The notes under the pieces: generated by a model
The model's input: only the letters and a program-made list of their open reading frames with translations
The model's database searches: none
Told to the model about the DNA's origin: nothing
Shown here: one piece after another, positions 1 through 64,000 of the stretch
Numbering within the stretch: the first letter of the stretch is position 1
Layout: each line of letters begins with the position of its first letter
NCBI GenBank assembly: GCA_001600695.1
Contig: BCKQ01000013.1
Coordinates: forward strand, 64,045-128,044
Length of the DNA: 64,000 nt
DNA from: Ascoidea asiatica JCM 7603
Lineage: Eukaryota > Fungi > Ascomycota
Reading direction: 5' to 3'
Made by a program: the position numbers and the translations under genes

Positions 1-1398
1 AGCTGCAGAAATTATTGGTAATGAACAACAACTTACAAAAAATGAAGAAATTAAAATTGCAGAAATATGAACTTTATTACCAATTGTCCAACCAAAAATA
101 ATTAATGATAATGTACCAATTAAACCTGGAATACCTAATAAATTTAATCTTGCTTTAAATAAATTAAATTCTTCAAAATTATTATTTTTTAATAAAAATT
201 TTTTTCTACTTCTTTTATAATACCAATCTAAAGCTTTACCATTAATTATTGAACCTAAAAATCCTCCAATTCCAGAAGGTATATAACAAATACCAATTTT
301 TAATGTAGAATAACCATAATCTGATGATAAAATATTTGAAATTGATGTTAATAACATTGACCAAGATGCAAAAATTATTGAAGCAGGTATTAAAACCATA
401 AAAATTTCAGGTAATGCAATAATTGTAAAAGGATCAGATAATCTAATTTTTAATGGAATTTCTTTTTTTTCTTCTAAAGTTTTAATATCATTAGTTTGTA
501 AAATTTTTAATAAATACATTAAAAAAGATTTATTAAAAAAATTTTTTGGTGGTATTGAACCATTACCAACAATATCTCTTTTTGTTTCAGGTAAAAATAA
601 AATTGCTAATGTTAAAGTTATACTACAACCAATTGCTAAGAACCAAAATATACCTCTCCAACCAAAATTAGAATCAATTAAACCACCAATTAAAGCACCA
701 AAAGCTTGACCAATTAAAGTTATACAAGTTATTAAACCAATATAACCACCTCTATCAGATTTTATTGTTAAATCTCCAACAACACCAGAATTTATTGAAA
801 CTACAGGTGCTATACCAAAAGCTTGTATACATCTTAAAAATAAAATTAATGAATAATTATTTGAAACTGCTAAACCAATATCAGCAATAATATAAATTAA
901 ACAACAAAATATTATTGCTGGTTTTCTACCATATTTATCAGAAAATGGAGCAGTTATTGAAGGACCAATACCTTGAAAGATGAAATAAACAACAACAGAA
1001 ATATTTAAAATTTCATCATTTAAATTAAATTTTTTTTTAATTGTTGGTAAAGCAGGATAATAAATCGGAGCTGCAACTGCAGACCAAAATGAATTCATTG
1101 CACATAATACAATTATATAAAATCTAAATTTTTTAAAAATTGAATGTGGTTTTTGATCTGAATTTAAATTATTTATGGAGTTTTCATTTTCAATTTGATT
1201 TTCAATATCATTCTGACTATTTATTTCATTTTCATTTTCATTTTCATTTTCATTTTCATTTATCGATTCATTCTTTGATGACTCTTTGTTATTTGATTGA
1301 AATTTATGATTATTATTATCAATATTATCATTTTTTTCATTAGATTGATTAATTAAATCAATTGAAGAATTTTTTATTGAATTTTCATTAAATTTCAT
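1..1398 (-). CDS. MFS drug:H+ antiporter, DHA1 family (Qdr1/Qdr2/Aqr1-like); 3' end runs off the window
   Basis: Not in the ORF track because it is truncated. Manual translation from ATG at 1398: MKFNENS...FWSAVAAPIYYPALPTI...SVVVYFIFQGIGP...FSDKYGRKP...LRCIQAFGIAPV...GWRGIFWFLAI...FLPETKRDIVGNGSIPP, which are typical Qdr-type motifs. Confidence 0.9.
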   Translation of the reverse strand, partial: MKFNENSIKNSSIDLINQSNEKNDNIDNNNHKFQSNNKESSKNESINENENENENENEINSQNDIENQIENENSINNLNSDQKPHSIFKKFRFYIIVLCAMNSFWSAVAAPIYYPALPTIKKKFNLNDEILNISVVVYFIFQGIGPSITAPFSDKYGRKPAIIFCCLIYIIADIGLAVSNNYSLILFLRCIQAFGIAPVVSINSGVVGDLTIKSDRGGYIGLITCITLIGQAFGALIGGLIDSNFGWRGIFWFLAIGCSITLTLAILFLPETKRDIVGNGSIPPKNFFNKSFLMYLLKILQTNDIKTLEEKKEIPLKIRLSDPFTIIALPEIFMVLIPASIIFASWSMLLTSISNILSSDYGYSTLKIGICYIPSGIGGFLGSIINGKALDWYYKRSRKKFLLKNNNFEEFNLFKARLNLLGIPGLIGTLSLIIFGWTIGNKVHISAILISSFFVSCCSLPIISAA

Positions 1399-1967
1399 AT
1401 TTTTATAAATTTAGTATAAATTAATCATTTGATTCAAGACTTTTTTAATAAACTATACTAATAACTATACTAATAATAATCTTGAATAAATAGTTTATAT
1501 TGAAAGAAATAAATGATTTATAAATAAAAGAATATTCTATGATTAATATTATTTGAACTTTTGATAATAATTTGAAGCTAAATTAATAACTTTACTAAAA
1601 ATGGTTTGGTATATTACTGAGAGTAAGTGATAATAAAAGTGGATTTTATCCGAATATAGATAGATTCATCCGAATTTCAATAAGCTGCCATAGTTAATTT
1701 CTGTCCGCGGCTGGATTCTATCCGGACATATAGCACTTTGGGGGTGGTCCAGGAGTGCTCCAAGCAGAAGCGGAGTTAGCACGACTGGCCCCTAACCGTA
1801 AGCTAAGTCCGGCGGGCGTCAGCTGACAGGTGTCCGTTTTAGGAAATAAGGCGCAAATTGGCACTGGGAACCAAACTCCCTATCTGCTATCAGCAAAAAA
1901 CAATGCTGAGAAGGGTAATAAAGAAATAGTATCCCTGACAGTGTCTGTATCCAATTGATTGTATTTA

Positions 1968-2029
1968 GTCATATGACACGGTCACATGGATCAAAATATA
2001 TCATGTGACATAACTTATGTTCACGTGAC
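1968..2029. promoter_or_regulatory. Cluster of E-box/Cbf1-type sites (RTCACRTG and variants)
   Basis: GTCATATGAC (1968), GTCACATG (1981), CATGTGAC (2002) and TCACGTGAC (2021) within about 60 bp. Confidence 0.5.
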
Positions 2030-2108
2030 TACTTATTTGCATTGAGATGCCCTTTTCCGGCACTTCTTTCTCCAGCAGCCACAAAGCCCAATATTACTAA
2101 CACTTTAC

Positions 2109-2143
2109 ATAGCAATAGCAATAGCAATAGCAATAGCAATAGC
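2109..2143 (+). repeat. (ATAGCA)n microsatellite, about 6 copies
   Basis: Direct reading of the sequence. Confidence 0.9.
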
Positions 2144-3968
2144 GATATTGTTTGCTTTCATTCCCTACGCCAGATTTCAACAAGAAAAGATTGATCAATC
2201 AACTATCAAAGAAATATTAAACAAAAGTGAAAGTTAACAGTCAAAAGTCAATTGATCTAGAACATAGAAAACGAAATATATTTATATTTGCTTTATATGC
2301 TTTTTTGTTCAATTAACTCTTTCATTTCAACGTAAAAATTTAATCAAACAGAAATACTGTATATAATAAGGAACATCTTGAAAATTGAGGAATAATTATT
2401 CAACAATTATGAATCAAATTCAAGCATTGTATTAAAATTCAAGCCTTCTTAAAATAAATTCAAGCAATTAATTAATTTCATTTTAAGCCACATTTAATAA
2501 ATTTTTTAATTTCATTCAGGGTAAACCAATAACTACAATCTTTTAAATCATTTAGATCTTTTGATTCTTTTAAAATTTATAGATTTTTAAATTTTTAAAA
2601 AATTTCGGAAGTTGGTTTAAACTGTAATTTCAATTCACAGGGTGCTATTTAAATCTAAATTCAAAAACAAAAAATAGCATAAATAGCAAAGAAAAAAGAG
2701 GAAAGTCGGAAATGATGGAATTCAATTAAGATCTAATGGCTCTAATAATAATAAATCTCTATTTCACTCTCATTTTATTCGGTTTTGCTCACTTTTTTTT
2801 CCTTTTATTTCTTGTCTTTTGCTACTTTTGACAATTTTTGTTTTTCCGTTGGTTATTTCAGCCAAGCTTTCTCCTGGTCTCTTGGCCAATCAAACTGCAT
2901 CTGTCACTGATCAATTAGATAACACGGCCCGTTATTACCAACTTTTTGCAACAAGAAAATATTAAATATTAAATATTAAATAATATATTTTTAAAAGGAA
3001 TATCAAAAGAAAAAAACAGAAATGAATATTATTTTATCAAAGAAGACTCCGAATATGTTTTGAAACAAGAAAGATACTCAATTAATTTTTCCTCTTTTAA
3101 TTCTCAAAAAACTGAATTTAATTGGAAACTCATCTTCTCTTTTAATTCAATTGTTAAAATTATAACTATAATAATTACTAAATTAAAAATATTCAAAAGT
3201 ATATTTCAATACATTTAAATTTTAATTTTCACTTTCCAATTTCTTTTAAAGCGCGATTTTATTAATAAAAAAACTATTTCTATGAAAAAAAAAAAAAACC
3301 GGAATTCATTAAACGATAATTTTTATTATTATGAATAATAGATGAAATAGATAACTTTTCAATAAAGATTTTCAATATTACTTTTTTTTTTTTTCCTTTT
3401 TTTCTCAATTTTACAAAAATTTTAACAGGTTGCTTCAATTTTAATCGAATATTTTTTTAAAAAAATCTCAAATTTTATAAAACTTTAAATTATTCATCCA
3501 ATTAAATTATCTTAAATCAAACTTATGTTTTTTTTTTTCTTCACCATTTCACTTAAACATAATTTTATTATCTTTTCAATCTATTATTCCCTTTAAAAAT
3601 TTTAATCAATACTTCCTCACTACTCACATTACAAATTTATTACTTACCGCCATTACAATTTATAATATTGGTAATCAATATTAGTAATTGATCAAAAAAA
3701 TTAACCTGCGTTATTTAGTTTCTTCAAACAAAGTAATACAAATATTAAATGAATTTTAAAGAAAAAATTTTCAATTCATTATGTTTTTTTTTTCAATTTA
3801 ACATAAATTGACGTTATTTCCACTTATTATATCAATACCATTCATTATACTTTTCATTATTCTTTTATTTATCATTCTTTTTTTTTCTTCTATTTTTTCT
3901 GTTTTTTCTTTTTATTTTATTTTATTTCATCAATTTTCAATAAAGAAAAACTTAAATAATAATAAAAG

Positions 3969-6083
3969 ATGAAACTTTTAACTCCAATATTATCTTTAAC
4001 TTTTTTAGTTAATTTAGTCAGTGCTGGTATTTATCATAAATATACTGATGAAGAATATAGATATAAAGGTTGTTATACAACTCTTGCAAAACAAGCTTTA
4101 TTTTCTTCTGCTGTTGATGATGAAGGTGATGCTGTTGATTGTACATGTTCTGTTGATACTGCTCTAGGTTCAATGTTATATTGTCTTTATAATTCAACTG
4201 GAAAAATTTATAATAATAAAATTGATAATTATCTTATTAAAAAATGTTCTACAAAACAAAATTATACTCTTGATCAATTACATACTATTTATGATAATGC
4301 AACAAATTATATTATAAATGTAACTACTGTCACTGGTTATAATGCTACAACTGATGTAATATATTCTCCAATTTTATATTCAAAATCTTATAATAAAAAA
4401 GCTTATTTATCTTATAAAGAAAGATTTGATAATCTTACAAGAGGTTTTACTTATGGTTGGGCTCAACTTGTTTATTGGGCTTGTGTTGTATTTATTTGTG
4501 GAATTTTTAATTGGTCTAAAATTTTAATTCCTGGAATTTTAAAAAAATTTAATGGAAAATTTTCAAATTTAATTAGAAAATGGTTCTTAATGCCTGCAAC
4601 TTTTAAAAAAGCTCATATATCTTCAAAATTTTTTGGACTTATACCAACAAGATTAGAATCTTTTTTTATTATTGGTTTTATTGCTATGGAAATTGGTTTT
4701 TTAACTTCAAATTATCATCATATTGAAGGTAATATTACTTTTAAAACTGAAAGAAATGAAATTAGTAGATATATTGCTGATAGAAGTGGTGTAACTGCAA
4801 TTTATTTAACTCCATTAATGTTAATGTTTGTTGGTAGAAATAATTTATTAATTTGGTTTTCTGGTATTACTCAAGCAACTTTTATTTCTTATCATCGTTG
4901 GATTGCAAGAATTTTTACAATTTTAGCTGTTGTTCATTCAATTGCTTTTACAATTCAAAGTGTCGAATTAAATAAATATAAAACAAGAATAGCTCATGAT
5001 TATTTTAAATGGGGTATTGTTTGTACTGTTGCATCTTGTGTAATGTGTTTTTTAGCAAGTAATTTTTTCAGAAGACGTATTTATAATTTATTCTCTTTTA
5101 TTCATATGGTTTTAGGTGCCTTTGCAATTGCTGGACTTTGGATTCATTGTCGTGATCAAGATTATCAACAATGGCAATATGCTGCTGTTGCTGTTTGGGT
5201 TTTTGATAGATTCATTAGAATTTGTAGAACTATTGTTTTTGGTTGTCCAAAAGCTCAATTAGATTTAATTTCAGATGATATGATAAAAATGACAGTTCCA
5301 AGACCAAGATATTGGAAACCATTTGCAGGATGTTTTTGTTATATTCAATTTTTAATGCCTTCAAGACCAACAATTTTTTTTGAATCTCATCCATTTACTG
5401 TAATTGATTGGGAAGAAGATGATAATTCAAAAAATATTAGATTTTATATTAAAGTTAAATCTGGTTTAACTAAAAAATTATTTTCAAAAGTTCAAAAAGG
5501 TAATAATTCAATTAATATGAGAGTTTTAGTTGAAGGTCCATATGGTGTTAAAGCTCCAATGTCAAGATATGATAAATCTTTATTTATTAGTACTGGAAAT
5601 GGTGTTCCAGCTCTTTATGCTCATACACTTGATTTATTAAAGAAGAAAAGCTCAGAATGTGCTATTAAATTTATTTGGATTATTAGAGATTATCAAACTT
5701 TACAATGGTTTAAAGATGAATTATTAAGATTACAAGAATTTTCTGGAAAATTTGATGCTGAAATTTATGTTACAAAAAGTGGTGATATATCTGATATAGA
5801 ATCTACTTCTTCTACAAATGATGAAGAAAAGAAAGAACAAAGAGTAACAACAGTTGATCCATTATCTTTATTTAAAAAAGAACTTCCTTTTATACAATTC
5901 AAATGTGGTAGACCAGATATGAAACAAATTCTTGAAGAAGAAATTTCAACTTCAAATGGTTCAATTGGTATTATGTCATGTGGTCATCCAGAAATGGTTG
6001 ATGATATTCGTTATAATTTAGTTCATTTACTTGATACAACTGATAAAAGAATTGACTTATTTGAAGAAAATCAAATTTGGTAA
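3969..6083 (+). CDS. Ferric/cupric reductase, FRE family
   Basis: Signal peptide, Cys-rich extracellular N-terminus, heme-ligand His residues (YHRWIAR, VVHS, FIH, WIH), HPFT FAD motif, EGPYG, STGNG, CGHPEM and C-terminal FEENQIW. Confidence 0.95.
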   Translation: MKLLTPILSLTFLVNLVSAGIYHKYTDEEYRYKGCYTTLAKQALFSSAVDDEGDAVDCTCSVDTALGSMLYCLYNSTGKIYNNKIDNYLIKKCSTKQNYTLDQLHTIYDNATNYIINVTTVTGYNATTDVIYSPILYSKSYNKKAYLSYKERFDNLTRGFTYGWAQLVYWACVVFICGIFNWSKILIPGILKKFNGKFSNLIRKWFLMPATFKKAHISSKFFGLIPTRLESFFIIGFIAMEIGFLTSNYHHIEGNITFKTERNEISRYIADRSGVTAIYLTPLMLMFVGRNNLLIWFSGITQATFISYHRWIARIFTILAVVHSIAFTIQSVELNKYKTRIAHDYFKWGIVCTVASCVMCFLASNFFRRRIYNLFSFIHMVLGAFAIAGLWIHCRDQDYQQWQYAAVAVWVFDRFIRICRTIVFGCPKAQLDLISDDMIKMTVPRPRYWKPFAGCFCYIQFLMPSRPTIFFESHPFTVIDWEEDDNSKNIRFYIKVKSGLTKKLFSKVQKGNNSINMRVLVEGPYGVKAPMSRYDKSLFISTGNGVPALYAHTLDLLKKKSSECAIKFIWIIRDYQTLQWFKDELLRLQEFSGKFDAEIYVTKSGDISDIESTSSTNDEEKKEQRVTTVDPLSLFKKELPFIQFKCGRPDMKQILEEEISTSNGSIGIMSCGHPEMVDDIRYNLVHLLDTTDKRIDLFEENQIW

Positions 6084-6257
6084 TTTTTTTTCTTTAAAGG
6101 AATCATTTCTAAAATCAATTTTTTATTTAGTTTATACATTTTTTTATCTATTTTTACTGTTATATATAGAGAGAAAACAAAACTTTTTATCTCCCATAAT
6201 TCATATTTTTAATTACTTAATTCTATAAAATTTATTATTCATTCATAATTTCTATTT

Positions 6258-7094
6258 TTAAATCAAAGTTAAAACATTATTTACAAAAAAAGGATTTGCA
6301 GGTAAAATATTTCCTCTAAAATAATAACTACATATTGTATATTGACCATAATAATCTCCACAATCAACATATCCACAACCAATTTCAGTACTATTTTTCC
6401 AAATAACTTGAGTAAAATGACCAGTTGATTCACTAAAACCAGGATTTGAAAAATTATAATACTCAATTTCATTATACCAAGCTTTAATTGCATTTTCAGT
6501 TTCATAACCAATAGCTAAATTTTCACCGTATGAACCACCAGAATGAGTTAAAGTTCCATTACATGAATAATCATTTGCATAATCTTGAGCATAATTTTCT
6601 AAAGTTTCATCCCATTGTAGGTCAGAAACATTATGAAGTGATCTATAATAATTATGTTTATTTAAAATTATTGATTTAAAATCATCTGTAGTTGAAGTTG
6701 AAGTTGATTCAGAAATTGTTGAAGTCTTTGTAGAGGAAGTGGAAGTAGTATGACTTGAACGTATTATTTTACTTGTTACTGTAATAGTTTTATATGCAGT
6801 TGTATCAATATCTGAATTATCATTTGAAGGTGACAGAGTTGAAGTTACTTTATAATTTGAAATTGTAGAAGAATATGAATCATTAGAAGTTATTATTGTA
6901 TCATCTTCATCATTATTAAATAATTTTATTTTATCAAATGTTATATAAATTGGAGTAAAAATATTATTATTTTCATTGTTATTATTTTGACTTGTTGTTT
7001 GTATCAGGGAAGTAGATTCTGTTAAAGTTGACGATAGTGATATTAGACTATTATCCAAAGTTATAGTTATACCATTTATATCATCTAATGACAT
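6258..7094 (-). CDS. CAP/SCP/PR-1 family protein (Pry-like) with Ser/Thr-rich N-terminus
   Basis: HNYYRSLH, LQWD, HSGGSYGENLA, WYNE, GHFTQVIWK, IGCG and ICSY..GN motifs. No obvious signal peptide, so the true start is uncertain. Confidence 0.9.
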   Translation of the reverse strand: MSLDDINGITITLDNSLISLSSTLTESTSLIQTTSQNNNNENNNIFTPIYITFDKIKLFNNDEDDTIITSNDSYSSTISNYKVTSTLSPSNDNSDIDTTAYKTITVTSKIIRSSHTTSTSSTKTSTISESTSTSTTDDFKSIILNKHNYYRSLHNVSDLQWDETLENYAQDYANDYSCNGTLTHSGGSYGENLAIGYETENAIKAWYNEIEYYNFSNPGFSESTGHFTQVIWKNSTEIGCGYVDCGDYYGQYTICSYYFRGNILPANPFFVNNVLTLI

Positions 7095-7596
7095 TACTAG
7101 TTTTCATTAAAATTATGTTAATTTTTTTTTGATTTTCATTAATTCTTATTAATTTCAATCAATTTTTTTAAAAAGTAATCAATAAATTAAATAATTTTTC
7201 TTTATTCTCATAATTATTTAGATTTTTTTAAAGAATATTTTTCAATAATATTTATATATGGATAAGATCCAATTTTTTATTGATTCTCATCTGTAGAGAA
7301 CAAAAGTCTAAAAAAATGAAATTTCATTGTAATTTGATATAAAATAAATGAAACTTGAAATTAATTTTTTGTTTCTTGGTTCTATTTTTTATCAAAAGTC
7401 TTATGGTTTCAGTTTATTGTGGTTTGAGATTAATTCGAAATTTCAGTTTCTTTTCGGACCTTTTTTTGTTTCAGAAATATTTGAATAAATAAATAAAAAA
7501 AGGGTCTAGAACAGAATGAGTAGGGTAATGTAGTTTGGTAAAATAGAAGTACCATAAATTTGGCGTCAAAATAATATTTTAATTTATTTGATAATT

Positions 7597-7817
7597 TATA
7601 TATTATATTAAGCTATATTTAGTTATACTAAGCTATATAAAGTTTTCCTCTTCGTTTAGTATAACTTTATATAGCTTAGTATAACTAAATATAGCTTAAT
7701 ATAATATATAGTTATATATAGGTTAATATAATTTAGCATAGCTTACTATAACATGATATAGTAAGCTATGCTAAATTATATTAACCTATATATAACTATA
7801 TATTATATTAAGCTATA
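7597..7817. repeat. Two overlapping perfect inverted repeats (48-bp arms and 61-bp arms)
   Basis: 7597-7644 is the reverse complement of 7663-7710. 7690-7750 is the reverse complement of 7757-7817. Confidence 0.95.
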
Positions 7818-7832
7818 CTATATTATATTATA

Positions 7833-9275
7833 TTACATTACTTTTTTATCTTCAGTTGATTTTTCAACAACTTCTTCAATTTTATTTGAATTAATTTCAT
7901 TTTCATTAGATTTTAATTCTTCAGATTCTTTTTCATCTATATAACCAATTGCTTTTAATCTTTCACTTAAAATTGGATGAGAATAATGATAAGCAGAATA
8001 TAAATAATCAGCATCCATTGTTGATAAATTTTCAATTTGTAATTTAATTAAAGCTTTTGATAATTGATTTGAATAACCTAAATTTGAAGCAAATTGATCA
8101 GCTTCAAATTCTCTATTTCTTGAAAATAAATTCATTGCAAATGTTAAAATACAATCAATTGGTTTTAAAATATCATTAAATAAAAGAAAACCAATAATTA
8201 TTGGAAATTGATTATTATAATTTAAAATTATATCTTTAAAACCAAAAGAATAATATAAAGAATAATTTTTAAAAAAAATGGAGAATAAAGTAAATAAAAA
8301 AAAAGAATAAAATTGAGTAATAATAATCATTTTATTATTATGATTTAAATACCAATGACCAATTTCATGAGCTAAAACAGCAGTAATTTCAGGTACAGTT
8401 GAAGATTGAATTAAAGTATCAAATAAAACAATTTGTTTTGACCATGGTAAACCCATAAAATAAGCATTTGAATGTGAAGATCTTTTTGAACCATCAATAA
8501 CATATAAATTAGTTAATGGAAATTTTTGAGATTTTGCTAAATTTTCAATAGAAATTCTTAAATCACCATTTTTTAAAGGTACTAATTTATTAAAAAAAGG
8601 TTGAATTATAAAAGGATATAAAGTTTGCATAATTAATTGAATAATGAATAAAAAAGACCAAATATATAAAATAAATTTATCATTAAAATAATCAATAATT
8701 TTTAAAAAACTTGCAATTAATGGAGTACCTAAAATTATTGAAAGTAAAAAAGATTTTAAATTATCTGTTAAAAATAAAATTTTTGTTTGTTTATTAAAAC
8801 CAAAATTTTCTTCTAAAATAAAATGTTGATAATATTGAATTGGTAAAGATATTAAAGTTGAAATTAATTGAAAAGTGAAAATAAAAAAAATAGAATTTGT
8901 AATTAAACCATTCATAAAATTAGGTAAAATAAATTTAAAAATTTTTGAATTATTTAAATTTATTGAAATTTTCCAAATTAAAGGTAATAAATTAAATTTT
9001 ATAATTGAAAAATTTAATAAAAAATTAAAACATTCAGAAAAAATTGAAAATTTAGTTTTTGCAATTGAATAAATTTGAGATTTTTTAAAAGTTTCTAAAG
9101 GAATATGATTTTTTAAAGTTATTGGAGGTTTATCATTTTTTAAAATTTTATATTGACGAAATGTTAAATAATTTTCAAATAAAAATTGAGCAGTTGTGAA
9201 ACCAAGAATAAGACTTTTCCAATTAAAACTAGGAATATCTAAAGAATTTGATAAAGATTTAATAAATGCAAACAT
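7833..9275 (-). CDS. STE24: CAAX prenyl protease 1, M48 zinc metalloprotease
   Basis: IDGSKRSSHSNAYF, IVLFDTL, HEIGH zinc motif, EFEAD and HYSHPILSERL, plus multiple TM segments. Confidence 0.97.
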   Translation of the reverse strand: MFAFIKSLSNSLDIPSFNWKSLILGFTTAQFLFENYLTFRQYKILKNDKPPITLKNHIPLETFKKSQIYSIAKTKFSIFSECFNFLLNFSIIKFNLLPLIWKISINLNNSKIFKFILPNFMNGLITNSIFFIFTFQLISTLISLPIQYYQHFILEENFGFNKQTKILFLTDNLKSFLLSIILGTPLIASFLKIIDYFNDKFILYIWSFLFIIQLIMQTLYPFIIQPFFNKLVPLKNGDLRISIENLAKSQKFPLTNLYVIDGSKRSSHSNAYFMGLPWSKQIVLFDTLIQSSTVPEITAVLAHEIGHWYLNHNNKMIIITQFYSFFLFTLFSIFFKNYSLYYSFGFKDIILNYNNQFPIIIGFLLFNDILKPIDCILTFAMNLFSRNREFEADQFASNLGYSNQLSKALIKLQIENLSTMDADYLYSAYHYSHPILSERLKAIGYIDEKESEELKSNENEINSNKIEEVVEKSTEDKKVM

Positions 9276-9656
9276 TTTAAAGTAAATGAATTAATTAATT
9301 GAATTGAATTGATATAATTCTTTTGAAGTAATTAGTTACTGTAATGTATGAATTGAATTTAAATTGCCACCAATTATTCAATATTAATAATAAGAATTGC
9401 TTAAATCATAAAATAGATAGAAATTGAAATATATTTCCAAGATTTATTGAAAAATAACCACACAGCATCTCAGTCTGTCTTCAGAGCAACTTTGTGGAGA
9501 TGGAGCGTCACGTGAGACTAACACAGTGTCCTTTAAGAGAAAAGAGAAGAGAGAAGACAGTCACCTGACATCAAACAAAGATTTAAGCGCTGAAGGAAAA
9601 CAAAATAGAATAAACATTAAATAAATATAAAAATAAAAAAAGAAAAAAGTAAATAA

Positions 9657-9738
9657 CATCCCAGATGGGACTCGAACCCACAATTTCCTGATGGTCTTCT
9701 TTCGAAGTCAGGCACGTTAACCTTTTCGTCACTGGGAT
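9657..9738 (-). tRNA. tRNA-Arg, anticodon UCG, with a 9-nt intron (9693-9701)
   Basis: Minus strand folds as ATCCCAG/CTGGGAT acceptor stem with G discriminator, ACG/CGT D stem, CCTGA/TCAGG anticodon stem with loop CT-TCG-A[AAGAAGACC]A, and GTGGG-TTCGAGT-CCCAT T arm. Length 73+9 nt; T-runs downstream fit a Pol III terminator. Confidence 0.92.
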
Positions 9739-9799
9739 GTTTCTTGAACGGAAGACGTTTGAGGTGAGTTGGACCAAAACTTAACTATGGAGCTCACCC

Positions 9800-9839
9800 A
9801 GCACTCGTAGCACTCGTAGCACTTGTAGCACTCGTAGCA
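9800..9839 (+). repeat. 9-bp tandem repeat (AGCACTCGT) x4 upstream of the tRNA
   Basis: AGCACTCGT AGCACTCGT AGCACTTGT AGCACTCGT AGCA. Confidence 0.9.
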
Positions 9840-10167
9840 TGGTGTTCTTTCCCCGCGTGAGGAACGGCAAAACTAGGAGAGAGACAAAACACACGATCGG
9901 GTATTATGCCCAATTAGGAAGCTCTGTGGAGTCGACTGCTCGAGAGTCTCGATTGCAGCTGGGCTGTTCTGTGGCTCCCTGGAGATGGCAGTACTCTTGG
10001 TACTGTGTTTGAGGTTTGTTTCACTTAGTTAGCTATCTTGGACCCTGCTGAAGTGGTAGGAGTGTTCACTCACAAGGCTTTTACTCGGCTACTCTTTTAA
10101 ATATTCGTTTATTCCCTCCCTTGTTTTATATTCAGAGATTGATCTGATGGAACAACAATTATCAATT

Positions 10168-10259
10168 GATAATAACTAGATAATAACCAGATAATAATCA
10201 GATAATAATCAGATAATAACTAGATGATAACTAGATGATAACTAGATGATAGTCAGATA
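10168..10259 (+). repeat. 11-bp tandem array (GATRATAAYYA-like) x8 upstream of the aminotransferase
   Basis: gataataacta gataataacca gataataatca gataataatca gataataacta gatgataacta gatgataacta gatgatagtca gata. Confidence 0.9.
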
Positions 10260-10688
10260 CTCAAATGATCCAAGTCAGAGTAAGAAATAATAGAAATCAC
10301 TTGTTCTTATTCTATTTCTTATTCTCTTCAATCTCAATTACTAAATATATTTATTACTTTTGAATAAACTGATATTTTGGAAATTTTCAACGATACGTAT
10401 CTGTATTATTTCCCTTTTAGTGTAATCGCCAATTTTGTTATCAATCTCGGTTATTATTTTGAATTAGGTAATAAATTTATATATCTATTATATCCAAAGA
10501 TATTATATTCTTTATTTTCATTTTATTTTATTATAAAAAGACTTAAATATTCTTATATTCTTATGTTCTTTTATTTCTCTTTTTTATTTATATTATATTC
10601 AAATTATTATTTAGATTACATATAATACATTATATTTTAATTTATAATTCATTCCTCATATTCATTATCATATTCAATTCAATTAAAA

Positions 10689-12080
10689 ATGACAGTTTCT
10701 ACAGAAAATACAGGTTCTTATTTATTTCAAGGTACTGTTGATAAACATCAACCAATGATTGTTGGTGGTCATGGAGTTTATTTAATTGTTGAAGATCCAA
10801 TAACTCATGAAAAAAGAGAAATCTTAGATGGTAATACTTCTGCTTCTGTTTGTTCTTTAAGTCATGGTGATAAAGATATAATAAATGCAATGAAAAAAGC
10901 TTCTGAAGAATCTTTTTATTCATATCCAACAACAACTGCAAATTATAATGCTGAAAAATTAGCAAAATTTATTTGTGATCATTCACCAAAAAATTCTTTT
11001 AATTCTGCTGTATTTGTAGGTTCTGGTTCTGAAGCTAATGAAAATATGATAAAAATTGTTTATCAATATCATTTAGAAAATAATCAACCTGAAAGAATTA
11101 AATTTATTTCAAGAAATCAAAGTTATCATGGTTATTCATGTGGTTCAATGTCAATAGCTCAAACTAAAAGACATCAAAGATTTAGACCAGTAAATTTTAA
11201 TCAAAATCAATTTTTAAAAGTTAGTGAATGTTATCCATATCAAAAACAATTAAAAAATGAATCAATTAATGATTATAAATTTAGATTATTAAAAGAAGTT
11301 GAAGATACTTTTATTTCTGCAGGTACTGATAAAGTTGCTGCTTTTATTTGTGAAACTGTAAGTGGTTCAACTTTAGGTGCTCAAGGTCCAATTCCTGGTT
11401 ATCTTGAAGGTATTAGAAATATTTGTCATAAATATGGTGCTTTATTTGTTTTAGATGAAGTTATGTGTGGTATTGGAAGATGTGGTACTTATCATGCTTG
11501 GGAACAATTTTTACCTTTAGATAAAGGTCCTGATTTACAAACTATTGGTAAAACTTTAGGTAGTGGTTATGTAACAATTGCAGGAATTTTAATATCTCCA
11601 AAAGTTAAAGAAATGTATATTAAAGGTAGTGGAAAAATTATTGGTGCTCATACTTATCAATCACATTCTTTTAATTGTGCTGTTGCTTTAGCTGTACAAG
11701 AAAAAATTTTTAAAGAAAATTTAATTGAAAATTCAAAAAATATGGGAAATTATTTACATAATTTATTAATTAAAAATTTAAAAAATTCAAAAGTTTTTGG
11801 TGAAGTTAGAGGTTATGGTACTTTTCAAGCTGTTGAATTAGTTAAAAATAAAGAAACTAAAGAAGCTTTTAATACAAATTTAGATTTAGCTCATGTTATT
11901 GCTGATAAATGTTTTGAAAATGGTTTACAAATTATGGGTATGAATTATACAATTGATGGTGATCATGGTGATCATATTATGTTTTCTCCTCCATATACTA
12001 TAACTAAAGATGAAGTTGATAAAGCTGTTAATATTTTAACTAAAGTTATTAAAGAGGTTGAAATTGATTTAAAACTTTAA
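10689..12080 (+). CDS. PLP-dependent class-III aminotransferase, substrate unknown
   Basis: SGSEANE, SYHG, ETVSG, DEVMCGIGRCG, PDLQTIGKTLGSGY (PLP-binding Lys), HTYQSH and VRGYG. Confidence 0.92.
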   Translation: MTVSTENTGSYLFQGTVDKHQPMIVGGHGVYLIVEDPITHEKREILDGNTSASVCSLSHGDKDIINAMKKASEESFYSYPTTTANYNAEKLAKFICDHSPKNSFNSAVFVGSGSEANENMIKIVYQYHLENNQPERIKFISRNQSYHGYSCGSMSIAQTKRHQRFRPVNFNQNQFLKVSECYPYQKQLKNESINDYKFRLLKEVEDTFISAGTDKVAAFICETVSGSTLGAQGPIPGYLEGIRNICHKYGALFVLDEVMCGIGRCGTYHAWEQFLPLDKGPDLQTIGKTLGSGYVTIAGILISPKVKEMYIKGSGKIIGAHTYQSHSFNCAVALAVQEKIFKENLIENSKNMGNYLHNLLIKNLKNSKVFGEVRGYGTFQAVELVKNKETKEAFNTNLDLAHVIADKCFENGLQIMGMNYTIDGDHGDHIMFSPPYTITKDEVDKAVNILTKVIKEVEIDLKL

Positions 12081-12636
12081 TTATTAATCTAAAATTTATA
12101 TAATTAACTCCTCCAGTTCTTAGCTCTTTATTTACTCAACGAATTCTACTTTCAAATACTAGTATAAATCTCTATATATACATTTTATACAATATATAAA
12201 AATCTATAATAATAATAAACTACAATTATTATCTTATATTCTTTTTGACAATAAATCAATTCAAAAAAAAGAAGATCCGCAATTTTGGATTCAAATCCTA
12301 TAGAGCCCTGAGATTAAAAATTGTAAGTATCTGTGCCATTATGTACAATTTTGTGTCCTACAAACTAATTAGACTTTTGTGCAGAAAATATCATGCATTA
12401 TATTGCAGTGCTGCAGAAGATTAACGCGGGTAATGTTGCCCTGGTTGCAAGCTTTTTTCTCCCAAAACCTGATTCTTCAGGGATTTTCAAAACGCGTCGA
12501 TGGTGAATGCAATAAAAAATATAAGTATATTTTGTCTTACTAACTATAAAAGTGGTAAGAAGATGACTAAGTTTTATCTTTGCAGATAGACAACTTAAAT
12601 AGTTACCTAAAACATAAACCGAGCATGTTTTAGGTG

Positions 12637-12684
12637 ATCATGTGACTCTTCTAACAGATGTCACATGTTATAAAGATCACATGG
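12637..12684. promoter_or_regulatory. Cluster of three RTCACATG (Cbf1-type) sites
   Basis: ATCATGTGAC, GTCACATG and ATCACATG within 48 bp. Confidence 0.5.
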
Positions 12685-13689
12685 TTAGACAAACTTCATT
12701 AGCCACACAAAGGCTTGTTTAGCCTAATTTAATTAATGCAAGGGACCATTTCCAAAGCCACAAAAGCCACGTAAAGCCACTAGTGAAACAAAGGAGAGTG
12801 GCAAATGTAAGGGGCACATTCAATAAAATCCATCAAAGTATTGAGTGTGGCGTGCGCATAAAGACGCCGATCACGGGTGGCTGGTGCTTATGTGTTTCCT
12901 TCTGCGCTGCTGGCAGTTCTGCGTGCTGTACAGCGTGTTGTAATTTGCGTAGGTGCCGTGACTGGCGTGACCGACGAGACTTTGGAAATGATTTCATAAT
13001 TTTATTCCAGATTCAAAACAATTTTAAATGAAAACACTTTTCAGGAATTGAAGAATTCTATTTAATTCGTAATGAATAAAAAAAGAACTAAATCAGTTGC
13101 ATTCAATTCAATTTATTTCTAAAAAAACATATTTTTGTTTCATTGAATGATAAAGGTTAAATAAAGAGTTACATTATTATTTCAAAAGCTCTTTTCAAAA
13201 AAAGAAGAATAAATTGAAAAAGATACTTTTTCAAGTAAAATTAAAAACTTTTCAGCATTTTTCAATATTTTTAAAAAGTTACTCTACACTTCTTTTTTTT
13301 TTGTTTTAATAAAGTTACTTTTTTGAATATCATATCACTATCTGAAATATTTCAATTTATTTAATCTTTGATCTATTCCTATTTTACTTTTATTCTTTTC
13401 ATTTCTTTCTTTTACCATTTCAAAGGTTATGTTTAAAATTACAAATTCATTCAATAAACACGAGATATTCATTCGTTTTTAAAGAAAAGATATAGTAAAA
13501 GCTAATCAAAGCCCATTAAAAGTTTATAAAAGGTTAATTGAAGAAATATTAAAGGAAATAAACAATCAATTATCAGAATTCATATCATTTTCTTACAATT
13601 TTCTTTTTATTTATCTTCAAATTCATACTTAATCTCTTCAATTCATCAATTCATCATTTCATCAATTTATTATATTACAACATTGCATT

Positions 13690-16600
13690 ATGATTGAAGA
13701 AAATGATGAAGGAGCAAATTTAATCATTAATAATTTATCAAAATTACAATTTGATGATTTAGTTGATATAATATTATTAAAACAAAAAAATAGTTATTCA
13801 AATTTATTTCAAAATTTAAAAGAATTACAAAATTTAATTAATCAATTAAGAGTTTGGGGTAGAATTGAAAAATTAATAATAAATTTTTTTGATTATAATA
13901 TTATAATAAAATTATTTATAATCTTAGATAATTTTACAAAATCTTTAACTTATTTATCTTCGAATATTCAATTATCAAAATTAAATAATAATATTGATTT
14001 AAAATTAAAATCTCAAATTATTGAAAAATTAATTCTGGGAATTTATGCAACTTTATCAAATTGCTTTTTAATTAATAAAAATTTATTACAATCTTTTAAA
14101 TTATTTGATATAAATTATCCAAATTTTTTTAAAATTAATTCTAAGATTAAATTATTAAAAAATTTAAATTTAAAAATTGATGGTAATATAATCTTAATAA
14201 ATTTATTATTAATTTTATCAAAATGTTCAATAACAAATGATTTATCAATAAATTTTTTAAATTTTTTAAGAAAAAAAAATAATGATAATAAAATTATTGA
14301 AAAATTAAATTCAAACTTTCAAAATTTAATACCTCCAATTAGATTATTTTTTTTATTAATGTATAATGGTCATAAATATGATCAAATTAAAATTAAAAAA
14401 AATAATTTTATTAAATTAATTAATAAAATCATTTCAATTATTTTATTATCTTTGAAGAATACTTTATCAATCTCAAAATTCATTTTATTTCAAAATATTT
14501 TCATATTAAAAAATTCAAATAATATAACAAATATAATTAAAAATAAAGATATGTTTAATAAAAATTTAAATTTTATCTTAGTGGAATTATTAAAATCTTT
14601 ATATGCTTTTTTTCATAATTATAAATATTTATTACCTTTTTTAAAAGATTCTTTTCAAAATTTTGATATAAATGATGAAACTTTTAATAATCCAATCTCA
14701 AATAATAACTTAAATAATAATAATATAAATAATAATCATATAAACAATAATACTTTAACTGTTTCTCATAATTATGATTCAAATTTACATTCTCCAATAT
14801 TTTATAGTAATTCTTTAATTCCTATTCCAATCTCAACTTCAATTTCAAATGCTCAATCTTTACCTTTATCTAATTCCAACTCAATTTCAAATTTATCTAT
14901 TTCTTCAAATTCTTCAAAATCTTTTAAAAGTAATGATCAAAATTATCCTTCTTCAATTCATACAAGTTTTTCAACAAATAATCATTCTCATTTTAGTAAA
15001 AAAAGAATTTCAAATTTTAAAAAAATTACAACTAATAATCTTACAATCTCAATTAATACTTCAAATAATAATTCAAGTTTAAATAAATTGAGTTTACAAA
15101 TAGATAATAAAGTTAATGAAGCTTCTTTAATTAGTAATTTAAAAATATTTATTGAATTTATTGGTATTGATAAAGTTCATTTAATCTCTTCAAATTCTTC
15201 AATGATTTTTAAATCAAATACAAATTATTCTTTAAGTTTTTCTTCTTTATCTTTTGGTTTATTTAAAAATATTGGAAATTTATTTACAACTTTACCTTTT
15301 TATTTAATTAATAAAGTTTTATTTTTAAATTATTACCCTTCAAATAATAATAATAATAATCATAGTCATCATAATAGTAATGAATCAAGTTATCATAGTA
15401 AAAATATAAGTTATGATGATATAGATGATTTTAATTTTTCTTCTTCAAGTAGCCAAAATGATTTTAATTCAATTAATAATAATGATAACTCTGATACTGA
15501 GTTTTATGATACCGAAGAAGAAAATGACGAGGATTATGACACTGAAGAAGAGGATAGTGATAATAGTGATTCATGCACTTCAAGAACATCCACTTCTTCA
15601 ATAAGTGATAGTGAAAATTCTGTTTCCCACAAAAAAAAGCATTTGAAATCAAAATCAAAATCAAAATCCAAGTCAAAGTCAAAGTCTTATTACAATAAAA
15701 TTATATCTGTAGGTGGAGAAGATGATAACAGAATATATGATTCTGACGTAAGTGATCTAGATTCTGCTAACATTTTCGATTCAGATTCAGATGATTCCGA
15801 TATTGATATCAAAAGTTCCCGTACAACAAATAATTTTAAACCAAGAGATAGACTTAGACACATGCAACAGTTAAAAGAAAAACAAAAGGAAGAAGAAGAA
15901 AAAAATGCCAAAGAAATGAGTATGGATGATGATTTATTAGCTAATAATGGGTTTTATAAAAAAAATCCAATTATGTATGATTTTAAAAAATTTGTTTTTA
16001 ATTATTTAAGTTTAATGAAATTTGAACTTCTAAATCAAAATTCAGATGTGATTCCACCAATAATAAATTCATCTTCAAATCTCAAATCAAATGATGATAT
16101 ACAAAACTCTTTAAAAAACAAAGAAAAGTTAAAAAAAAAATTCCCAGAGGATGATATTTTCACAATCCTATTATTAATTAATCATATTGTTGATTTCTTA
16201 AAATACTTGAAAAAACAAGTCGTGGATTTCAAAGCATATTCCGAAGCGATAAACTCTTCCTCATTAAAAAAAAAAAAAAAAATGAAAAGAAAGACTAGAA
16301 TAATGAAGCAAAAAGAATTTTTAGTTGATGATATTTTATCTATGATTACTGAAAATGTATTGCCTATAAATCAAGAAATGAAAGATAAATTGCGTTCAGA
16401 AAAGGATATTATGGCTAAACTATTTGCAAATGTTTTACAAGCTACAAGAAATGAAAATCTGGATACCCAAACTCTCTCTAGAAAAGAAAGCAGGAAATTC
16501 TCTTATGGAAACAGAGCAAGCCTTTATCACAATGGATCTATTTCTTCTTCAAAAAAACCAAATGAAAGTTCATTTGGACAGAAATCTATATCAGTACCTG

Positions 16601-17586
16601 CCAATGATATACCCACATTTACTTGTCTTGAGCTTTATCCACTTCTAATTCAATGTTGTAAGGATAACTTCAAAGCACAAGGAATCAAAACTCTAATCAT
16701 AGATTTATTTTTCAGTCTTATCATAGGCGATGAGCTTTTAGCTGATCCTTCGTCGATTAGTACTATGATTCAAGAAGATTATGTTGTTAATACTTTAAAT
16801 ATAGATGCCAGAAAAGCTAGTACCGCTAGTTATAGAAGTTTCAAAAGTTCAGATCAAAAAAAATTATCAGAAGATTTAGGTTACGATATTGCAAATATTG
16901 ATTTTGATAATTTTACTGTGATGGAATCTCCTATTAATACATTAGAAACGTTGAAACTTTCAAAAGAGCAATCAAACTCAGGTGAAGATCAAGTTGCACA
17001 TTCTGATGGTCTTGTAAACAATGAGTTAATTGTGAAATTCAAGAAATTTTTAAAGATATTTATGAGGAATGATTTACATAAAATAGTATTTTTATTTTTG
17101 AAAAGTAAAAAAATTGTTCAAACTAAAGATGACTTGAAAATTATAAATGATTTTTTCGATGAAGGAGAAAATAGTGAATCGCATGCATACGATCTTAACT
17201 ATTACACATCACCTAAAACAGCTTCCAACAGAGATTCTATAAAATCAAATTATGTTGCCTCAAATCAAAGAGATTCTCTTTTAAATTATTCTAAATACAT
17301 AAAAGAGCCTCCAACCAATTCACGAAGACCTTCTCCAAATAATAGAGGTTCATCGTCAACTGTTGCTTTAGGCAGAGAACCTTCAAGGAAGATTTCATAT
17401 GGTGATCTATTTTCCAGATATGAATTCAATGGAGATGTCAGCTCTATTAGAAGTAATACAGCTCGTTCTAAATTGTCAGACATACCCAGTTCAAATGCTT
17501 CCATCAATGACAATCTGAGCTGGACTGAAGAAGATAAATTCAGAGAAGCAGAAAAAATATATAAACTAATTTGGCAAGCACATTGA
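13690..17586 (+). CDS. Large protein with low-complexity inserts; probable Ric-8/synembryn-like G-alpha chaperone/GEF
   Basis: 1298-aa ORF. C-terminal WTEEDKFREAEKIYKLI resembles the Ric-8 signature M[TS]xEEKExEAE[RK]LxxL. LRVWGR, IRLFFLL and ELLKSLY resemble Ric-8 ARM-repeat motifs. The CDS is secure; the family call is motif-level only. Confidence 0.6.
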   Translation: MIEENDEGANLIINNLSKLQFDDLVDIILLKQKNSYSNLFQNLKELQNLINQLRVWGRIEKLIINFFDYNIIIKLFIILDNFTKSLTYLSSNIQLSKLNNNIDLKLKSQIIEKLILGIYATLSNCFLINKNLLQSFKLFDINYPNFFKINSKIKLLKNLNLKIDGNIILINLLLILSKCSITNDLSINFLNFLRKKNNDNKIIEKLNSNFQNLIPPIRLFFLLMYNGHKYDQIKIKKNNFIKLINKIISIILLSLKNTLSISKFILFQNIFILKNSNNITNIIKNKDMFNKNLNFILVELLKSLYAFFHNYKYLLPFLKDSFQNFDINDETFNNPISNNNLNNNNINNNHINNNTLTVSHNYDSNLHSPIFYSNSLIPIPISTSISNAQSLPLSNSNSISNLSISSNSSKSFKSNDQNYPSSIHTSFSTNNHSHFSKKRISNFKKITTNNLTISINTSNNNSSLNKLSLQIDNKVNEASLISNLKIFIEFIGIDKVHLISSNSSMIFKSNTNYSLSFSSLSFGLFKNIGNLFTTLPFYLINKVLFLNYYPSNNNNNNHSHHNSNESSYHSKNISYDDIDDFNFSSSSSQNDFNSINNNDNSDTEFYDTEEENDEDYDTEEEDSDNSDSCTSRTSTSSISDSENSVSHKKKHLKSKSKSKSKSKSKSYYNKIISVGGEDDNRIYDSDVSDLDSANIFDSDSDDSDIDIKSSRTTNNFKPRDRLRHMQQLKEKQKEEEEKNAKEMSMDDDLLANNGFYKKNPIMYDFKKFVFNYLSLMKFELLNQNSDVIPPIINSSSNLKSNDDIQNSLKNKEKLKKKFPEDDIFTILLLINHIVDFLKYLKKQVVDFKAYSEAINSSSLKKKKKMKRKTRIMKQKEFLVDDILSMITENVLPINQEMKDKLRSEKDIMAKLFANVLQATRNENLDTQTLSRKESRKFSYGNRASLYHNGSISSSKKPNESSFGQKSISVPANDIPTFTCLELYPLLIQCCKDNFKAQGIKTLIIDLFFSLIIGDELLADPSSISTMIQEDYVVNTLNIDARKASTASYRSFKSSDQKKLSEDLGYDIANIDFDNFTVMESPINTLETLKLSKEQSNSGEDQVAHSDGLVNNELIVKFKKFLKIFMRNDLHKIVFLFLKSKKIVQTKDDLKIINDFFDEGENSESHAYDLNYYTSPKTASNRDSIKSNYVASNQRDSLLNYSKYIKEPPTNSRRPSPNNRGSSSTVALGREPSRKISYGDLFSRYEFNGDVSSIRSNTARSKLSDIPSSNASINDNLSWTEEDKFREAEKIYKLIWQAH

Positions 17587-17863
17587 TTTCATTACCTTTC
17601 TTTTATTTTTTTACCTTTTTTTTTTTAGAAGCTTTCTACTTTTTCATTTTTTTTAGATTTTTTTTCGATATAGTTTTTTTTTTCTGCCGCGTTAGGTTCA
17701 AGGGCAGGTTTGTTTTATTTTTACATTTTTTTAGTTAATTCATTCATTCAATTTCGTCTAAATTTTTAGAATTTTAAATTAATTTCTTATTTTCAATAAA
17801 CTCATGATAATATATATAAAGTACACAAAAATAAAAAGTAGCTACGTAAAAATAAAAGCAAAT

Positions 17864-20800
17864 TCAAATATCACTAAAATCAGAATCATCATCATTATCA
17901 GATGGAAGAGCGTCACTTTCTGTTTCTGAATCAGCTATTTTATATGTCTTAGAAGGCTTGGCTTTTCTAGTTCTATTAGCTCTAGTTGAGGGTATAATGG
18001 CATCTTCATCGATACTTAAATCACTTTCTTCGTCATCTAAAACAATCTTTGTTTTCCTTTTCTTGGCAGGGGCAGGTGTAGGTGTTGTTCTCTTCAAAGG
18101 AAGCTTCTTCACTACTCTTTTTTTAGGAGCAGGCTTGGAAACTTCTAACTCTTCCTGTTTATCTTCAGTTTTTTCTTTACTTATACTTGGCTTTCCAAAT
18201 ATAGAAGCTGATGAACCTCCAAATATAGAACCCGTCTTTTTGGTAAAAAACGATTTAAATTCAGTATCAGTCGAAGCTTCAGGGATTTTCTTTTCTGTTT
18301 CCTCTTTGATTTTTCGTTTTTTGGTATTCAATTGATCCATTATATCGGTAGATTCCCGTTTGGTAGAAGCTCCAGGGGATTCAGTTTTACTAGAAGAGGT
18401 TGAAGATTCTCTTTTAACTGGCTTCTCTTTTTTAACCTTACTTTTAACCTCAGTAGGAGGGTTTGGCTGAAGATATTCTCCCTTTGCATCTTCAAAAAGT
18501 TTGAGTTTCTTTAAGGCTTTTCCTTTAGGCTTAGCTTTAGATCTTCCTTTACCTTTTTTACCTTTGGTGTTACTTGCATCTCCCATAGAAAGAACTCGCT
18601 CTTCATAATCATACTTCAAGAATTCTTGATATTTGACTTCAAAAACATCTAAATCTTCAGACCATAGATCCTTAGCAGATTTACTCAAAAGCAAATTTAA
18701 TTCTTCTTCCTTAAGGCCTTTTTCTCTTAATAATTTTTCAAATCTTTCTTTGGTCAATGACCATATAGGCATTTTCAAAAGATAATCGAAAGTTTGATGT
18801 AAATTTTCTGGTTTATGGACTTCTTCTTCGCCAACATTTTCATCAGAATCAGACTCTGAAACATCATCATCATCAATAGATGTATCGGCGGCATTAAGCT
18901 CAGATAGTTTAACATCTTCTCTGATTAGAGCTCCAGTTTTACTACTAAATCTTGGGAACTTGAGTTTGACTAAATCTTTTGCTATATCTACTCTTTTCCT
19001 ATTGTTAACATTCAATTTCTTTTCAATTATGTATTTAATAAACATTGCTTGAGCCGAAATCTTTTTTAGTTGCTCATCTAAAAGATTTGCTAAATAATCT
19101 TTTCGTTTTTGATAATATTCTAATCTGACAAAATAAAATTCCTTGAGAATATCTAAAACAGAATCGTATCTTTGTATTCTTCCTTTTGGATCAAATGCTA
19201 TCATATTGGCTAGAGATATAGATTGAATTAACTTAAATCTTTCATAAAATCCAATTTTTTCTGTTTTTCTCATTTCTTCGTTAGTCAAAGTGACAATGAA
19301 TTTATGCCCTTCATGATCATCTTGTTCTTGCATATCTTTGATCCAAGGCTCTCCCTTGTCTCTAGATAATCCTTGATTAAGTAATTTTTTAACAGAATCT
19401 GTCCACATTTTTGCAGGATATTCAGAGATAAGAATGGTATTATCATCAAGTCTTTCAATACGACCAAGCATTCTATATCGGTCAATTCCAATTCTCTCTA
19501 TTGTACCTCTCCATCCTCTGTACCAAGGAACCATATCCAGCATTTCCTTTCCAATAAGTAGTCTTTTAATATTGGCTAGAATATCTTCAGGGTTGAATTG
19601 AGGAATATAGGTTGACCAACCAGTTCCTATACCTTCCGCACCATTAACTAAAATCATTGGTAAAATTGGCGCATACCACTCTGGTTCAATAGTTTTACCA
19701 TCTTCGGGTAAATAATTAAACAAAGGATCATCATGAGGATGGAATATAGATCTGGTTATTTTATTAAGTTTTGTAAAAATATATCTTGCAGCTGCAGCAT
19801 CTTTACCACCACAAGCCCTAGAACCGAAGGCACCATTGGGCTCTAAAAGATAAATATTATTTGAACCAACAAAACTTTGAGCCATTCCGATAATTGTCTG
19901 CATCATTGAAGCATCACCATGATGATAACTAGCATGACCATTAACAAAACCTTGTAATTCAGAAACTTTCTTTTCAGTTTTAAGTTTTGTTTTGAAATAA
20001 GTATACAAAACCTTTCTTTGAACAGGTTTAAATCCATCCATCATAGAGGGAATAGATCTTGCACAATCTGCAATAGAAAATAAAATCAATTCTTTATTGA
20101 TAAACTCCGATATTGGAATTGTTTGAAGGGATTGGTCTAAATGACTCCCTGGAACAAAACCTCTTAGCCATTCTTTACGATCATCAGCTCTTTTTTTATT
20201 GAAAGCTAGATCAATGGTTAACCTATCTTCTGATTTTAAAGGCTCGAATTCTTTTCGATGATATTCAAGAGCTTCAAAATAACCTTTCATATCAGAAGCT
20301 TTAGAAGAACCGATTCCTTTAAGATATTTGAAAGTATATGTAAGACGAGTAGCATCATTATCTCTCCAATGTTCCCATTCAGGCATTGTATAAAAGTTTT
20401 GAACTCTTGATTGGCCCCTTTGTGTTATATTAACTTTAACAATTGGAGTAATGAATTCTACTAAAAACCCAGGTATGTTTAATAAGCCTGGAAATGAAGA
20501 TTCAAGAAAATTGATTAATAATCCTTTAATATGAGATCCATCATAATCTTGATCCGCCATAATCATTATACTTCCATATCTTAAACCTTTTGTATCTTTA
20601 TAAGTAGTTTTATGTTTTAAACCGACAATTTTTTTAATATGAGTGATTTCAGTATTTTTCATTATTTGATCACTTGAAGCTTCACGAACATTTAAAATTT
20701 TACCTCTTAATGGAAATAAACCATAATAATCTCTTCCTACTACACTTAATCCTGCAGTTGCTTGAGATTTAGCAGAATTACCTTCTGTTAAAATTAAAGT

Positions 20801-22594
20801 GCATTTGTGACCTTCTCTTGTACCAGCTTTATTTGCGTCATCTAAAGCATCAATATCAGTAATTCTTGATTTTCTACCAGTTCCATCTGTTTTTTGAATA
20901 TCTCTATCAGAATTTTTAGTCATAATATCATCCAAATTTGCCTCTAATTCGGATTTTAAAATATCTTTGATAAAATCATCGGGTATAACAAAATCAGTTT
21001 TTATTGAACTAAACTGGGAAGGTTTTGTTGTTAATTGTTCTTTGGTTTGAGAAGTAAAAGCAGGATTTTCAATAAGTGAATTAACAAATAAAAACATAAA
21101 ATTTTTAATTTGAGCAGGTTTTAAATTAGTTTTTTTATTTTTCTTTTTCTTTTTTTCAATAATTAATTTTGCAATTTGATCAGAAAGATGATTAATATGA
21201 GTACCACCAGAAGTTGTTGCAATTGAATTTACAAAAGAAACTTGATTAAAAGTACCATCAGAACAAATAAAAGCAATTTCTAATTTTTCACTAATCTTTT
21301 TATAAGCAACATAAGGTTTTGGATCTAAAGCCTGTAATTTTGATAATTGTAAAGATTCATCACTTTCTGTTTTTGATGGATCAGGTTTTGATGGATCTGT
21401 TTTTTTTGGATCAGAATCTTTAGAGTCTGGATCAACATTATTTAAAATAGAATCTAAATATTTTTTCTTATTTTCCATCAATGAAGTAACATAAAGGTCC
21501 ACATAAGATCTAAAATCTTTACATTTTAATTTTTTACCATTTAAAAATACATTTATATTTTTAACAGAACCACAAATATCAAACACTCTTCTTTTCATTA
21601 TTGAAATTATATCCCCTTTTAATGAAGTCATATTAAATTTTGATAAATCTGGATTAAAAGTTATTTTTGTATATGGATTTTTTATAGATTTTTTCTCTGA
21701 AATTATTGGACTATTAACAATTGACATATTATTGTTCCAAACTTGTTTATAAGATCTATTATTGATTGAATCTTCAGTTTCAATAATAAATTGATTTGAA
21801 AAAATATTACATAATTTTGCACCGTAACCATTTCTACCACCAGTTACTTTTTTTTCATTATCGTTATAATTTGAAGAAGTTAATAGATTACCAAAAATTA
21901 ATTCAGGTATATAAATTTTTTCTTTTTTATGAATTTCAATTGGAATACCTTTACCATCATTTTTAATTGATATTAAATTAGATTCTGGATCAATAATAAC
22001 TTCAATTTTAGACATTTTTGGATCTCTAATTTTATTATCAGCAGCATTAACTAAAATTTCATCAAATATTTTGAACAAACCCGGAACAAATTTAACATTT
22101 TTTTCAATCATTAAATCTTTTTCATCATCATAAACCCACATCTTTTCTTCAGTAAACTCTGTAGAACCAATATAAGTATCAGGTCTTTTTAAAATATGTT
22201 CTAATTGAGATAATCTAACATATTGATCGGAAGCAGAAACTTTTGAAGAAGATGCAGGTCTTTTTGAAGTTCTAGAAGCCGAAATCTTTGGAGTTGAAAC
22301 TTTTGGAGTTGAAGACTTTGAAGGTGTCTTTGAGGAAGAAGTAGAAGCCTTAGATTTCAATGGAGTTTTTCTTGTGGATTTTGATGTTGTAGCTGTTGCT
22401 TTGGGAGTTGATTTAGTCGATTTAGTTTTTTTTGTTTTTTCAATTTCAAATTCAGATTCAGAACCTGAATCTGAAAATGCATCAGAATTTGAACCTGAAT
22501 TCAGTTCAGGATCAGAACCGAAGTCCATATTTAAATCATCCTCTTCTTCATCATCATCAATTCTAATATTTGTAATCTTTTTCCTTGGAGGCAT
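17864..22594 (-). CDS. TOP2: DNA topoisomerase II
   Basis: HILKRPDTYIGS, EILVNAADN, GGRNGYGAKLCNIFS, LTEG, PLRGKILN, DQDYDGSHIKG, DGFKPVQRK and catalytic AAARYIFT. Confidence 0.99.
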   Translation of the reverse strand: MPPRKKITNIRIDDDEEEDDLNMDFGSDPELNSGSNSDAFSDSGSESEFEIEKTKKTKSTKSTPKATATTSKSTRKTPLKSKASTSSSKTPSKSSTPKVSTPKISASRTSKRPASSSKVSASDQYVRLSQLEHILKRPDTYIGSTEFTEEKMWVYDDEKDLMIEKNVKFVPGLFKIFDEILVNAADNKIRDPKMSKIEVIIDPESNLISIKNDGKGIPIEIHKKEKIYIPELIFGNLLTSSNYNDNEKKVTGGRNGYGAKLCNIFSNQFIIETEDSINNRSYKQVWNNNMSIVNSPIISEKKSIKNPYTKITFNPDLSKFNMTSLKGDIISIMKRRVFDICGSVKNINVFLNGKKLKCKDFRSYVDLYVTSLMENKKKYLDSILNNVDPDSKDSDPKKTDPSKPDPSKTESDESLQLSKLQALDPKPYVAYKKISEKLEIAFICSDGTFNQVSFVNSIATTSGGTHINHLSDQIAKLIIEKKKKKNKKTNLKPAQIKNFMFLFVNSLIENPAFTSQTKEQLTTKPSQFSSIKTDFVIPDDFIKDILKSELEANLDDIMTKNSDRDIQKTDGTGRKSRITDIDALDDANKAGTREGHKCTLILTEGNSAKSQATAGLSVVGRDYYGLFPLRGKILNVREASSDQIMKNTEITHIKKIVGLKHKTTYKDTKGLRYGSIMIMADQDYDGSHIKGLLINFLESSFPGLLNIPGFLVEFITPIVKVNITQRGQSRVQNFYTMPEWEHWRDNDATRLTYTFKYLKGIGSSKASDMKGYFEALEYHRKEFEPLKSEDRLTIDLAFNKKRADDRKEWLRGFVPGSHLDQSLQTIPISEFINKELILFSIADCARSIPSMMDGFKPVQRKVLYTYFKTKLKTEKKVSELQGFVNGHASYHHGDASMMQTIIGMAQSFVGSNNIYLLEPNGAFGSRACGGKDAAAARYIFTKLNKITRSIFHPHDDPLFNYLPEDGKTIEPEWYAPILPMILVNGAEGIGTGWSTYIPQFNPEDILANIKRLLIGKEMLDMVPWYRGWRGTIERIGIDRYRMLGRIERLDDNTILISEYPAKMWTDSVKKLLNQGLSRDKGEPWIKDMQEQDDHEGHKFIVTLTNEEMRKTEKIGFYERFKLIQSISLANMIAFDPKGRIQRYDSVLDILKEFYFVRLEYYQKRKDYLANLLDEQLKKISAQAMFIKYIIEKKLNVNNRKRVDIAKDLVKLKFPRFSSKTGALIREDVKLSELNAADTSIDDDDVSESDSDENVGEEEVHKPENLHQTFDYLLKMPIWSLTKERFEKLLREKGLKEEELNLLLSKSAKDLWSEDLDVFEVKYQEFLKYDYEERVLSMGDASNTKGKKGKGRSKAKPKGKALKKLKLFEDAKGEYLQPNPPTEVKSKVKKEKPVKRESSTSSSKTESPGASTKRESTDIMDQLNTKKRKIKEETEKKIPEASTDTEFKSFFTKKTGSIFGGSSASIFGKPSISKEKTEDKQEELEVSKPAPKKRVVKKLPLKRTTPTPAPAKKRKTKIVLDDEESDLSIDEDAIIPSTRANRTRKAKPSKTYKIADSETESDALPSDNDDDSDFSDI

Positions 22595-23628
22595 TTTGCA
22601 CTGATAAGCAGAAGTAAAAAGAAAAGAAAAGAAAATAAATGAAATGAAATAAAAATAAAAGGATATAAAATTAAAATTGGGTATCAGGAATTGAAAATTT
22701 GAAAAGATTTATTACTTGACGAGATGATATAAATGAATATTATTACTACTATTATTATATTGATTCTACTTATTCAATTGGTTCTATTGATTTAAAATAA
22801 TGAGATGAATTGAGATAAGTGGAAATTTTTTGAAGTAAAATTGGAGGATGAGATTTGTTTACATTTTACCTGCAAAATATTTGTTTATTCTTTGATCTTG
22901 TTTTAGATCTGATGTTAGTATGGATGCAGGATGCAAAAATATAATACGCATAAATATTTATGTATATGTATGATCAAGTGTATTGATGCACATTAAAAAT
23001 CCAAATATGTGGGTCTGACGAATGATCCTATGTCCTGGATGCACATCCTGGATGTGCTTCCTGGAATCCCCACCCAAATGTCTCATGCACTGATATAATT
23101 GTCCCTAATTTTCAGCACCTTTGCCCCTTCATCGGGATTATTGTTGTTTTTTGTGGTTCCGAAGCGAGGCCTGCTTTTTATCCTGCCTAGTCCCGCGCTT
23201 TTCTACCTTCACGCCAGTTCCGAACAATCCTAAATTCTGAGCTTGAACTGCAAACAAGCTTTTTTTTCTGCCGTTGAAGCTGCTGAACTTGCACTGATCT
23301 CAATGTTTTCAAAAATAAATCTATTTTTTTTATTAAAGGCACAAGAATTGAAGTTTAAGCAAATTATTACCCAGTTATTAGCTAATTCATATCATAATAT
23401 TCTTACAATTCATCTGAGAAAAAAAACGATCTATTAACTTACTGAAAAGAAAAGTAAACGAAATCTTTAGAATGACCAAATACTGATTGTTTCCAACAAT
23501 TCCTCCTATTATTTCATATTCCTATTCTATTTTATATATGAATATATCGTATAAATTCTTCTCAATTTCCTGTAAATATCATTGAGTTCTGTACATAATT
23601 TGAAAAAACTAATTTGTAAATATCTAAA

Positions 23629-26224
23629 ATGGTTCCTAATGTAAAAAACTATAATCATTCTGGTACTCCTCCAATAAGTCCAATAATCGATTCCAATGAT
23701 TCTACACCAAGAAATCAATCATATCAATCGGATGGATTGGATCATTTAGATCAATTGGATCAAATGAATGGTTCTATTAAATCGCCTGTTTCTCTTCCAA
23801 TGAGTCCAGTTACTTTGAATCCAAGTAATATAAATGATTTATTATCTTCTGGTTCAAATTTATCCCTTTCAACACTATCTTCAAGTAAATCTCTCAATAA
23901 ATCGGCAATTGACAACAATAACAATAACAATAACAATAAGATTATAAATCAAGACGAAGAAGGAGAATATGAAGAAGAAAATGAACAGGACAGAGAAGAA
24001 GAAGAAGAAATAGAAGCAGAAGCAGATGAAGAAACTGATTCTATTCAAGATTATAATCAATATTTGGATACTTCAAATACCAAAACTATTGATAGAAGTA
24101 CTGCTTCTTCAATAATAGGTGGTTGTTCGGTTCATGAATCCCAAAAAATCATTCAAAATGATCAAGATATAGAAGACATAAAAGATATAAAAGATATAAA
24201 AGATATAGAAGATACCGAAGTTAATAATGCTAGCCAGGTTAATGAGGTCAATCAAATCAATAATGATAACCAAAATAATAAAACTTTCAAGAAAACAACA
24301 ATCAAACAATCTTCAACAGAACCCAATTTCAAACCTACTCAAAATAATAAAAATATAAAAATTCTAAAACTAAAATCAAAAACTGAAGTTAACAATAACA
24401 ATAACAATAACAAAAGTAAAAACTTCAATTTTGATTTGAAATCGTTCATGAATAGATCCCATAAAAAATCAATATCCTCAATTTCAGCCAATTCTTTATC
24501 CTCATTACCTTCATTACCTTCATTATCATCCATATCTTCAATAAATTTAACAAATAAATTTAAAAATTATTATACTAATAATAAAAAATTATTAACTTTA
24601 GAATCTCATAAAATATTTTCATTTTCTTTGCCTTTTGCCAATCCTTTAAATTCCTTTACAAATAAATTATCCTCATCTCCATTATCTTCACCACTCAAAC
24701 ATGCTGGTAGTAATAATGCTACTACTACTGCTACTGCTACTACTACTACCCCTCATAATAATTACACCAATGAACCAAATGTAAAAGAAGAAATTAAACT
24801 AAAATTAAAAAGACAAGAAAGTATTTCAACATTTGAGGAACAAATTTTATTCAAAGATGTTAATAAGCAAGATAATACTAGATTTAGAGCTGTTAAGAAA
24901 TTATTAACACCGAATATTTTAAATTCATTTGAGGAAATTGATTCCATTTTTGATAATTTGAATGGGGATATAGTTATTTTAGGTGGTTATAGAGGTAGTA
25001 TTTTACGAAATAAATCAAATAATAGAAGATTGGATTCCATTGAAAGCAGGATTCAATTTAACTAAAATCAATTTAATTATTGGACCAAAAGATAGTGATG
25101 AAATAGAAATGGATGAAAATTTAGTTTATTCAAGTAGTATGTTGACACATATTGGACCAATTGATATAAGTCGAAAATTAATCAAAAAGCTAACTAATCT
25201 AAATAAATCAAAAGTTTGGGAATTTGGTTATGATTGGAGATTATCAAGTGATTTAAATTCGAAAAAATTATTAAGATTCCTAAAAACAATTTATTCAAAT
25301 ACCAATTTTGAAATCACCAAAAGAAAAGGGATTCTCATACTTGCTCATTCAATGGGAGGATTGATTGCCCATCATGTTTTGAATAAAGAACCTGAATTGA
25401 TTAGAGGATTGATTTATATAGGAGTTCCTAGTTCATGTCCGAATATTCTAGGACCAATGAGATATGGAGATTCAATATTGTTAAATAATAAAATCTTAAG
25501 TGCACAGGTCAATTTTTTAATGAGATCGAGTTATGTGTTTTTACCCTTAGATGGTAAATGTTTCGCAGATAAAGACACAAAAGAAGAGTTGATTGTTGAT
25601 TATTTTAATGTTGATAACTGGGTTAAATACAAATTATCGCCGTTAGTTGATAAAGAGAATTACAATAACAAGAGAAAAATATATTATAATAGAATTCAAA
25701 TGGATAGTATAAACTACGATAATATCCAAAATGGGCGTTTTCCTAATCATGATAATTATAATAATAGTATCGATTTGGATAATGATATTGAAAATCAAAT
25801 TCAATATCCTATAACATTTGAAGAATCTTATGAATATTTAGATAGAACATTGAAAAGAACCAAGAAATTTTTAAATGAATTGGATTATAAAGACGAATTG
25901 AAAGATAAATATCCTCCGTTGGCAGTTGTTTATGGAGATCAAGTGCCAACGTTAAGGGGCTGTTGGTTGAAAGATGGATATAATGGATTAGAAAGAGGTG
26001 AATATGGAGATTTCAAGTATGGTATTGGGGATGGAGTTGTTTATTATAAGACATTGATGCCAGAAAAAAAGGGATTTCCAATTGCAGGAAAATTCATTTC
26101 AGATCGTGGTCATGTTAGTTTAATGACAGATATGGAAGCTATGAGTAAAGCCATCAAGGCAATAATGGATAATGAAAGAATTGATGACATTGATGTTTCG
26201 ATTGATCCAAAAGATATAAAATGA
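23629..26224 (+). pseudogene. Frameshifted copy of the LCAT-like alpha/beta hydrolase (YJR098C-like)
   Basis: Matches 49044-51641 except for a 2-bp deletion near 25030 (AGA TTG GAT versus AGA TTA TGG ATT), which splits it into ORFs 23629-25065 and 24983-26224, and a synonymous change at 25960. Confidence 0.8.
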
Positions 26225-27457
26225 TTATTTGGTAGATGAATGTATATAGTAATTGAATTGAATTAGATTATCGGATAATAAATCTTCACTGGTTTGAAAA
26301 ACTGTATTACTTATTGAGTCTGTGATTGTATTATCAGACTGTGAACATCCATTCTCTACCTTCATTGAACTGACAGTTGAAGATTCCTCTACATCATTTG
26401 AAATTGTTGAAATTGCTGAAATTGTAATAGTATTCAAATTCATTTGCAGCTTGTGTAAGAAAAGTTGTATAAAAAAACTTTCCATTAGAGACTGTTATTG
26501 TTAAAAATGTTACTCCAGTTGTAGCAATTGATGATTGACAATCATTATTTGATTATATTATGAAATTGAAAATGGTATATGAGTTAAAATCATGAGAAAA
26601 AGGGTCTGAAATGATCTTAAAGAGCCATATTCTAGAGGTCAGAAGGTGTTAAAATATAATAAAACCACTGATTCCATAGATTATTTAACTTAAAAAAAAT
26701 ATGTATATGAAATAAAGAAAATAAGTATATGAAATAAATGGAATTCAGAATAGTCTTTAGCTATATCAAGCTTTTGATTTTTCGATGACAAGATATATTG
26801 TTTTATGATAGTGGTAATAATAATGTATTACACCTTTTTTATTTTCCCTCACTTGTTTGATTCTATTTCCTGCCATTTTTAGTGGTTCAATTAGATTATA
26901 AAATTATCATTACTACTAAGGTTTAAATCAAGGTTGGGAAGCAAATCTTCAAGACTCCAAGTAAGTACTTCAAAATACATTTTTCCAAACACACAATAAT
27001 TTTCATTCCCAACAGCCAAATATAGACCCAGTGAATTCATTAAGTCATTTTGCTTTATGCATTATCTCTGGGATTATCAGTTAATTTATCATTATTGGAG
27101 TGTGATTTCATAGAAGAAAACTTATCAAAAAAATCGGAATCTATTCTAAAGGAATCAGAAGAAAAAAACTCCAACAAAAATGGTTTCAGATCCGTATTCA
27201 TATTTGCAATTTGAAGTTTTGCTTCCATTAATGAAGAAAGGTATTTTAATAAATAATCTTGTGTCCCTAACATTGAAATTTGGAGGTAAAGCACTATTTA
27301 TCAATTTATATGCATATTGAGATTTTTCATTAATTGTTTTCAGTTCAATATCATTTTCATTTTTATTGTCTTCTTTTTTTTTGTTAACATTTACATTTGG
27401 GATTAGATTTAAATTTGAAGGATTAAATTATATAACCTTAAGTTTTCCACTAGACAT
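26225..27457 (-). pseudogene. Decayed ORF of unknown family (left-arm copy)
   Basis: Mirror of 47811-49043: coding-like frames interrupted by stops and frameshifts. Confidence 0.45.
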
Positions 27458-27706
27458 TATTGAATTAATTATTAATGATCTATAAATTAAAGTAAAAAAA
27501 TAAGAACCCTTTTAGGGGAAAGTTCTGTTTTTATATATTCATTCACAGATACTAAATATTAAATATTTGAGTTGGAAAAACATAGATATTTCATAAATTT
27601 GCTAACAAAAATAAAGCAAACATAAATGATTTTCGAAGATAGAAATTTAAGGTTAATTAAGGTTATGCTTCCTGCATGTCGCTGGAACCTTAATTATTAA
27701 CTTATG

Positions 27707-27910
27707 TCCCTTTAATACAAGCATTTGTGCTTTTTGTCGTATAGCGTTTTAAGAATCAAACCACGCACGTGAGTATCAAACGGAAAAGGTATTTAATACT
27801 CATCTATAAAAGCTAAACTAATTTTGGTTTTTTTAATACAGGTTTGCACCTGCTCGTTCAACCCAAAAACAGCTTTACGACAAAAAGCACAAATTCTTGT
27901 ATTAAAGGGA
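27707..27910. mobile_element. 204-bp MITE-like element with 35-bp terminal inverted repeats (left-arm copy)
   Basis: TCCCTTTAATACAAGCATTTGTGCTTTTTGTCGTA ... TACGACAAAAAGCACAAATTCTTGTATTAAAGGGA, 34/35 match. No target-site duplication seen. Confidence 0.5.
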
Positions 27911-28522
27911 TAAATACTTTAAATTGAACTGCTTGAATGTTATACTACAACCACAAACCCGGTCTCATAATAAGTACCTTACAACTGGTCGTAGCAATTA
28001 GAGCCACAAAAGTGGTCTTTAGTAGAAAAACCAAATAACTGGATTTACTCTAAAATATCCATATATTTGGTCTCATTTTTAGGGCTACCTCAATCCTGGC
28101 GTGATGACATTTCGAACTTTAAACTTGAGCCTCGTTAAAACGCCACCGAGAGAATTAAAAGCAGAGGCTCAACTTGAATTTTATCTTTTATCAACAACAA
28201 AAGAAATCAAAACAAACCACCTTTAAAATTAAAATGATTATTTTCATCTAGAGATAAATGATCCAATCGATGAATAAACATAAACTTGGACTCCATCAAT
28301 TCCAGCATCTTGAACAAAATGTTTAAATAATTTAATGAGGATTAGACTGTTGTTTGTCTTTGGTTTTGTTATTTAAATAGATTCGAATATTTCTAGTGAT
28401 TATATTGACTTCTGTTTTATTTACTTCTTCAAAGCGTTTAAAAGCGTTTAATAATATCGATTGAAAAGTAATATAAAGTTAATTATATCCACAAAATAAA
28501 GGAAAATCTTATATTTTAAAGT

Positions 28523-31500
28523 ATGAATAAAGATCAAAAGTTCTATAAAAGGAGAGTTTTAATAATTGGTGATGAAAATATTGGTAAATCCTCATTTGTT
28601 TCAAGATTAAAAAATGAACCTTTTTTAGATTTTAAAAGAGAAAATAATAACATTGATAATAATAATTTATCATATAAAATAGAAAAATCAGTTTATGATT
28701 TTCAATTAAATGAGAATAAAGTAATCACAATTGAATTTAATATTTTGAATATTTTTAATATTCAAGCTATTCATAATATTAACAAGAATGAAAATAATGA
28801 TAATATTAATTATAAATTAAAACTTTTAAATGATTTGAATAATGATTTATTACAGCCAAATTTAATTTATTGTTGTTTTTCAATTGATGATATTAATTCT
28901 TTAAATAATTTAAAAAATGTATATTTTTTAAATTTATTTCAAAATTTAAAAATCTTCAATTCTTCCATAAATTCTAATAATAATATTCCAATAATATTAA
29001 TTGGTTTAATAAATGATTCAAAAAATAATGAAATTTATTTAAATTCAAAAAGAGGTCAATCTAATGTTTATAATAGTTATAATTATAATTCAAATTTAGT
29101 TTCAAATGATCAAATTAAAACTTTCATAAATAATATAAATGATAATAAAAATCTAAGAATTTTAAAATATTTTGAAGCCTCTTCTTTTTTAAATCAATTC
29201 AATTATATTCCTTTTTTCAAAATTTTATCATTTTCAATTAATTATATCTTTTCAATAAAATCCTCAAGTTTTCAATTATTAAAAGATAATTTATTCTATT
29301 ATTTAAAATTTTTATCCTATAATATAAATTATTTCTCAATTGATTTAAAAGAAAATTTCTTAAATTTTAAAAATTCAAATTCAAATTCAAATAAAATTAT
29401 TTTTTATTTCTCTTATAATATTTCAAATAATCATTTAGATAATTTTAATAATTTTTTATATGATTTTTTCAATTCCTTTAATCAAATTAATTCAAATTTA
29501 ATTCAGTTCTTAAACAATATTGATATAAATTTAAACTTATTCGATTTTTTAAATTTTTTAAATATTTATTTATCTTTAAATGAATCAGATACTAATTCAA
29601 TTCTAAATTTATTAAAACAATTTTTTCATTCAAATGTTAATATTCAAATATATCTAGAAATTTTAAACAAATTCAATTCAAATATTTTTGGAAATATTAA
29701 TGATCTAAATAATTTAAATGATTTGAATATTCAAAATATTTTAAATTTAGATTTTTTCAAAGCTTGGGAATTAAATTTATTGAAAAAAAAACTGAATTCA
29801 AAAATCTTTAAATTTGATCATTCTTTATTTCAAGATATAATTAATGGTAATATATTTTCAAAATTTATCATTAATCAACTATATACTTTAAATAAGTTTA
29901 TTAAAAACAACAGTAGTTCCTCCTCAATTGATCCAAATATCATTCAGGTTATAGGGGATTTACAATCAAATTTATTAAATATCAATAAAAATTTAAAAAT
30001 TTTTATCATTCAAACAAAATCAAAAAAAATTAAAAATTTAATAAATTTTAATAAATTGAATTTATCAATTTCAGAGTATTATCCAAATTTCAATGAACTT
30101 TCAATCGATGAAAATGAAAATAATATTGAATCTGAAGAAGAAAAAGAGAAAAGTTTTTTTATAAATAATGATGAAATTATTTTTAAAAAGTTTTATTCAA
30201 TTGAACTAATTGATTATGATTCAAAAACAACTGAAAATAATAAATATTTTAAAAAAATTGTAATTTTATTTAATAAATTTTTTTTAATTGTTCAATTGAA
30301 TTTCAATGAAAATAATTTTTTATTAATTGAAAATTCTTTTAAATTCGATTATTTAAATTCAAATTCTATTAATGATTTGATTATATTTAATTTCACAAAT
30401 TATTATATAATTATTGATTTTAAAGAATTTATCAAAATTATACCAAATTTAAGTTTTGAAAATTATAAAGAAAAGAAAAATAAACTAAATTTTAAAAATT
30501 ATATTCAAAAATTATTATTATTTCAATTTGATAATGAAAATATTGGAATTTCATTTAGAATTAAAACTTTTAAATTAATTTATTCTTTAAATAAAAATTT
30601 ATATATTAATAATAAAGATAAAAATATTGAATGTTCAAAAAAATATATAATTAAAGAAAATTTAATAAATTTTGAAGAAATTAATTATTATAAAAATTTA
30701 ATTTTTGAATTATTTGAATTAATTAATAATTATAGTACATCATATTTAATTGATTATATAATTGAGGAAAAATTCATTAAAAAATTAAATTCAAATGATT
30801 TAAATTATTTAGGATGGAAAAATTTTTGGGAAATTAGTAATGAAGATAAAAAACTTTTTAAAGGTAATGAATTTGATAAAAATTCAACAATTTTTACATT
30901 AATTAAAAATCAAATTTTATTTATAAAAAATATTGAAAATTTCATTAAATTTGGTGATTTATTTTTAAAATATTGTGATGAAAATAAAATCAATAGTAAT
31001 AATTCAATTAAAGTTTATAAAGACTGTTTTGAGAATTATAAAATTATTTATGATAATCATTTTTATATGATTGTTAAACCATTAATTGAAAGTTTAATTA
31101 AAAATGGACCAATAATTTATAAAGAATATTTAGAATTATTTGATAAATATTTTAAAGAAGCAACAAAATTTTGGCTAAAATTTCTTAAAAATTATACAAA
31201 TTTTATAATATTATTTGATATTGGAAATATTTTAAAGAAAAATAAATTTAAAAAAAATTATATGATGAAGGAAATTATTGAATGGTTAAATTTTTTAAAA
31301 AGGAATGAAAAAAAAGAAGATAAAAAAAAAGAAATTTTAATTAGAAAAGTTTTATCATCACCATTCAATTATTCATTTTATAATTTAAATACAATGAGAT
31401 CATTAGTTAATTATTATATTAAAGAAGAAAAACCTAATATTTCTATAATTAATTATTGTATAAAAGTGAGTAATGAATCAAATGAATTTAATGATATTTG

Positions 31501-32203
31501 TAATTTTAGTTTTGGAATTTATAAAATTCAAGCATTAAAGAATATAATTAAAATTAAAGAAAATCTTAATATTAAGATAAATTTTAATGATATCAATAAT
31601 AATATTGAAAATATAATTTTTGGATATTGTAAAATTAATAATAAAGAAAGTATTAATAATAATAGTATTAAAAGAAAGAATGGAATACTTGTTGGATTTA
31701 AAAAACAATTAAGTATTAGAATAAATGAACAATTTGATAAAATTGATAAAATTGAAGATTTTGAAGATACAAATAGTTTAAAAAGTTCAAAGAGTTGTAA
31801 TAATGGTATTAATTATTTTAATAAGAAAAGTAATGGTAACTTAATAAATGAAGAATATTGTGAAGAAGATATTGGATATAATAAAGAATTTAATTGTCCA
31901 ATAATTATAATATTATTAACAAAAAGTATTTTGATTACAAAAATATTATTTGATAAATTATTAATTGTTAGAAATTCAATAAAAATTGAAGATGTTAAAT
32001 TTAAAGAATTTGAAAAATGTGAAGAAAATATTAATAATTGTGATAATGAATTTGATAAAGTGAATTTAACAAAAGTTCGAATTAGTGAAAAATTTGAAAA
32101 TTATGATAATGAAATTTACTTAATTCAAAATTTTAAAGATGAATTAAAGAATCCTTTAGTGAAATTAAGAGAAAAATATAAAGATTCGAAGGAAAGTGAA
32201 TGA
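28523..32203 (+). CDS. Divergent Rho-like GTPase domain fused to a degenerate DH-PH (Rom/Tus1-like RhoGEF) region
   Basis: N-terminus: RRVLIIGDENIGKSS, CCFSIDD..SL, IPIILIG, YFEASS. C-terminal third: GWKNFWEIS..., IFTLIKNQ..FIKNI, CFENYKIIYDNH..IVKPL...GPII, IILLTKSILITK. Confidence 0.6.
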   Translation: MNKDQKFYKRRVLIIGDENIGKSSFVSRLKNEPFLDFKRENNNIDNNNLSYKIEKSVYDFQLNENKVITIEFNILNIFNIQAIHNINKNENNDNINYKLKLLNDLNNDLLQPNLIYCCFSIDDINSLNNLKNVYFLNLFQNLKIFNSSINSNNNIPIILIGLINDSKNNEIYLNSKRGQSNVYNSYNYNSNLVSNDQIKTFINNINDNKNLRILKYFEASSFLNQFNYIPFFKILSFSINYIFSIKSSSFQLLKDNLFYYLKFLSYNINYFSIDLKENFLNFKNSNSNSNKIIFYFSYNISNNHLDNFNNFLYDFFNSFNQINSNLIQFLNNIDINLNLFDFLNFLNIYLSLNESDTNSILNLLKQFFHSNVNIQIYLEILNKFNSNIFGNINDLNNLNDLNIQNILNLDFFKAWELNLLKKKLNSKIFKFDHSLFQDIINGNIFSKFIINQLYTLNKFIKNNSSSSSIDPNIIQVIGDLQSNLLNINKNLKIFIIQTKSKKIKNLINFNKLNLSISEYYPNFNELSIDENENNIESEEEKEKSFFINNDEIIFKKFYSIELIDYDSKTTENNKYFKKIVILFNKFFLIVQLNFNENNFLLIENSFKFDYLNSNSINDLIIFNFTNYYIIIDFKEFIKIIPNLSFENYKEKKNKLNFKNYIQKLLLFQFDNENIGISFRIKTFKLIYSLNKNLYINNKDKNIECSKKYIIKENLINFEEINYYKNLIFELFELINNYSTSYLIDYIIEEKFIKKLNSNDLNYLGWKNFWEISNEDKKLFKGNEFDKNSTIFTLIKNQILFIKNIENFIKFGDLFLKYCDENKINSNNSIKVYKDCFENYKIIYDNHFYMIVKPLIESLIKNGPIIYKEYLELFDKYFKEATKFWLKFLKNYTNFIILFDIGNILKKNKFKKNYMMKEIIEWLNFLKRNEKKEDKKKEILIRKVLSSPFNYSFYNLNTMRSLVNYYIKEEKPNISIINYCIKVSNESNEFNDICNFSFGIYKIQALKNIIKIKENLNIKINFNDINNNIENIIFGYCKINNKESINNNSIKRKNGILVGFKKQLSIRINEQFDKIDKIEDFEDTNSLKSSKSCNNGINYFNKKSNGNLINEEYCEEDIGYNKEFNCPIIIILLTKSILITKILFDKLLIVRNSIKIEDVKFKEFEKCEENINNCDNEFDKVNLTKVRISEKFENYDNEIYLIQNFKDELKNPLVKLREKYKDSKESE

Positions 32204-34241
32204 ATTAATGAATGAGTGAATAAATAAATAAATAAATAAATCAGCTAATTGACTAATCGGGGAATCGAATGAAATATTTTAATAAACCGCACGTGATGTT
32301 TTCTTTTTAGGGAAAAAATCACAAGGATTAGAAAATAGACGACAAAAGGGTGGGTAGTAACATTTAAGTGCTTTAATATACAGTAAAGTACGTTAACGGT
32401 AACGTTAAAACTAACGTCGATAGCAACGGTGATAGCAACGGTAATAATAATGGTGTTAGCAACGTTGCTAAAAAAGTTAACGGGAGTTGAATTGCTACTA
32501 GGGAGACCAATCACAGAGTCAAGTGAAATTTGAGTAAAAAAGCTACTGTGGCTAGAGTTACGCTGAATTTCTTTTTGAGCACCTGAAATTAGCCAGGATT
32601 CGGTAGATTCAACGTTTTTATTTGCGTTTACGTTACTCAAGTTAATTATTTTATCCTATTTTTGATTTTCTTGCTAACGGTGACGTCTGCCAATTTTAAA
32701 CGGTAATTTCTGATTGCACAAGAAAGTGAGTGATTAACGTTTAATTAAATAAAAATTATTAATTAAATTCAAAATCAATTGAAAATGAATTAAATTAATT
32801 AAATTAGTTAGCCCTATTAATTAATTGAGTGACTAAACTAGAGCAAGTGATTGAGGTGCTGTAGTTAATTAATAACTGTTGGAAAACCGTTAGACGATTG
32901 AGAAGCAATCAAGTAGACTGGTCTAAGCCAAGCTAACGGTGGAACTCTTTGAAAAGTTCGAATTGAAAGATGTATTCCATGGTATTTTTTGTAGTGTTGG
33001 TGTATGATGTTCTTCTATTGTTGCTGAAATTAAGAACTGGATCAGTATCGTAGTTTGAATATGGATGATCTCAATGGAGGAAATATACTGGCCAGTGTAA
33101 CAGGGGTAAATTGAGATAAAGCAAACAAGCAAGCAAAGCCAGAAGACAAAACACAAAAGACAAAACACAATAGTAAAAAGAGAGCATTTTTTCCTTGATA
33201 AATGTAGATTGTGTGGTGAGTTTTGCGGGCGGAAGAGCGGGCAGAGTCCCAATATGAGCGGGTGCTTCCAGACCCCCCTTTGCAGCGGGCTGCAGGGCTT
33301 CCAGAATCCTTTTTGCAAACCGAGCCAATCCGCTGTCCTCCCTGCTTAAAAAAAAAACGCTTCTACACGCCGCAGTGCTGCCGAAGGGTGTGCACCAGCA
33401 TTTTGAATGTCAAGGTTGCCAGGAAATCCGTTCACGTGCCGCTATCCGGTGTCCTTTCTGCTCCATCGAAGCAAGCCAGTCTCGTTTTTGCAGGGCTAGC
33501 GCCAAAAAGAAATGGAAAACTGCAGAAACAGCAGCACAAGCAGCAAAAGCAACAGCTCAAGAAGATTTCCAACGACGAAGACTGAAAGATAATCAAAAAG
33601 ACGAAGAAAGAGCAGCAGTTGTTCATCCAAGTTATTTCACTTGAACTTCAACGTTACCAAACACCACTTCGAAATACCACTCAAAACTACCACTTTTTTC
33701 ACTTATTTCACTGATTTCGCATATTTCACTTATTATTTTGATTATTATTTAAAATAATTTATATTTTTTTATCAGTGCCTGGGCCTGGAACTGGAACTGG
33801 AAGTGAGTGTGTATCAATTTAGTCCTTTTTTGTCCATAGTGAAAACTGAAAATCTGTTTTTCTGCTGTAAAATTTCTAATTTCCAATTTCCAAATTTTGA
33901 TTTCTAATTTTTTATTCTTATTCTTATTTTTATTCTATTTCTCTGTTTCTTTATTCTTATTTTCTATTATTCTTAATACTTATTAGCTATTCAATTTCCA
34001 TTTATCATTTACTTCTTCCTTATTCTTATTGTTAACCTGAAATTTATACTCAACTTCAAATATTTATATCATATCTATCATATTTTATTATATTATATCA
34101 TATCATATCATATTATATTATATTATATTACATACAATATATTATTATTCTCATTTATTCTTTATATCCTATAATCATTATATCCTTTAATTATTATCTT
34201 ATAATATAATATTCATTTCTAATAAGTCAATCAATTTAAAA

Positions 34242-37200
34242 ATGCCAATAAAAAAATCAATTAGAAAGAATATCAAAAATATCAATAATAATAATAATAA
34301 TATAAATGCAAATACCAATGGAAGTACAAATCTCAATGGAAATATGATTCATAATAACAATAATAATAATAATAATAATAATAATAATCTCACTAATGGT
34401 AATATAAATCCAATTTCAAATTCAAATCCAAATACAATTAATAATAATATTCATTCAAATGGTAATTCAAATTCTCCTCGAAATAGAAATATAATCGGAA
34501 ATGATTATATTCATTCAAATGGAAAAATAGATTATAATTTACCAAATGATAATATATTCAATAACAATAACAATAATAACAATAGTCTCAAGAGTAATTC
34601 AAGTAATCCAAGTACTTCAAATACAAATCAAACTCAGATTTCTTCAATCAATAAAGATGATCATTTCAAATATAATTTTAAAATTTTCTACCTAGATCTT
34701 TCAAAAAATCAATCAAATATAATTTTACAAAAAAAATTAGAAAAAATTAAACTAAATTTAAAATCAAATAATATTTCTTATCATAATAATTTAAAATCTT
34801 TAACAATTAATTTAATTCAATTATCAAAATTAGAAAATGATTTAAATTATCCAACTGTAATTTTAATAGATTTTCAAAATTCTAATTCTTTAAAAATTTT
34901 AGATAATCCATTTTATTTAAATAAAGATTTTAATACTTTTAAAATTTATAAAAATTTAAATGACTTATCAAATTCTTTTAATGATATTTTAATGTTTTTA
35001 AATATGTTATTTTATCATTTAAATTTAATTATAACTTCAATTAATGAATTCATTTATAATGATTTAAATGATTCAATTTTAAAAAAAAACTTCTCAAATT
35101 TATTATCTGATATTTTATTAGCTTCTGATTTTTTCCTAAAAAATAGAATTAAAAGAATGAAAACTTTAGTTGGTTTAAATACTTGTGAAAATAATATAAC
35201 TTTTAATTTCAATAATCTTATAAATAAAAATTGTTGTGGTAATTCATCTTATGTTCATTTTTATCATAATAAATTAAATAATAATAATTTAAAAAATTTA
35301 ACTTCTACACCTTCTGAATTAAACTCAATTTATTCATATCCACCTTATAATATAATTTCATTTCCAAATTATCTAAGATCAATGAGTTCAAATTTATCAA
35401 TGATTTTTCAAACAAATTCAACTTCAAATTTATTCAATTTAAACTCTTCTTTAATTTTCAAACAAAGATTTTTAAATTTCTTAGATTTAATTATAAAATC
35501 AATTGATTTTGATACAATTTTAAATATATCTCCAAATAGAAAATTTTTTATAAAAGAATTTTGTGTAGATTCTTGGTATTTTCCTTCTCATGATTTAAAT
35601 TATGATGAATTAATTTATACTGCATATATAATTTTAAAAAAATGTTGTATAGAAATTAAATTAAAATATTCAAATATAAAATATTCAAATTATATTTTAC
35701 CTTCTGATAATAAATTATTAATATTTATATTTGCAATTAAAAATTCATATAATTCTGGTAATAAATTTCATAATTTTAGACATGCTGTTGATGTTTTACA
35801 AGCAACTTATTATTTTATTTTAAAATTAGGTTTCTTAAAAACAGATTCTTTAATCTATAAAAAAATTATGAAACATAACTTACTTTATAATAATAATAAT
35901 AATAATAATAATAACTCTAAAGATGATGATAATGATGATGATATAATTTTAAAACAAAAAAAGAAATCAATAACAGAAATTGTTCAAAATGAATCAATGA
36001 ATAATTCAGATAAAATTGGAGAAGAATTAAATCCATTAATTGAATATACAAATTATCTTAATAATCCAGAAAGTTATGTAAAAGAGTTATATGGAAATTT
36101 TCAAAATAGTAAAGAAGAAGAAAAAAATTTAAAAAATAATAATGTTGAGAATATTATGAAACCATTTGAAATATTATGTTTATTATTAGCAGCAATTGGT
36201 CATGATTGTGGACATCCAGGTTTAACAAATGGATTTTTAATTAAACATAAATCACCATTATCAATAATATTTAATAATCAATCAGTTTTAGAAAATTATC
36301 ATTATATAATGTTTGAAAAAATTTTAGAAAATCTTTGGTATGATGATGAAATATTAAAGTTTGCAAAAAATGAAGATAATAATAATGATAATGATAATGA
36401 TATTGATATAAACATTGAAGAAAATATTATAACAAAAGATTTAAAAGGTTTAATAACAGAAAGTATATTGGCAACAGATATGGCAAAACATTCAGAATAT
36501 ATTGATAAAATTAAACTGTTTAAGAAATTAAATGATAAAAATAAAAATAAGAATAAAAAGAGTAATTCAAGTAATTCAAGTAATTCAAGTAATTCAAAAA
36601 GTTCGAAAAGTTCAAAAGAAACAAATGAATTAAATGATAAAAAGATTGGTTTGAATTTATCATCTAAATTATTAAGTTCATTATTAATAAAATGTGCAGA
36701 TATTTCAAATGTTACAAGACCATTAACATTATCAACACAATGGGGTATAACATTAAGTAAAGAATTTGAAGAAATTTCAAAATTAGAGAAAATTTTAGAA
36801 TTAAATAATAAATTTAAAAAACTTGTATTTACAAGTAAAATTAATACAGAAAATGTTAAAAATATTGATTCATATATTTTAAAAAATTTTAGTAAAGAAG
36901 AATTAGAATTAATTTCATTTGAAAATATTAATGAAGATGATGAAAAAGATTTTAAGAAAAATGGATTATATGAATCAAATTATAATAATGGTTCCAATAG
37001 TCATAATAATAATAATAATAATAATAGTAATAATAATAATAATAGATTGAATTTCATTTCATGTTTACAGAAAAATCCTGAATTATTTAAAAGTCAAACA
37101 TTTTTCATAGAAACATTTGCATCAGAATTATTCAAAAGTATTAAAGAAATATTACCAAGTTTAAAATTTTGTGAAGATATTGTTGAGAAAAATGTTGAAT

Positions 37201-37292
37201 TTTGGAATAAGGTTAAAATTGATTATGAAAAAAATAATAGTAAAGAATTAATGACATTAGATGAAATTTTAACATTTAGAAGAGTTTATTGA
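34242..37292 (+). CDS. PDE2: High-affinity cAMP phosphodiesterase (class I)
   Basis: FHNFRHAVDVLQA, AAIGHDCGHPGLTNGFL, SVLENYH, ILATDMAKH and LLIKCADISNVTRP. Confidence 0.95.
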   Translation: MPIKKSIRKNIKNINNNNNNINANTNGSTNLNGNMIHNNNNNNNNNNNNLTNGNINPISNSNPNTINNNIHSNGNSNSPRNRNIIGNDYIHSNGKIDYNLPNDNIFNNNNNNNNSLKSNSSNPSTSNTNQTQISSINKDDHFKYNFKIFYLDLSKNQSNIILQKKLEKIKLNLKSNNISYHNNLKSLTINLIQLSKLENDLNYPTVILIDFQNSNSLKILDNPFYLNKDFNTFKIYKNLNDLSNSFNDILMFLNMLFYHLNLIITSINEFIYNDLNDSILKKNFSNLLSDILLASDFFLKNRIKRMKTLVGLNTCENNITFNFNNLINKNCCGNSSYVHFYHNKLNNNNLKNLTSTPSELNSIYSYPPYNIISFPNYLRSMSSNLSMIFQTNSTSNLFNLNSSLIFKQRFLNFLDLIIKSIDFDTILNISPNRKFFIKEFCVDSWYFPSHDLNYDELIYTAYIILKKCCIEIKLKYSNIKYSNYILPSDNKLLIFIFAIKNSYNSGNKFHNFRHAVDVLQATYYFILKLGFLKTDSLIYKKIMKHNLLYNNNNNNNNNSKDDDNDDDIILKQKKKSITEIVQNESMNNSDKIGEELNPLIEYTNYLNNPESYVKELYGNFQNSKEEEKNLKNNNVENIMKPFEILCLLLAAIGHDCGHPGLTNGFLIKHKSPLSIIFNNQSVLENYHYIMFEKILENLWYDDEILKFAKNEDNNNDNDNDIDINIEENIITKDLKGLITESILATDMAKHSEYIDKIKLFKKLNDKNKNKNKKSNSSNSSNSSNSKSSKSSKETNELNDKKIGLNLSSKLLSSLLIKCADISNVTRPLTLSTQWGITLSKEFEEISKLEKILELNNKFKKLVFTSKINTENVKNIDSYILKNFSKEELELISFENINEDDEKDFKKNGLYESNYNNGSNSHNNNNNNNSNNNNNRLNFISCLQKNPELFKSQTFFIETFASELFKSIKEILPSLKFCEDIVEKNVEFWNKVKIDYEKNNSKELMTLDEILTFRRVY

Positions 37293-37787
37293 TTGAATCA
37301 ATAAATAACAAATCATTTTTTTTGGTTCTTCTTCCTTTTTTTTTCTGTTCAGTTTTTAAAAAGTGTGTTAGTTTTAGTTTTAGTTTTAGTTTTAATTTTT
37401 GTTTGTTAATGATTTGTTTTAGTAATTGTAATGTTATTTTAGCTGAAATGAATAAAAGAAGAAAGAAAAGGAAGAAACTATAGAGAAGTGTCTAAGGATA
37501 TTGGGTATTGTTTTCTTGTTGTCTGGTTTATTTCATTCTATTTCTTATTCTCTCTTTCTTATTCTTCTTTTATTCTTCTTTTATTCTCTTTCTTATACAG
37601 TATATTTTGTATTTTTGTATTAATATATTAAAATGGTTTGTAATATAAAATTGGCCATTCTCGGAATCGAACCATTTCCTTAAAATCACCAGAAATTCGT
37701 CAAATTCTAAAAAATCACTAAATTTGAAAATCCCACGGTTAAAAACTTGTTTTGAATGAAAAAGTGAGTTTAAAGAAAAGGGTAATT

Positions 37788-37887
37788 ATCACATGACCAT
37801 AATACATCATGTGACCACTAACATCATGTGATATTACTATATTACATGACCTGGTCACTCCTTGACGTCGCTTTCCTATCACATGAC
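37788..37887. promoter_or_regulatory. Cluster of four RTCACATG (Cbf1-type) sites plus a variant, upstream of HAL3/SIS2
   Basis: ATCACATGAC (37788), ATCATGTGAC (37806), ATCATGTGAT (37823), ATTACATGAC (37841) and ATCACATGAC (37878). Confidence 0.55.
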
Positions 37888-38191
37888 CATGCCCCAGAGA
37901 ACAATCACAGAACAAAAAAGCACTTGCACGAATTTTCTGGGCGATTTCGATTTTCGAAACTTCTTTTGGTTTTGGTTTTGATTCTGATTTTGATTTTGAT
38001 TTTGATCCATTTCTGTTAATCTTTCTGTTTAAGACTTTTCAAAATCTAAATTTGCTTCTTATTATTATTTATGAACAAGAAATAATCAATAACCAACAAG
38101 AATTAAGAAATAACTAAATAAGAAATATTTCTAATAAATACTTCAATATATCCCTGTGCTCTTTTGTAAAAATTATTTTCCATAATCTCAG

Positions 38192-40630
38192 ATGAATTTA
38201 TCTGAAAAAGAACCTCCTCCTCCTGCTTCTTGTGATATTCATCATAATCCATCTTTAAATTCTAATAAAAATATGTCAAATAATAATAATCAATCTATTC
38301 TGAATATGCCAAGTGCAAATAGTTCTTGTGTTACTTTTGATGAAAATTGTTCAAAAAGAGGTTCAATATCAAAATCAAAATTATCTTTTTTAAATCCAAC
38401 TACAAATTTAAATTCTCCTTCTCCAAAATTACAACAATCAAATAATTCTTTAATTCATTCAATTGATAATAATAATATTAATAAATCTAATATTAAATCT
38501 AATAATAAACCTAATAAAAGTTCAAAATCTATTTCAAATAATACTAAATCTATAGATAATATTAATGATAATAGTAATATTAATAGTAATACTAATAGTA
38601 ATTCTTCAATAGATAATAATAATAATAATAGTAATAATAATAAAAAATTAAATAAAAATTCAATTAAAATTAAAAATAAAGGTAAAAATAACTTAAATTC
38701 AAAAGATTCTGTATCTCCAACAATTTTAGCCTTATCTAATTTAAGATGTCCATCTCCACCTCCAATTTTAAATAAACCTCCAATTAATAATACCACCAAT
38801 TCTACTACAAATAATAATATTAATAATAATAATAATACTAATATTAACAGTTATAATGATAACTATCATGATAATGAATCAATCTCTGAATTATTATCCT
38901 CTAATTCAAATCACTCCATTCAATCAAATCATTCTATACATTCTTTATCTAATGTCCCTTCAACAAGTAATCAATCAATCAAATCCATTCAATCTTATCT
39001 CTCTTCTTCCAACAACAACACCAATACCAACAACAATAATACCAACAACAACAACAATAAGCAAACAGTTCCCGCCGGTGGTGCTCTTTTAGCCAAAACT
39101 ACTGCTGTTCAAACTGCAATAGTGGCCTCTTTAGCCGCCGCCACTGCAAGAGGAAGGCAATCAAACATTCTATCAAAGGATAATTTATTCAAAGATAATC
39201 CATTGAAAGACATCAAAGATATGAAAGATATAAAAGATAATTCAAATGTAAATACTATTGAAAATATTAAACTAGAAAATTCAAATAGTAACAGCAACAG
39301 CAACAGCAATACATCCAATAACAATTCTAATATCTCAAATAGTCAAGATGATTTAATTTCTTTAAATTCTATTAATGGTTTACCTTATAATACTCATAAA
39401 AAAAATTCTTCAATTCACGCTCATTTTTATATAGAAGATACTGTAAAACATCCAAGATCAAGAAGTGCTTCAATAAATAAATTAAATAATTCTAATCCTT
39501 TATTAGTAAATAATACAATTAATAATGAAAATCCAATTATATCTCCAAAACTTTTTCAATCATCCATTAATTCAAATAATGTAAATAATATAAATAATGT
39601 AAATAATATAAATAATATAAATAATTCAAAAAAATCAAATCAAATAATTTCAGAAACTATAAATTCAGATCCAAGATTACCACAAGATGATGGAAAATTT
39701 CATGTTTTATTAGCTGTTACTGGTTCAATATCTTCAATTAAAGTTAAATTAATTATAAATAAATTAGAAGAAATTTATTCTTTCAATAAACTTTCAATTC
39801 AATTAATTTTAACAAAAGCTGCTGAACATTTTTTATCAAGAAATGATTTTAATTCAAATATTAGAATTTGGAGAGATAAAGATGAATGGTTAACATGGAA
39901 TTCAAGATCTGATCCTGTTTTACATATAGAATTAAGAAGATGGGCTGATATTTTAGTTGTTGCTCCATTATCTGCAAATACTTTATCTAAAATTTCATTA
40001 GGTTTGTGTGATAATTTAATTACAAATGTTATTAGAGCTTGGAATACTCAATATCCAATATTATTAGCTCCTTCAATGGTAAGTTATGCTTATAATTCTC
40101 CTTCAACAAAAAGAAATTTACAATTTATTAAAGATTATATGCCATGGATTGAAGTTTTAAAACCAACTGAAAAAGTGGTTGGTAGTTATGGTGATATTGG
40201 TATGGGTGGTATGATGGATTGGAATGAAATTGTAAATAAAATTGTTATGAAATTGGGTGGCTATCCAGAAGATGATGAAAATGATGATGAAGATGATGAT
40301 AATGATAATGATAATAACGAAAAGGATGATGATAATGATGACGACGATGACGACGATGATGATGATGATGATGACGATGATGACGACGATGACGATGATG
40401 ATGACGAAGACGATGATGAAGAAGAAGATGATAATGATAATGAAGATCAAAATGAAGGAAACAAACAAGATCAAGTAATAGAAAAAAATAATATTACTAA
40501 TTTGGATAAAAGAACTATAAATAATAAATCCGAAATTCATAAACCTTCTCGTCCAAGAAAAATGACTTTAGCAGATGAAGATGAATTAGAAGAATTTAAT
40601 CGTCGTACTAATTCTTTATCATTAAAATAA
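38192..40630 (+). CDS. SIS2: Hal3/Sis2/Vhs3-type PPC-decarboxylase subunit and Ppz1 inhibitor
   Basis: DPRLPQDDGKFHVL, LHIELRRWAD (His retained), PSMV, and GDIGMGGM without the Cab3-type catalytic Cys; acidic tail. Confidence 0.9.
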   Translation: MNLSEKEPPPPASCDIHHNPSLNSNKNMSNNNNQSILNMPSANSSCVTFDENCSKRGSISKSKLSFLNPTTNLNSPSPKLQQSNNSLIHSIDNNNINKSNIKSNNKPNKSSKSISNNTKSIDNINDNSNINSNTNSNSSIDNNNNNSNNNKKLNKNSIKIKNKGKNNLNSKDSVSPTILALSNLRCPSPPPILNKPPINNTTNSTTNNNINNNNNTNINSYNDNYHDNESISELLSSNSNHSIQSNHSIHSLSNVPSTSNQSIKSIQSYLSSSNNNTNTNNNNTNNNNNKQTVPAGGALLAKTTAVQTAIVASLAAATARGRQSNILSKDNLFKDNPLKDIKDMKDIKDNSNVNTIENIKLENSNSNSNSNSNTSNNNSNISNSQDDLISLNSINGLPYNTHKKNSSIHAHFYIEDTVKHPRSRSASINKLNNSNPLLVNNTINNENPIISPKLFQSSINSNNVNNINNVNNINNINNSKKSNQIISETINSDPRLPQDDGKFHVLLAVTGSISSIKVKLIINKLEEIYSFNKLSIQLILTKAAEHFLSRNDFNSNIRIWRDKDEWLTWNSRSDPVLHIELRRWADILVVAPLSANTLSKISLGLCDNLITNVIRAWNTQYPILLAPSMVSYAYNSPSTKRNLQFIKDYMPWIEVLKPTEKVVGSYGDIGMGGMMDWNEIVNKIVMKLGGYPEDDENDDEDDDNDNDNNEKDDDNDDDDDDDDDDDDDDDDDDDDDDDEDDDEEEDDNDNEDQNEGNKQDQVIEKNNITNLDKRTINNKSEIHKPSRPRKMTLADEDELEEFNRRTNSLSLK

Positions 40631-41377
40631 CTCTTTCTTACTTCTTCTTTCCTCGTAATTCTTTCGTTAATATTCTTTCATTAATAATTTCTCATCAATA
40701 ACCTTTCATTATTATAATTTGTACAAATTTTTGGTATTTCATCTATTGGTTTAATTAAAATTCATTTTCTTTATTGTATATTATTGAGTGTTTTTTTTTT
40801 TGGTTTAATATTAACTCAAGTACTCATGTCACTCTTTATATTTCAAAAACTTAATATTCTCACAATTTCTTTTTCTCAATAGTCTTTTTTGTATAATTTT
40901 TTTTTGTTTATTTTTGTTCAATCTTGCTTCTTTTTTTTCTTCTTCTTTTTATTTCTGCTTTTAATGTTTATTTGTTATTTCTTTTTGACAACTGTGTTTT
41001 ATTTTTTTTTTCAATCTGATTTCTTGATAAATCGCTTAATATAATAATATCTTGAATTTTTCTGAATAGTTTTAGTCTAATAATTAAAATAGTAATAAAA
41101 ATAGTAATAAAAATGATAAATTTTCTTGTTGTTGAATGTTTTATTACTGAAAACGGTTGTTTGCTTAAGTACTGTAAAATCGCTTAGTAAATTCACTTTT
41201 TGCTTATTTTCTGCTTAATGCGGTCAAACTTCAGAAAACTTGATTTTTTCTACGATTTCATAACAAACAAAACAAAAGAAAAGAAGAAAAGAAGAAGAAA
41301 AGAACCTTTATTTTTGTTCTCTTTTAGATAATAACAGAACAGAACTTAGAAAAGAAAGAATAGAATCAAGTGGAAAC

Positions 41378-43324
41378 ATGTCTGCTTCTACGAGTGCTCC
41401 TCAGGTTTATGGAGGCGATGAAGTTGGCGCCATTGTTTTAGATCCTGGATCTTATTCAACTTCTGGTGGTTTTGCAGGAGATGATTTTCCAAGAGTGACA
41501 GTTCCATCATTTACCTCGTATGATCCAACTATTGAATCAATTGATGTTGAAAGAGACAAGTATAGTAATAATTATGAAAGAAGAAAGCATTATTATTATG
41601 GAGAATCAATTGATTTACCAAGATCAAATTATGAAATCAAACCAATAATCAAAGATTCAAATATTCTAGATTGGGATTCATCAATTGAATTATTTGATTT
41701 TATTTTCAAAGAAATGTATTTAAACCCAGATGATTTAAAAGAATATCCTTTATTATTAACTGAAAGTATATGGAATAGTAAAAAAAATAAATTAAAATCT
41801 ATGGAAATTTTTTTAGAATTTTTTGAAAATCCTGGATTTTATATGGTTAAAAATCCAACATGTTTATCATTTGCAAGTGGTAAACCAAATAGTTTAGTTA
41901 TTGATATTGGTCATGATATTTCAACAGTTACACCAGTTATTGATGGTATGTGTTTAATTAAAAATACAACAATGACACATTATTCTGGAAAATTTTTATC
42001 ATTATATATTGAAACATTTTTCAATAAAAATAAAATTGAATTAATTTCAAAATTTTTAATAAAATCAAAAATTCCAAAAATTTATTCATTTAATGAAGAA
42101 ATTAATAAAAGAAATAAACCAATTTTTGAATTAAAAAAATTTAAAGATATTAATTTAACAAAAAGTTTTAAAAATTATCATAAAGAAAAAATTTTAAATG
42201 AAATTAAAGAAACAATTATAAGAATTGATAAATATGGATATGAATCAATAGAAATTTTTAAAAATCAAGATTTAAATAAAATTTTAAAACAAAATTTAAA
42301 TCAAAATGATAATTCTGATAATAATAGTTCTAGTCCAAGTTCAAATTCTAATTCAAATGCAGTTTCTAATGCTAATGCAAATGCAATTTTAAATGAATTA
42401 AATAATTATTATAATAATAATTATAATAATGGAAATCCATTTGAACTTATAAATTTTGAATTACCAAATGGTTTACAAATTGAATTTAATGAAAATAGAT
42501 TTAAATTTGGAGATATTTTATTTTCACCAAATAAATTTTTTGAAGAATATAAAGAATTTAAAAGGATTTATAAAGAAGAAAATGGTAATGATGACGATAA
42601 TAAAAAGGATAAAAATATTTATGATTCATTTGAATGGGTAGAAGAAAATGGAGAATTGGAAATTAATACTGGATTAGATAATGATTATATGTCATTTAAA
42701 AAATATAAAAAAAAAGAAAATTTAATAAATTTAAGTAATAATTTAAATAATAATAAAATTAATAAAGATATTAAAGAAAAAAGTAATGAGATAGTTAAAA
42801 AAGAAGAAACTACAAATATAAATGATATTAAAAATGAAAAAGAAAATAAAATAGATAATGAAGACATAAATATAGATAAAGATAAAGATAAAGATAAAGT
42901 TATAGATAAAGTTATAGTTAAAGATAAAGATAAAGAGAATGATAAAGGTAAAAATAAAGATAAAGATAAAGAAGTTATTAGAGAAATAAATAGAGTAATA
43001 CCGGGTATAGCAGAATTAGCACAAATGTCATTATCATCAGTTGATACAGATATTAAACCACAAATTGCCCATAATATAATAATAAGTGGATCATTATCGT
43101 TAATACCAGGATTTAATGAAAGACTTAATGATGAATTAATTAAATTAAATCCAGGTATGAAAATTAGAGTTCAAAGTATGGGAAATTTTTATGAAAGAAA
43201 ATTTCAAAATTGGATTGGTGGTAGTATTTTAGCAAGTTTAGGTACATTTCATCAACTTTGGGTAAGTAAAAAAGAATATGAAGAAATTGGTGCAGATAGA
43301 TTAATTGTTGAAAGATTTAGATAA
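41378..43324 (+). CDS. ARP4: Nuclear actin-related protein 4
   Basis: QVYGGDEVGAIVLDPGS, GFAGDDFP and WIGGSILASLGTFHQLWVSKKEYEE..DRL..RFR. Confidence 0.96.
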   Translation: MSASTSAPQVYGGDEVGAIVLDPGSYSTSGGFAGDDFPRVTVPSFTSYDPTIESIDVERDKYSNNYERRKHYYYGESIDLPRSNYEIKPIIKDSNILDWDSSIELFDFIFKEMYLNPDDLKEYPLLLTESIWNSKKNKLKSMEIFLEFFENPGFYMVKNPTCLSFASGKPNSLVIDIGHDISTVTPVIDGMCLIKNTTMTHYSGKFLSLYIETFFNKNKIELISKFLIKSKIPKIYSFNEEINKRNKPIFELKKFKDINLTKSFKNYHKEKILNEIKETIIRIDKYGYESIEIFKNQDLNKILKQNLNQNDNSDNNSSSPSSNSNSNAVSNANANAILNELNNYYNNNYNNGNPFELINFELPNGLQIEFNENRFKFGDILFSPNKFFEEYKEFKRIYKEENGNDDDNKKDKNIYDSFEWVEENGELEINTGLDNDYMSFKKYKKKENLINLSNNLNNNKINKDIKEKSNEIVKKEETTNINDIKNEKENKIDNEDINIDKDKDKDKVIDKVIVKDKDKENDKGKNKDKDKEVIREINRVIPGIAELAQMSLSSVDTDIKPQIAHNIIISGSLSLIPGFNERLNDELIKLNPGMKIRVQSMGNFYERKFQNWIGGSILASLGTFHQLWVSKKEYEEIGADRLIVERFR

Positions 43325-43371
43325 TTTAAATTAATTAATTGTTTTGTTTGAAATCATAAGTAATATTCCTG

Positions 43372-43409
<38 letters not shown>

Positions 43410-43992
43410 GTAAATGGGATAATCAATGAACCGAATAAGAAAGAAAGAAAGAAAGAAACCAGTGCTTCTTGGGAGGTCTCATTGATCTGACTCACGAAAC
43501 GCATAACCACCACAAACACCATCTTTTGAACTGTCTCTTGCACCATCTTTGCACCATCTTTTTGTGGCGGTGGCTGGTAGTCCAAAATAAGATTCAAGTG
43601 GCTTTAAGAGGCTAGTCAGTGTGGCTGATTTAACCGTGCAAAACCACCGCAAAACTAAAACTGAAAACGCGCGCTGAAACTGCTCAATCACGTGCCGTGT
43701 TATTTATTTTTTGTTTCATTGCGAAAATATTTTGATCCGTTGGAAAATCGCAGAAAAAAAAGCAGAGAACTCAGGAAATTAAAATAAATAAAGCAATAAA
43801 ACAATAAAACAATAAAACTTGTTGAAACGACAGAAGAGTTAAAATATTTAAACAGAAACAAGAGAAGCTGATTCATTCATTCCATCTGAATTATCATCAT
43901 AACTATTTTATTGATATATTTAGCAAAAGGAGACCCATTATTGTATACTATCATCATTAATACAAGATTAATATTTCAAATTATATAAAAAA

Positions 43993-46581
43993 ATGTCTAA
44001 AAGAGGTGCAGCTTTTCAAATTAATAAGGATAGAAAAGGTTATGATTCTGAAGATGATGATAAACCTGCAATTCCAATCATTGCTTCAAATGATATTTTA
44101 TCTAAAAGAAAAATTTTAAAACCAAGATCAAGAAGAAATATTGGCGGTGATATAAATACTTTTAATAATTTAATTCCTAAAAATTCTTCTATTCCTTCTA
44201 ATTTACCAACTCCAAATCCTTCTTTTAATCAAGATCAACAAATTCAACAATCTTCCAAACCTTATAAAATTGATGATGAACCAAAGAAAATTAATCCATT
44301 TGCAATATTTTCAAATAAATCTCCAAAATTTAATGGTTTATCAACTTCAAAACCAAAATCATTTCCAATTTTTTCAAATAATGATAAAAATTCAATCTCA
44401 AATTTAAATACAAATCAATTTAAATTTAATAATAACAATAATAAAGAAAATTCGATTGCAACTATTTCAAATTCAAATATATTAATTAATAATAATAATA
44501 TTAGTAATGTTAGTAATAATACTACTAAAAACTTATCCACTAATAATAATAATAACAATATCAATATCAATAATAAAGATAATGATAACTCGATTATGGC
44601 TTCTCAAATTAAAGCTTTAAATGAAAATTTCATGAAAACTTTAATAATAACAACAAGAGATGAACCTTTAGCTAATTATTCTGAATATTGTGAAAAATAT
44701 ATTAATTATTATAAAGATATTAGAAATGGTAAACTTCCTTTACCTTCTACTACATCCTCTTTACCTCCATCATCATCATCATCTTCTTCTCAATCTACTA
44801 TTAAAAATTCAATTATCAATAATCAATTACCTTCTTCTTCTTCAAATAAATTATTAGAAAGTTCAAAAGAATCTCAAAGTATTTTTAATAATAATATCAA
44901 TACTAATACTAATACTAAAAATAGTCTTTTTTCTTTCATACCTAAAAATACAACTAACAATGAAAACAATAATAATACAAATACTCCTAAAAAATCATTA
45001 TTCCCAATAATAAAACAAGAAGATAAAATTCCTTCTTTAAGTTTTAATTTCTCTAATGATAAATCTAATGATAAATCTAATGAAAAATCTAATGATAAAT
45101 CCAATAATAAAGTTTTTGATTTTGGTAAAAAAACTGGTTTACCTGCAAAAGGTTTTACATTTAATGTAAATAATAATATTACTCCAAGTATTTTTACTAG
45201 TAACTCTAATGATAATAATAATAATAATAATAATAAAGAAACTGAAACAGAAAAACAAGAAGAAAAAGCAAAAGCAGGAGATACAAAAATTGAAAATAAA
45301 AAAGTTGGCTTTACATTTAATGCACCTTCAAAATCAAATAATTCTCCTTTTAAATTTGGTAATGATTTAAAAAAAAATACTAATAATAATGAAAATGAAA
45401 ATAAGAATGAAAAACCTAAAGGTCCTGTATTTACAATTGATAAATCAAAAATTGAAAATAAAAATCCTGTATTCAAATTCAATTCAAAAGATAATACATC
45501 TACTAAAAAAATAGAAGAAAAAGTAAATGAAAAAGTTGAGGAAAAACCAAAAGAAAATAAAATTGAACCCAAAAAACCAATTTTTTCTTTCAATACTTCA
45601 AATTCTAATTCTAATACTAATTCAATCTCAAATTCAATTTCAAATTCAAACTCAATTTTTGGTAATCCTTCATCATCAATATTTGGTAATAATAATAACA
45701 ATGGTTCTTTAACCAAAAATGATGATACCAAGAAAGCTTCAAATGAACCTAAAAATGAAGATACTAACCAAGATAAAAAACCAATATTTTCATTTACTTC
45801 TAATAATTCAAATCCATTTAGTTTTACATCAAAACCAACAAATGAAAATAGCAATAAAGATACTAATTCTGCTTCTTTATTTCCAAAATTTTCATTTACA
45901 TCAAATTCAAACTTAAATTCAAATAATACAAATAACACAAATAATACAATTAATGAAAGTTCAAATAAATCTACTTTTTCTTTTACACCAAGTAATACCA
46001 ATAATACTACCAATAATAGTACTAGTAGTGTATTTGGAAATACAAATGGATTTAAATTTTCATTTATTCCAGTGAAGCCAAATGAAACAAATGGAGAAAC
46101 TATTAATAAAGTAACAGAAAATAACTTAGGAACAAATCAAGAAAGTAAATCAGATTCTAATATAAATACAACTAATGCTACTTCTAATAATACGGAAAAT
46201 AATAATGATATAAATGGACATACAGGACCAACTGGAGAAGAAGATGAAGAAGTCAAATTTACTCAAAAATGTAGATTATTAGAATTTAATAAAGAAGAAA
46301 AAAAATTTGACTCAAAAGGTTTAGGATTTTTAAAGATTTTATATAATAAAGAAAATAAAAAATCAAGATTTTTATTAAGAGCAGAAGGATCAGACAGAAT
46401 TTTATATAATAATTTTTTAAATAAAAAAATTAATTATGAAATTGTTGGAAAATATATAAAAGTTCCAACACCAATTGTTGATAAAGATGGTAAACAATCT
46501 TTAAATGTTTTTATGTTTAGAGTTAAAGATAATAGTGAATTAATTAAAATGATTAATGAAGTGAAAGATCTTATTGATTAA
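43993..46581 (+). CDS. NUP2: Nucleoporin Nup2/Nup50
   Basis: N-terminal MSKRGAAFQI..D and SKRKILKPRSR, KALNENF, FxF repeats, C-terminal RanBD (GEEDEE...KGLGFLKIL...SRFLLRAEG). Confidence 0.9.
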   Translation: MSKRGAAFQINKDRKGYDSEDDDKPAIPIIASNDILSKRKILKPRSRRNIGGDINTFNNLIPKNSSIPSNLPTPNPSFNQDQQIQQSSKPYKIDDEPKKINPFAIFSNKSPKFNGLSTSKPKSFPIFSNNDKNSISNLNTNQFKFNNNNNKENSIATISNSNILINNNNISNVSNNTTKNLSTNNNNNNININNKDNDNSIMASQIKALNENFMKTLIITTRDEPLANYSEYCEKYINYYKDIRNGKLPLPSTTSSLPPSSSSSSSQSTIKNSIINNQLPSSSSNKLLESSKESQSIFNNNINTNTNTKNSLFSFIPKNTTNNENNNNTNTPKKSLFPIIKQEDKIPSLSFNFSNDKSNDKSNEKSNDKSNNKVFDFGKKTGLPAKGFTFNVNNNITPSIFTSNSNDNNNNNNNKETETEKQEEKAKAGDTKIENKKVGFTFNAPSKSNNSPFKFGNDLKKNTNNNENENKNEKPKGPVFTIDKSKIENKNPVFKFNSKDNTSTKKIEEKVNEKVEEKPKENKIEPKKPIFSFNTSNSNSNTNSISNSISNSNSIFGNPSSSIFGNNNNNGSLTKNDDTKKASNEPKNEDTNQDKKPIFSFTSNNSNPFSFTSKPTNENSNKDTNSASLFPKFSFTSNSNLNSNNTNNTNNTINESSNKSTFSFTPSNTNNTTNNSTSSVFGNTNGFKFSFIPVKPNETNGETINKVTENNLGTNQESKSDSNINTTNATSNNTENNNDINGHTGPTGEEDEEVKFTQKCRLLEFNKEEKKFDSKGLGFLKILYNKENKKSRFLLRAEGSDRILYNNFLNKKINYEIVGKYIKVPTPIVDKDGKQSLNVFMFRVKDNSELIKMINEVKDLID

Positions 46582-47357
46582 AGATTTTTTTAAAATACTT
46601 TATTTATATTTTTTTCCACTTTTTCTTTATGATTTGCAAAATTTAATTTTAATTTTTATTTTAGTCTTTCATTTTTTTAATTTTATAAATTTTCAAATTT
46701 CTTTTTGCTTTTATATAATTTTTTGCTGAAACTTATTGGCTCACTTGTTCTTCAAAATTTGTTAGAACTTAACCTAACTTATCTTAACCTAAACTCTTTT
46801 TTCAAATTATTATAATATTATCACTCATTAGACTATTATGCTGAATACGTATTTTCCAAATAATTTTATTAATTCATTTCAATTTAATTTAATTCAACAA
46901 AAAAACAAACAAACAACCTTATTATATGAATAACTAGAACTGTAGTTGATTGTATTTTCTCTTCATGACTTTGATCAAATTATAGACTACAACTGGATTC
47001 AATTTAAAAAATAGGTTCAAGACTTTAAAGAGATTAGTAAGTGAAAGCTAAAAACAACTCAAGGACAAATGGTATACTGAACATGAAAATCTTGTGCCAT
47101 TTCCAGGCCTCGAAACATTTTTGTGAAAGCAACCGTGGCTCAAGTTTAAAGTTCGAAATGTCATCACGCCAGGATTGAGGTAGCCCTAAAAATGAGACCA
47201 AATATATGGATATTTTAGAGTAAATCCAGTTATTTGGTTTTTCTACTAAAGACCACTTTTGTGGCTCTAATTGCTACGACCAGTTGTAAGGTACTTATTA
47301 TGAGACCGGGTTTGTGGTTGTAGTATAACATTCAAGCAGTTCAATTTAAAGTATTTA

Positions 47358-47561
47358 TCCCTTTAATACAAGAATTTGTGCTTTTTGTCGTAAAGCTGTT
47401 TTTGGGTTGAACGAGCAGGTGCAAACCTGTATTAAAAAAACCAAAATTAGTTTAGCTTTTATAGATGAGTATTAAATACCTTTTCCGTTTGATACTCACG
47501 TGCGTGGTTTGATTCTTAAAACGCTATACGACAAAAAGCACAAATGCTTGTATTAAAGGGA
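47358..47561. mobile_element. 204-bp MITE-like element with 35-bp terminal inverted repeats (right-arm copy)
   Basis: 47358-47392 and 47527-47561 are reverse complements with 1 mismatch. Confidence 0.5.
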
Positions 47562-47810
47562 CATAAGTTAATAATTAAGGTTCCAGCGACATGCAGGAAG
47601 CATAACCTTAATTAACCTTAAATTTCTATCTTCGAAAATCATTTATGTTTGCTTTATTTTTGTTAGCAAATTTATGAAATATCTATGTTTTTCCAACTCA
47701 AATATTTAATATTTAGTATCTGTGAATGAATATATAAAAACAGAACTTTCCCCTAAAAGGGTTCTTATTTTTTTACTTTAATTTATAGATCATTAATAAT
47801 TAATTCAATA

Positions 47811-49043
47811 ATGTCTAGTGGAAAACTTAAGGTTATATAATTTAATCCTTCAAATTTAAATCTAATCCCAAATGTAAATGTTAACAAAAAAAAAGAAGAC
47901 AATAAAAATGAAAATGATATTGAACTGAAAACAATTAATGAAAAATCTCAATATGCATATAAATTGATAAATAGTGCTTTACCTCCAAATTTCAATGTTA
48001 GGGACACAAGATTATTTATTAAAATACCTTTCTTCATTAATGGAAGCAAAACTTCAAATTGCAAATATGAATACGGATCTGAAACCATTTTTGTTGGAGT
48101 TTTTTTCTTCTGATTCCTTTAGAATAGATTCCGATTTTTTTGATAAGTTTTCTTCTATGAAATCACACTCCAATAATGATAAATTAACTGATAATCCCAG
48201 AGATAATGCATAAAGCAAAATGACTTAATGAATTCACTGGGTCTATATTTGGCTGTTGGGAATGAAAATTATTGTGTGTTTGGAAAAATGTATTTTGAAG
48301 TACTTACTTGGAGTCTTGAAGATTTGCTTCCCAACCTTGATTTAAACCTTAGTAGTAATGATAATTTTATAATCTAATTGAACCACTAAAAATGGCAGGA
48401 AATAGAATCAAACAAGTGAGGGAAAATAAAAAAGGTGTAATACATTATTATTACCACTATCATAAAACAATATATCTTGTCATCGAAAAATCAAAAGCTT
48501 GATATAGCTAAAGACTATTCTGAATTCCATTTATTTCATATACTTATTTTCTTTATTTCATATACATATTTTTTTTAAGTTAAATAATCTATGGAATCAG
48601 TGGTTTTATTATATTTTAACACCTTCTGACCTCTAGAATATGGCTCTTTAAGATCATTTCAGACCCTTTTTCTCATGATTTTAACTCATATACCATTTTC
48701 AATTTCATAATATAATCAAATAATGATTGTCAATCATCAATTGCTACAACTGGAGTAACATTTTTAACAATAACAGTCTCTAATGGAAAGTTTTTTTATA
48801 CAACTTTTCTTACACAAGCTGCAAATGAATTTGAATACTATTACAATTTCAGCAATTTCAACAATTTCAAATGATGTAGAGGAATCTTCAACTGTCAGTT
48901 CAATGAAGGTAGAGAATGGATGTTCACAGTCTGATAATACAATCACAGACTCAATAAGTAATACAGTTTTTCAAACCAGTGAAGATTTATTATCCGATAA
49001 TCTAATTCAATTCAATTACTATATACATTCATCTACCAAATAA
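47811..49043 (+). pseudogene. Decayed ORF of unknown family (right-arm copy)
   Basis: ATG at 47811: MSSGKLKVI*FNPSNLNLIP...SALPPNF, then shifted frames QDYLLKYLSSLMEAKLQ...DNA*, QNDLMNSLGLYLAVGNENYCVFGKMYFEVLTWSLEDLLP...*LNH*KWQEIESNK*, and MESFFIQLFLHKLQ...SSTK*. Confidence 0.45.
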
Positions 49044-51641
49044 TCATTTTATATCTTTTGGATCAATCGAAACATCAATGTCATCAATTCTTTCATTATC
49101 CATTATTGCCTTGATGGCTTTACTCATAGCTTCCATATCTGTCATTAAACTAACATGACCACGATCTGAAATGAATTTTCCTGCAATTGGAAATCCCTTT
49201 TTTTCTGGCATCAATGTCTTATAATAAACAACTCCATCCCCAATACCATACTTGAAATCTCCATATTCACCTCTTTCTAATCCATTATATCCATCTTTCA
49301 ACCAACACCCCCTTAACGTTGGCACTTGATCTCCATAAACAACTGCCAACGGAGGATATTTATCTTTCAATTCGTCTTTATAATCCAATTCATTTAAAAA
49401 TTTCTTGGTTCTTTTCAATGTTCTATCTAAATATTCATAAGATTCTTCAAATGTTATAGGATATTGAATTTGATTTTCAATATCATTATCCAAATCGATA
49501 CTATTATTATAATTATCATGATTAGGAAAACGCCCATTTTGGATATTATCGTAGTTTATACTATCCATTTGAATTCTATTATAATATATTTTTCTCTTGT
49601 TATTGTAATTCTCTTTATCAACTAACGGCGATAATTTGTATTTAACCCAGTTATCAACATTAAAATAATCAACAATCAACTCTTCTTTTGTGTCTTTATC
49701 TGCGAAACATTTACCATCTAAGGGTAAAAACACATAACTCGATCTCATTAAAAAATTGACCTGTGCACTTAAGATTTTATTATTTAACAATATTGAATCT
49801 CCATATCTCATTGGTCCTAGAATATTCGGACATGAACTAGGAACTCCTATATAAATCAATCCTCTAATCAATTCAGGTTCTTTATTCAAAACATGATGGG
49901 CAATCAATCCTCCCATTGAATGAGCAAGTATGAGAATCCCTTTTCTTTTGGTGATTTCAAAATTGGTATTTGAATAAATTGTTTTTAGGAATCTTAATAA
50001 TTTTTTCGAATTTAAATCACTTGATAATCTCCAATCATAACCAAATTCCCAAACTTTTGATTTATTTAGATTAGTTAGCTTTTTGATTAATTTTCGACTT
50101 ATATCAATTGGTCCAATATGTGTCAACATACTACTTGAATAAACTAAATTTTCATCCATTTCTATTTCATCACTATCTTTTGGTCCAATAATTAAATTGA
50201 TTTTAGTTAAATTGAATCCTGCTTTCAATGGAATCCATAATCTTCTATTATTTGATTTATTTCGTAAAATACTACCTCTATAACCACCTAAAATAACTAT
50301 ATCCCCATTCAAATTATCAAAAATGGAATCAATTTCCTCAAATGAATTTAAAATATTCGGTGTTAATAATTTCTTAACAGCTCTAAATCTAGTATTATCT
50401 TGCTTATTAACATCTTTGAATAAAATTTGTTCCTCAAATGTTGAAATACTTTCTTGTCTTTTTAATTTTAGTTTAATTTCTTCTTTTACATTTGGTTCAT
50501 TGGTGTAATTATTATGAGGGGTAGTAGTAGTAGCAGTAGCAGTAGTAGTAGCATTATTACTACCAGCATGTTTGAGTGGTGAAGATAATGGAGATGAGGA
50601 TAATTTATTTGTAAAGGAATTTAAAGGATTGGCAAAAGGCAAAGAAAATGAAAATATTTTATGAGATTCTAAAGTTAATAATTTTTTATTATTAGTATAA
50701 TAATTTTTAAATTTATTTGTTAAATTTATTGAAGATATGGATGATAATGAAGGTAATGAAGGTAATGAGGATAAAGAATTGGCTGAAATTGAGGATATTG
50801 ATTTTTTATGGGATCTATTCATGAACGATTTCAAATCAAAATTGAAGTTTTTACTTTTGTTATTGTTATTGTTATTGTTAACTTCAGTTTTTGATTTTAG
50901 TTTTAGAATTTTTATATTTTTATTATTTTGAGTAGGTTTGAAATTGGGTTCTGTTGAAGATTGTTTGATTGTTGTTTTCTTGAAAGTTTTATTATTTTGG
51001 TTATCATTATTGATTTGATTGACCTCATTAACCTGGCTAGCATTATTAACTTCGGTATCTTCTATATCTTTTATATCTTTTATATCTTTTATGTCTTCTA
51101 TATCTTGATCATTTTGAATGATTTTTTGGGATTCATGAACCGAACAACCACCTATTATTGAAGAAGCAGTACTTCTATCAATAGTTTTGGTATTTGAAGT
51201 ATCCAAATATTGATTATAATCTTGAATAGAATCAGTTTCTTCATCTGCTTCTGCTTCTATTTCTTCTTCTTCTTCTCTGTCCTGTTCATTTTCTTCTTCA
51301 TATTCTCCTTCTTCGTCTTGATTTATAATCTTATTGTTATTGTTATTGTTATTGTTGTCAATTGCCGATTTATTGAGAGATTTACTTGAAGATAGTGTTG
51401 AAAGGGATAAATTTGAACCAGAAGATAATAAATCATTTATATTACTTGGATTCAAAGTAACTGGACTCATTGGAAGAGAAACAGGCGATTTAATAGAACC
51501 ATTCATTTGATCCAATTGATCTAAATGATCCAATCCATCCGATTGATATGATTGATTTCTTGGTGTAGAATCATTGGAATCGATTATTGGACTTATTGGA
51601 GGAGTACCAGAATGATTATAGTTTTTTACATTAGGAACCAT
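49044..51641 (-). CDS. LCAT/PGAP1-like alpha/beta hydrolase (YJR098C-like) with long disordered N-terminus; intact copy
   Basis: IVILGGYRGSIL, RRLWIP, FGYDWRLS, AHSMGG nucleophile elbow, GDGVV (Asp) and GHVSLM (His). Confidence 0.88.
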   Translation of the reverse strand: MVPNVKNYNHSGTPPISPIIDSNDSTPRNQSYQSDGLDHLDQLDQMNGSIKSPVSLPMSPVTLNPSNINDLLSSGSNLSLSTLSSSKSLNKSAIDNNNNNNNNKIINQDEEGEYEEENEQDREEEEEIEAEADEETDSIQDYNQYLDTSNTKTIDRSTASSIIGGCSVHESQKIIQNDQDIEDIKDIKDIKDIEDTEVNNASQVNEVNQINNDNQNNKTFKKTTIKQSSTEPNFKPTQNNKNIKILKLKSKTEVNNNNNNNKSKNFNFDLKSFMNRSHKKSISSISANSLSSLPSLPSLSSISSINLTNKFKNYYTNNKKLLTLESHKIFSFSLPFANPLNSFTNKLSSSPLSSPLKHAGSNNATTTATATTTTPHNNYTNEPNVKEEIKLKLKRQESISTFEEQILFKDVNKQDNTRFRAVKKLLTPNILNSFEEIDSIFDNLNGDIVILGGYRGSILRNKSNNRRLWIPLKAGFNLTKINLIIGPKDSDEIEMDENLVYSSSMLTHIGPIDISRKLIKKLTNLNKSKVWEFGYDWRLSSDLNSKKLLRFLKTIYSNTNFEITKRKGILILAHSMGGLIAHHVLNKEPELIRGLIYIGVPSSCPNILGPMRYGDSILLNNKILSAQVNFLMRSSYVFLPLDGKCFADKDTKEELIVDYFNVDNWVKYKLSPLVDKENYNNKRKIYYNRIQMDSINYDNIQNGRFPNHDNYNNSIDLDNDIENQIQYPITFEESYEYLDRTLKRTKKFLNELDYKDELKDKYPPLAVVYGDQVPTLRGCWLKDGYNGLERGEYGDFKYGIGDGVVYYKTLMPEKKGFPIAGKFISDRGHVSLMTDMEAMSKAIKAIMDNERIDDIDVSIDPKDIK

Positions 51642-52737
51642 TTTAGATATTTACAAATTAGTTTTTTCAAATTATGTACAGAACTCAATGATATTTACAG
51701 GAAATTGAGAAGAATTTATACGATATATTCATATATAAAATAGAATAGGAATATGAAATAATAGGAGGAATTGTTGGAAACAATCAGTATTTGGTCATTC
51801 TAAAGATTTCGTTTACTTTTCTTTTCAGTAAGTTAATAGATCGTTTTTTTTCTCAGATGAATTGTAAGAATATTATGATATGAATTAGCTAATAACTGGG
51901 TAATAATTTGCTTAAACTTCAATTCTTGTGCCTTTAATAAAAAAAATAGATTTATTTTTGAAAACATTGAGATCAGTGCAAGTTCAGCAGCTTCAACGGC
52001 AGAAAAAAAAGCTTGTTTGCAGTTCAAGCTCAGAATTTAGGATTGTTCGGAACTGGCGTGAAGGTAGAAAAGCGCGGGACTAGGCAGGATAAAAAGCAGG
52101 CCTCGCTTCGGAACCACAAAAAACAACAATAATCCCGATGAAGGGGCAAAGGTGCTGAAAATTAGGGACAATTATATCAGTGCATGAGACATTTGGGTGG
52201 GGATTCCAGGAAGCACATTTTGATAGTGCACATGAAACTACTTCATTTAAAATGTTTATAAAATAAGCCCACATTATGCTAAATTATTACTAATCGTGTC
52301 ACATGATGCTACGTAATTGTCTAAATGCTTATTTTTACGCCACCACTGCCACAACTTCTACTGCCACTCCCATTTGTTCACCCTTTATGGGGCTGTAGGG
52401 CTTTTTTTGTCTGCGATGACTCCAAAAATTGGTGACGAGAAATTCGGCAAGTGATGTAAACGATACTGTAAAGTATGAGTATGATTGGAATATCAATGGA
52501 ATATTGAAGCGATAATATTTGATTTAGGTGAAGGATAACTGAAAAAAAATATACTCAAAGGTAAACTGAAGATTTTATGAATTGACTCATAATTAATATA
52601 ACGTGAGATTTAAACTAAGAAAAATATCCATAAACTTATTATTTAATCTAATAAGAAAAAGTATATAACGTTAATAATAATAATAAATAATATAGTAGAA
52701 TAAAATAATAATATAATAAGGAACAACATATAGAAAA

Positions 52738-53475
52738 ATGACTACGGATATAAATTCAAGTAATAAAAAGGACGATTCCAAATTGGAAGAAGAAAATAAG
52801 GAAGAAAAACCTTTAGTATTTGCACCAAAAACTTATCAATATAATAAAGGGGAATTGAAAATTGAAGAAGTTTCCAAAGATCCAATTAAACAATTTCAAA
52901 AATGGTTTGAAGAAGCTTTAATATCTTCAAATGAACCAATTCCAGAAGCTGTAACTTTTTCAACAGCAAGTTTACCTTCAGGTAGAGTTTCTTCAAGAAC
53001 TTTATTATTTAAACAATTAGATCATAAAGGATTTATAATTTTTTCAAATTGGGATAATTCTAAAAAAAAAAATGATATTATGACAAATTCATTTGCATCA
53101 ATGAATTTTTTTTGGAAAAATTTACAAAGAACAGTAAGAGTTGAAGGTAAATGCGAGTTTATAAACAAAGAGTTGAATTTTAACTATTTTAAAACAAGAC
53201 CAAGAGGTTCAAAAATTGGTGCTTGGTCAAGCCCTCAAAGTCAAATTATACCAAATAAAGAATTTTTAAATAATTTAGTTGAGAAAAATACTGAAAAATT
53301 TAAAAATTTAAAAGATGATGAAATTCCATGTCCTGATTATTGGGGTGGTATTAGATTAGTTCCTTTAGAAATTGAATTTTGGCAAGGTGGTTCAAGTCGT
53401 TTACATGATAGAATTACTTATAGAAGAGATTCAATTGATGATAAAAATTGGAAAATATATAGAATTGCTCCATAA
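52738..53475 (+). CDS. PDX3: Pyridoxine/pyridoxamine 5'-phosphate oxidase
   Basis: DPIKQFQKWF, GRVSSRTLLFK, YFKTRPRGSKIGAWSSPQS, WGG and IEFWQG..SRLHDR. Confidence 0.97.
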   Translation: MTTDINSSNKKDDSKLEEENKEEKPLVFAPKTYQYNKGELKIEEVSKDPIKQFQKWFEEALISSNEPIPEAVTFSTASLPSGRVSSRTLLFKQLDHKGFIIFSNWDNSKKKNDIMTNSFASMNFFWKNLQRTVRVEGKCEFINKELNFNYFKTRPRGSKIGAWSSPQSQIIPNKEFLNNLVEKNTEKFKNLKDDEIPCPDYWGGIRLVPLEIEFWQGGSSRLHDRITYRRDSIDDKNWKIYRIAP

Positions 53476-53859
53476 TTCCTACTTTACTTTAATTTCATTT
53501 TTTTTAATTTTATTTATATATAATTTTATGCTTCAAATTTCTTTTTATCATTACTCATCTCTATACAATCAATAAATCACTAAACCTTTTCATGAATTAC
53601 CTTTTATTCTTCAATTTTCTATATTCTTACTTCCATTTTTTCTTTAACCTTTATTTCTATTAGATTTGGAAAAAATCCAAAACAATCACGTGTTGTTATT
53701 CTGAATACCAAAAACTTTAATATTCTCTTTGATATAATCAAAACAATGATTAAAACCAGAATCAAAAGAAGGTCTATTTGATTCGTTTGAGGAATTCAAT
53801 GAATTTAATAGATAATTCATTGAGTTGAAGTCCAATTGAAACAAAAGAAGAACAAAAAA

Positions 53860-55962
53860 ATGTCATTTAGTGGAGATTTAATTCATGTTTCTCCTTTAGA
53901 TATAAATTTACCAATATCGCAAAGTAATTCTTCAAATTTATTAATAAACTCAAATTCAAATTCAAATTCAACAATAATTGATGTGGCGCTTAATAATATT
54001 GATAATCATATAAATAGTAATATTAGCAGTTATAATAACAACAACAACAACAACATCATTACCAATGATAACAATAACCTAATAGCAAAGAAAAAGCAAT
54101 TAAAAAGAAATTCTAAAACTTATTCAAATGATAATAATTCAAATTCATTTAATTTAAATAAAATATCTCCAAGAAAATCAAAATCAATGGATCTATCTTT
54201 TATGTTAAATGATTCAATAAATAATAACATAGAGAGAGATTCTAAAATTATAAAAGTTAAAAGAAAAGATCAAATTAATTCATTTAATACTTTAGATCCA
54301 AATTCAACTATAAAAATTCCATCAATATCTGATAATAATAATAATATTCATAGTAATTCTATTGATAATACTATTGATAATTTTCAATTTGTTGAAAATG
54401 TTTCAGAAAGATTAAAAAGATCAGTTAAAAGAAAAACTTCATATTTTAATGAAGATGATAATAATTTCATAATGGAAAATATTGAAAAAAAAGATAAAAA
54501 AGATAAAAAATTAAAAAATAAGATTCCAAAACATTCAAAAATTTCAAAATCAAAAAAAGATAAAAAAACAAGATCAATTACTTCAAATGATGATTATAAA
54601 ACTTCGAAAAATAAAAGACCTCATGGTAGATCCTCAAAATCCGACAGTTTAATTATCGATATTTATAAAGAGATTGATGATGAATTTGATAATTTTAATA
54701 ATGAAGATAATTATAGAAATTCTCATGAAGATATTAAACAGATTGATAAGAATAATAATAGTCAATCAAGTAATAAAGAAACTTTACCAACAACAAAAGA
54801 TACAAATTTTAATACTTCTTTTTTAACAAAAAGTGATTTAACAAACAATACTTCAATAATTTCAAATAATTCAAATAATAATAATCATCACCATATAACT
54901 AAAGATGATTTAATGGCTTTAAAAGAACTATCAATACCCGATCATTCTCATTCTATTATTAATAATAATGATGATAATAATACTACAAGCATTAATGAAG
55001 AGAATACAGATATAATAGATATAGATGAATTAAAAACTCCAAAAAATCATAAAATTCATTCAATTGAAACTGAAATTATTGATATTGATGATGATGATAT
55101 TGAATTTATCTCAAAATTGAATAGAAAAAATATTATTAATATAAAAAGTTCTCCAAATGATTTAATTAAAGAAAACTCAACAACTACTCATATAAATGAA
55201 CTTGAAAATGAAAATGAAAATGAAATAAGTGGTAAAAAATCAGATTCAAGATTAAATTCTAAATCAAAAAATAAATCATCAAAATCAAAATTAAAAACAA
55301 AAACAAATTCTAAGTCTAAATCTAAATCTAAAAAAAGTCAGAAACAAACATATCAAAGTCCAGAGATGATTGATGCAGATGATTTAGAATCTGAAGAAGA
55401 AGCAGAAAAACTTGAAATACAGCAGGAAATACTTAGAAAAAAATTGTTAGAAGATTCTTTAAAAGATGAAAGTCACCATGATAATAAAAAAAATAATAAA
55501 AATCATTCAATTAATATTTTTGAAAATGAAAAACTGATAAAGGTTAAAATTCACATTGATCCAATAAAATTATCACAAGTTTCGTTAAATAATAAATCTA
55601 TAGAAGAAAAATCAAATACTAATACAAAAATAAAGAAAAATGAAAATAATATTAATAAGAATTCATTAAATTCTATAGAAAACGATATGGAGTTAAAAAA
55701 AAATGAATTAAGAAATAGCAGTAGCAAAGAAATTAAAGATTTAAAAAAAGGAAAACCAATTGAAAACCAAACAAAAGAAATTAAAACAAAAGAAAATGAA
55801 AATATAGATACTAATATTGATAAACCAAAAAGAAAATTAAAAGTTAAAAGAGTTGAAAAAAAATTAAGTGAACTTTGTAAATCTAAACCATATAGAGTAG
55901 GATTATCAAAAAGAGCAAGAATTCAACATTTACATAGTTATTTGGGTAATAAAAAATTATAA
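53860..55962 (+). CDS. Disordered Asn/Lys/Ser-rich protein with C-terminal RxGLS[KR]xAR[IV]xxLH motif
   Basis: Long ORF; first ATG is at 53860 (the track start at 53836 is TTG). Ends KPYRVGLSKRARIQHLHSYLG. Confidence 0.75.
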   Translation: MSFSGDLIHVSPLDINLPISQSNSSNLLINSNSNSNSTIIDVALNNIDNHINSNISSYNNNNNNNIITNDNNNLIAKKKQLKRNSKTYSNDNNSNSFNLNKISPRKSKSMDLSFMLNDSINNNIERDSKIIKVKRKDQINSFNTLDPNSTIKIPSISDNNNNIHSNSIDNTIDNFQFVENVSERLKRSVKRKTSYFNEDDNNFIMENIEKKDKKDKKLKNKIPKHSKISKSKKDKKTRSITSNDDYKTSKNKRPHGRSSKSDSLIIDIYKEIDDEFDNFNNEDNYRNSHEDIKQIDKNNNSQSSNKETLPTTKDTNFNTSFLTKSDLTNNTSIISNNSNNNNHHHITKDDLMALKELSIPDHSHSIINNNDDNNTTSINEENTDIIDIDELKTPKNHKIHSIETEIIDIDDDDIEFISKLNRKNIINIKSSPNDLIKENSTTTHINELENENENEISGKKSDSRLNSKSKNKSSKSKLKTKTNSKSKSKSKKSQKQTYQSPEMIDADDLESEEEAEKLEIQQEILRKKLLEDSLKDESHHDNKKNNKNHSINIFENEKLIKVKIHIDPIKLSQVSLNNKSIEEKSNTNTKIKKNENNINKNSLNSIENDMELKKNELRNSSSKEIKDLKKGKPIENQTKEIKTKENENIDTNIDKPKRKLKVKRVEKKLSELCKSKPYRVGLSKRARIQHLHSYLGNKKL

Positions 55963-55969
55963 ATGATAA

Positions 55970-57154
55970 TTAACAAATTGAAGTTATTGATAAACCAATT
56001 TTCCAATTATAACAACCAATAATTATAAAACTTATTAAAAAAGTAATAAAAATACTTAAAATACAATAAATATAAGCTTGAATAATATTTAAAGATAATA
56101 ATTCATTAATAAAAGTTGAGACAGTTGATAATGAACCACAAAAACCATCAGATAAAGATTGAATAATTTGACAATTAATTAATTTATTATTAATTAAATT
56201 ATAATTTTTAGATCTATTTAAAATTAAACATATTGATAATAAAGTAGTTGCAATTAAATTTGCTAAAAAAGTACCAAAATAATTAAAATTAAAATTTTTT
56301 TTATTAAATTTTGAATTTTTATTAAATTTTAAAGATAAATAATATCTTAATAAAGCACCAAATGGAGTAAAAATACATGATAATGATACAGTTCTCCAAT
56401 TTTTTTTAAAAATTGATAAAAATATAAATATAATTATAAATGAAATTCCAAGAATTTGAAAAATTATTTCAATGAATTTAATATTATTATTTATCTTATT
56501 AATAATTTTTTTATTAATATTTCTTTTCAAAATAAGATTATTAATAAATTCAATTGATAATTGTTTACCAAATAAAAATGCAGAAATAGATAAAGATAAT
56601 TGAGATATAATAATCAAAATAAATTGTAAAAGACCATAAACAACATTTGGGTAATTAAAATAATTATTATTATTAATATTAATTGTATAAGATACAGATT
56701 CTAAGATCATTGAAGAAAATGAAGAAAATGAACCACAATATGCAGTTGTTAAACCTAGTTTAATCAAATCTAAATCAAAAGAAAGTTTTTCATTATTATT
56801 ATTATTATTATTATTATTTTTAACATCGTCTATATTTATTTCATTTTCATTTTCAGTTTCATGATCAACTTCATTATTAATATCATTATCAATATTCTGA
56901 TCAATATTATTATTTAAATCAATTGAATAATTTAAATTCTTAAATAGACCCATAAAAAAACAAGAAGTAAAATTTGACCAAATTATTCCAGGTAAATAAA
57001 CTCCATTAAAATCAGTTAAATATTTCAAACCAATTCTAGATAAAGTACCAAGAATTGAAAAAAAGCAAAAAATTAAAATAATTTTAAAATTTGATAAAAT
57101 ATTTTTATTAAATTCATTTTTATTTTTAATTTTAGTAGATTTTGAAAAAATCAT
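55970..57154 (-). CDS. FEX1: Fluoride exporter with two Fluc/CrcB domains
   Basis: GTLSRIGL, NFTSCFFMG, GLTTAYCGSFSSFSS, GALLRYYL, GTFLAN and DGFCGSLSTVSTF. Confidence 0.93.
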   Translation of the reverse strand: MIFSKSTKIKNKNEFNKNILSNFKIILIFCFFSILGTLSRIGLKYLTDFNGVYLPGIIWSNFTSCFFMGLFKNLNYSIDLNNNIDQNIDNDINNEVDHETENENEINIDDVKNNNNNNNNNEKLSFDLDLIKLGLTTAYCGSFSSFSSMILESVSYTININNNNYFNYPNVVYGLLQFILIIISQLSLSISAFLFGKQLSIEFINNLILKRNINKKIINKINNNIKFIEIIFQILGISFIIIFIFLSIFKKNWRTVSLSCIFTPFGALLRYYLSLKFNKNSKFNKKNFNFNYFGTFLANLIATTLLSICLILNRSKNYNLINNKLINCQIIQSLSDGFCGSLSTVSTFINELLSLNIIQAYIYCILSIFITFLISFIIIGCYNWKIGLSITSIC

Positions 57155-57989
57155 TTTATTAAAATATTCATTTAATTAGAAATTGAATAAAATAATTTGA
57201 AATTTTATTAGCAATAGATTGTCATGATTCAATTTGAATAAGCATAAACTGATATAAAAGAAAAGAATACTAAATATGATTATCTTGAAAATATCTTTAA
57301 TGGTGATAAATAATTTGAAATAATCTATCAAAGCTAAAGGAAATAAATTTAATCAATCATTTGAATAAACAAAAGAAGATTAAAAAAACATCAAACAAGT
57401 GCAAAAGAAGATTGAAATGAAAAAGGTCAAACTCGGAAATAAAAACAAAATCGGAATTAAAAAATCAAAATTTACCAAACAACGTGATGCTACAGTAACC
57501 AAATTTGCGGTACAGCTTTAAATCGAGGGTAAGCGTTTAAAACAAGTAATTTTTTAAACTAAATACGAGGGCTAACGGTCGGATCCATAATTTCCGAATT
57601 CAGCCAGAGATTACACAAAAGAAGCAGAAGCAGCAAAAGAAGCAGAAGAAGCAACAAAAACACCACCAACAACAAGAAGCAACAACCAAAAACAAACAAG
57701 AGAAGAAGCAACAGCAAGAGCAATGAGGAAAAAAGAAAAGAGCAAGAAGAAACAATGCCAAAAGAAAGAAAGTCTCTGCCTCTCCAGAAACAAGAAATGC
57801 ATTTCCAATCCTTTTTTCTCTTGTTTTCCTCTTTTCTTCTTCTTTCCAACAATGGTTCTGCTGCTTTTGATGTCTTTGATTACTTTGATGTCTTTGATGT
57901 CTTTGATGACTTTGTTTCTCTTAAGTCATTATCCACCGTAATATAACCAAATATCTAATTGATTTAAATCTAATAAGTTGAATATTAAA

Positions 57990-58721
57990 ATGAATTTTGA
58001 AAAAAAATTGATATATTTTATTAATTTGATATTTAAATTTTATAAATTATTTAAATTAAATTATTATAAAATTTATTATAAAAATAGATATCCAATTGAT
58101 AGATTATTTGATAAAGTAATCAAAAGAAATAATATTTTATATTTCTTTTATTTACAATTTAAATTAAAAATGTTTAAAAATTCATTTAATTATCCAAATA
58201 ATGATAATAATAATGATCAAACTTTAGATAGTAATAATAATAATGATAATAATGATAATAATGACAATAATAAAGAAAATTCTTCAAATAATTTTTTAGC
58301 TATACCTGCTGCAAGAGCTGCTGCAAATAATTCTTTATTAAATAAAAAACTTCAAGATATTTCAAATCAAAATCTTTATAATTATAATAATTATCCTTCA
58401 AGATTAAATACAATATCATCCATTAAAACAATAAATAAAAATTTAAATAAAAATTTAAATAAAAATTTAAATAAAAATTCAAATTCCATTTATCATACTT
58501 GTAAATCACAAACAAATACCATTACAAGTACCAATACAAATACTATTAATAATATTAATACCAAATTATTATTAAAAAAAAAGAAAATAATTAATCATTC
58601 AAACAATTATTTGAATAATAATTCAAAAAATTATTCAGATTTAATAAATTTAAAAAAAATTAATATTATAATCTTAGGTGATAAAAATTGTGGAAAATCT
58701 TCTTTATTATTATCTTTTATC

Positions 58722-58762
<41 letters not shown>

Positions 58763-60044
58763 TGATAATGATAATAGTAATGATGATAATGATAATAATA
58801 ATAATTATAATGATAAACCTAATGATATTAATAATGAACATAAGAATAACAAGATTAATAAGATTAAAAAATTATCAATTATTGAAAATTATAATAAATC
58901 TTTATTTTTTAAAAATCCAATTAATAAAAATATAATTTTAAATTTATGGGATTTACCTGGTGATGAAAATTATGATAGAATTAGACCTTTAATTTATGCT
59001 GATGTTAATATAATTTTATTATGTTTTGATATTTCAAATTTATTAAGTTTTAATAATATTAAAGATAAATGGATTCCAGAAATTGAAAATTATTGTCCAA
59101 ATATTCCAATACTTTTAATTGGTTTAAAATCTGATTTAAGAATTAATTCATTAAATAATAATAATAATATTATAAATATTGAAAATTCTATAAAATTAAG
59201 TCAATTAATTAAATCAAATGGTGGTTATATTGAATGTTCAAGTAAAAAAATGATTAATATTAATGAAATTTTTTTAATTGTTTCAAAAATTATTTTAAAA
59301 AAAAATTATAATTTTCTTGATATAAATAATGATATTGATATTGATTTTAATAATATTAATAATAACATTTATAATAATGAAAATGATAATGAATTTATTA
59401 ATAATGAAAATGAAAATGAAAATGTTGAAGATTTACTTGATAGAGAAATTTCAAGAAGTTTGAGAAGTATAAATTTAAATTTAAATGATTTGAATGATTT
59501 GAATGATGATTATGATATTTATAATGATGAAGATAAGTATGAGGATATTAACCAGGATATATATGATGATAATAATTATGAAAATGAAAATATTATAAAT
59601 AATAATGAATTTTATAAATTAAGAAAAACATTATCAAGTGATAATATATATAAAAATATTAATATGTTTAAAAGTATTTCAGATATTTCAGTTAAACCAT
59701 TAGATATTAAACCAAAATTTCAAAATAATGGAAAACTTAAAGAAAACCAAAAGGATAACGTAAAAGATAACCAAAAAGAGAAGCAAAAAGAAAAAGAAAT
59801 AAGAATTTTTGAATGTCAATCTGTTGATAGAGGAAGTTTTAAAACTTATAATTCTTTTAGATCTATTAATCGTCCAAGATCAATGGCAACATCATTAAGA
59901 TCTGGTATTAATAGTGCAGGTGCAAGTAGTGAATTTAATTATAATTATGGATATAATAAAATACGAAGAAGAAAATTATTAAAAAATTCAAAAAAAAGAA
60001 CAACTTCATATTCAAGAAATAAAGCAGAATGTGTTATATTATAA
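57990..60044 (+). CDS. Atypical large Rho-family GTPase (Rho4-like) with CAAX box
   Basis: IIILGDKNCGKSS, IIENY, LWDLPGDENYDRIRPLIY, CFDI, KWIPEI, GLKSDLR, ECSSK and terminal CVIL. Start is ATG 57990 or 58170; the track start is TTG. Confidence 0.85.
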
Positions 60045-60147
60045 TATGATAATGTATTTTCAAATTTGCTTTCTTCTTTTATTTCAATCTTTTTCTTTTT
60101 TTTTTTGTTCATTTCTTCAGTAAAAGTTAATAAATTATGATTTCTTT

Positions 60148-60447
60148 TCATTTCTCATTTGATTTTTCATTTGAAGTTTCCTTTCTCTTTTCTGCAGCAG
60201 CTTTTTCCTGAGAAACATTATCATAAAAACTTTTCCAAATGGTTGAGATGTTCTTGAATTGATTTCCAACAGTGACAGTATGTTCCAAAGATCTATTCAA
60301 ACTATTCATATTATCCATCAAAGAATCAGTTATCAAATTAACTTCTTGCAATATTAGTTTTTTATCAGCTAAAAAATCTTTATCATCGTAAACATCTTCA
60401 CCACTCAAAGCTTCATTTGTAAGAATATTAGATTGTCTCTCAGACAT
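60148..60447 (-). CDS. DAD1: DASH/Dam1 complex subunit Dad1
   Basis: F..DKKLILQEV...NMNSLNRSLE....VGNQF.NIS.IWKSFYD. Confidence 0.88.
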   Translation of the reverse strand: MSERQSNILTNEALSGEDVYDDKDFLADKKLILQEVNLITDSLMDNMNSLNRSLEHTVTVGNQFKNISTIWKSFYDNVSQEKAAAEKRKETSNEKSNEK

Positions 60448-60927
60448 TTGAATTACTATTTTCGAGATTGATCCTTTATTACTTGGAATAATTATTACTT
60501 TCCTCTTTATTCTTTATTTATTTGTTCTTCTTCTTCTTCTTCTTCTCTTTCTTTTGTTTTTGTTTGTTTATTTTGATTTGTTTTCATGAGCGAATAAAAA
60601 CGCGTGATTTCGCCGATTCGGATCCAAGCTGCGATTTTCACTTTCACCCAGAAAGAATCGAGGCAAAAAAGGCAAAAGATAAAAAAAAGGTGTAAAAAGA
60701 TGTGAAAGAGAGAAAAGACTGAAAAGACTGAAAACATGAGGAAGAGATATAAAACAAATGAAAGAGACTGGAGAAACTGAGGAAACTGAAATTATTTTAT
60801 ACTTATAATCCAATTCATTTTCTTCTCGAACTTATTACAATTCATCATTACTTAATACTCTTAAGGATACAACCAAGACTAATATTAATACTAATACTAA
60901 GAACTAAGAACTAAATTATAATTCAAA

Positions 60928-62415
60928 ATGATTAATCCAAGATATTTAAAATTATCAAAGAATTCATTTAATAAATCTTCTTTATATTTCTCAAGAAATA
61001 TTCATTCAACTTTAAATTTATTCAATAAAAGAATTGAAACTGATGCATTTGGTGAAATTGAAGTTGAAGATTCTAAATATTGGGGTGCTCAAACTCAACG
61101 TTCTTTATTAAATTTTGATATTGGTCAACCAACTTCAAGAATGCCACCACCTGTAATTAAAGCTTTTGGAATTTTAAAAAAATCAGCTGCAATAATTAAT
61201 GAAAGTTATGGAACTTTAGATTCTAAAATTGCAAATGCAATTCAACAAGCTTCAACTGAAGTTATTGAAGGTAAATTAATTAATCATTTTCCATTAGTTG
61301 TTTATCAAACTGGTTCTGGTACTCAATCAAATATGAATGCAAATGAAGTTATTTCAAATAGAGCTATTGAAATTCTTGGTGGTATTAAAGGTACTAAAAA
61401 ACCTGTTCATCCAAATGATCATGTTAATATGTCTCAATCTTCAAATGATTCATTTCCAACTGTAATGCATATTTCAGCAGTTTTAGAAATTACAAATACT
61501 TTATTACCTGAATTAAATTTATTAAAAGATTCTTTAAATAAAAAAAGTGAAGAATTTAAAGATATTGTAAAAATTGGTAGAACTCATTTACAAGATGCAA
61601 CTCCATTAACTTTAGGTCAAGAATTTTCTGGTTATGTTCAACAAATTTCAAATGGTATTGAAAGAGTTCAAAATTCTTTATATCATTTAAAATTTTTAGC
61701 TCAAGGTGGTACTGCTGTTGGTACTGGTTTAAATACAAGAATTGGTTGGGATAAAGATATTGCAAAAACTGTAAGTAAATTAACTGGAATTGAATTTAAA
61801 ACTGCTCCAAATAAATTTGAAGCTTTAGCAGCTCATGATGCAATTGTTGAAGCAAGTGGTGCTTTAAATACTTTATCTGTATCATTATTTAAAATTGCTC
61901 AAGATATTAGATATTTAGGTTCTGGTCCAAGATGTGGTTATGGAGAATTATCATTACCTGAAAATGAACCAGGTTCTTCAATTATGCCTGGTAAAGTTAA
62001 TCCAACACAAAATGAAGCTTTAACAATGATTTGTACACAAGTTTTTGGTAATAATCAAACAATTACATTTGCAGGAGCTTCTGGACAATTTGAATTAAAT
62101 GTTTTTAAACCTGTAATGATTTTCAATTTATTAAATTCAATAAAATTATTATCTGATGGTTGTAAATCTTTTAGAATACATTGTGTTGATGGTATAAAAG
62201 CAAATAAAGATAAAATTAATAAATTATTACATGAATCTTTAATGTTAGTTACAGCTTTAAATCCAAAAATTGGTTATGATAAAGCTTCAAAAGTTGCAAA
62301 AAATGCTCATAAAAAGGGTATTACTTTAAAAGAATCTGTTTTAGAATTAGGTTATTTAAATGAAAAAGAATTTAATGAATGGGTTGTACCAGAAAATATG
62401 ATTGGTCCAAAATAA
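60928..62415 (+). CDS. FUM1: Fumarate hydratase class II with mitochondrial presequence
   Basis: [39 protein letters not shown] and [13 protein letters not shown]. Confidence 0.99.
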
Positions 62416-62625
62416 GTAATTTTTATATAATTTTTATATGATTTTTTATGTATATAGAATATGAATAGATTATGAAAGAAATAAGATTATAAATTAATAT
62501 ATTAATTGGTATTTTTGTGTAAAAGAAAAAAAAAAAAAAGAAAGAAAAAAAAATGCATAAACAATGTAATTAACAAATAAATAATAAATAAATAACAAGA
62601 GAATAACGTAAATTGAATAATTAAT

Positions 62626-63777
62626 TTAATTTATAAAGAATTTTTTTGAATCCCAGATATATAACATTTCATCCCAACCAGTTGTTGCAACCCAACCTGG
62701 ATCACCCCAAAGAGACCAATCACAACCAAAAATAAATTCATTATGTTTATTAAAAATTGCTTTACAAGCAATTGAATGATTAATTTTATTTGCTAAATAA
62801 TATGGTTTTTTTGAAATTAAATTATCTGTTGAATCATTCCAAATTCTTGAAGACATATCATATGAACATGATAATAAATAATTTGAATTATGAGGAGAAT
62901 AATTAATTTTTCTTATTGCAAAATCATGACCAATTAATTGATTAATTGGAGATTGAATTTTTAAATTTGTTAACATTTTTAAATCCCAAATTTTAATAAT
63001 TTTATCAACACCTGCAGTTGCAAAAATTGTTGAATTATATTTATTCCAATCACAAGCTAAAGTTTCTTGATTTGAATTTGAAATAAAATCAAGTATTAAT
63101 GGATTTGAAGAACGTAAATCCCATAATTGTAAATGAGATGAAGCATTAACAGATATTAAAATATTTGGATTATGAGGAGAAAATTGAACTTGATATATAC
63201 AATCTTGAGTTGAAAGATTATTTGGATTACCTGGATTATTATTTGATTGTTTTATTAAAGGTACAGAAGATTGTTTTAAAATTTTATTATTATTAATATT
63301 AGATATAGGATTAGATAAAGTTGAAGAATGATCAATAGAATTTGAAAATAAAGTTAAAATACTTTTTTTATTATTTGGAGACCATAATTTTATTGAACCA
63401 TCCCAAGAAGAAGTTGCGAAATTAATTTTATTAATTAAATCTATTGAAATTGAATAAATTTCTCTTTTATGTTCATTCCAATTCATTATTGGAAATTGAT
63501 TAAAATTTAAATCAAATAATTTTATAGAACCATCACCAGAAACTGAATAAATTAAATTTTCATTAATTTCACTCCATGATAAATCATATAATGAATCTTG
63601 AGTTTGAAATGAATTAATAACTTTGATTTCACCATTATTTTGAATTTCTAATATGAATAATTTTCCATTTCCTAATAAACCATAATTTGCAGAAGTTGCA
63701 ACAGCTAGTTTATTATCAAAAAAAGGAGAGTATTTTGTAGCATAACCACTGAAACCAGTAGTCTTGAAAGATAACAT
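62626..63777 (-). CDS. PEX7: PTS2 peroxisomal import receptor (WD40)
   Basis: MLSFKTTGFSGY..KYSPFFDNKLAVATSANYGLLGNGKL, CDWNKY and WVATTGWDE. ATG at 63777; the track start is GTG. Confidence 0.96.
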   Translation of the reverse strand: MLSFKTTGFSGYATKYSPFFDNKLAVATSANYGLLGNGKLFILEIQNNGEIKVINSFQTQDSLYDLSWSEINENLIYSVSGDGSIKLFDLNFNQFPIMNWNEHKREIYSISIDLINKINFATSSWDGSIKLWSPNNKKSILTLFSNSIDHSSTLSNPISNINNNKILKQSSVPLIKQSNNNPGNPNNLSTQDCIYQVQFSPHNPNILISVNASSHLQLWDLRSSNPLILDFISNSNQETLACDWNKYNSTIFATAGVDKIIKIWDLKMLTNLKIQSPINQLIGHDFAIRKINYSPHNSNYLLSCSYDMSSRIWNDSTDNLISKKPYYLANKINHSIACKAIFNKHNEFIFGCDWSLWGDPGWVATTGWDEMLYIWDSKKFFIN

Positions 63778-64000
63778 TATGCACACTTCATATATATATG
63801 TATATCATCGACTGATCTATTCTTTATTGGGTCTCTTACTCTGTTGATCTCTTCGTCTTCTGCTCTTCTGACACCTTCTTTTTTTTTCTTTTCTTTTCTT
63901 CCTGCTTCAAATTCACACGCAGCAAACCCACCAAAAAAGAACTCGAAAAGCGAGATAAAAATCTGAGATTAGCAATTCACGGAAAAACACGCCACTGAAT

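Follow-up and report, generated by a model that had tools for sequence, protein, structure and literature searches.

A block of five housekeeping genes in the yeast Ascoidea asiatica lies between two inverted, near-identical arms of about 5 kb, and we put the probability at roughly 0.8 that these arms are a very recent, accidental inverted segmental duplication produced by DNA break repair. The locus joins a known class, that of young inverted duplications that contain genes and lie on either side of a gene block. As a segmental duplication it is young and otherwise ordinary. It is of use as a fresh snapshot of yeast gene-order reshuffling, in which the junctions can be read, one of the two copies has already become a pseudogene, and the genes stand in a different order from that in Ascoidea rubescens. 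The window, meaning the whole 64-kb stretch of DNA that was analysed, covers positions 64,045-128,044 of a 441,995-bp scaffold, in a genome of 20.3 Mb and 71 contigs. All positions given here are those of the window unless a contig is named, and no tRNAs were found in it by ARAGORN.

Geometry and Identity of the Arms

Self-BLAST and pairwise alignment of the left arm with the reverse complement of the right arm gave an identity of 99.94% (Table 1). Two differences separate the arms, and the pairwise alignment contains no third. The first is a 2-bp indel after 25030, where the left arm is without the bases at about 50238-50239, and the second is a C at 25960 facing a G at 49308, which is synonymous in Gly778 (GGG/GGC). 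The near-identity spans the decayed repeat DNA as well, and it is lost sharply at each of the four junctions, beyond which the flanks show no tapering of homology. The first-pass annotation had described the same repeat coordinates, the same 19,005 bp of enclosed DNA, the same two differences, and decayed DNA as identical as coding DNA, all of which these comparisons bear out. Taken alone, the near-identity of the arms cannot separate youth from gene conversion. A paralogue on contig 3 carries a third base at the SNP position, so the ancestral SNP allele is not shown by contig 3.

Table 1. Features of the inverted repeat, the enclosed block and the neighbouring genes, in window positions.
Feature	Position	Strand	Remarks
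TOP2	17864..22594	-	outer-left neighbour
Near-perfect palindrome with three TCCTGGA units at 13-bp spacing	23033..23065		straddles the outer-left junction
Left arm	23052..28131	+	5,080 bp; self-comparison; contigs branch at both ends
Frameshifted hydrolase copy	23629..26224	+	left arm; stop after 478 codons
MITE, left-arm copy	27706..27911		TA-flanked; terminal inverted repeats of about 35-45 bp
12-bp inverted repeat (11/12)	28122..28175		straddles the new inner-left junction
Enclosed single-copy block	28132..47136	+	19,005 bp; five housekeeping genes
1226-aa ORF	28523..32203	+	weak N-terminal Ras-like domain (Pfam)
PDE2-like phosphodiesterase	34242..37292	+	PDEase_I
HAL3/SIS2-like flavoprotein	38192..40630	+	Flavoprotein
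ARP4	41378..43324	+	Actin
NUP2	43993..46581	+	NUP50+RanBP1
Sequence inward of the right arm, with the NUP2 3' end	46345..47136	-	joined to the orphan element on contig 7 too
Right arm	47137..52218	-	5,082 bp; self-comparison
MITE, right-arm copy	47357..47562		counterpart of the MITE at 27706..27911
Decayed orphan-gene-family copy with conserved upstream motif	47569..48994	+	right arm; mirror at about 26274-27699
YJR098C-like alpha/beta-hydrolase (LCAT-like), intact	49044..51641	-	right arm; 865 aa
PDX3	52738..53475	+	outer-right neighbour

Contents of the Arms

Each arm, as its annotation reads, is ordinary DNA, consisting of a hydrolase gene, a decayed copy of a dispersed orphan family, and a MITE. 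Homologues of the intact hydrolase are named YJR098C and are about 45-53% identical to it, and the frameshifted left-arm copy is truncated upstream of the AHSMGG nucleophile motif (residue 573). An older YJR098C-like copy, broken and internally deleted, lies on contig 3 together with the orphan upstream motif (L011:7830-9621; 77-85% identity) and is without the MITE. A comparison of gene neighbourhoods found no shared neighbours linking the hydrolase gene to TOP2 or PDX3 in Pachysolen, Wickerhamomyces, and one Logan contig.

The orphan family is represented by about 20 dispersed copies, which are 65-81% identical and have the upstream motif conserved, and its protein found no match in Pfam or Atlas. 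The orphan gene encodes roughly 400 aa, and its copies are 41-57% identical to each other and mostly decayed (e.g., L016-L023, L026-L037). The copies on contigs 3 and 7 bring along host DNA that adjoins the present locus. The arm MITE has at least ten relatives. Its family (L044-L053) is TA-flanked and comprises classes of about 205 bp and 305 bp, the 305-bp copies having near-identical ends. On contigs 41 and 32 (L052:941-4171, L053:4369-7599), near-identical decayed ORF clusters lie beside MITEs and adjoin integrase-like fragments. The arm was also considered as a transposon unit and rejected as such, because neither terminal inverted repeats nor a target-site duplication mark its ends.

Old and New Junctions

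The orphan-family copy on contig 7 runs on past the arm's inner end through 47071-46345, at 76-79% identity, and into the NUP2 3' end. This second NUP2 3' end (L016:3202-3728) is old and about 78% identical, and it is joined to the orphan element. A weak continuation toward the NUP2 side was also seen in the contig 3 copy, with a score of 127 against a shuffle maximum of 120, and no comparable continuation was found from the arm element into the GTPase side. Because contig 7 is continuous into NUP2 and there is no continuity into the GTPase side, these comparisons show that the junction between arm and NUP2 is ancestral and the one between arm and GTPase is new. The arm DNA was ancestrally single and lay at one breakpoint, as in a staggered-break duplication.

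The other junctions carry short repeats of their own. The palindrome at the outer-left junction is a strong fold (z = -4.6), with 0 of 200 shuffles folding as well, and the third TCCTGGA unit falls inside the left arm. Together, the palindrome and the array suggest native continuity of the outer-left junction on the TOP2 side. The PDX3-side junction presents nothing but a 6-bp direct repeat. Inverted matches of 12/14 and 9/10 positions link the arm termini to the left flanks, a level reached in none of 4,847 overlapping intergenic windows. These inverted matches at both left junctions would also fit insertion of the left arm as a copy, fold-back microhomology having acted at each of its ends.

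Enclosed Genes and Outer Neighbours

The first-pass annotation had placed five genes on the plus strand of the block, and this stands. It had called the first of them a GTPase/GEF fusion, of which the GTPase part is retained through the weak Ras domain, and the GEF part is not, as Pfam finds no GEF domain in the ORF. It had also rightly named the outer neighbours; the distance to the nearest arm is 457 bp for TOP2 and 519 bp for PDX3. The widest gap in the block, at 32204-34241 (2 kb), contains AACG-bearing motifs in repeated copies, together with a patch of high GC content near 33200-33600, and is probably the PDE2 promoter. The 1226-aa ORF is one of two unusually long Ras/Rho-like ORFs, the other being at 57978-60044 (688 aa), and has no detectable match in the NUP2-PDE2 interval of A. 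rubescens.

Proposed Origin of the Duplication

We propose that break repair copied 5 kb in inverted orientation, 19 kb away. In a version coupled to an inversion, the ancestor would have had the order TOP2 - arm - NUP2 ... GTPase - PDX3. Staggered breakage or template switching at two sites, the TOP2 upstream palindrome and the spacer between GTPase and PDX3, would have turned the 19-kb block round and, in doing so, placed a copy of the 5-kb arm at the block's far end. Joining by fold-back microhomology agrees with the short inverted repeat that straddles the new inner junction. The 2-bp deletion inactivated one hydrolase copy, either during copying or since. Alternatively, a reversed copy of the right arm may have entered the TOP2-GTPase spacer, the block keeping its orientation, an origin that agrees with the inverted-repeat signatures at both left junctions. 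We infer that the inversion-coupled duplication has a little better than an even chance, and the plain inverted insertion a little less than one. The first-pass annotation had offered the duplicated scar of a recent rearrangement as one of two readings. That reading is supported here, with one inner junction ancestral, the other new, and arms made of ordinary duplicated DNA.

Two precedents were counted in favour of the duplication (PMC1885836, PMC6591007). In Drosophila, inversions are associated with inverted duplications, for which a staggered-break model was put forward (Ranz et al. 2007, PMC1885836). As at the present locus, ancestrally unique genic DNA was duplicated in inverted orientation at both ends of a block, and one copy often decays. 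The Drosophila duplications reach about 1.9 kb at the longest, with an identity of about 88%, whereas the A. asiatica arms are 5 kb and 99.94% identical, and the inversion itself is one that we infer in A. asiatica. In Candida albicans, there are long ORF-containing inverted repeats, such as repeats 124 and 144 (Todd et al. 2019, PMC6591007), and the DNA between long inverted repeats inverts by non-allelic homologous recombination (PMC6591007). The A. asiatica arms are likewise intrachromosomal inverted copies at the kb scale, >99% identical, made of ORF and intergenic DNA, lying tens of kb apart (11-32 kb in C. albicans), and not tied to MAT. The A. asiatica arm is longer, with 5.08 kb against 1.7-3.2 kb, and, unlike the C. 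albicans repeats, it has one frameshifted gene copy; inversion of the A. asiatica block is a possibility. The new junctions also resemble those of synthesis-dependent MMEJ, which has been defined at single breaks in Drosophila (Yu and McVey 2010, PMC2943611; PMC5728401), in that short inverted or direct repeats span them; by its sequence, the locus suggests that this process may have had a role in A. asiatica.

The arms are now a substrate for ordinary homologous recombination, and by analogy with C. albicans passive flipping through recombination between them is possible. The block may flip at low frequency, which would have little or no effect on expression. The only evident local effect would come from a crossover in the outer 2 kb, after which the TOP2 side would carry the intact hydrolase allele and the PDX3 side the broken one.

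The arms could also be an older inverted duplication, whose near-identity was kept by repeated gene conversion and unregulated flipping, as in homogenised centromeric or plastid inverted repeats. The near-identity across decayed DNA agrees with this, as does the fact that the locus gave rise to copies before (on contig 3 at 77-85% and on contig 7 at about 78%). We nevertheless consider it improbable, given the abrupt loss of identity at every junction, flanks without tapering homology, and a frameshift and SNP that persist between the arms.

Short-Read Support for Two Arms

An assembly or haplotype artefact would have one arm on each homologue of a diploid, with both merged into one scaffold. 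A. asiatica has been published as a heterothallic diploid (PMC6692504), and 5 kb is too long for short reads to span. Contigs from three public runs, belonging to two studies, were placed on 22600-28580, which covers the left arm, its junctions, and its flanks. The three runs possibly come from the assembly's source strain and are not counted as independent isolates. Arm contigs start at 23052 in two runs and at 23072 in the third, and they stop at 28131 in all three. The flank contig on the TOP2 side is unbroken up to 23081 in the two runs for which this was shown, and its counterpart on the GTPase side begins at 28102 in every run. The resulting 30-base contig overlaps at the left-arm ends are the pattern expected when an assembly graph branches at a two-copy repeat, and the left-flank contigs of the three runs have no branch for an empty-site allele.

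Depth is in agreement with this. The first-pass annotation had associated an artefact with half depth per arm; the left arm, which was covered here, has about twice the flank depth, with arm and flank contigs at about 100 and 53 in run X2 and about 89 and 45 in run X3. Contig depth is a crude measure, so the branch points carry the main weight of the evidence. The frameshift allele with the 2-bp deletion occurs in contigs of all three runs, both SNP alleles are present among runs of one sample, and the 64-kb window has 0 Ns. With these results set against it, we regard the artefact as highly unlikely.

Comparison with Mating-Type Flip/Flop Systems

The other reading of the first-pass annotation was a dedicated flip/flop cassette not tied to MAT. 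This would mean a programmed switch, either by regulated inversion of the block or by swapping the intact and broken hydrolase alleles between TOP2-side and PDX3-side promoters. The closest known switch is the FF1 system of Ogataea polymorpha and A. rubescens (PMC6692504, PMC5720833). Its defining features are MAT genes at both ends and repression by a centromere or telomere (PMC6692504), and nitrogen starvation induces it in O. polymorpha (PMC5720833). In FF1 as in A. asiatica, one inverted repeat flanks an internal block, and the O. polymorpha region is also 19 kb long (PMC5720833). The arms of A. asiatica, moreover, differ by a null allele. The A. asiatica block is without MAT genes and without an evident centromere or telomere that would silence one end, and the species is classed as heterothallic (PMC6692504).

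The absence of HMG-box and alpha-box genes that the first-pass annotation had reported is confirmed, as all such matches of the genome are on other contigs and none on the present scaffold, the alpha-box match being only on contig 50. By these HMG-box and alpha-box searches there are no MATa and MATalpha at the ends of the region, and the enclosed genes are housekeeping genes. The first-pass observation that no centromere or telomere is evident outside the arms also holds as far as the neighbours go. Each arm has a gene within about 0.5 kb, no neighbour of a silencing kind is evident, and the distances from the arms to the scaffold ends are 87 kb and 326 kb. The widest intergenic gap inside the block is just 2 kb. 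After a flip, every enclosed gene would lie beside the same identical 5-kb arm flank as before. ARP4 and TOP2 are essential in S. cerevisiae, which also speaks against switching here. The dedicated cassette thus finds no support, and we give the programmed switch a very small chance.

The least credible explanation is an origin by transposition, with the arm either being a transposon in its own right or having been carried along when the MITE or the orphan element transposed aberrantly. The arm does contain both elements and has older partial copies on contigs 3 and 7, and in the copy on contig 7 an indel boundary falls only a few bases from the position of the arm's inner end. Against this, the MITE ends lie at least 220 bp inside the arm end, and no transposase domain was found.

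Synteny and Other Inverted Pairs in the Genome

The best matches of PDX3 and ARP4 are in A. rubescens, where STE24, HAL3, ARP4, NUP2, a RHO-like gene, PDE2, and an aminotransferase follow in a row on one strand, and PDX3 is on another scaffold. The same genes are locally reshuffled in A. asiatica. The reversal distance to the A. rubescens order is 3 for either orientation of the block, so synteny does not show which orientation is ancestral. In A. rubescens, MED18 precedes PDX3; in A. asiatica, it lies on contig 18, and the A. rubescens PDX3 locus therefore gives no anchor. Homologue searches yielded no recognisable TOP2 and YJR098C loci in A. rubescens. STE24 is inverted relative to A. rubescens, and just downstream of it, at 7575-7830, are AT-rich overlapping palindromes (154 bp, 92% self-complementary).

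Two further inverted pairs were identified by coordinates, their sequence identity not being compared. These are a DER1-family gene pair 12 kb apart (contig 20:168240-180551) and an actin-family (ARP6-like) pair 27 kb apart (contig 16:272637-301649). The local reshuffling and these pairs were counted for the duplication, and the equal reversal distance and an arm length beyond that of the Drosophila duplications were counted against it. Likelier than a regulated switch, but still less probable than not, is that the lineage has an unusually active process of duplication-coupled inversion, of which the present block would be one fresh product. If such blocks prove abundant in the genome, A. asiatica would be a good test system for inversions that arise with flanking duplications, as proposed for Drosophila. 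The orientation of such repeat-flanked blocks is not established by short-read assemblies. A third actin-family copy, equal in length to the members of the contig 16 pair, is present on contig 46.
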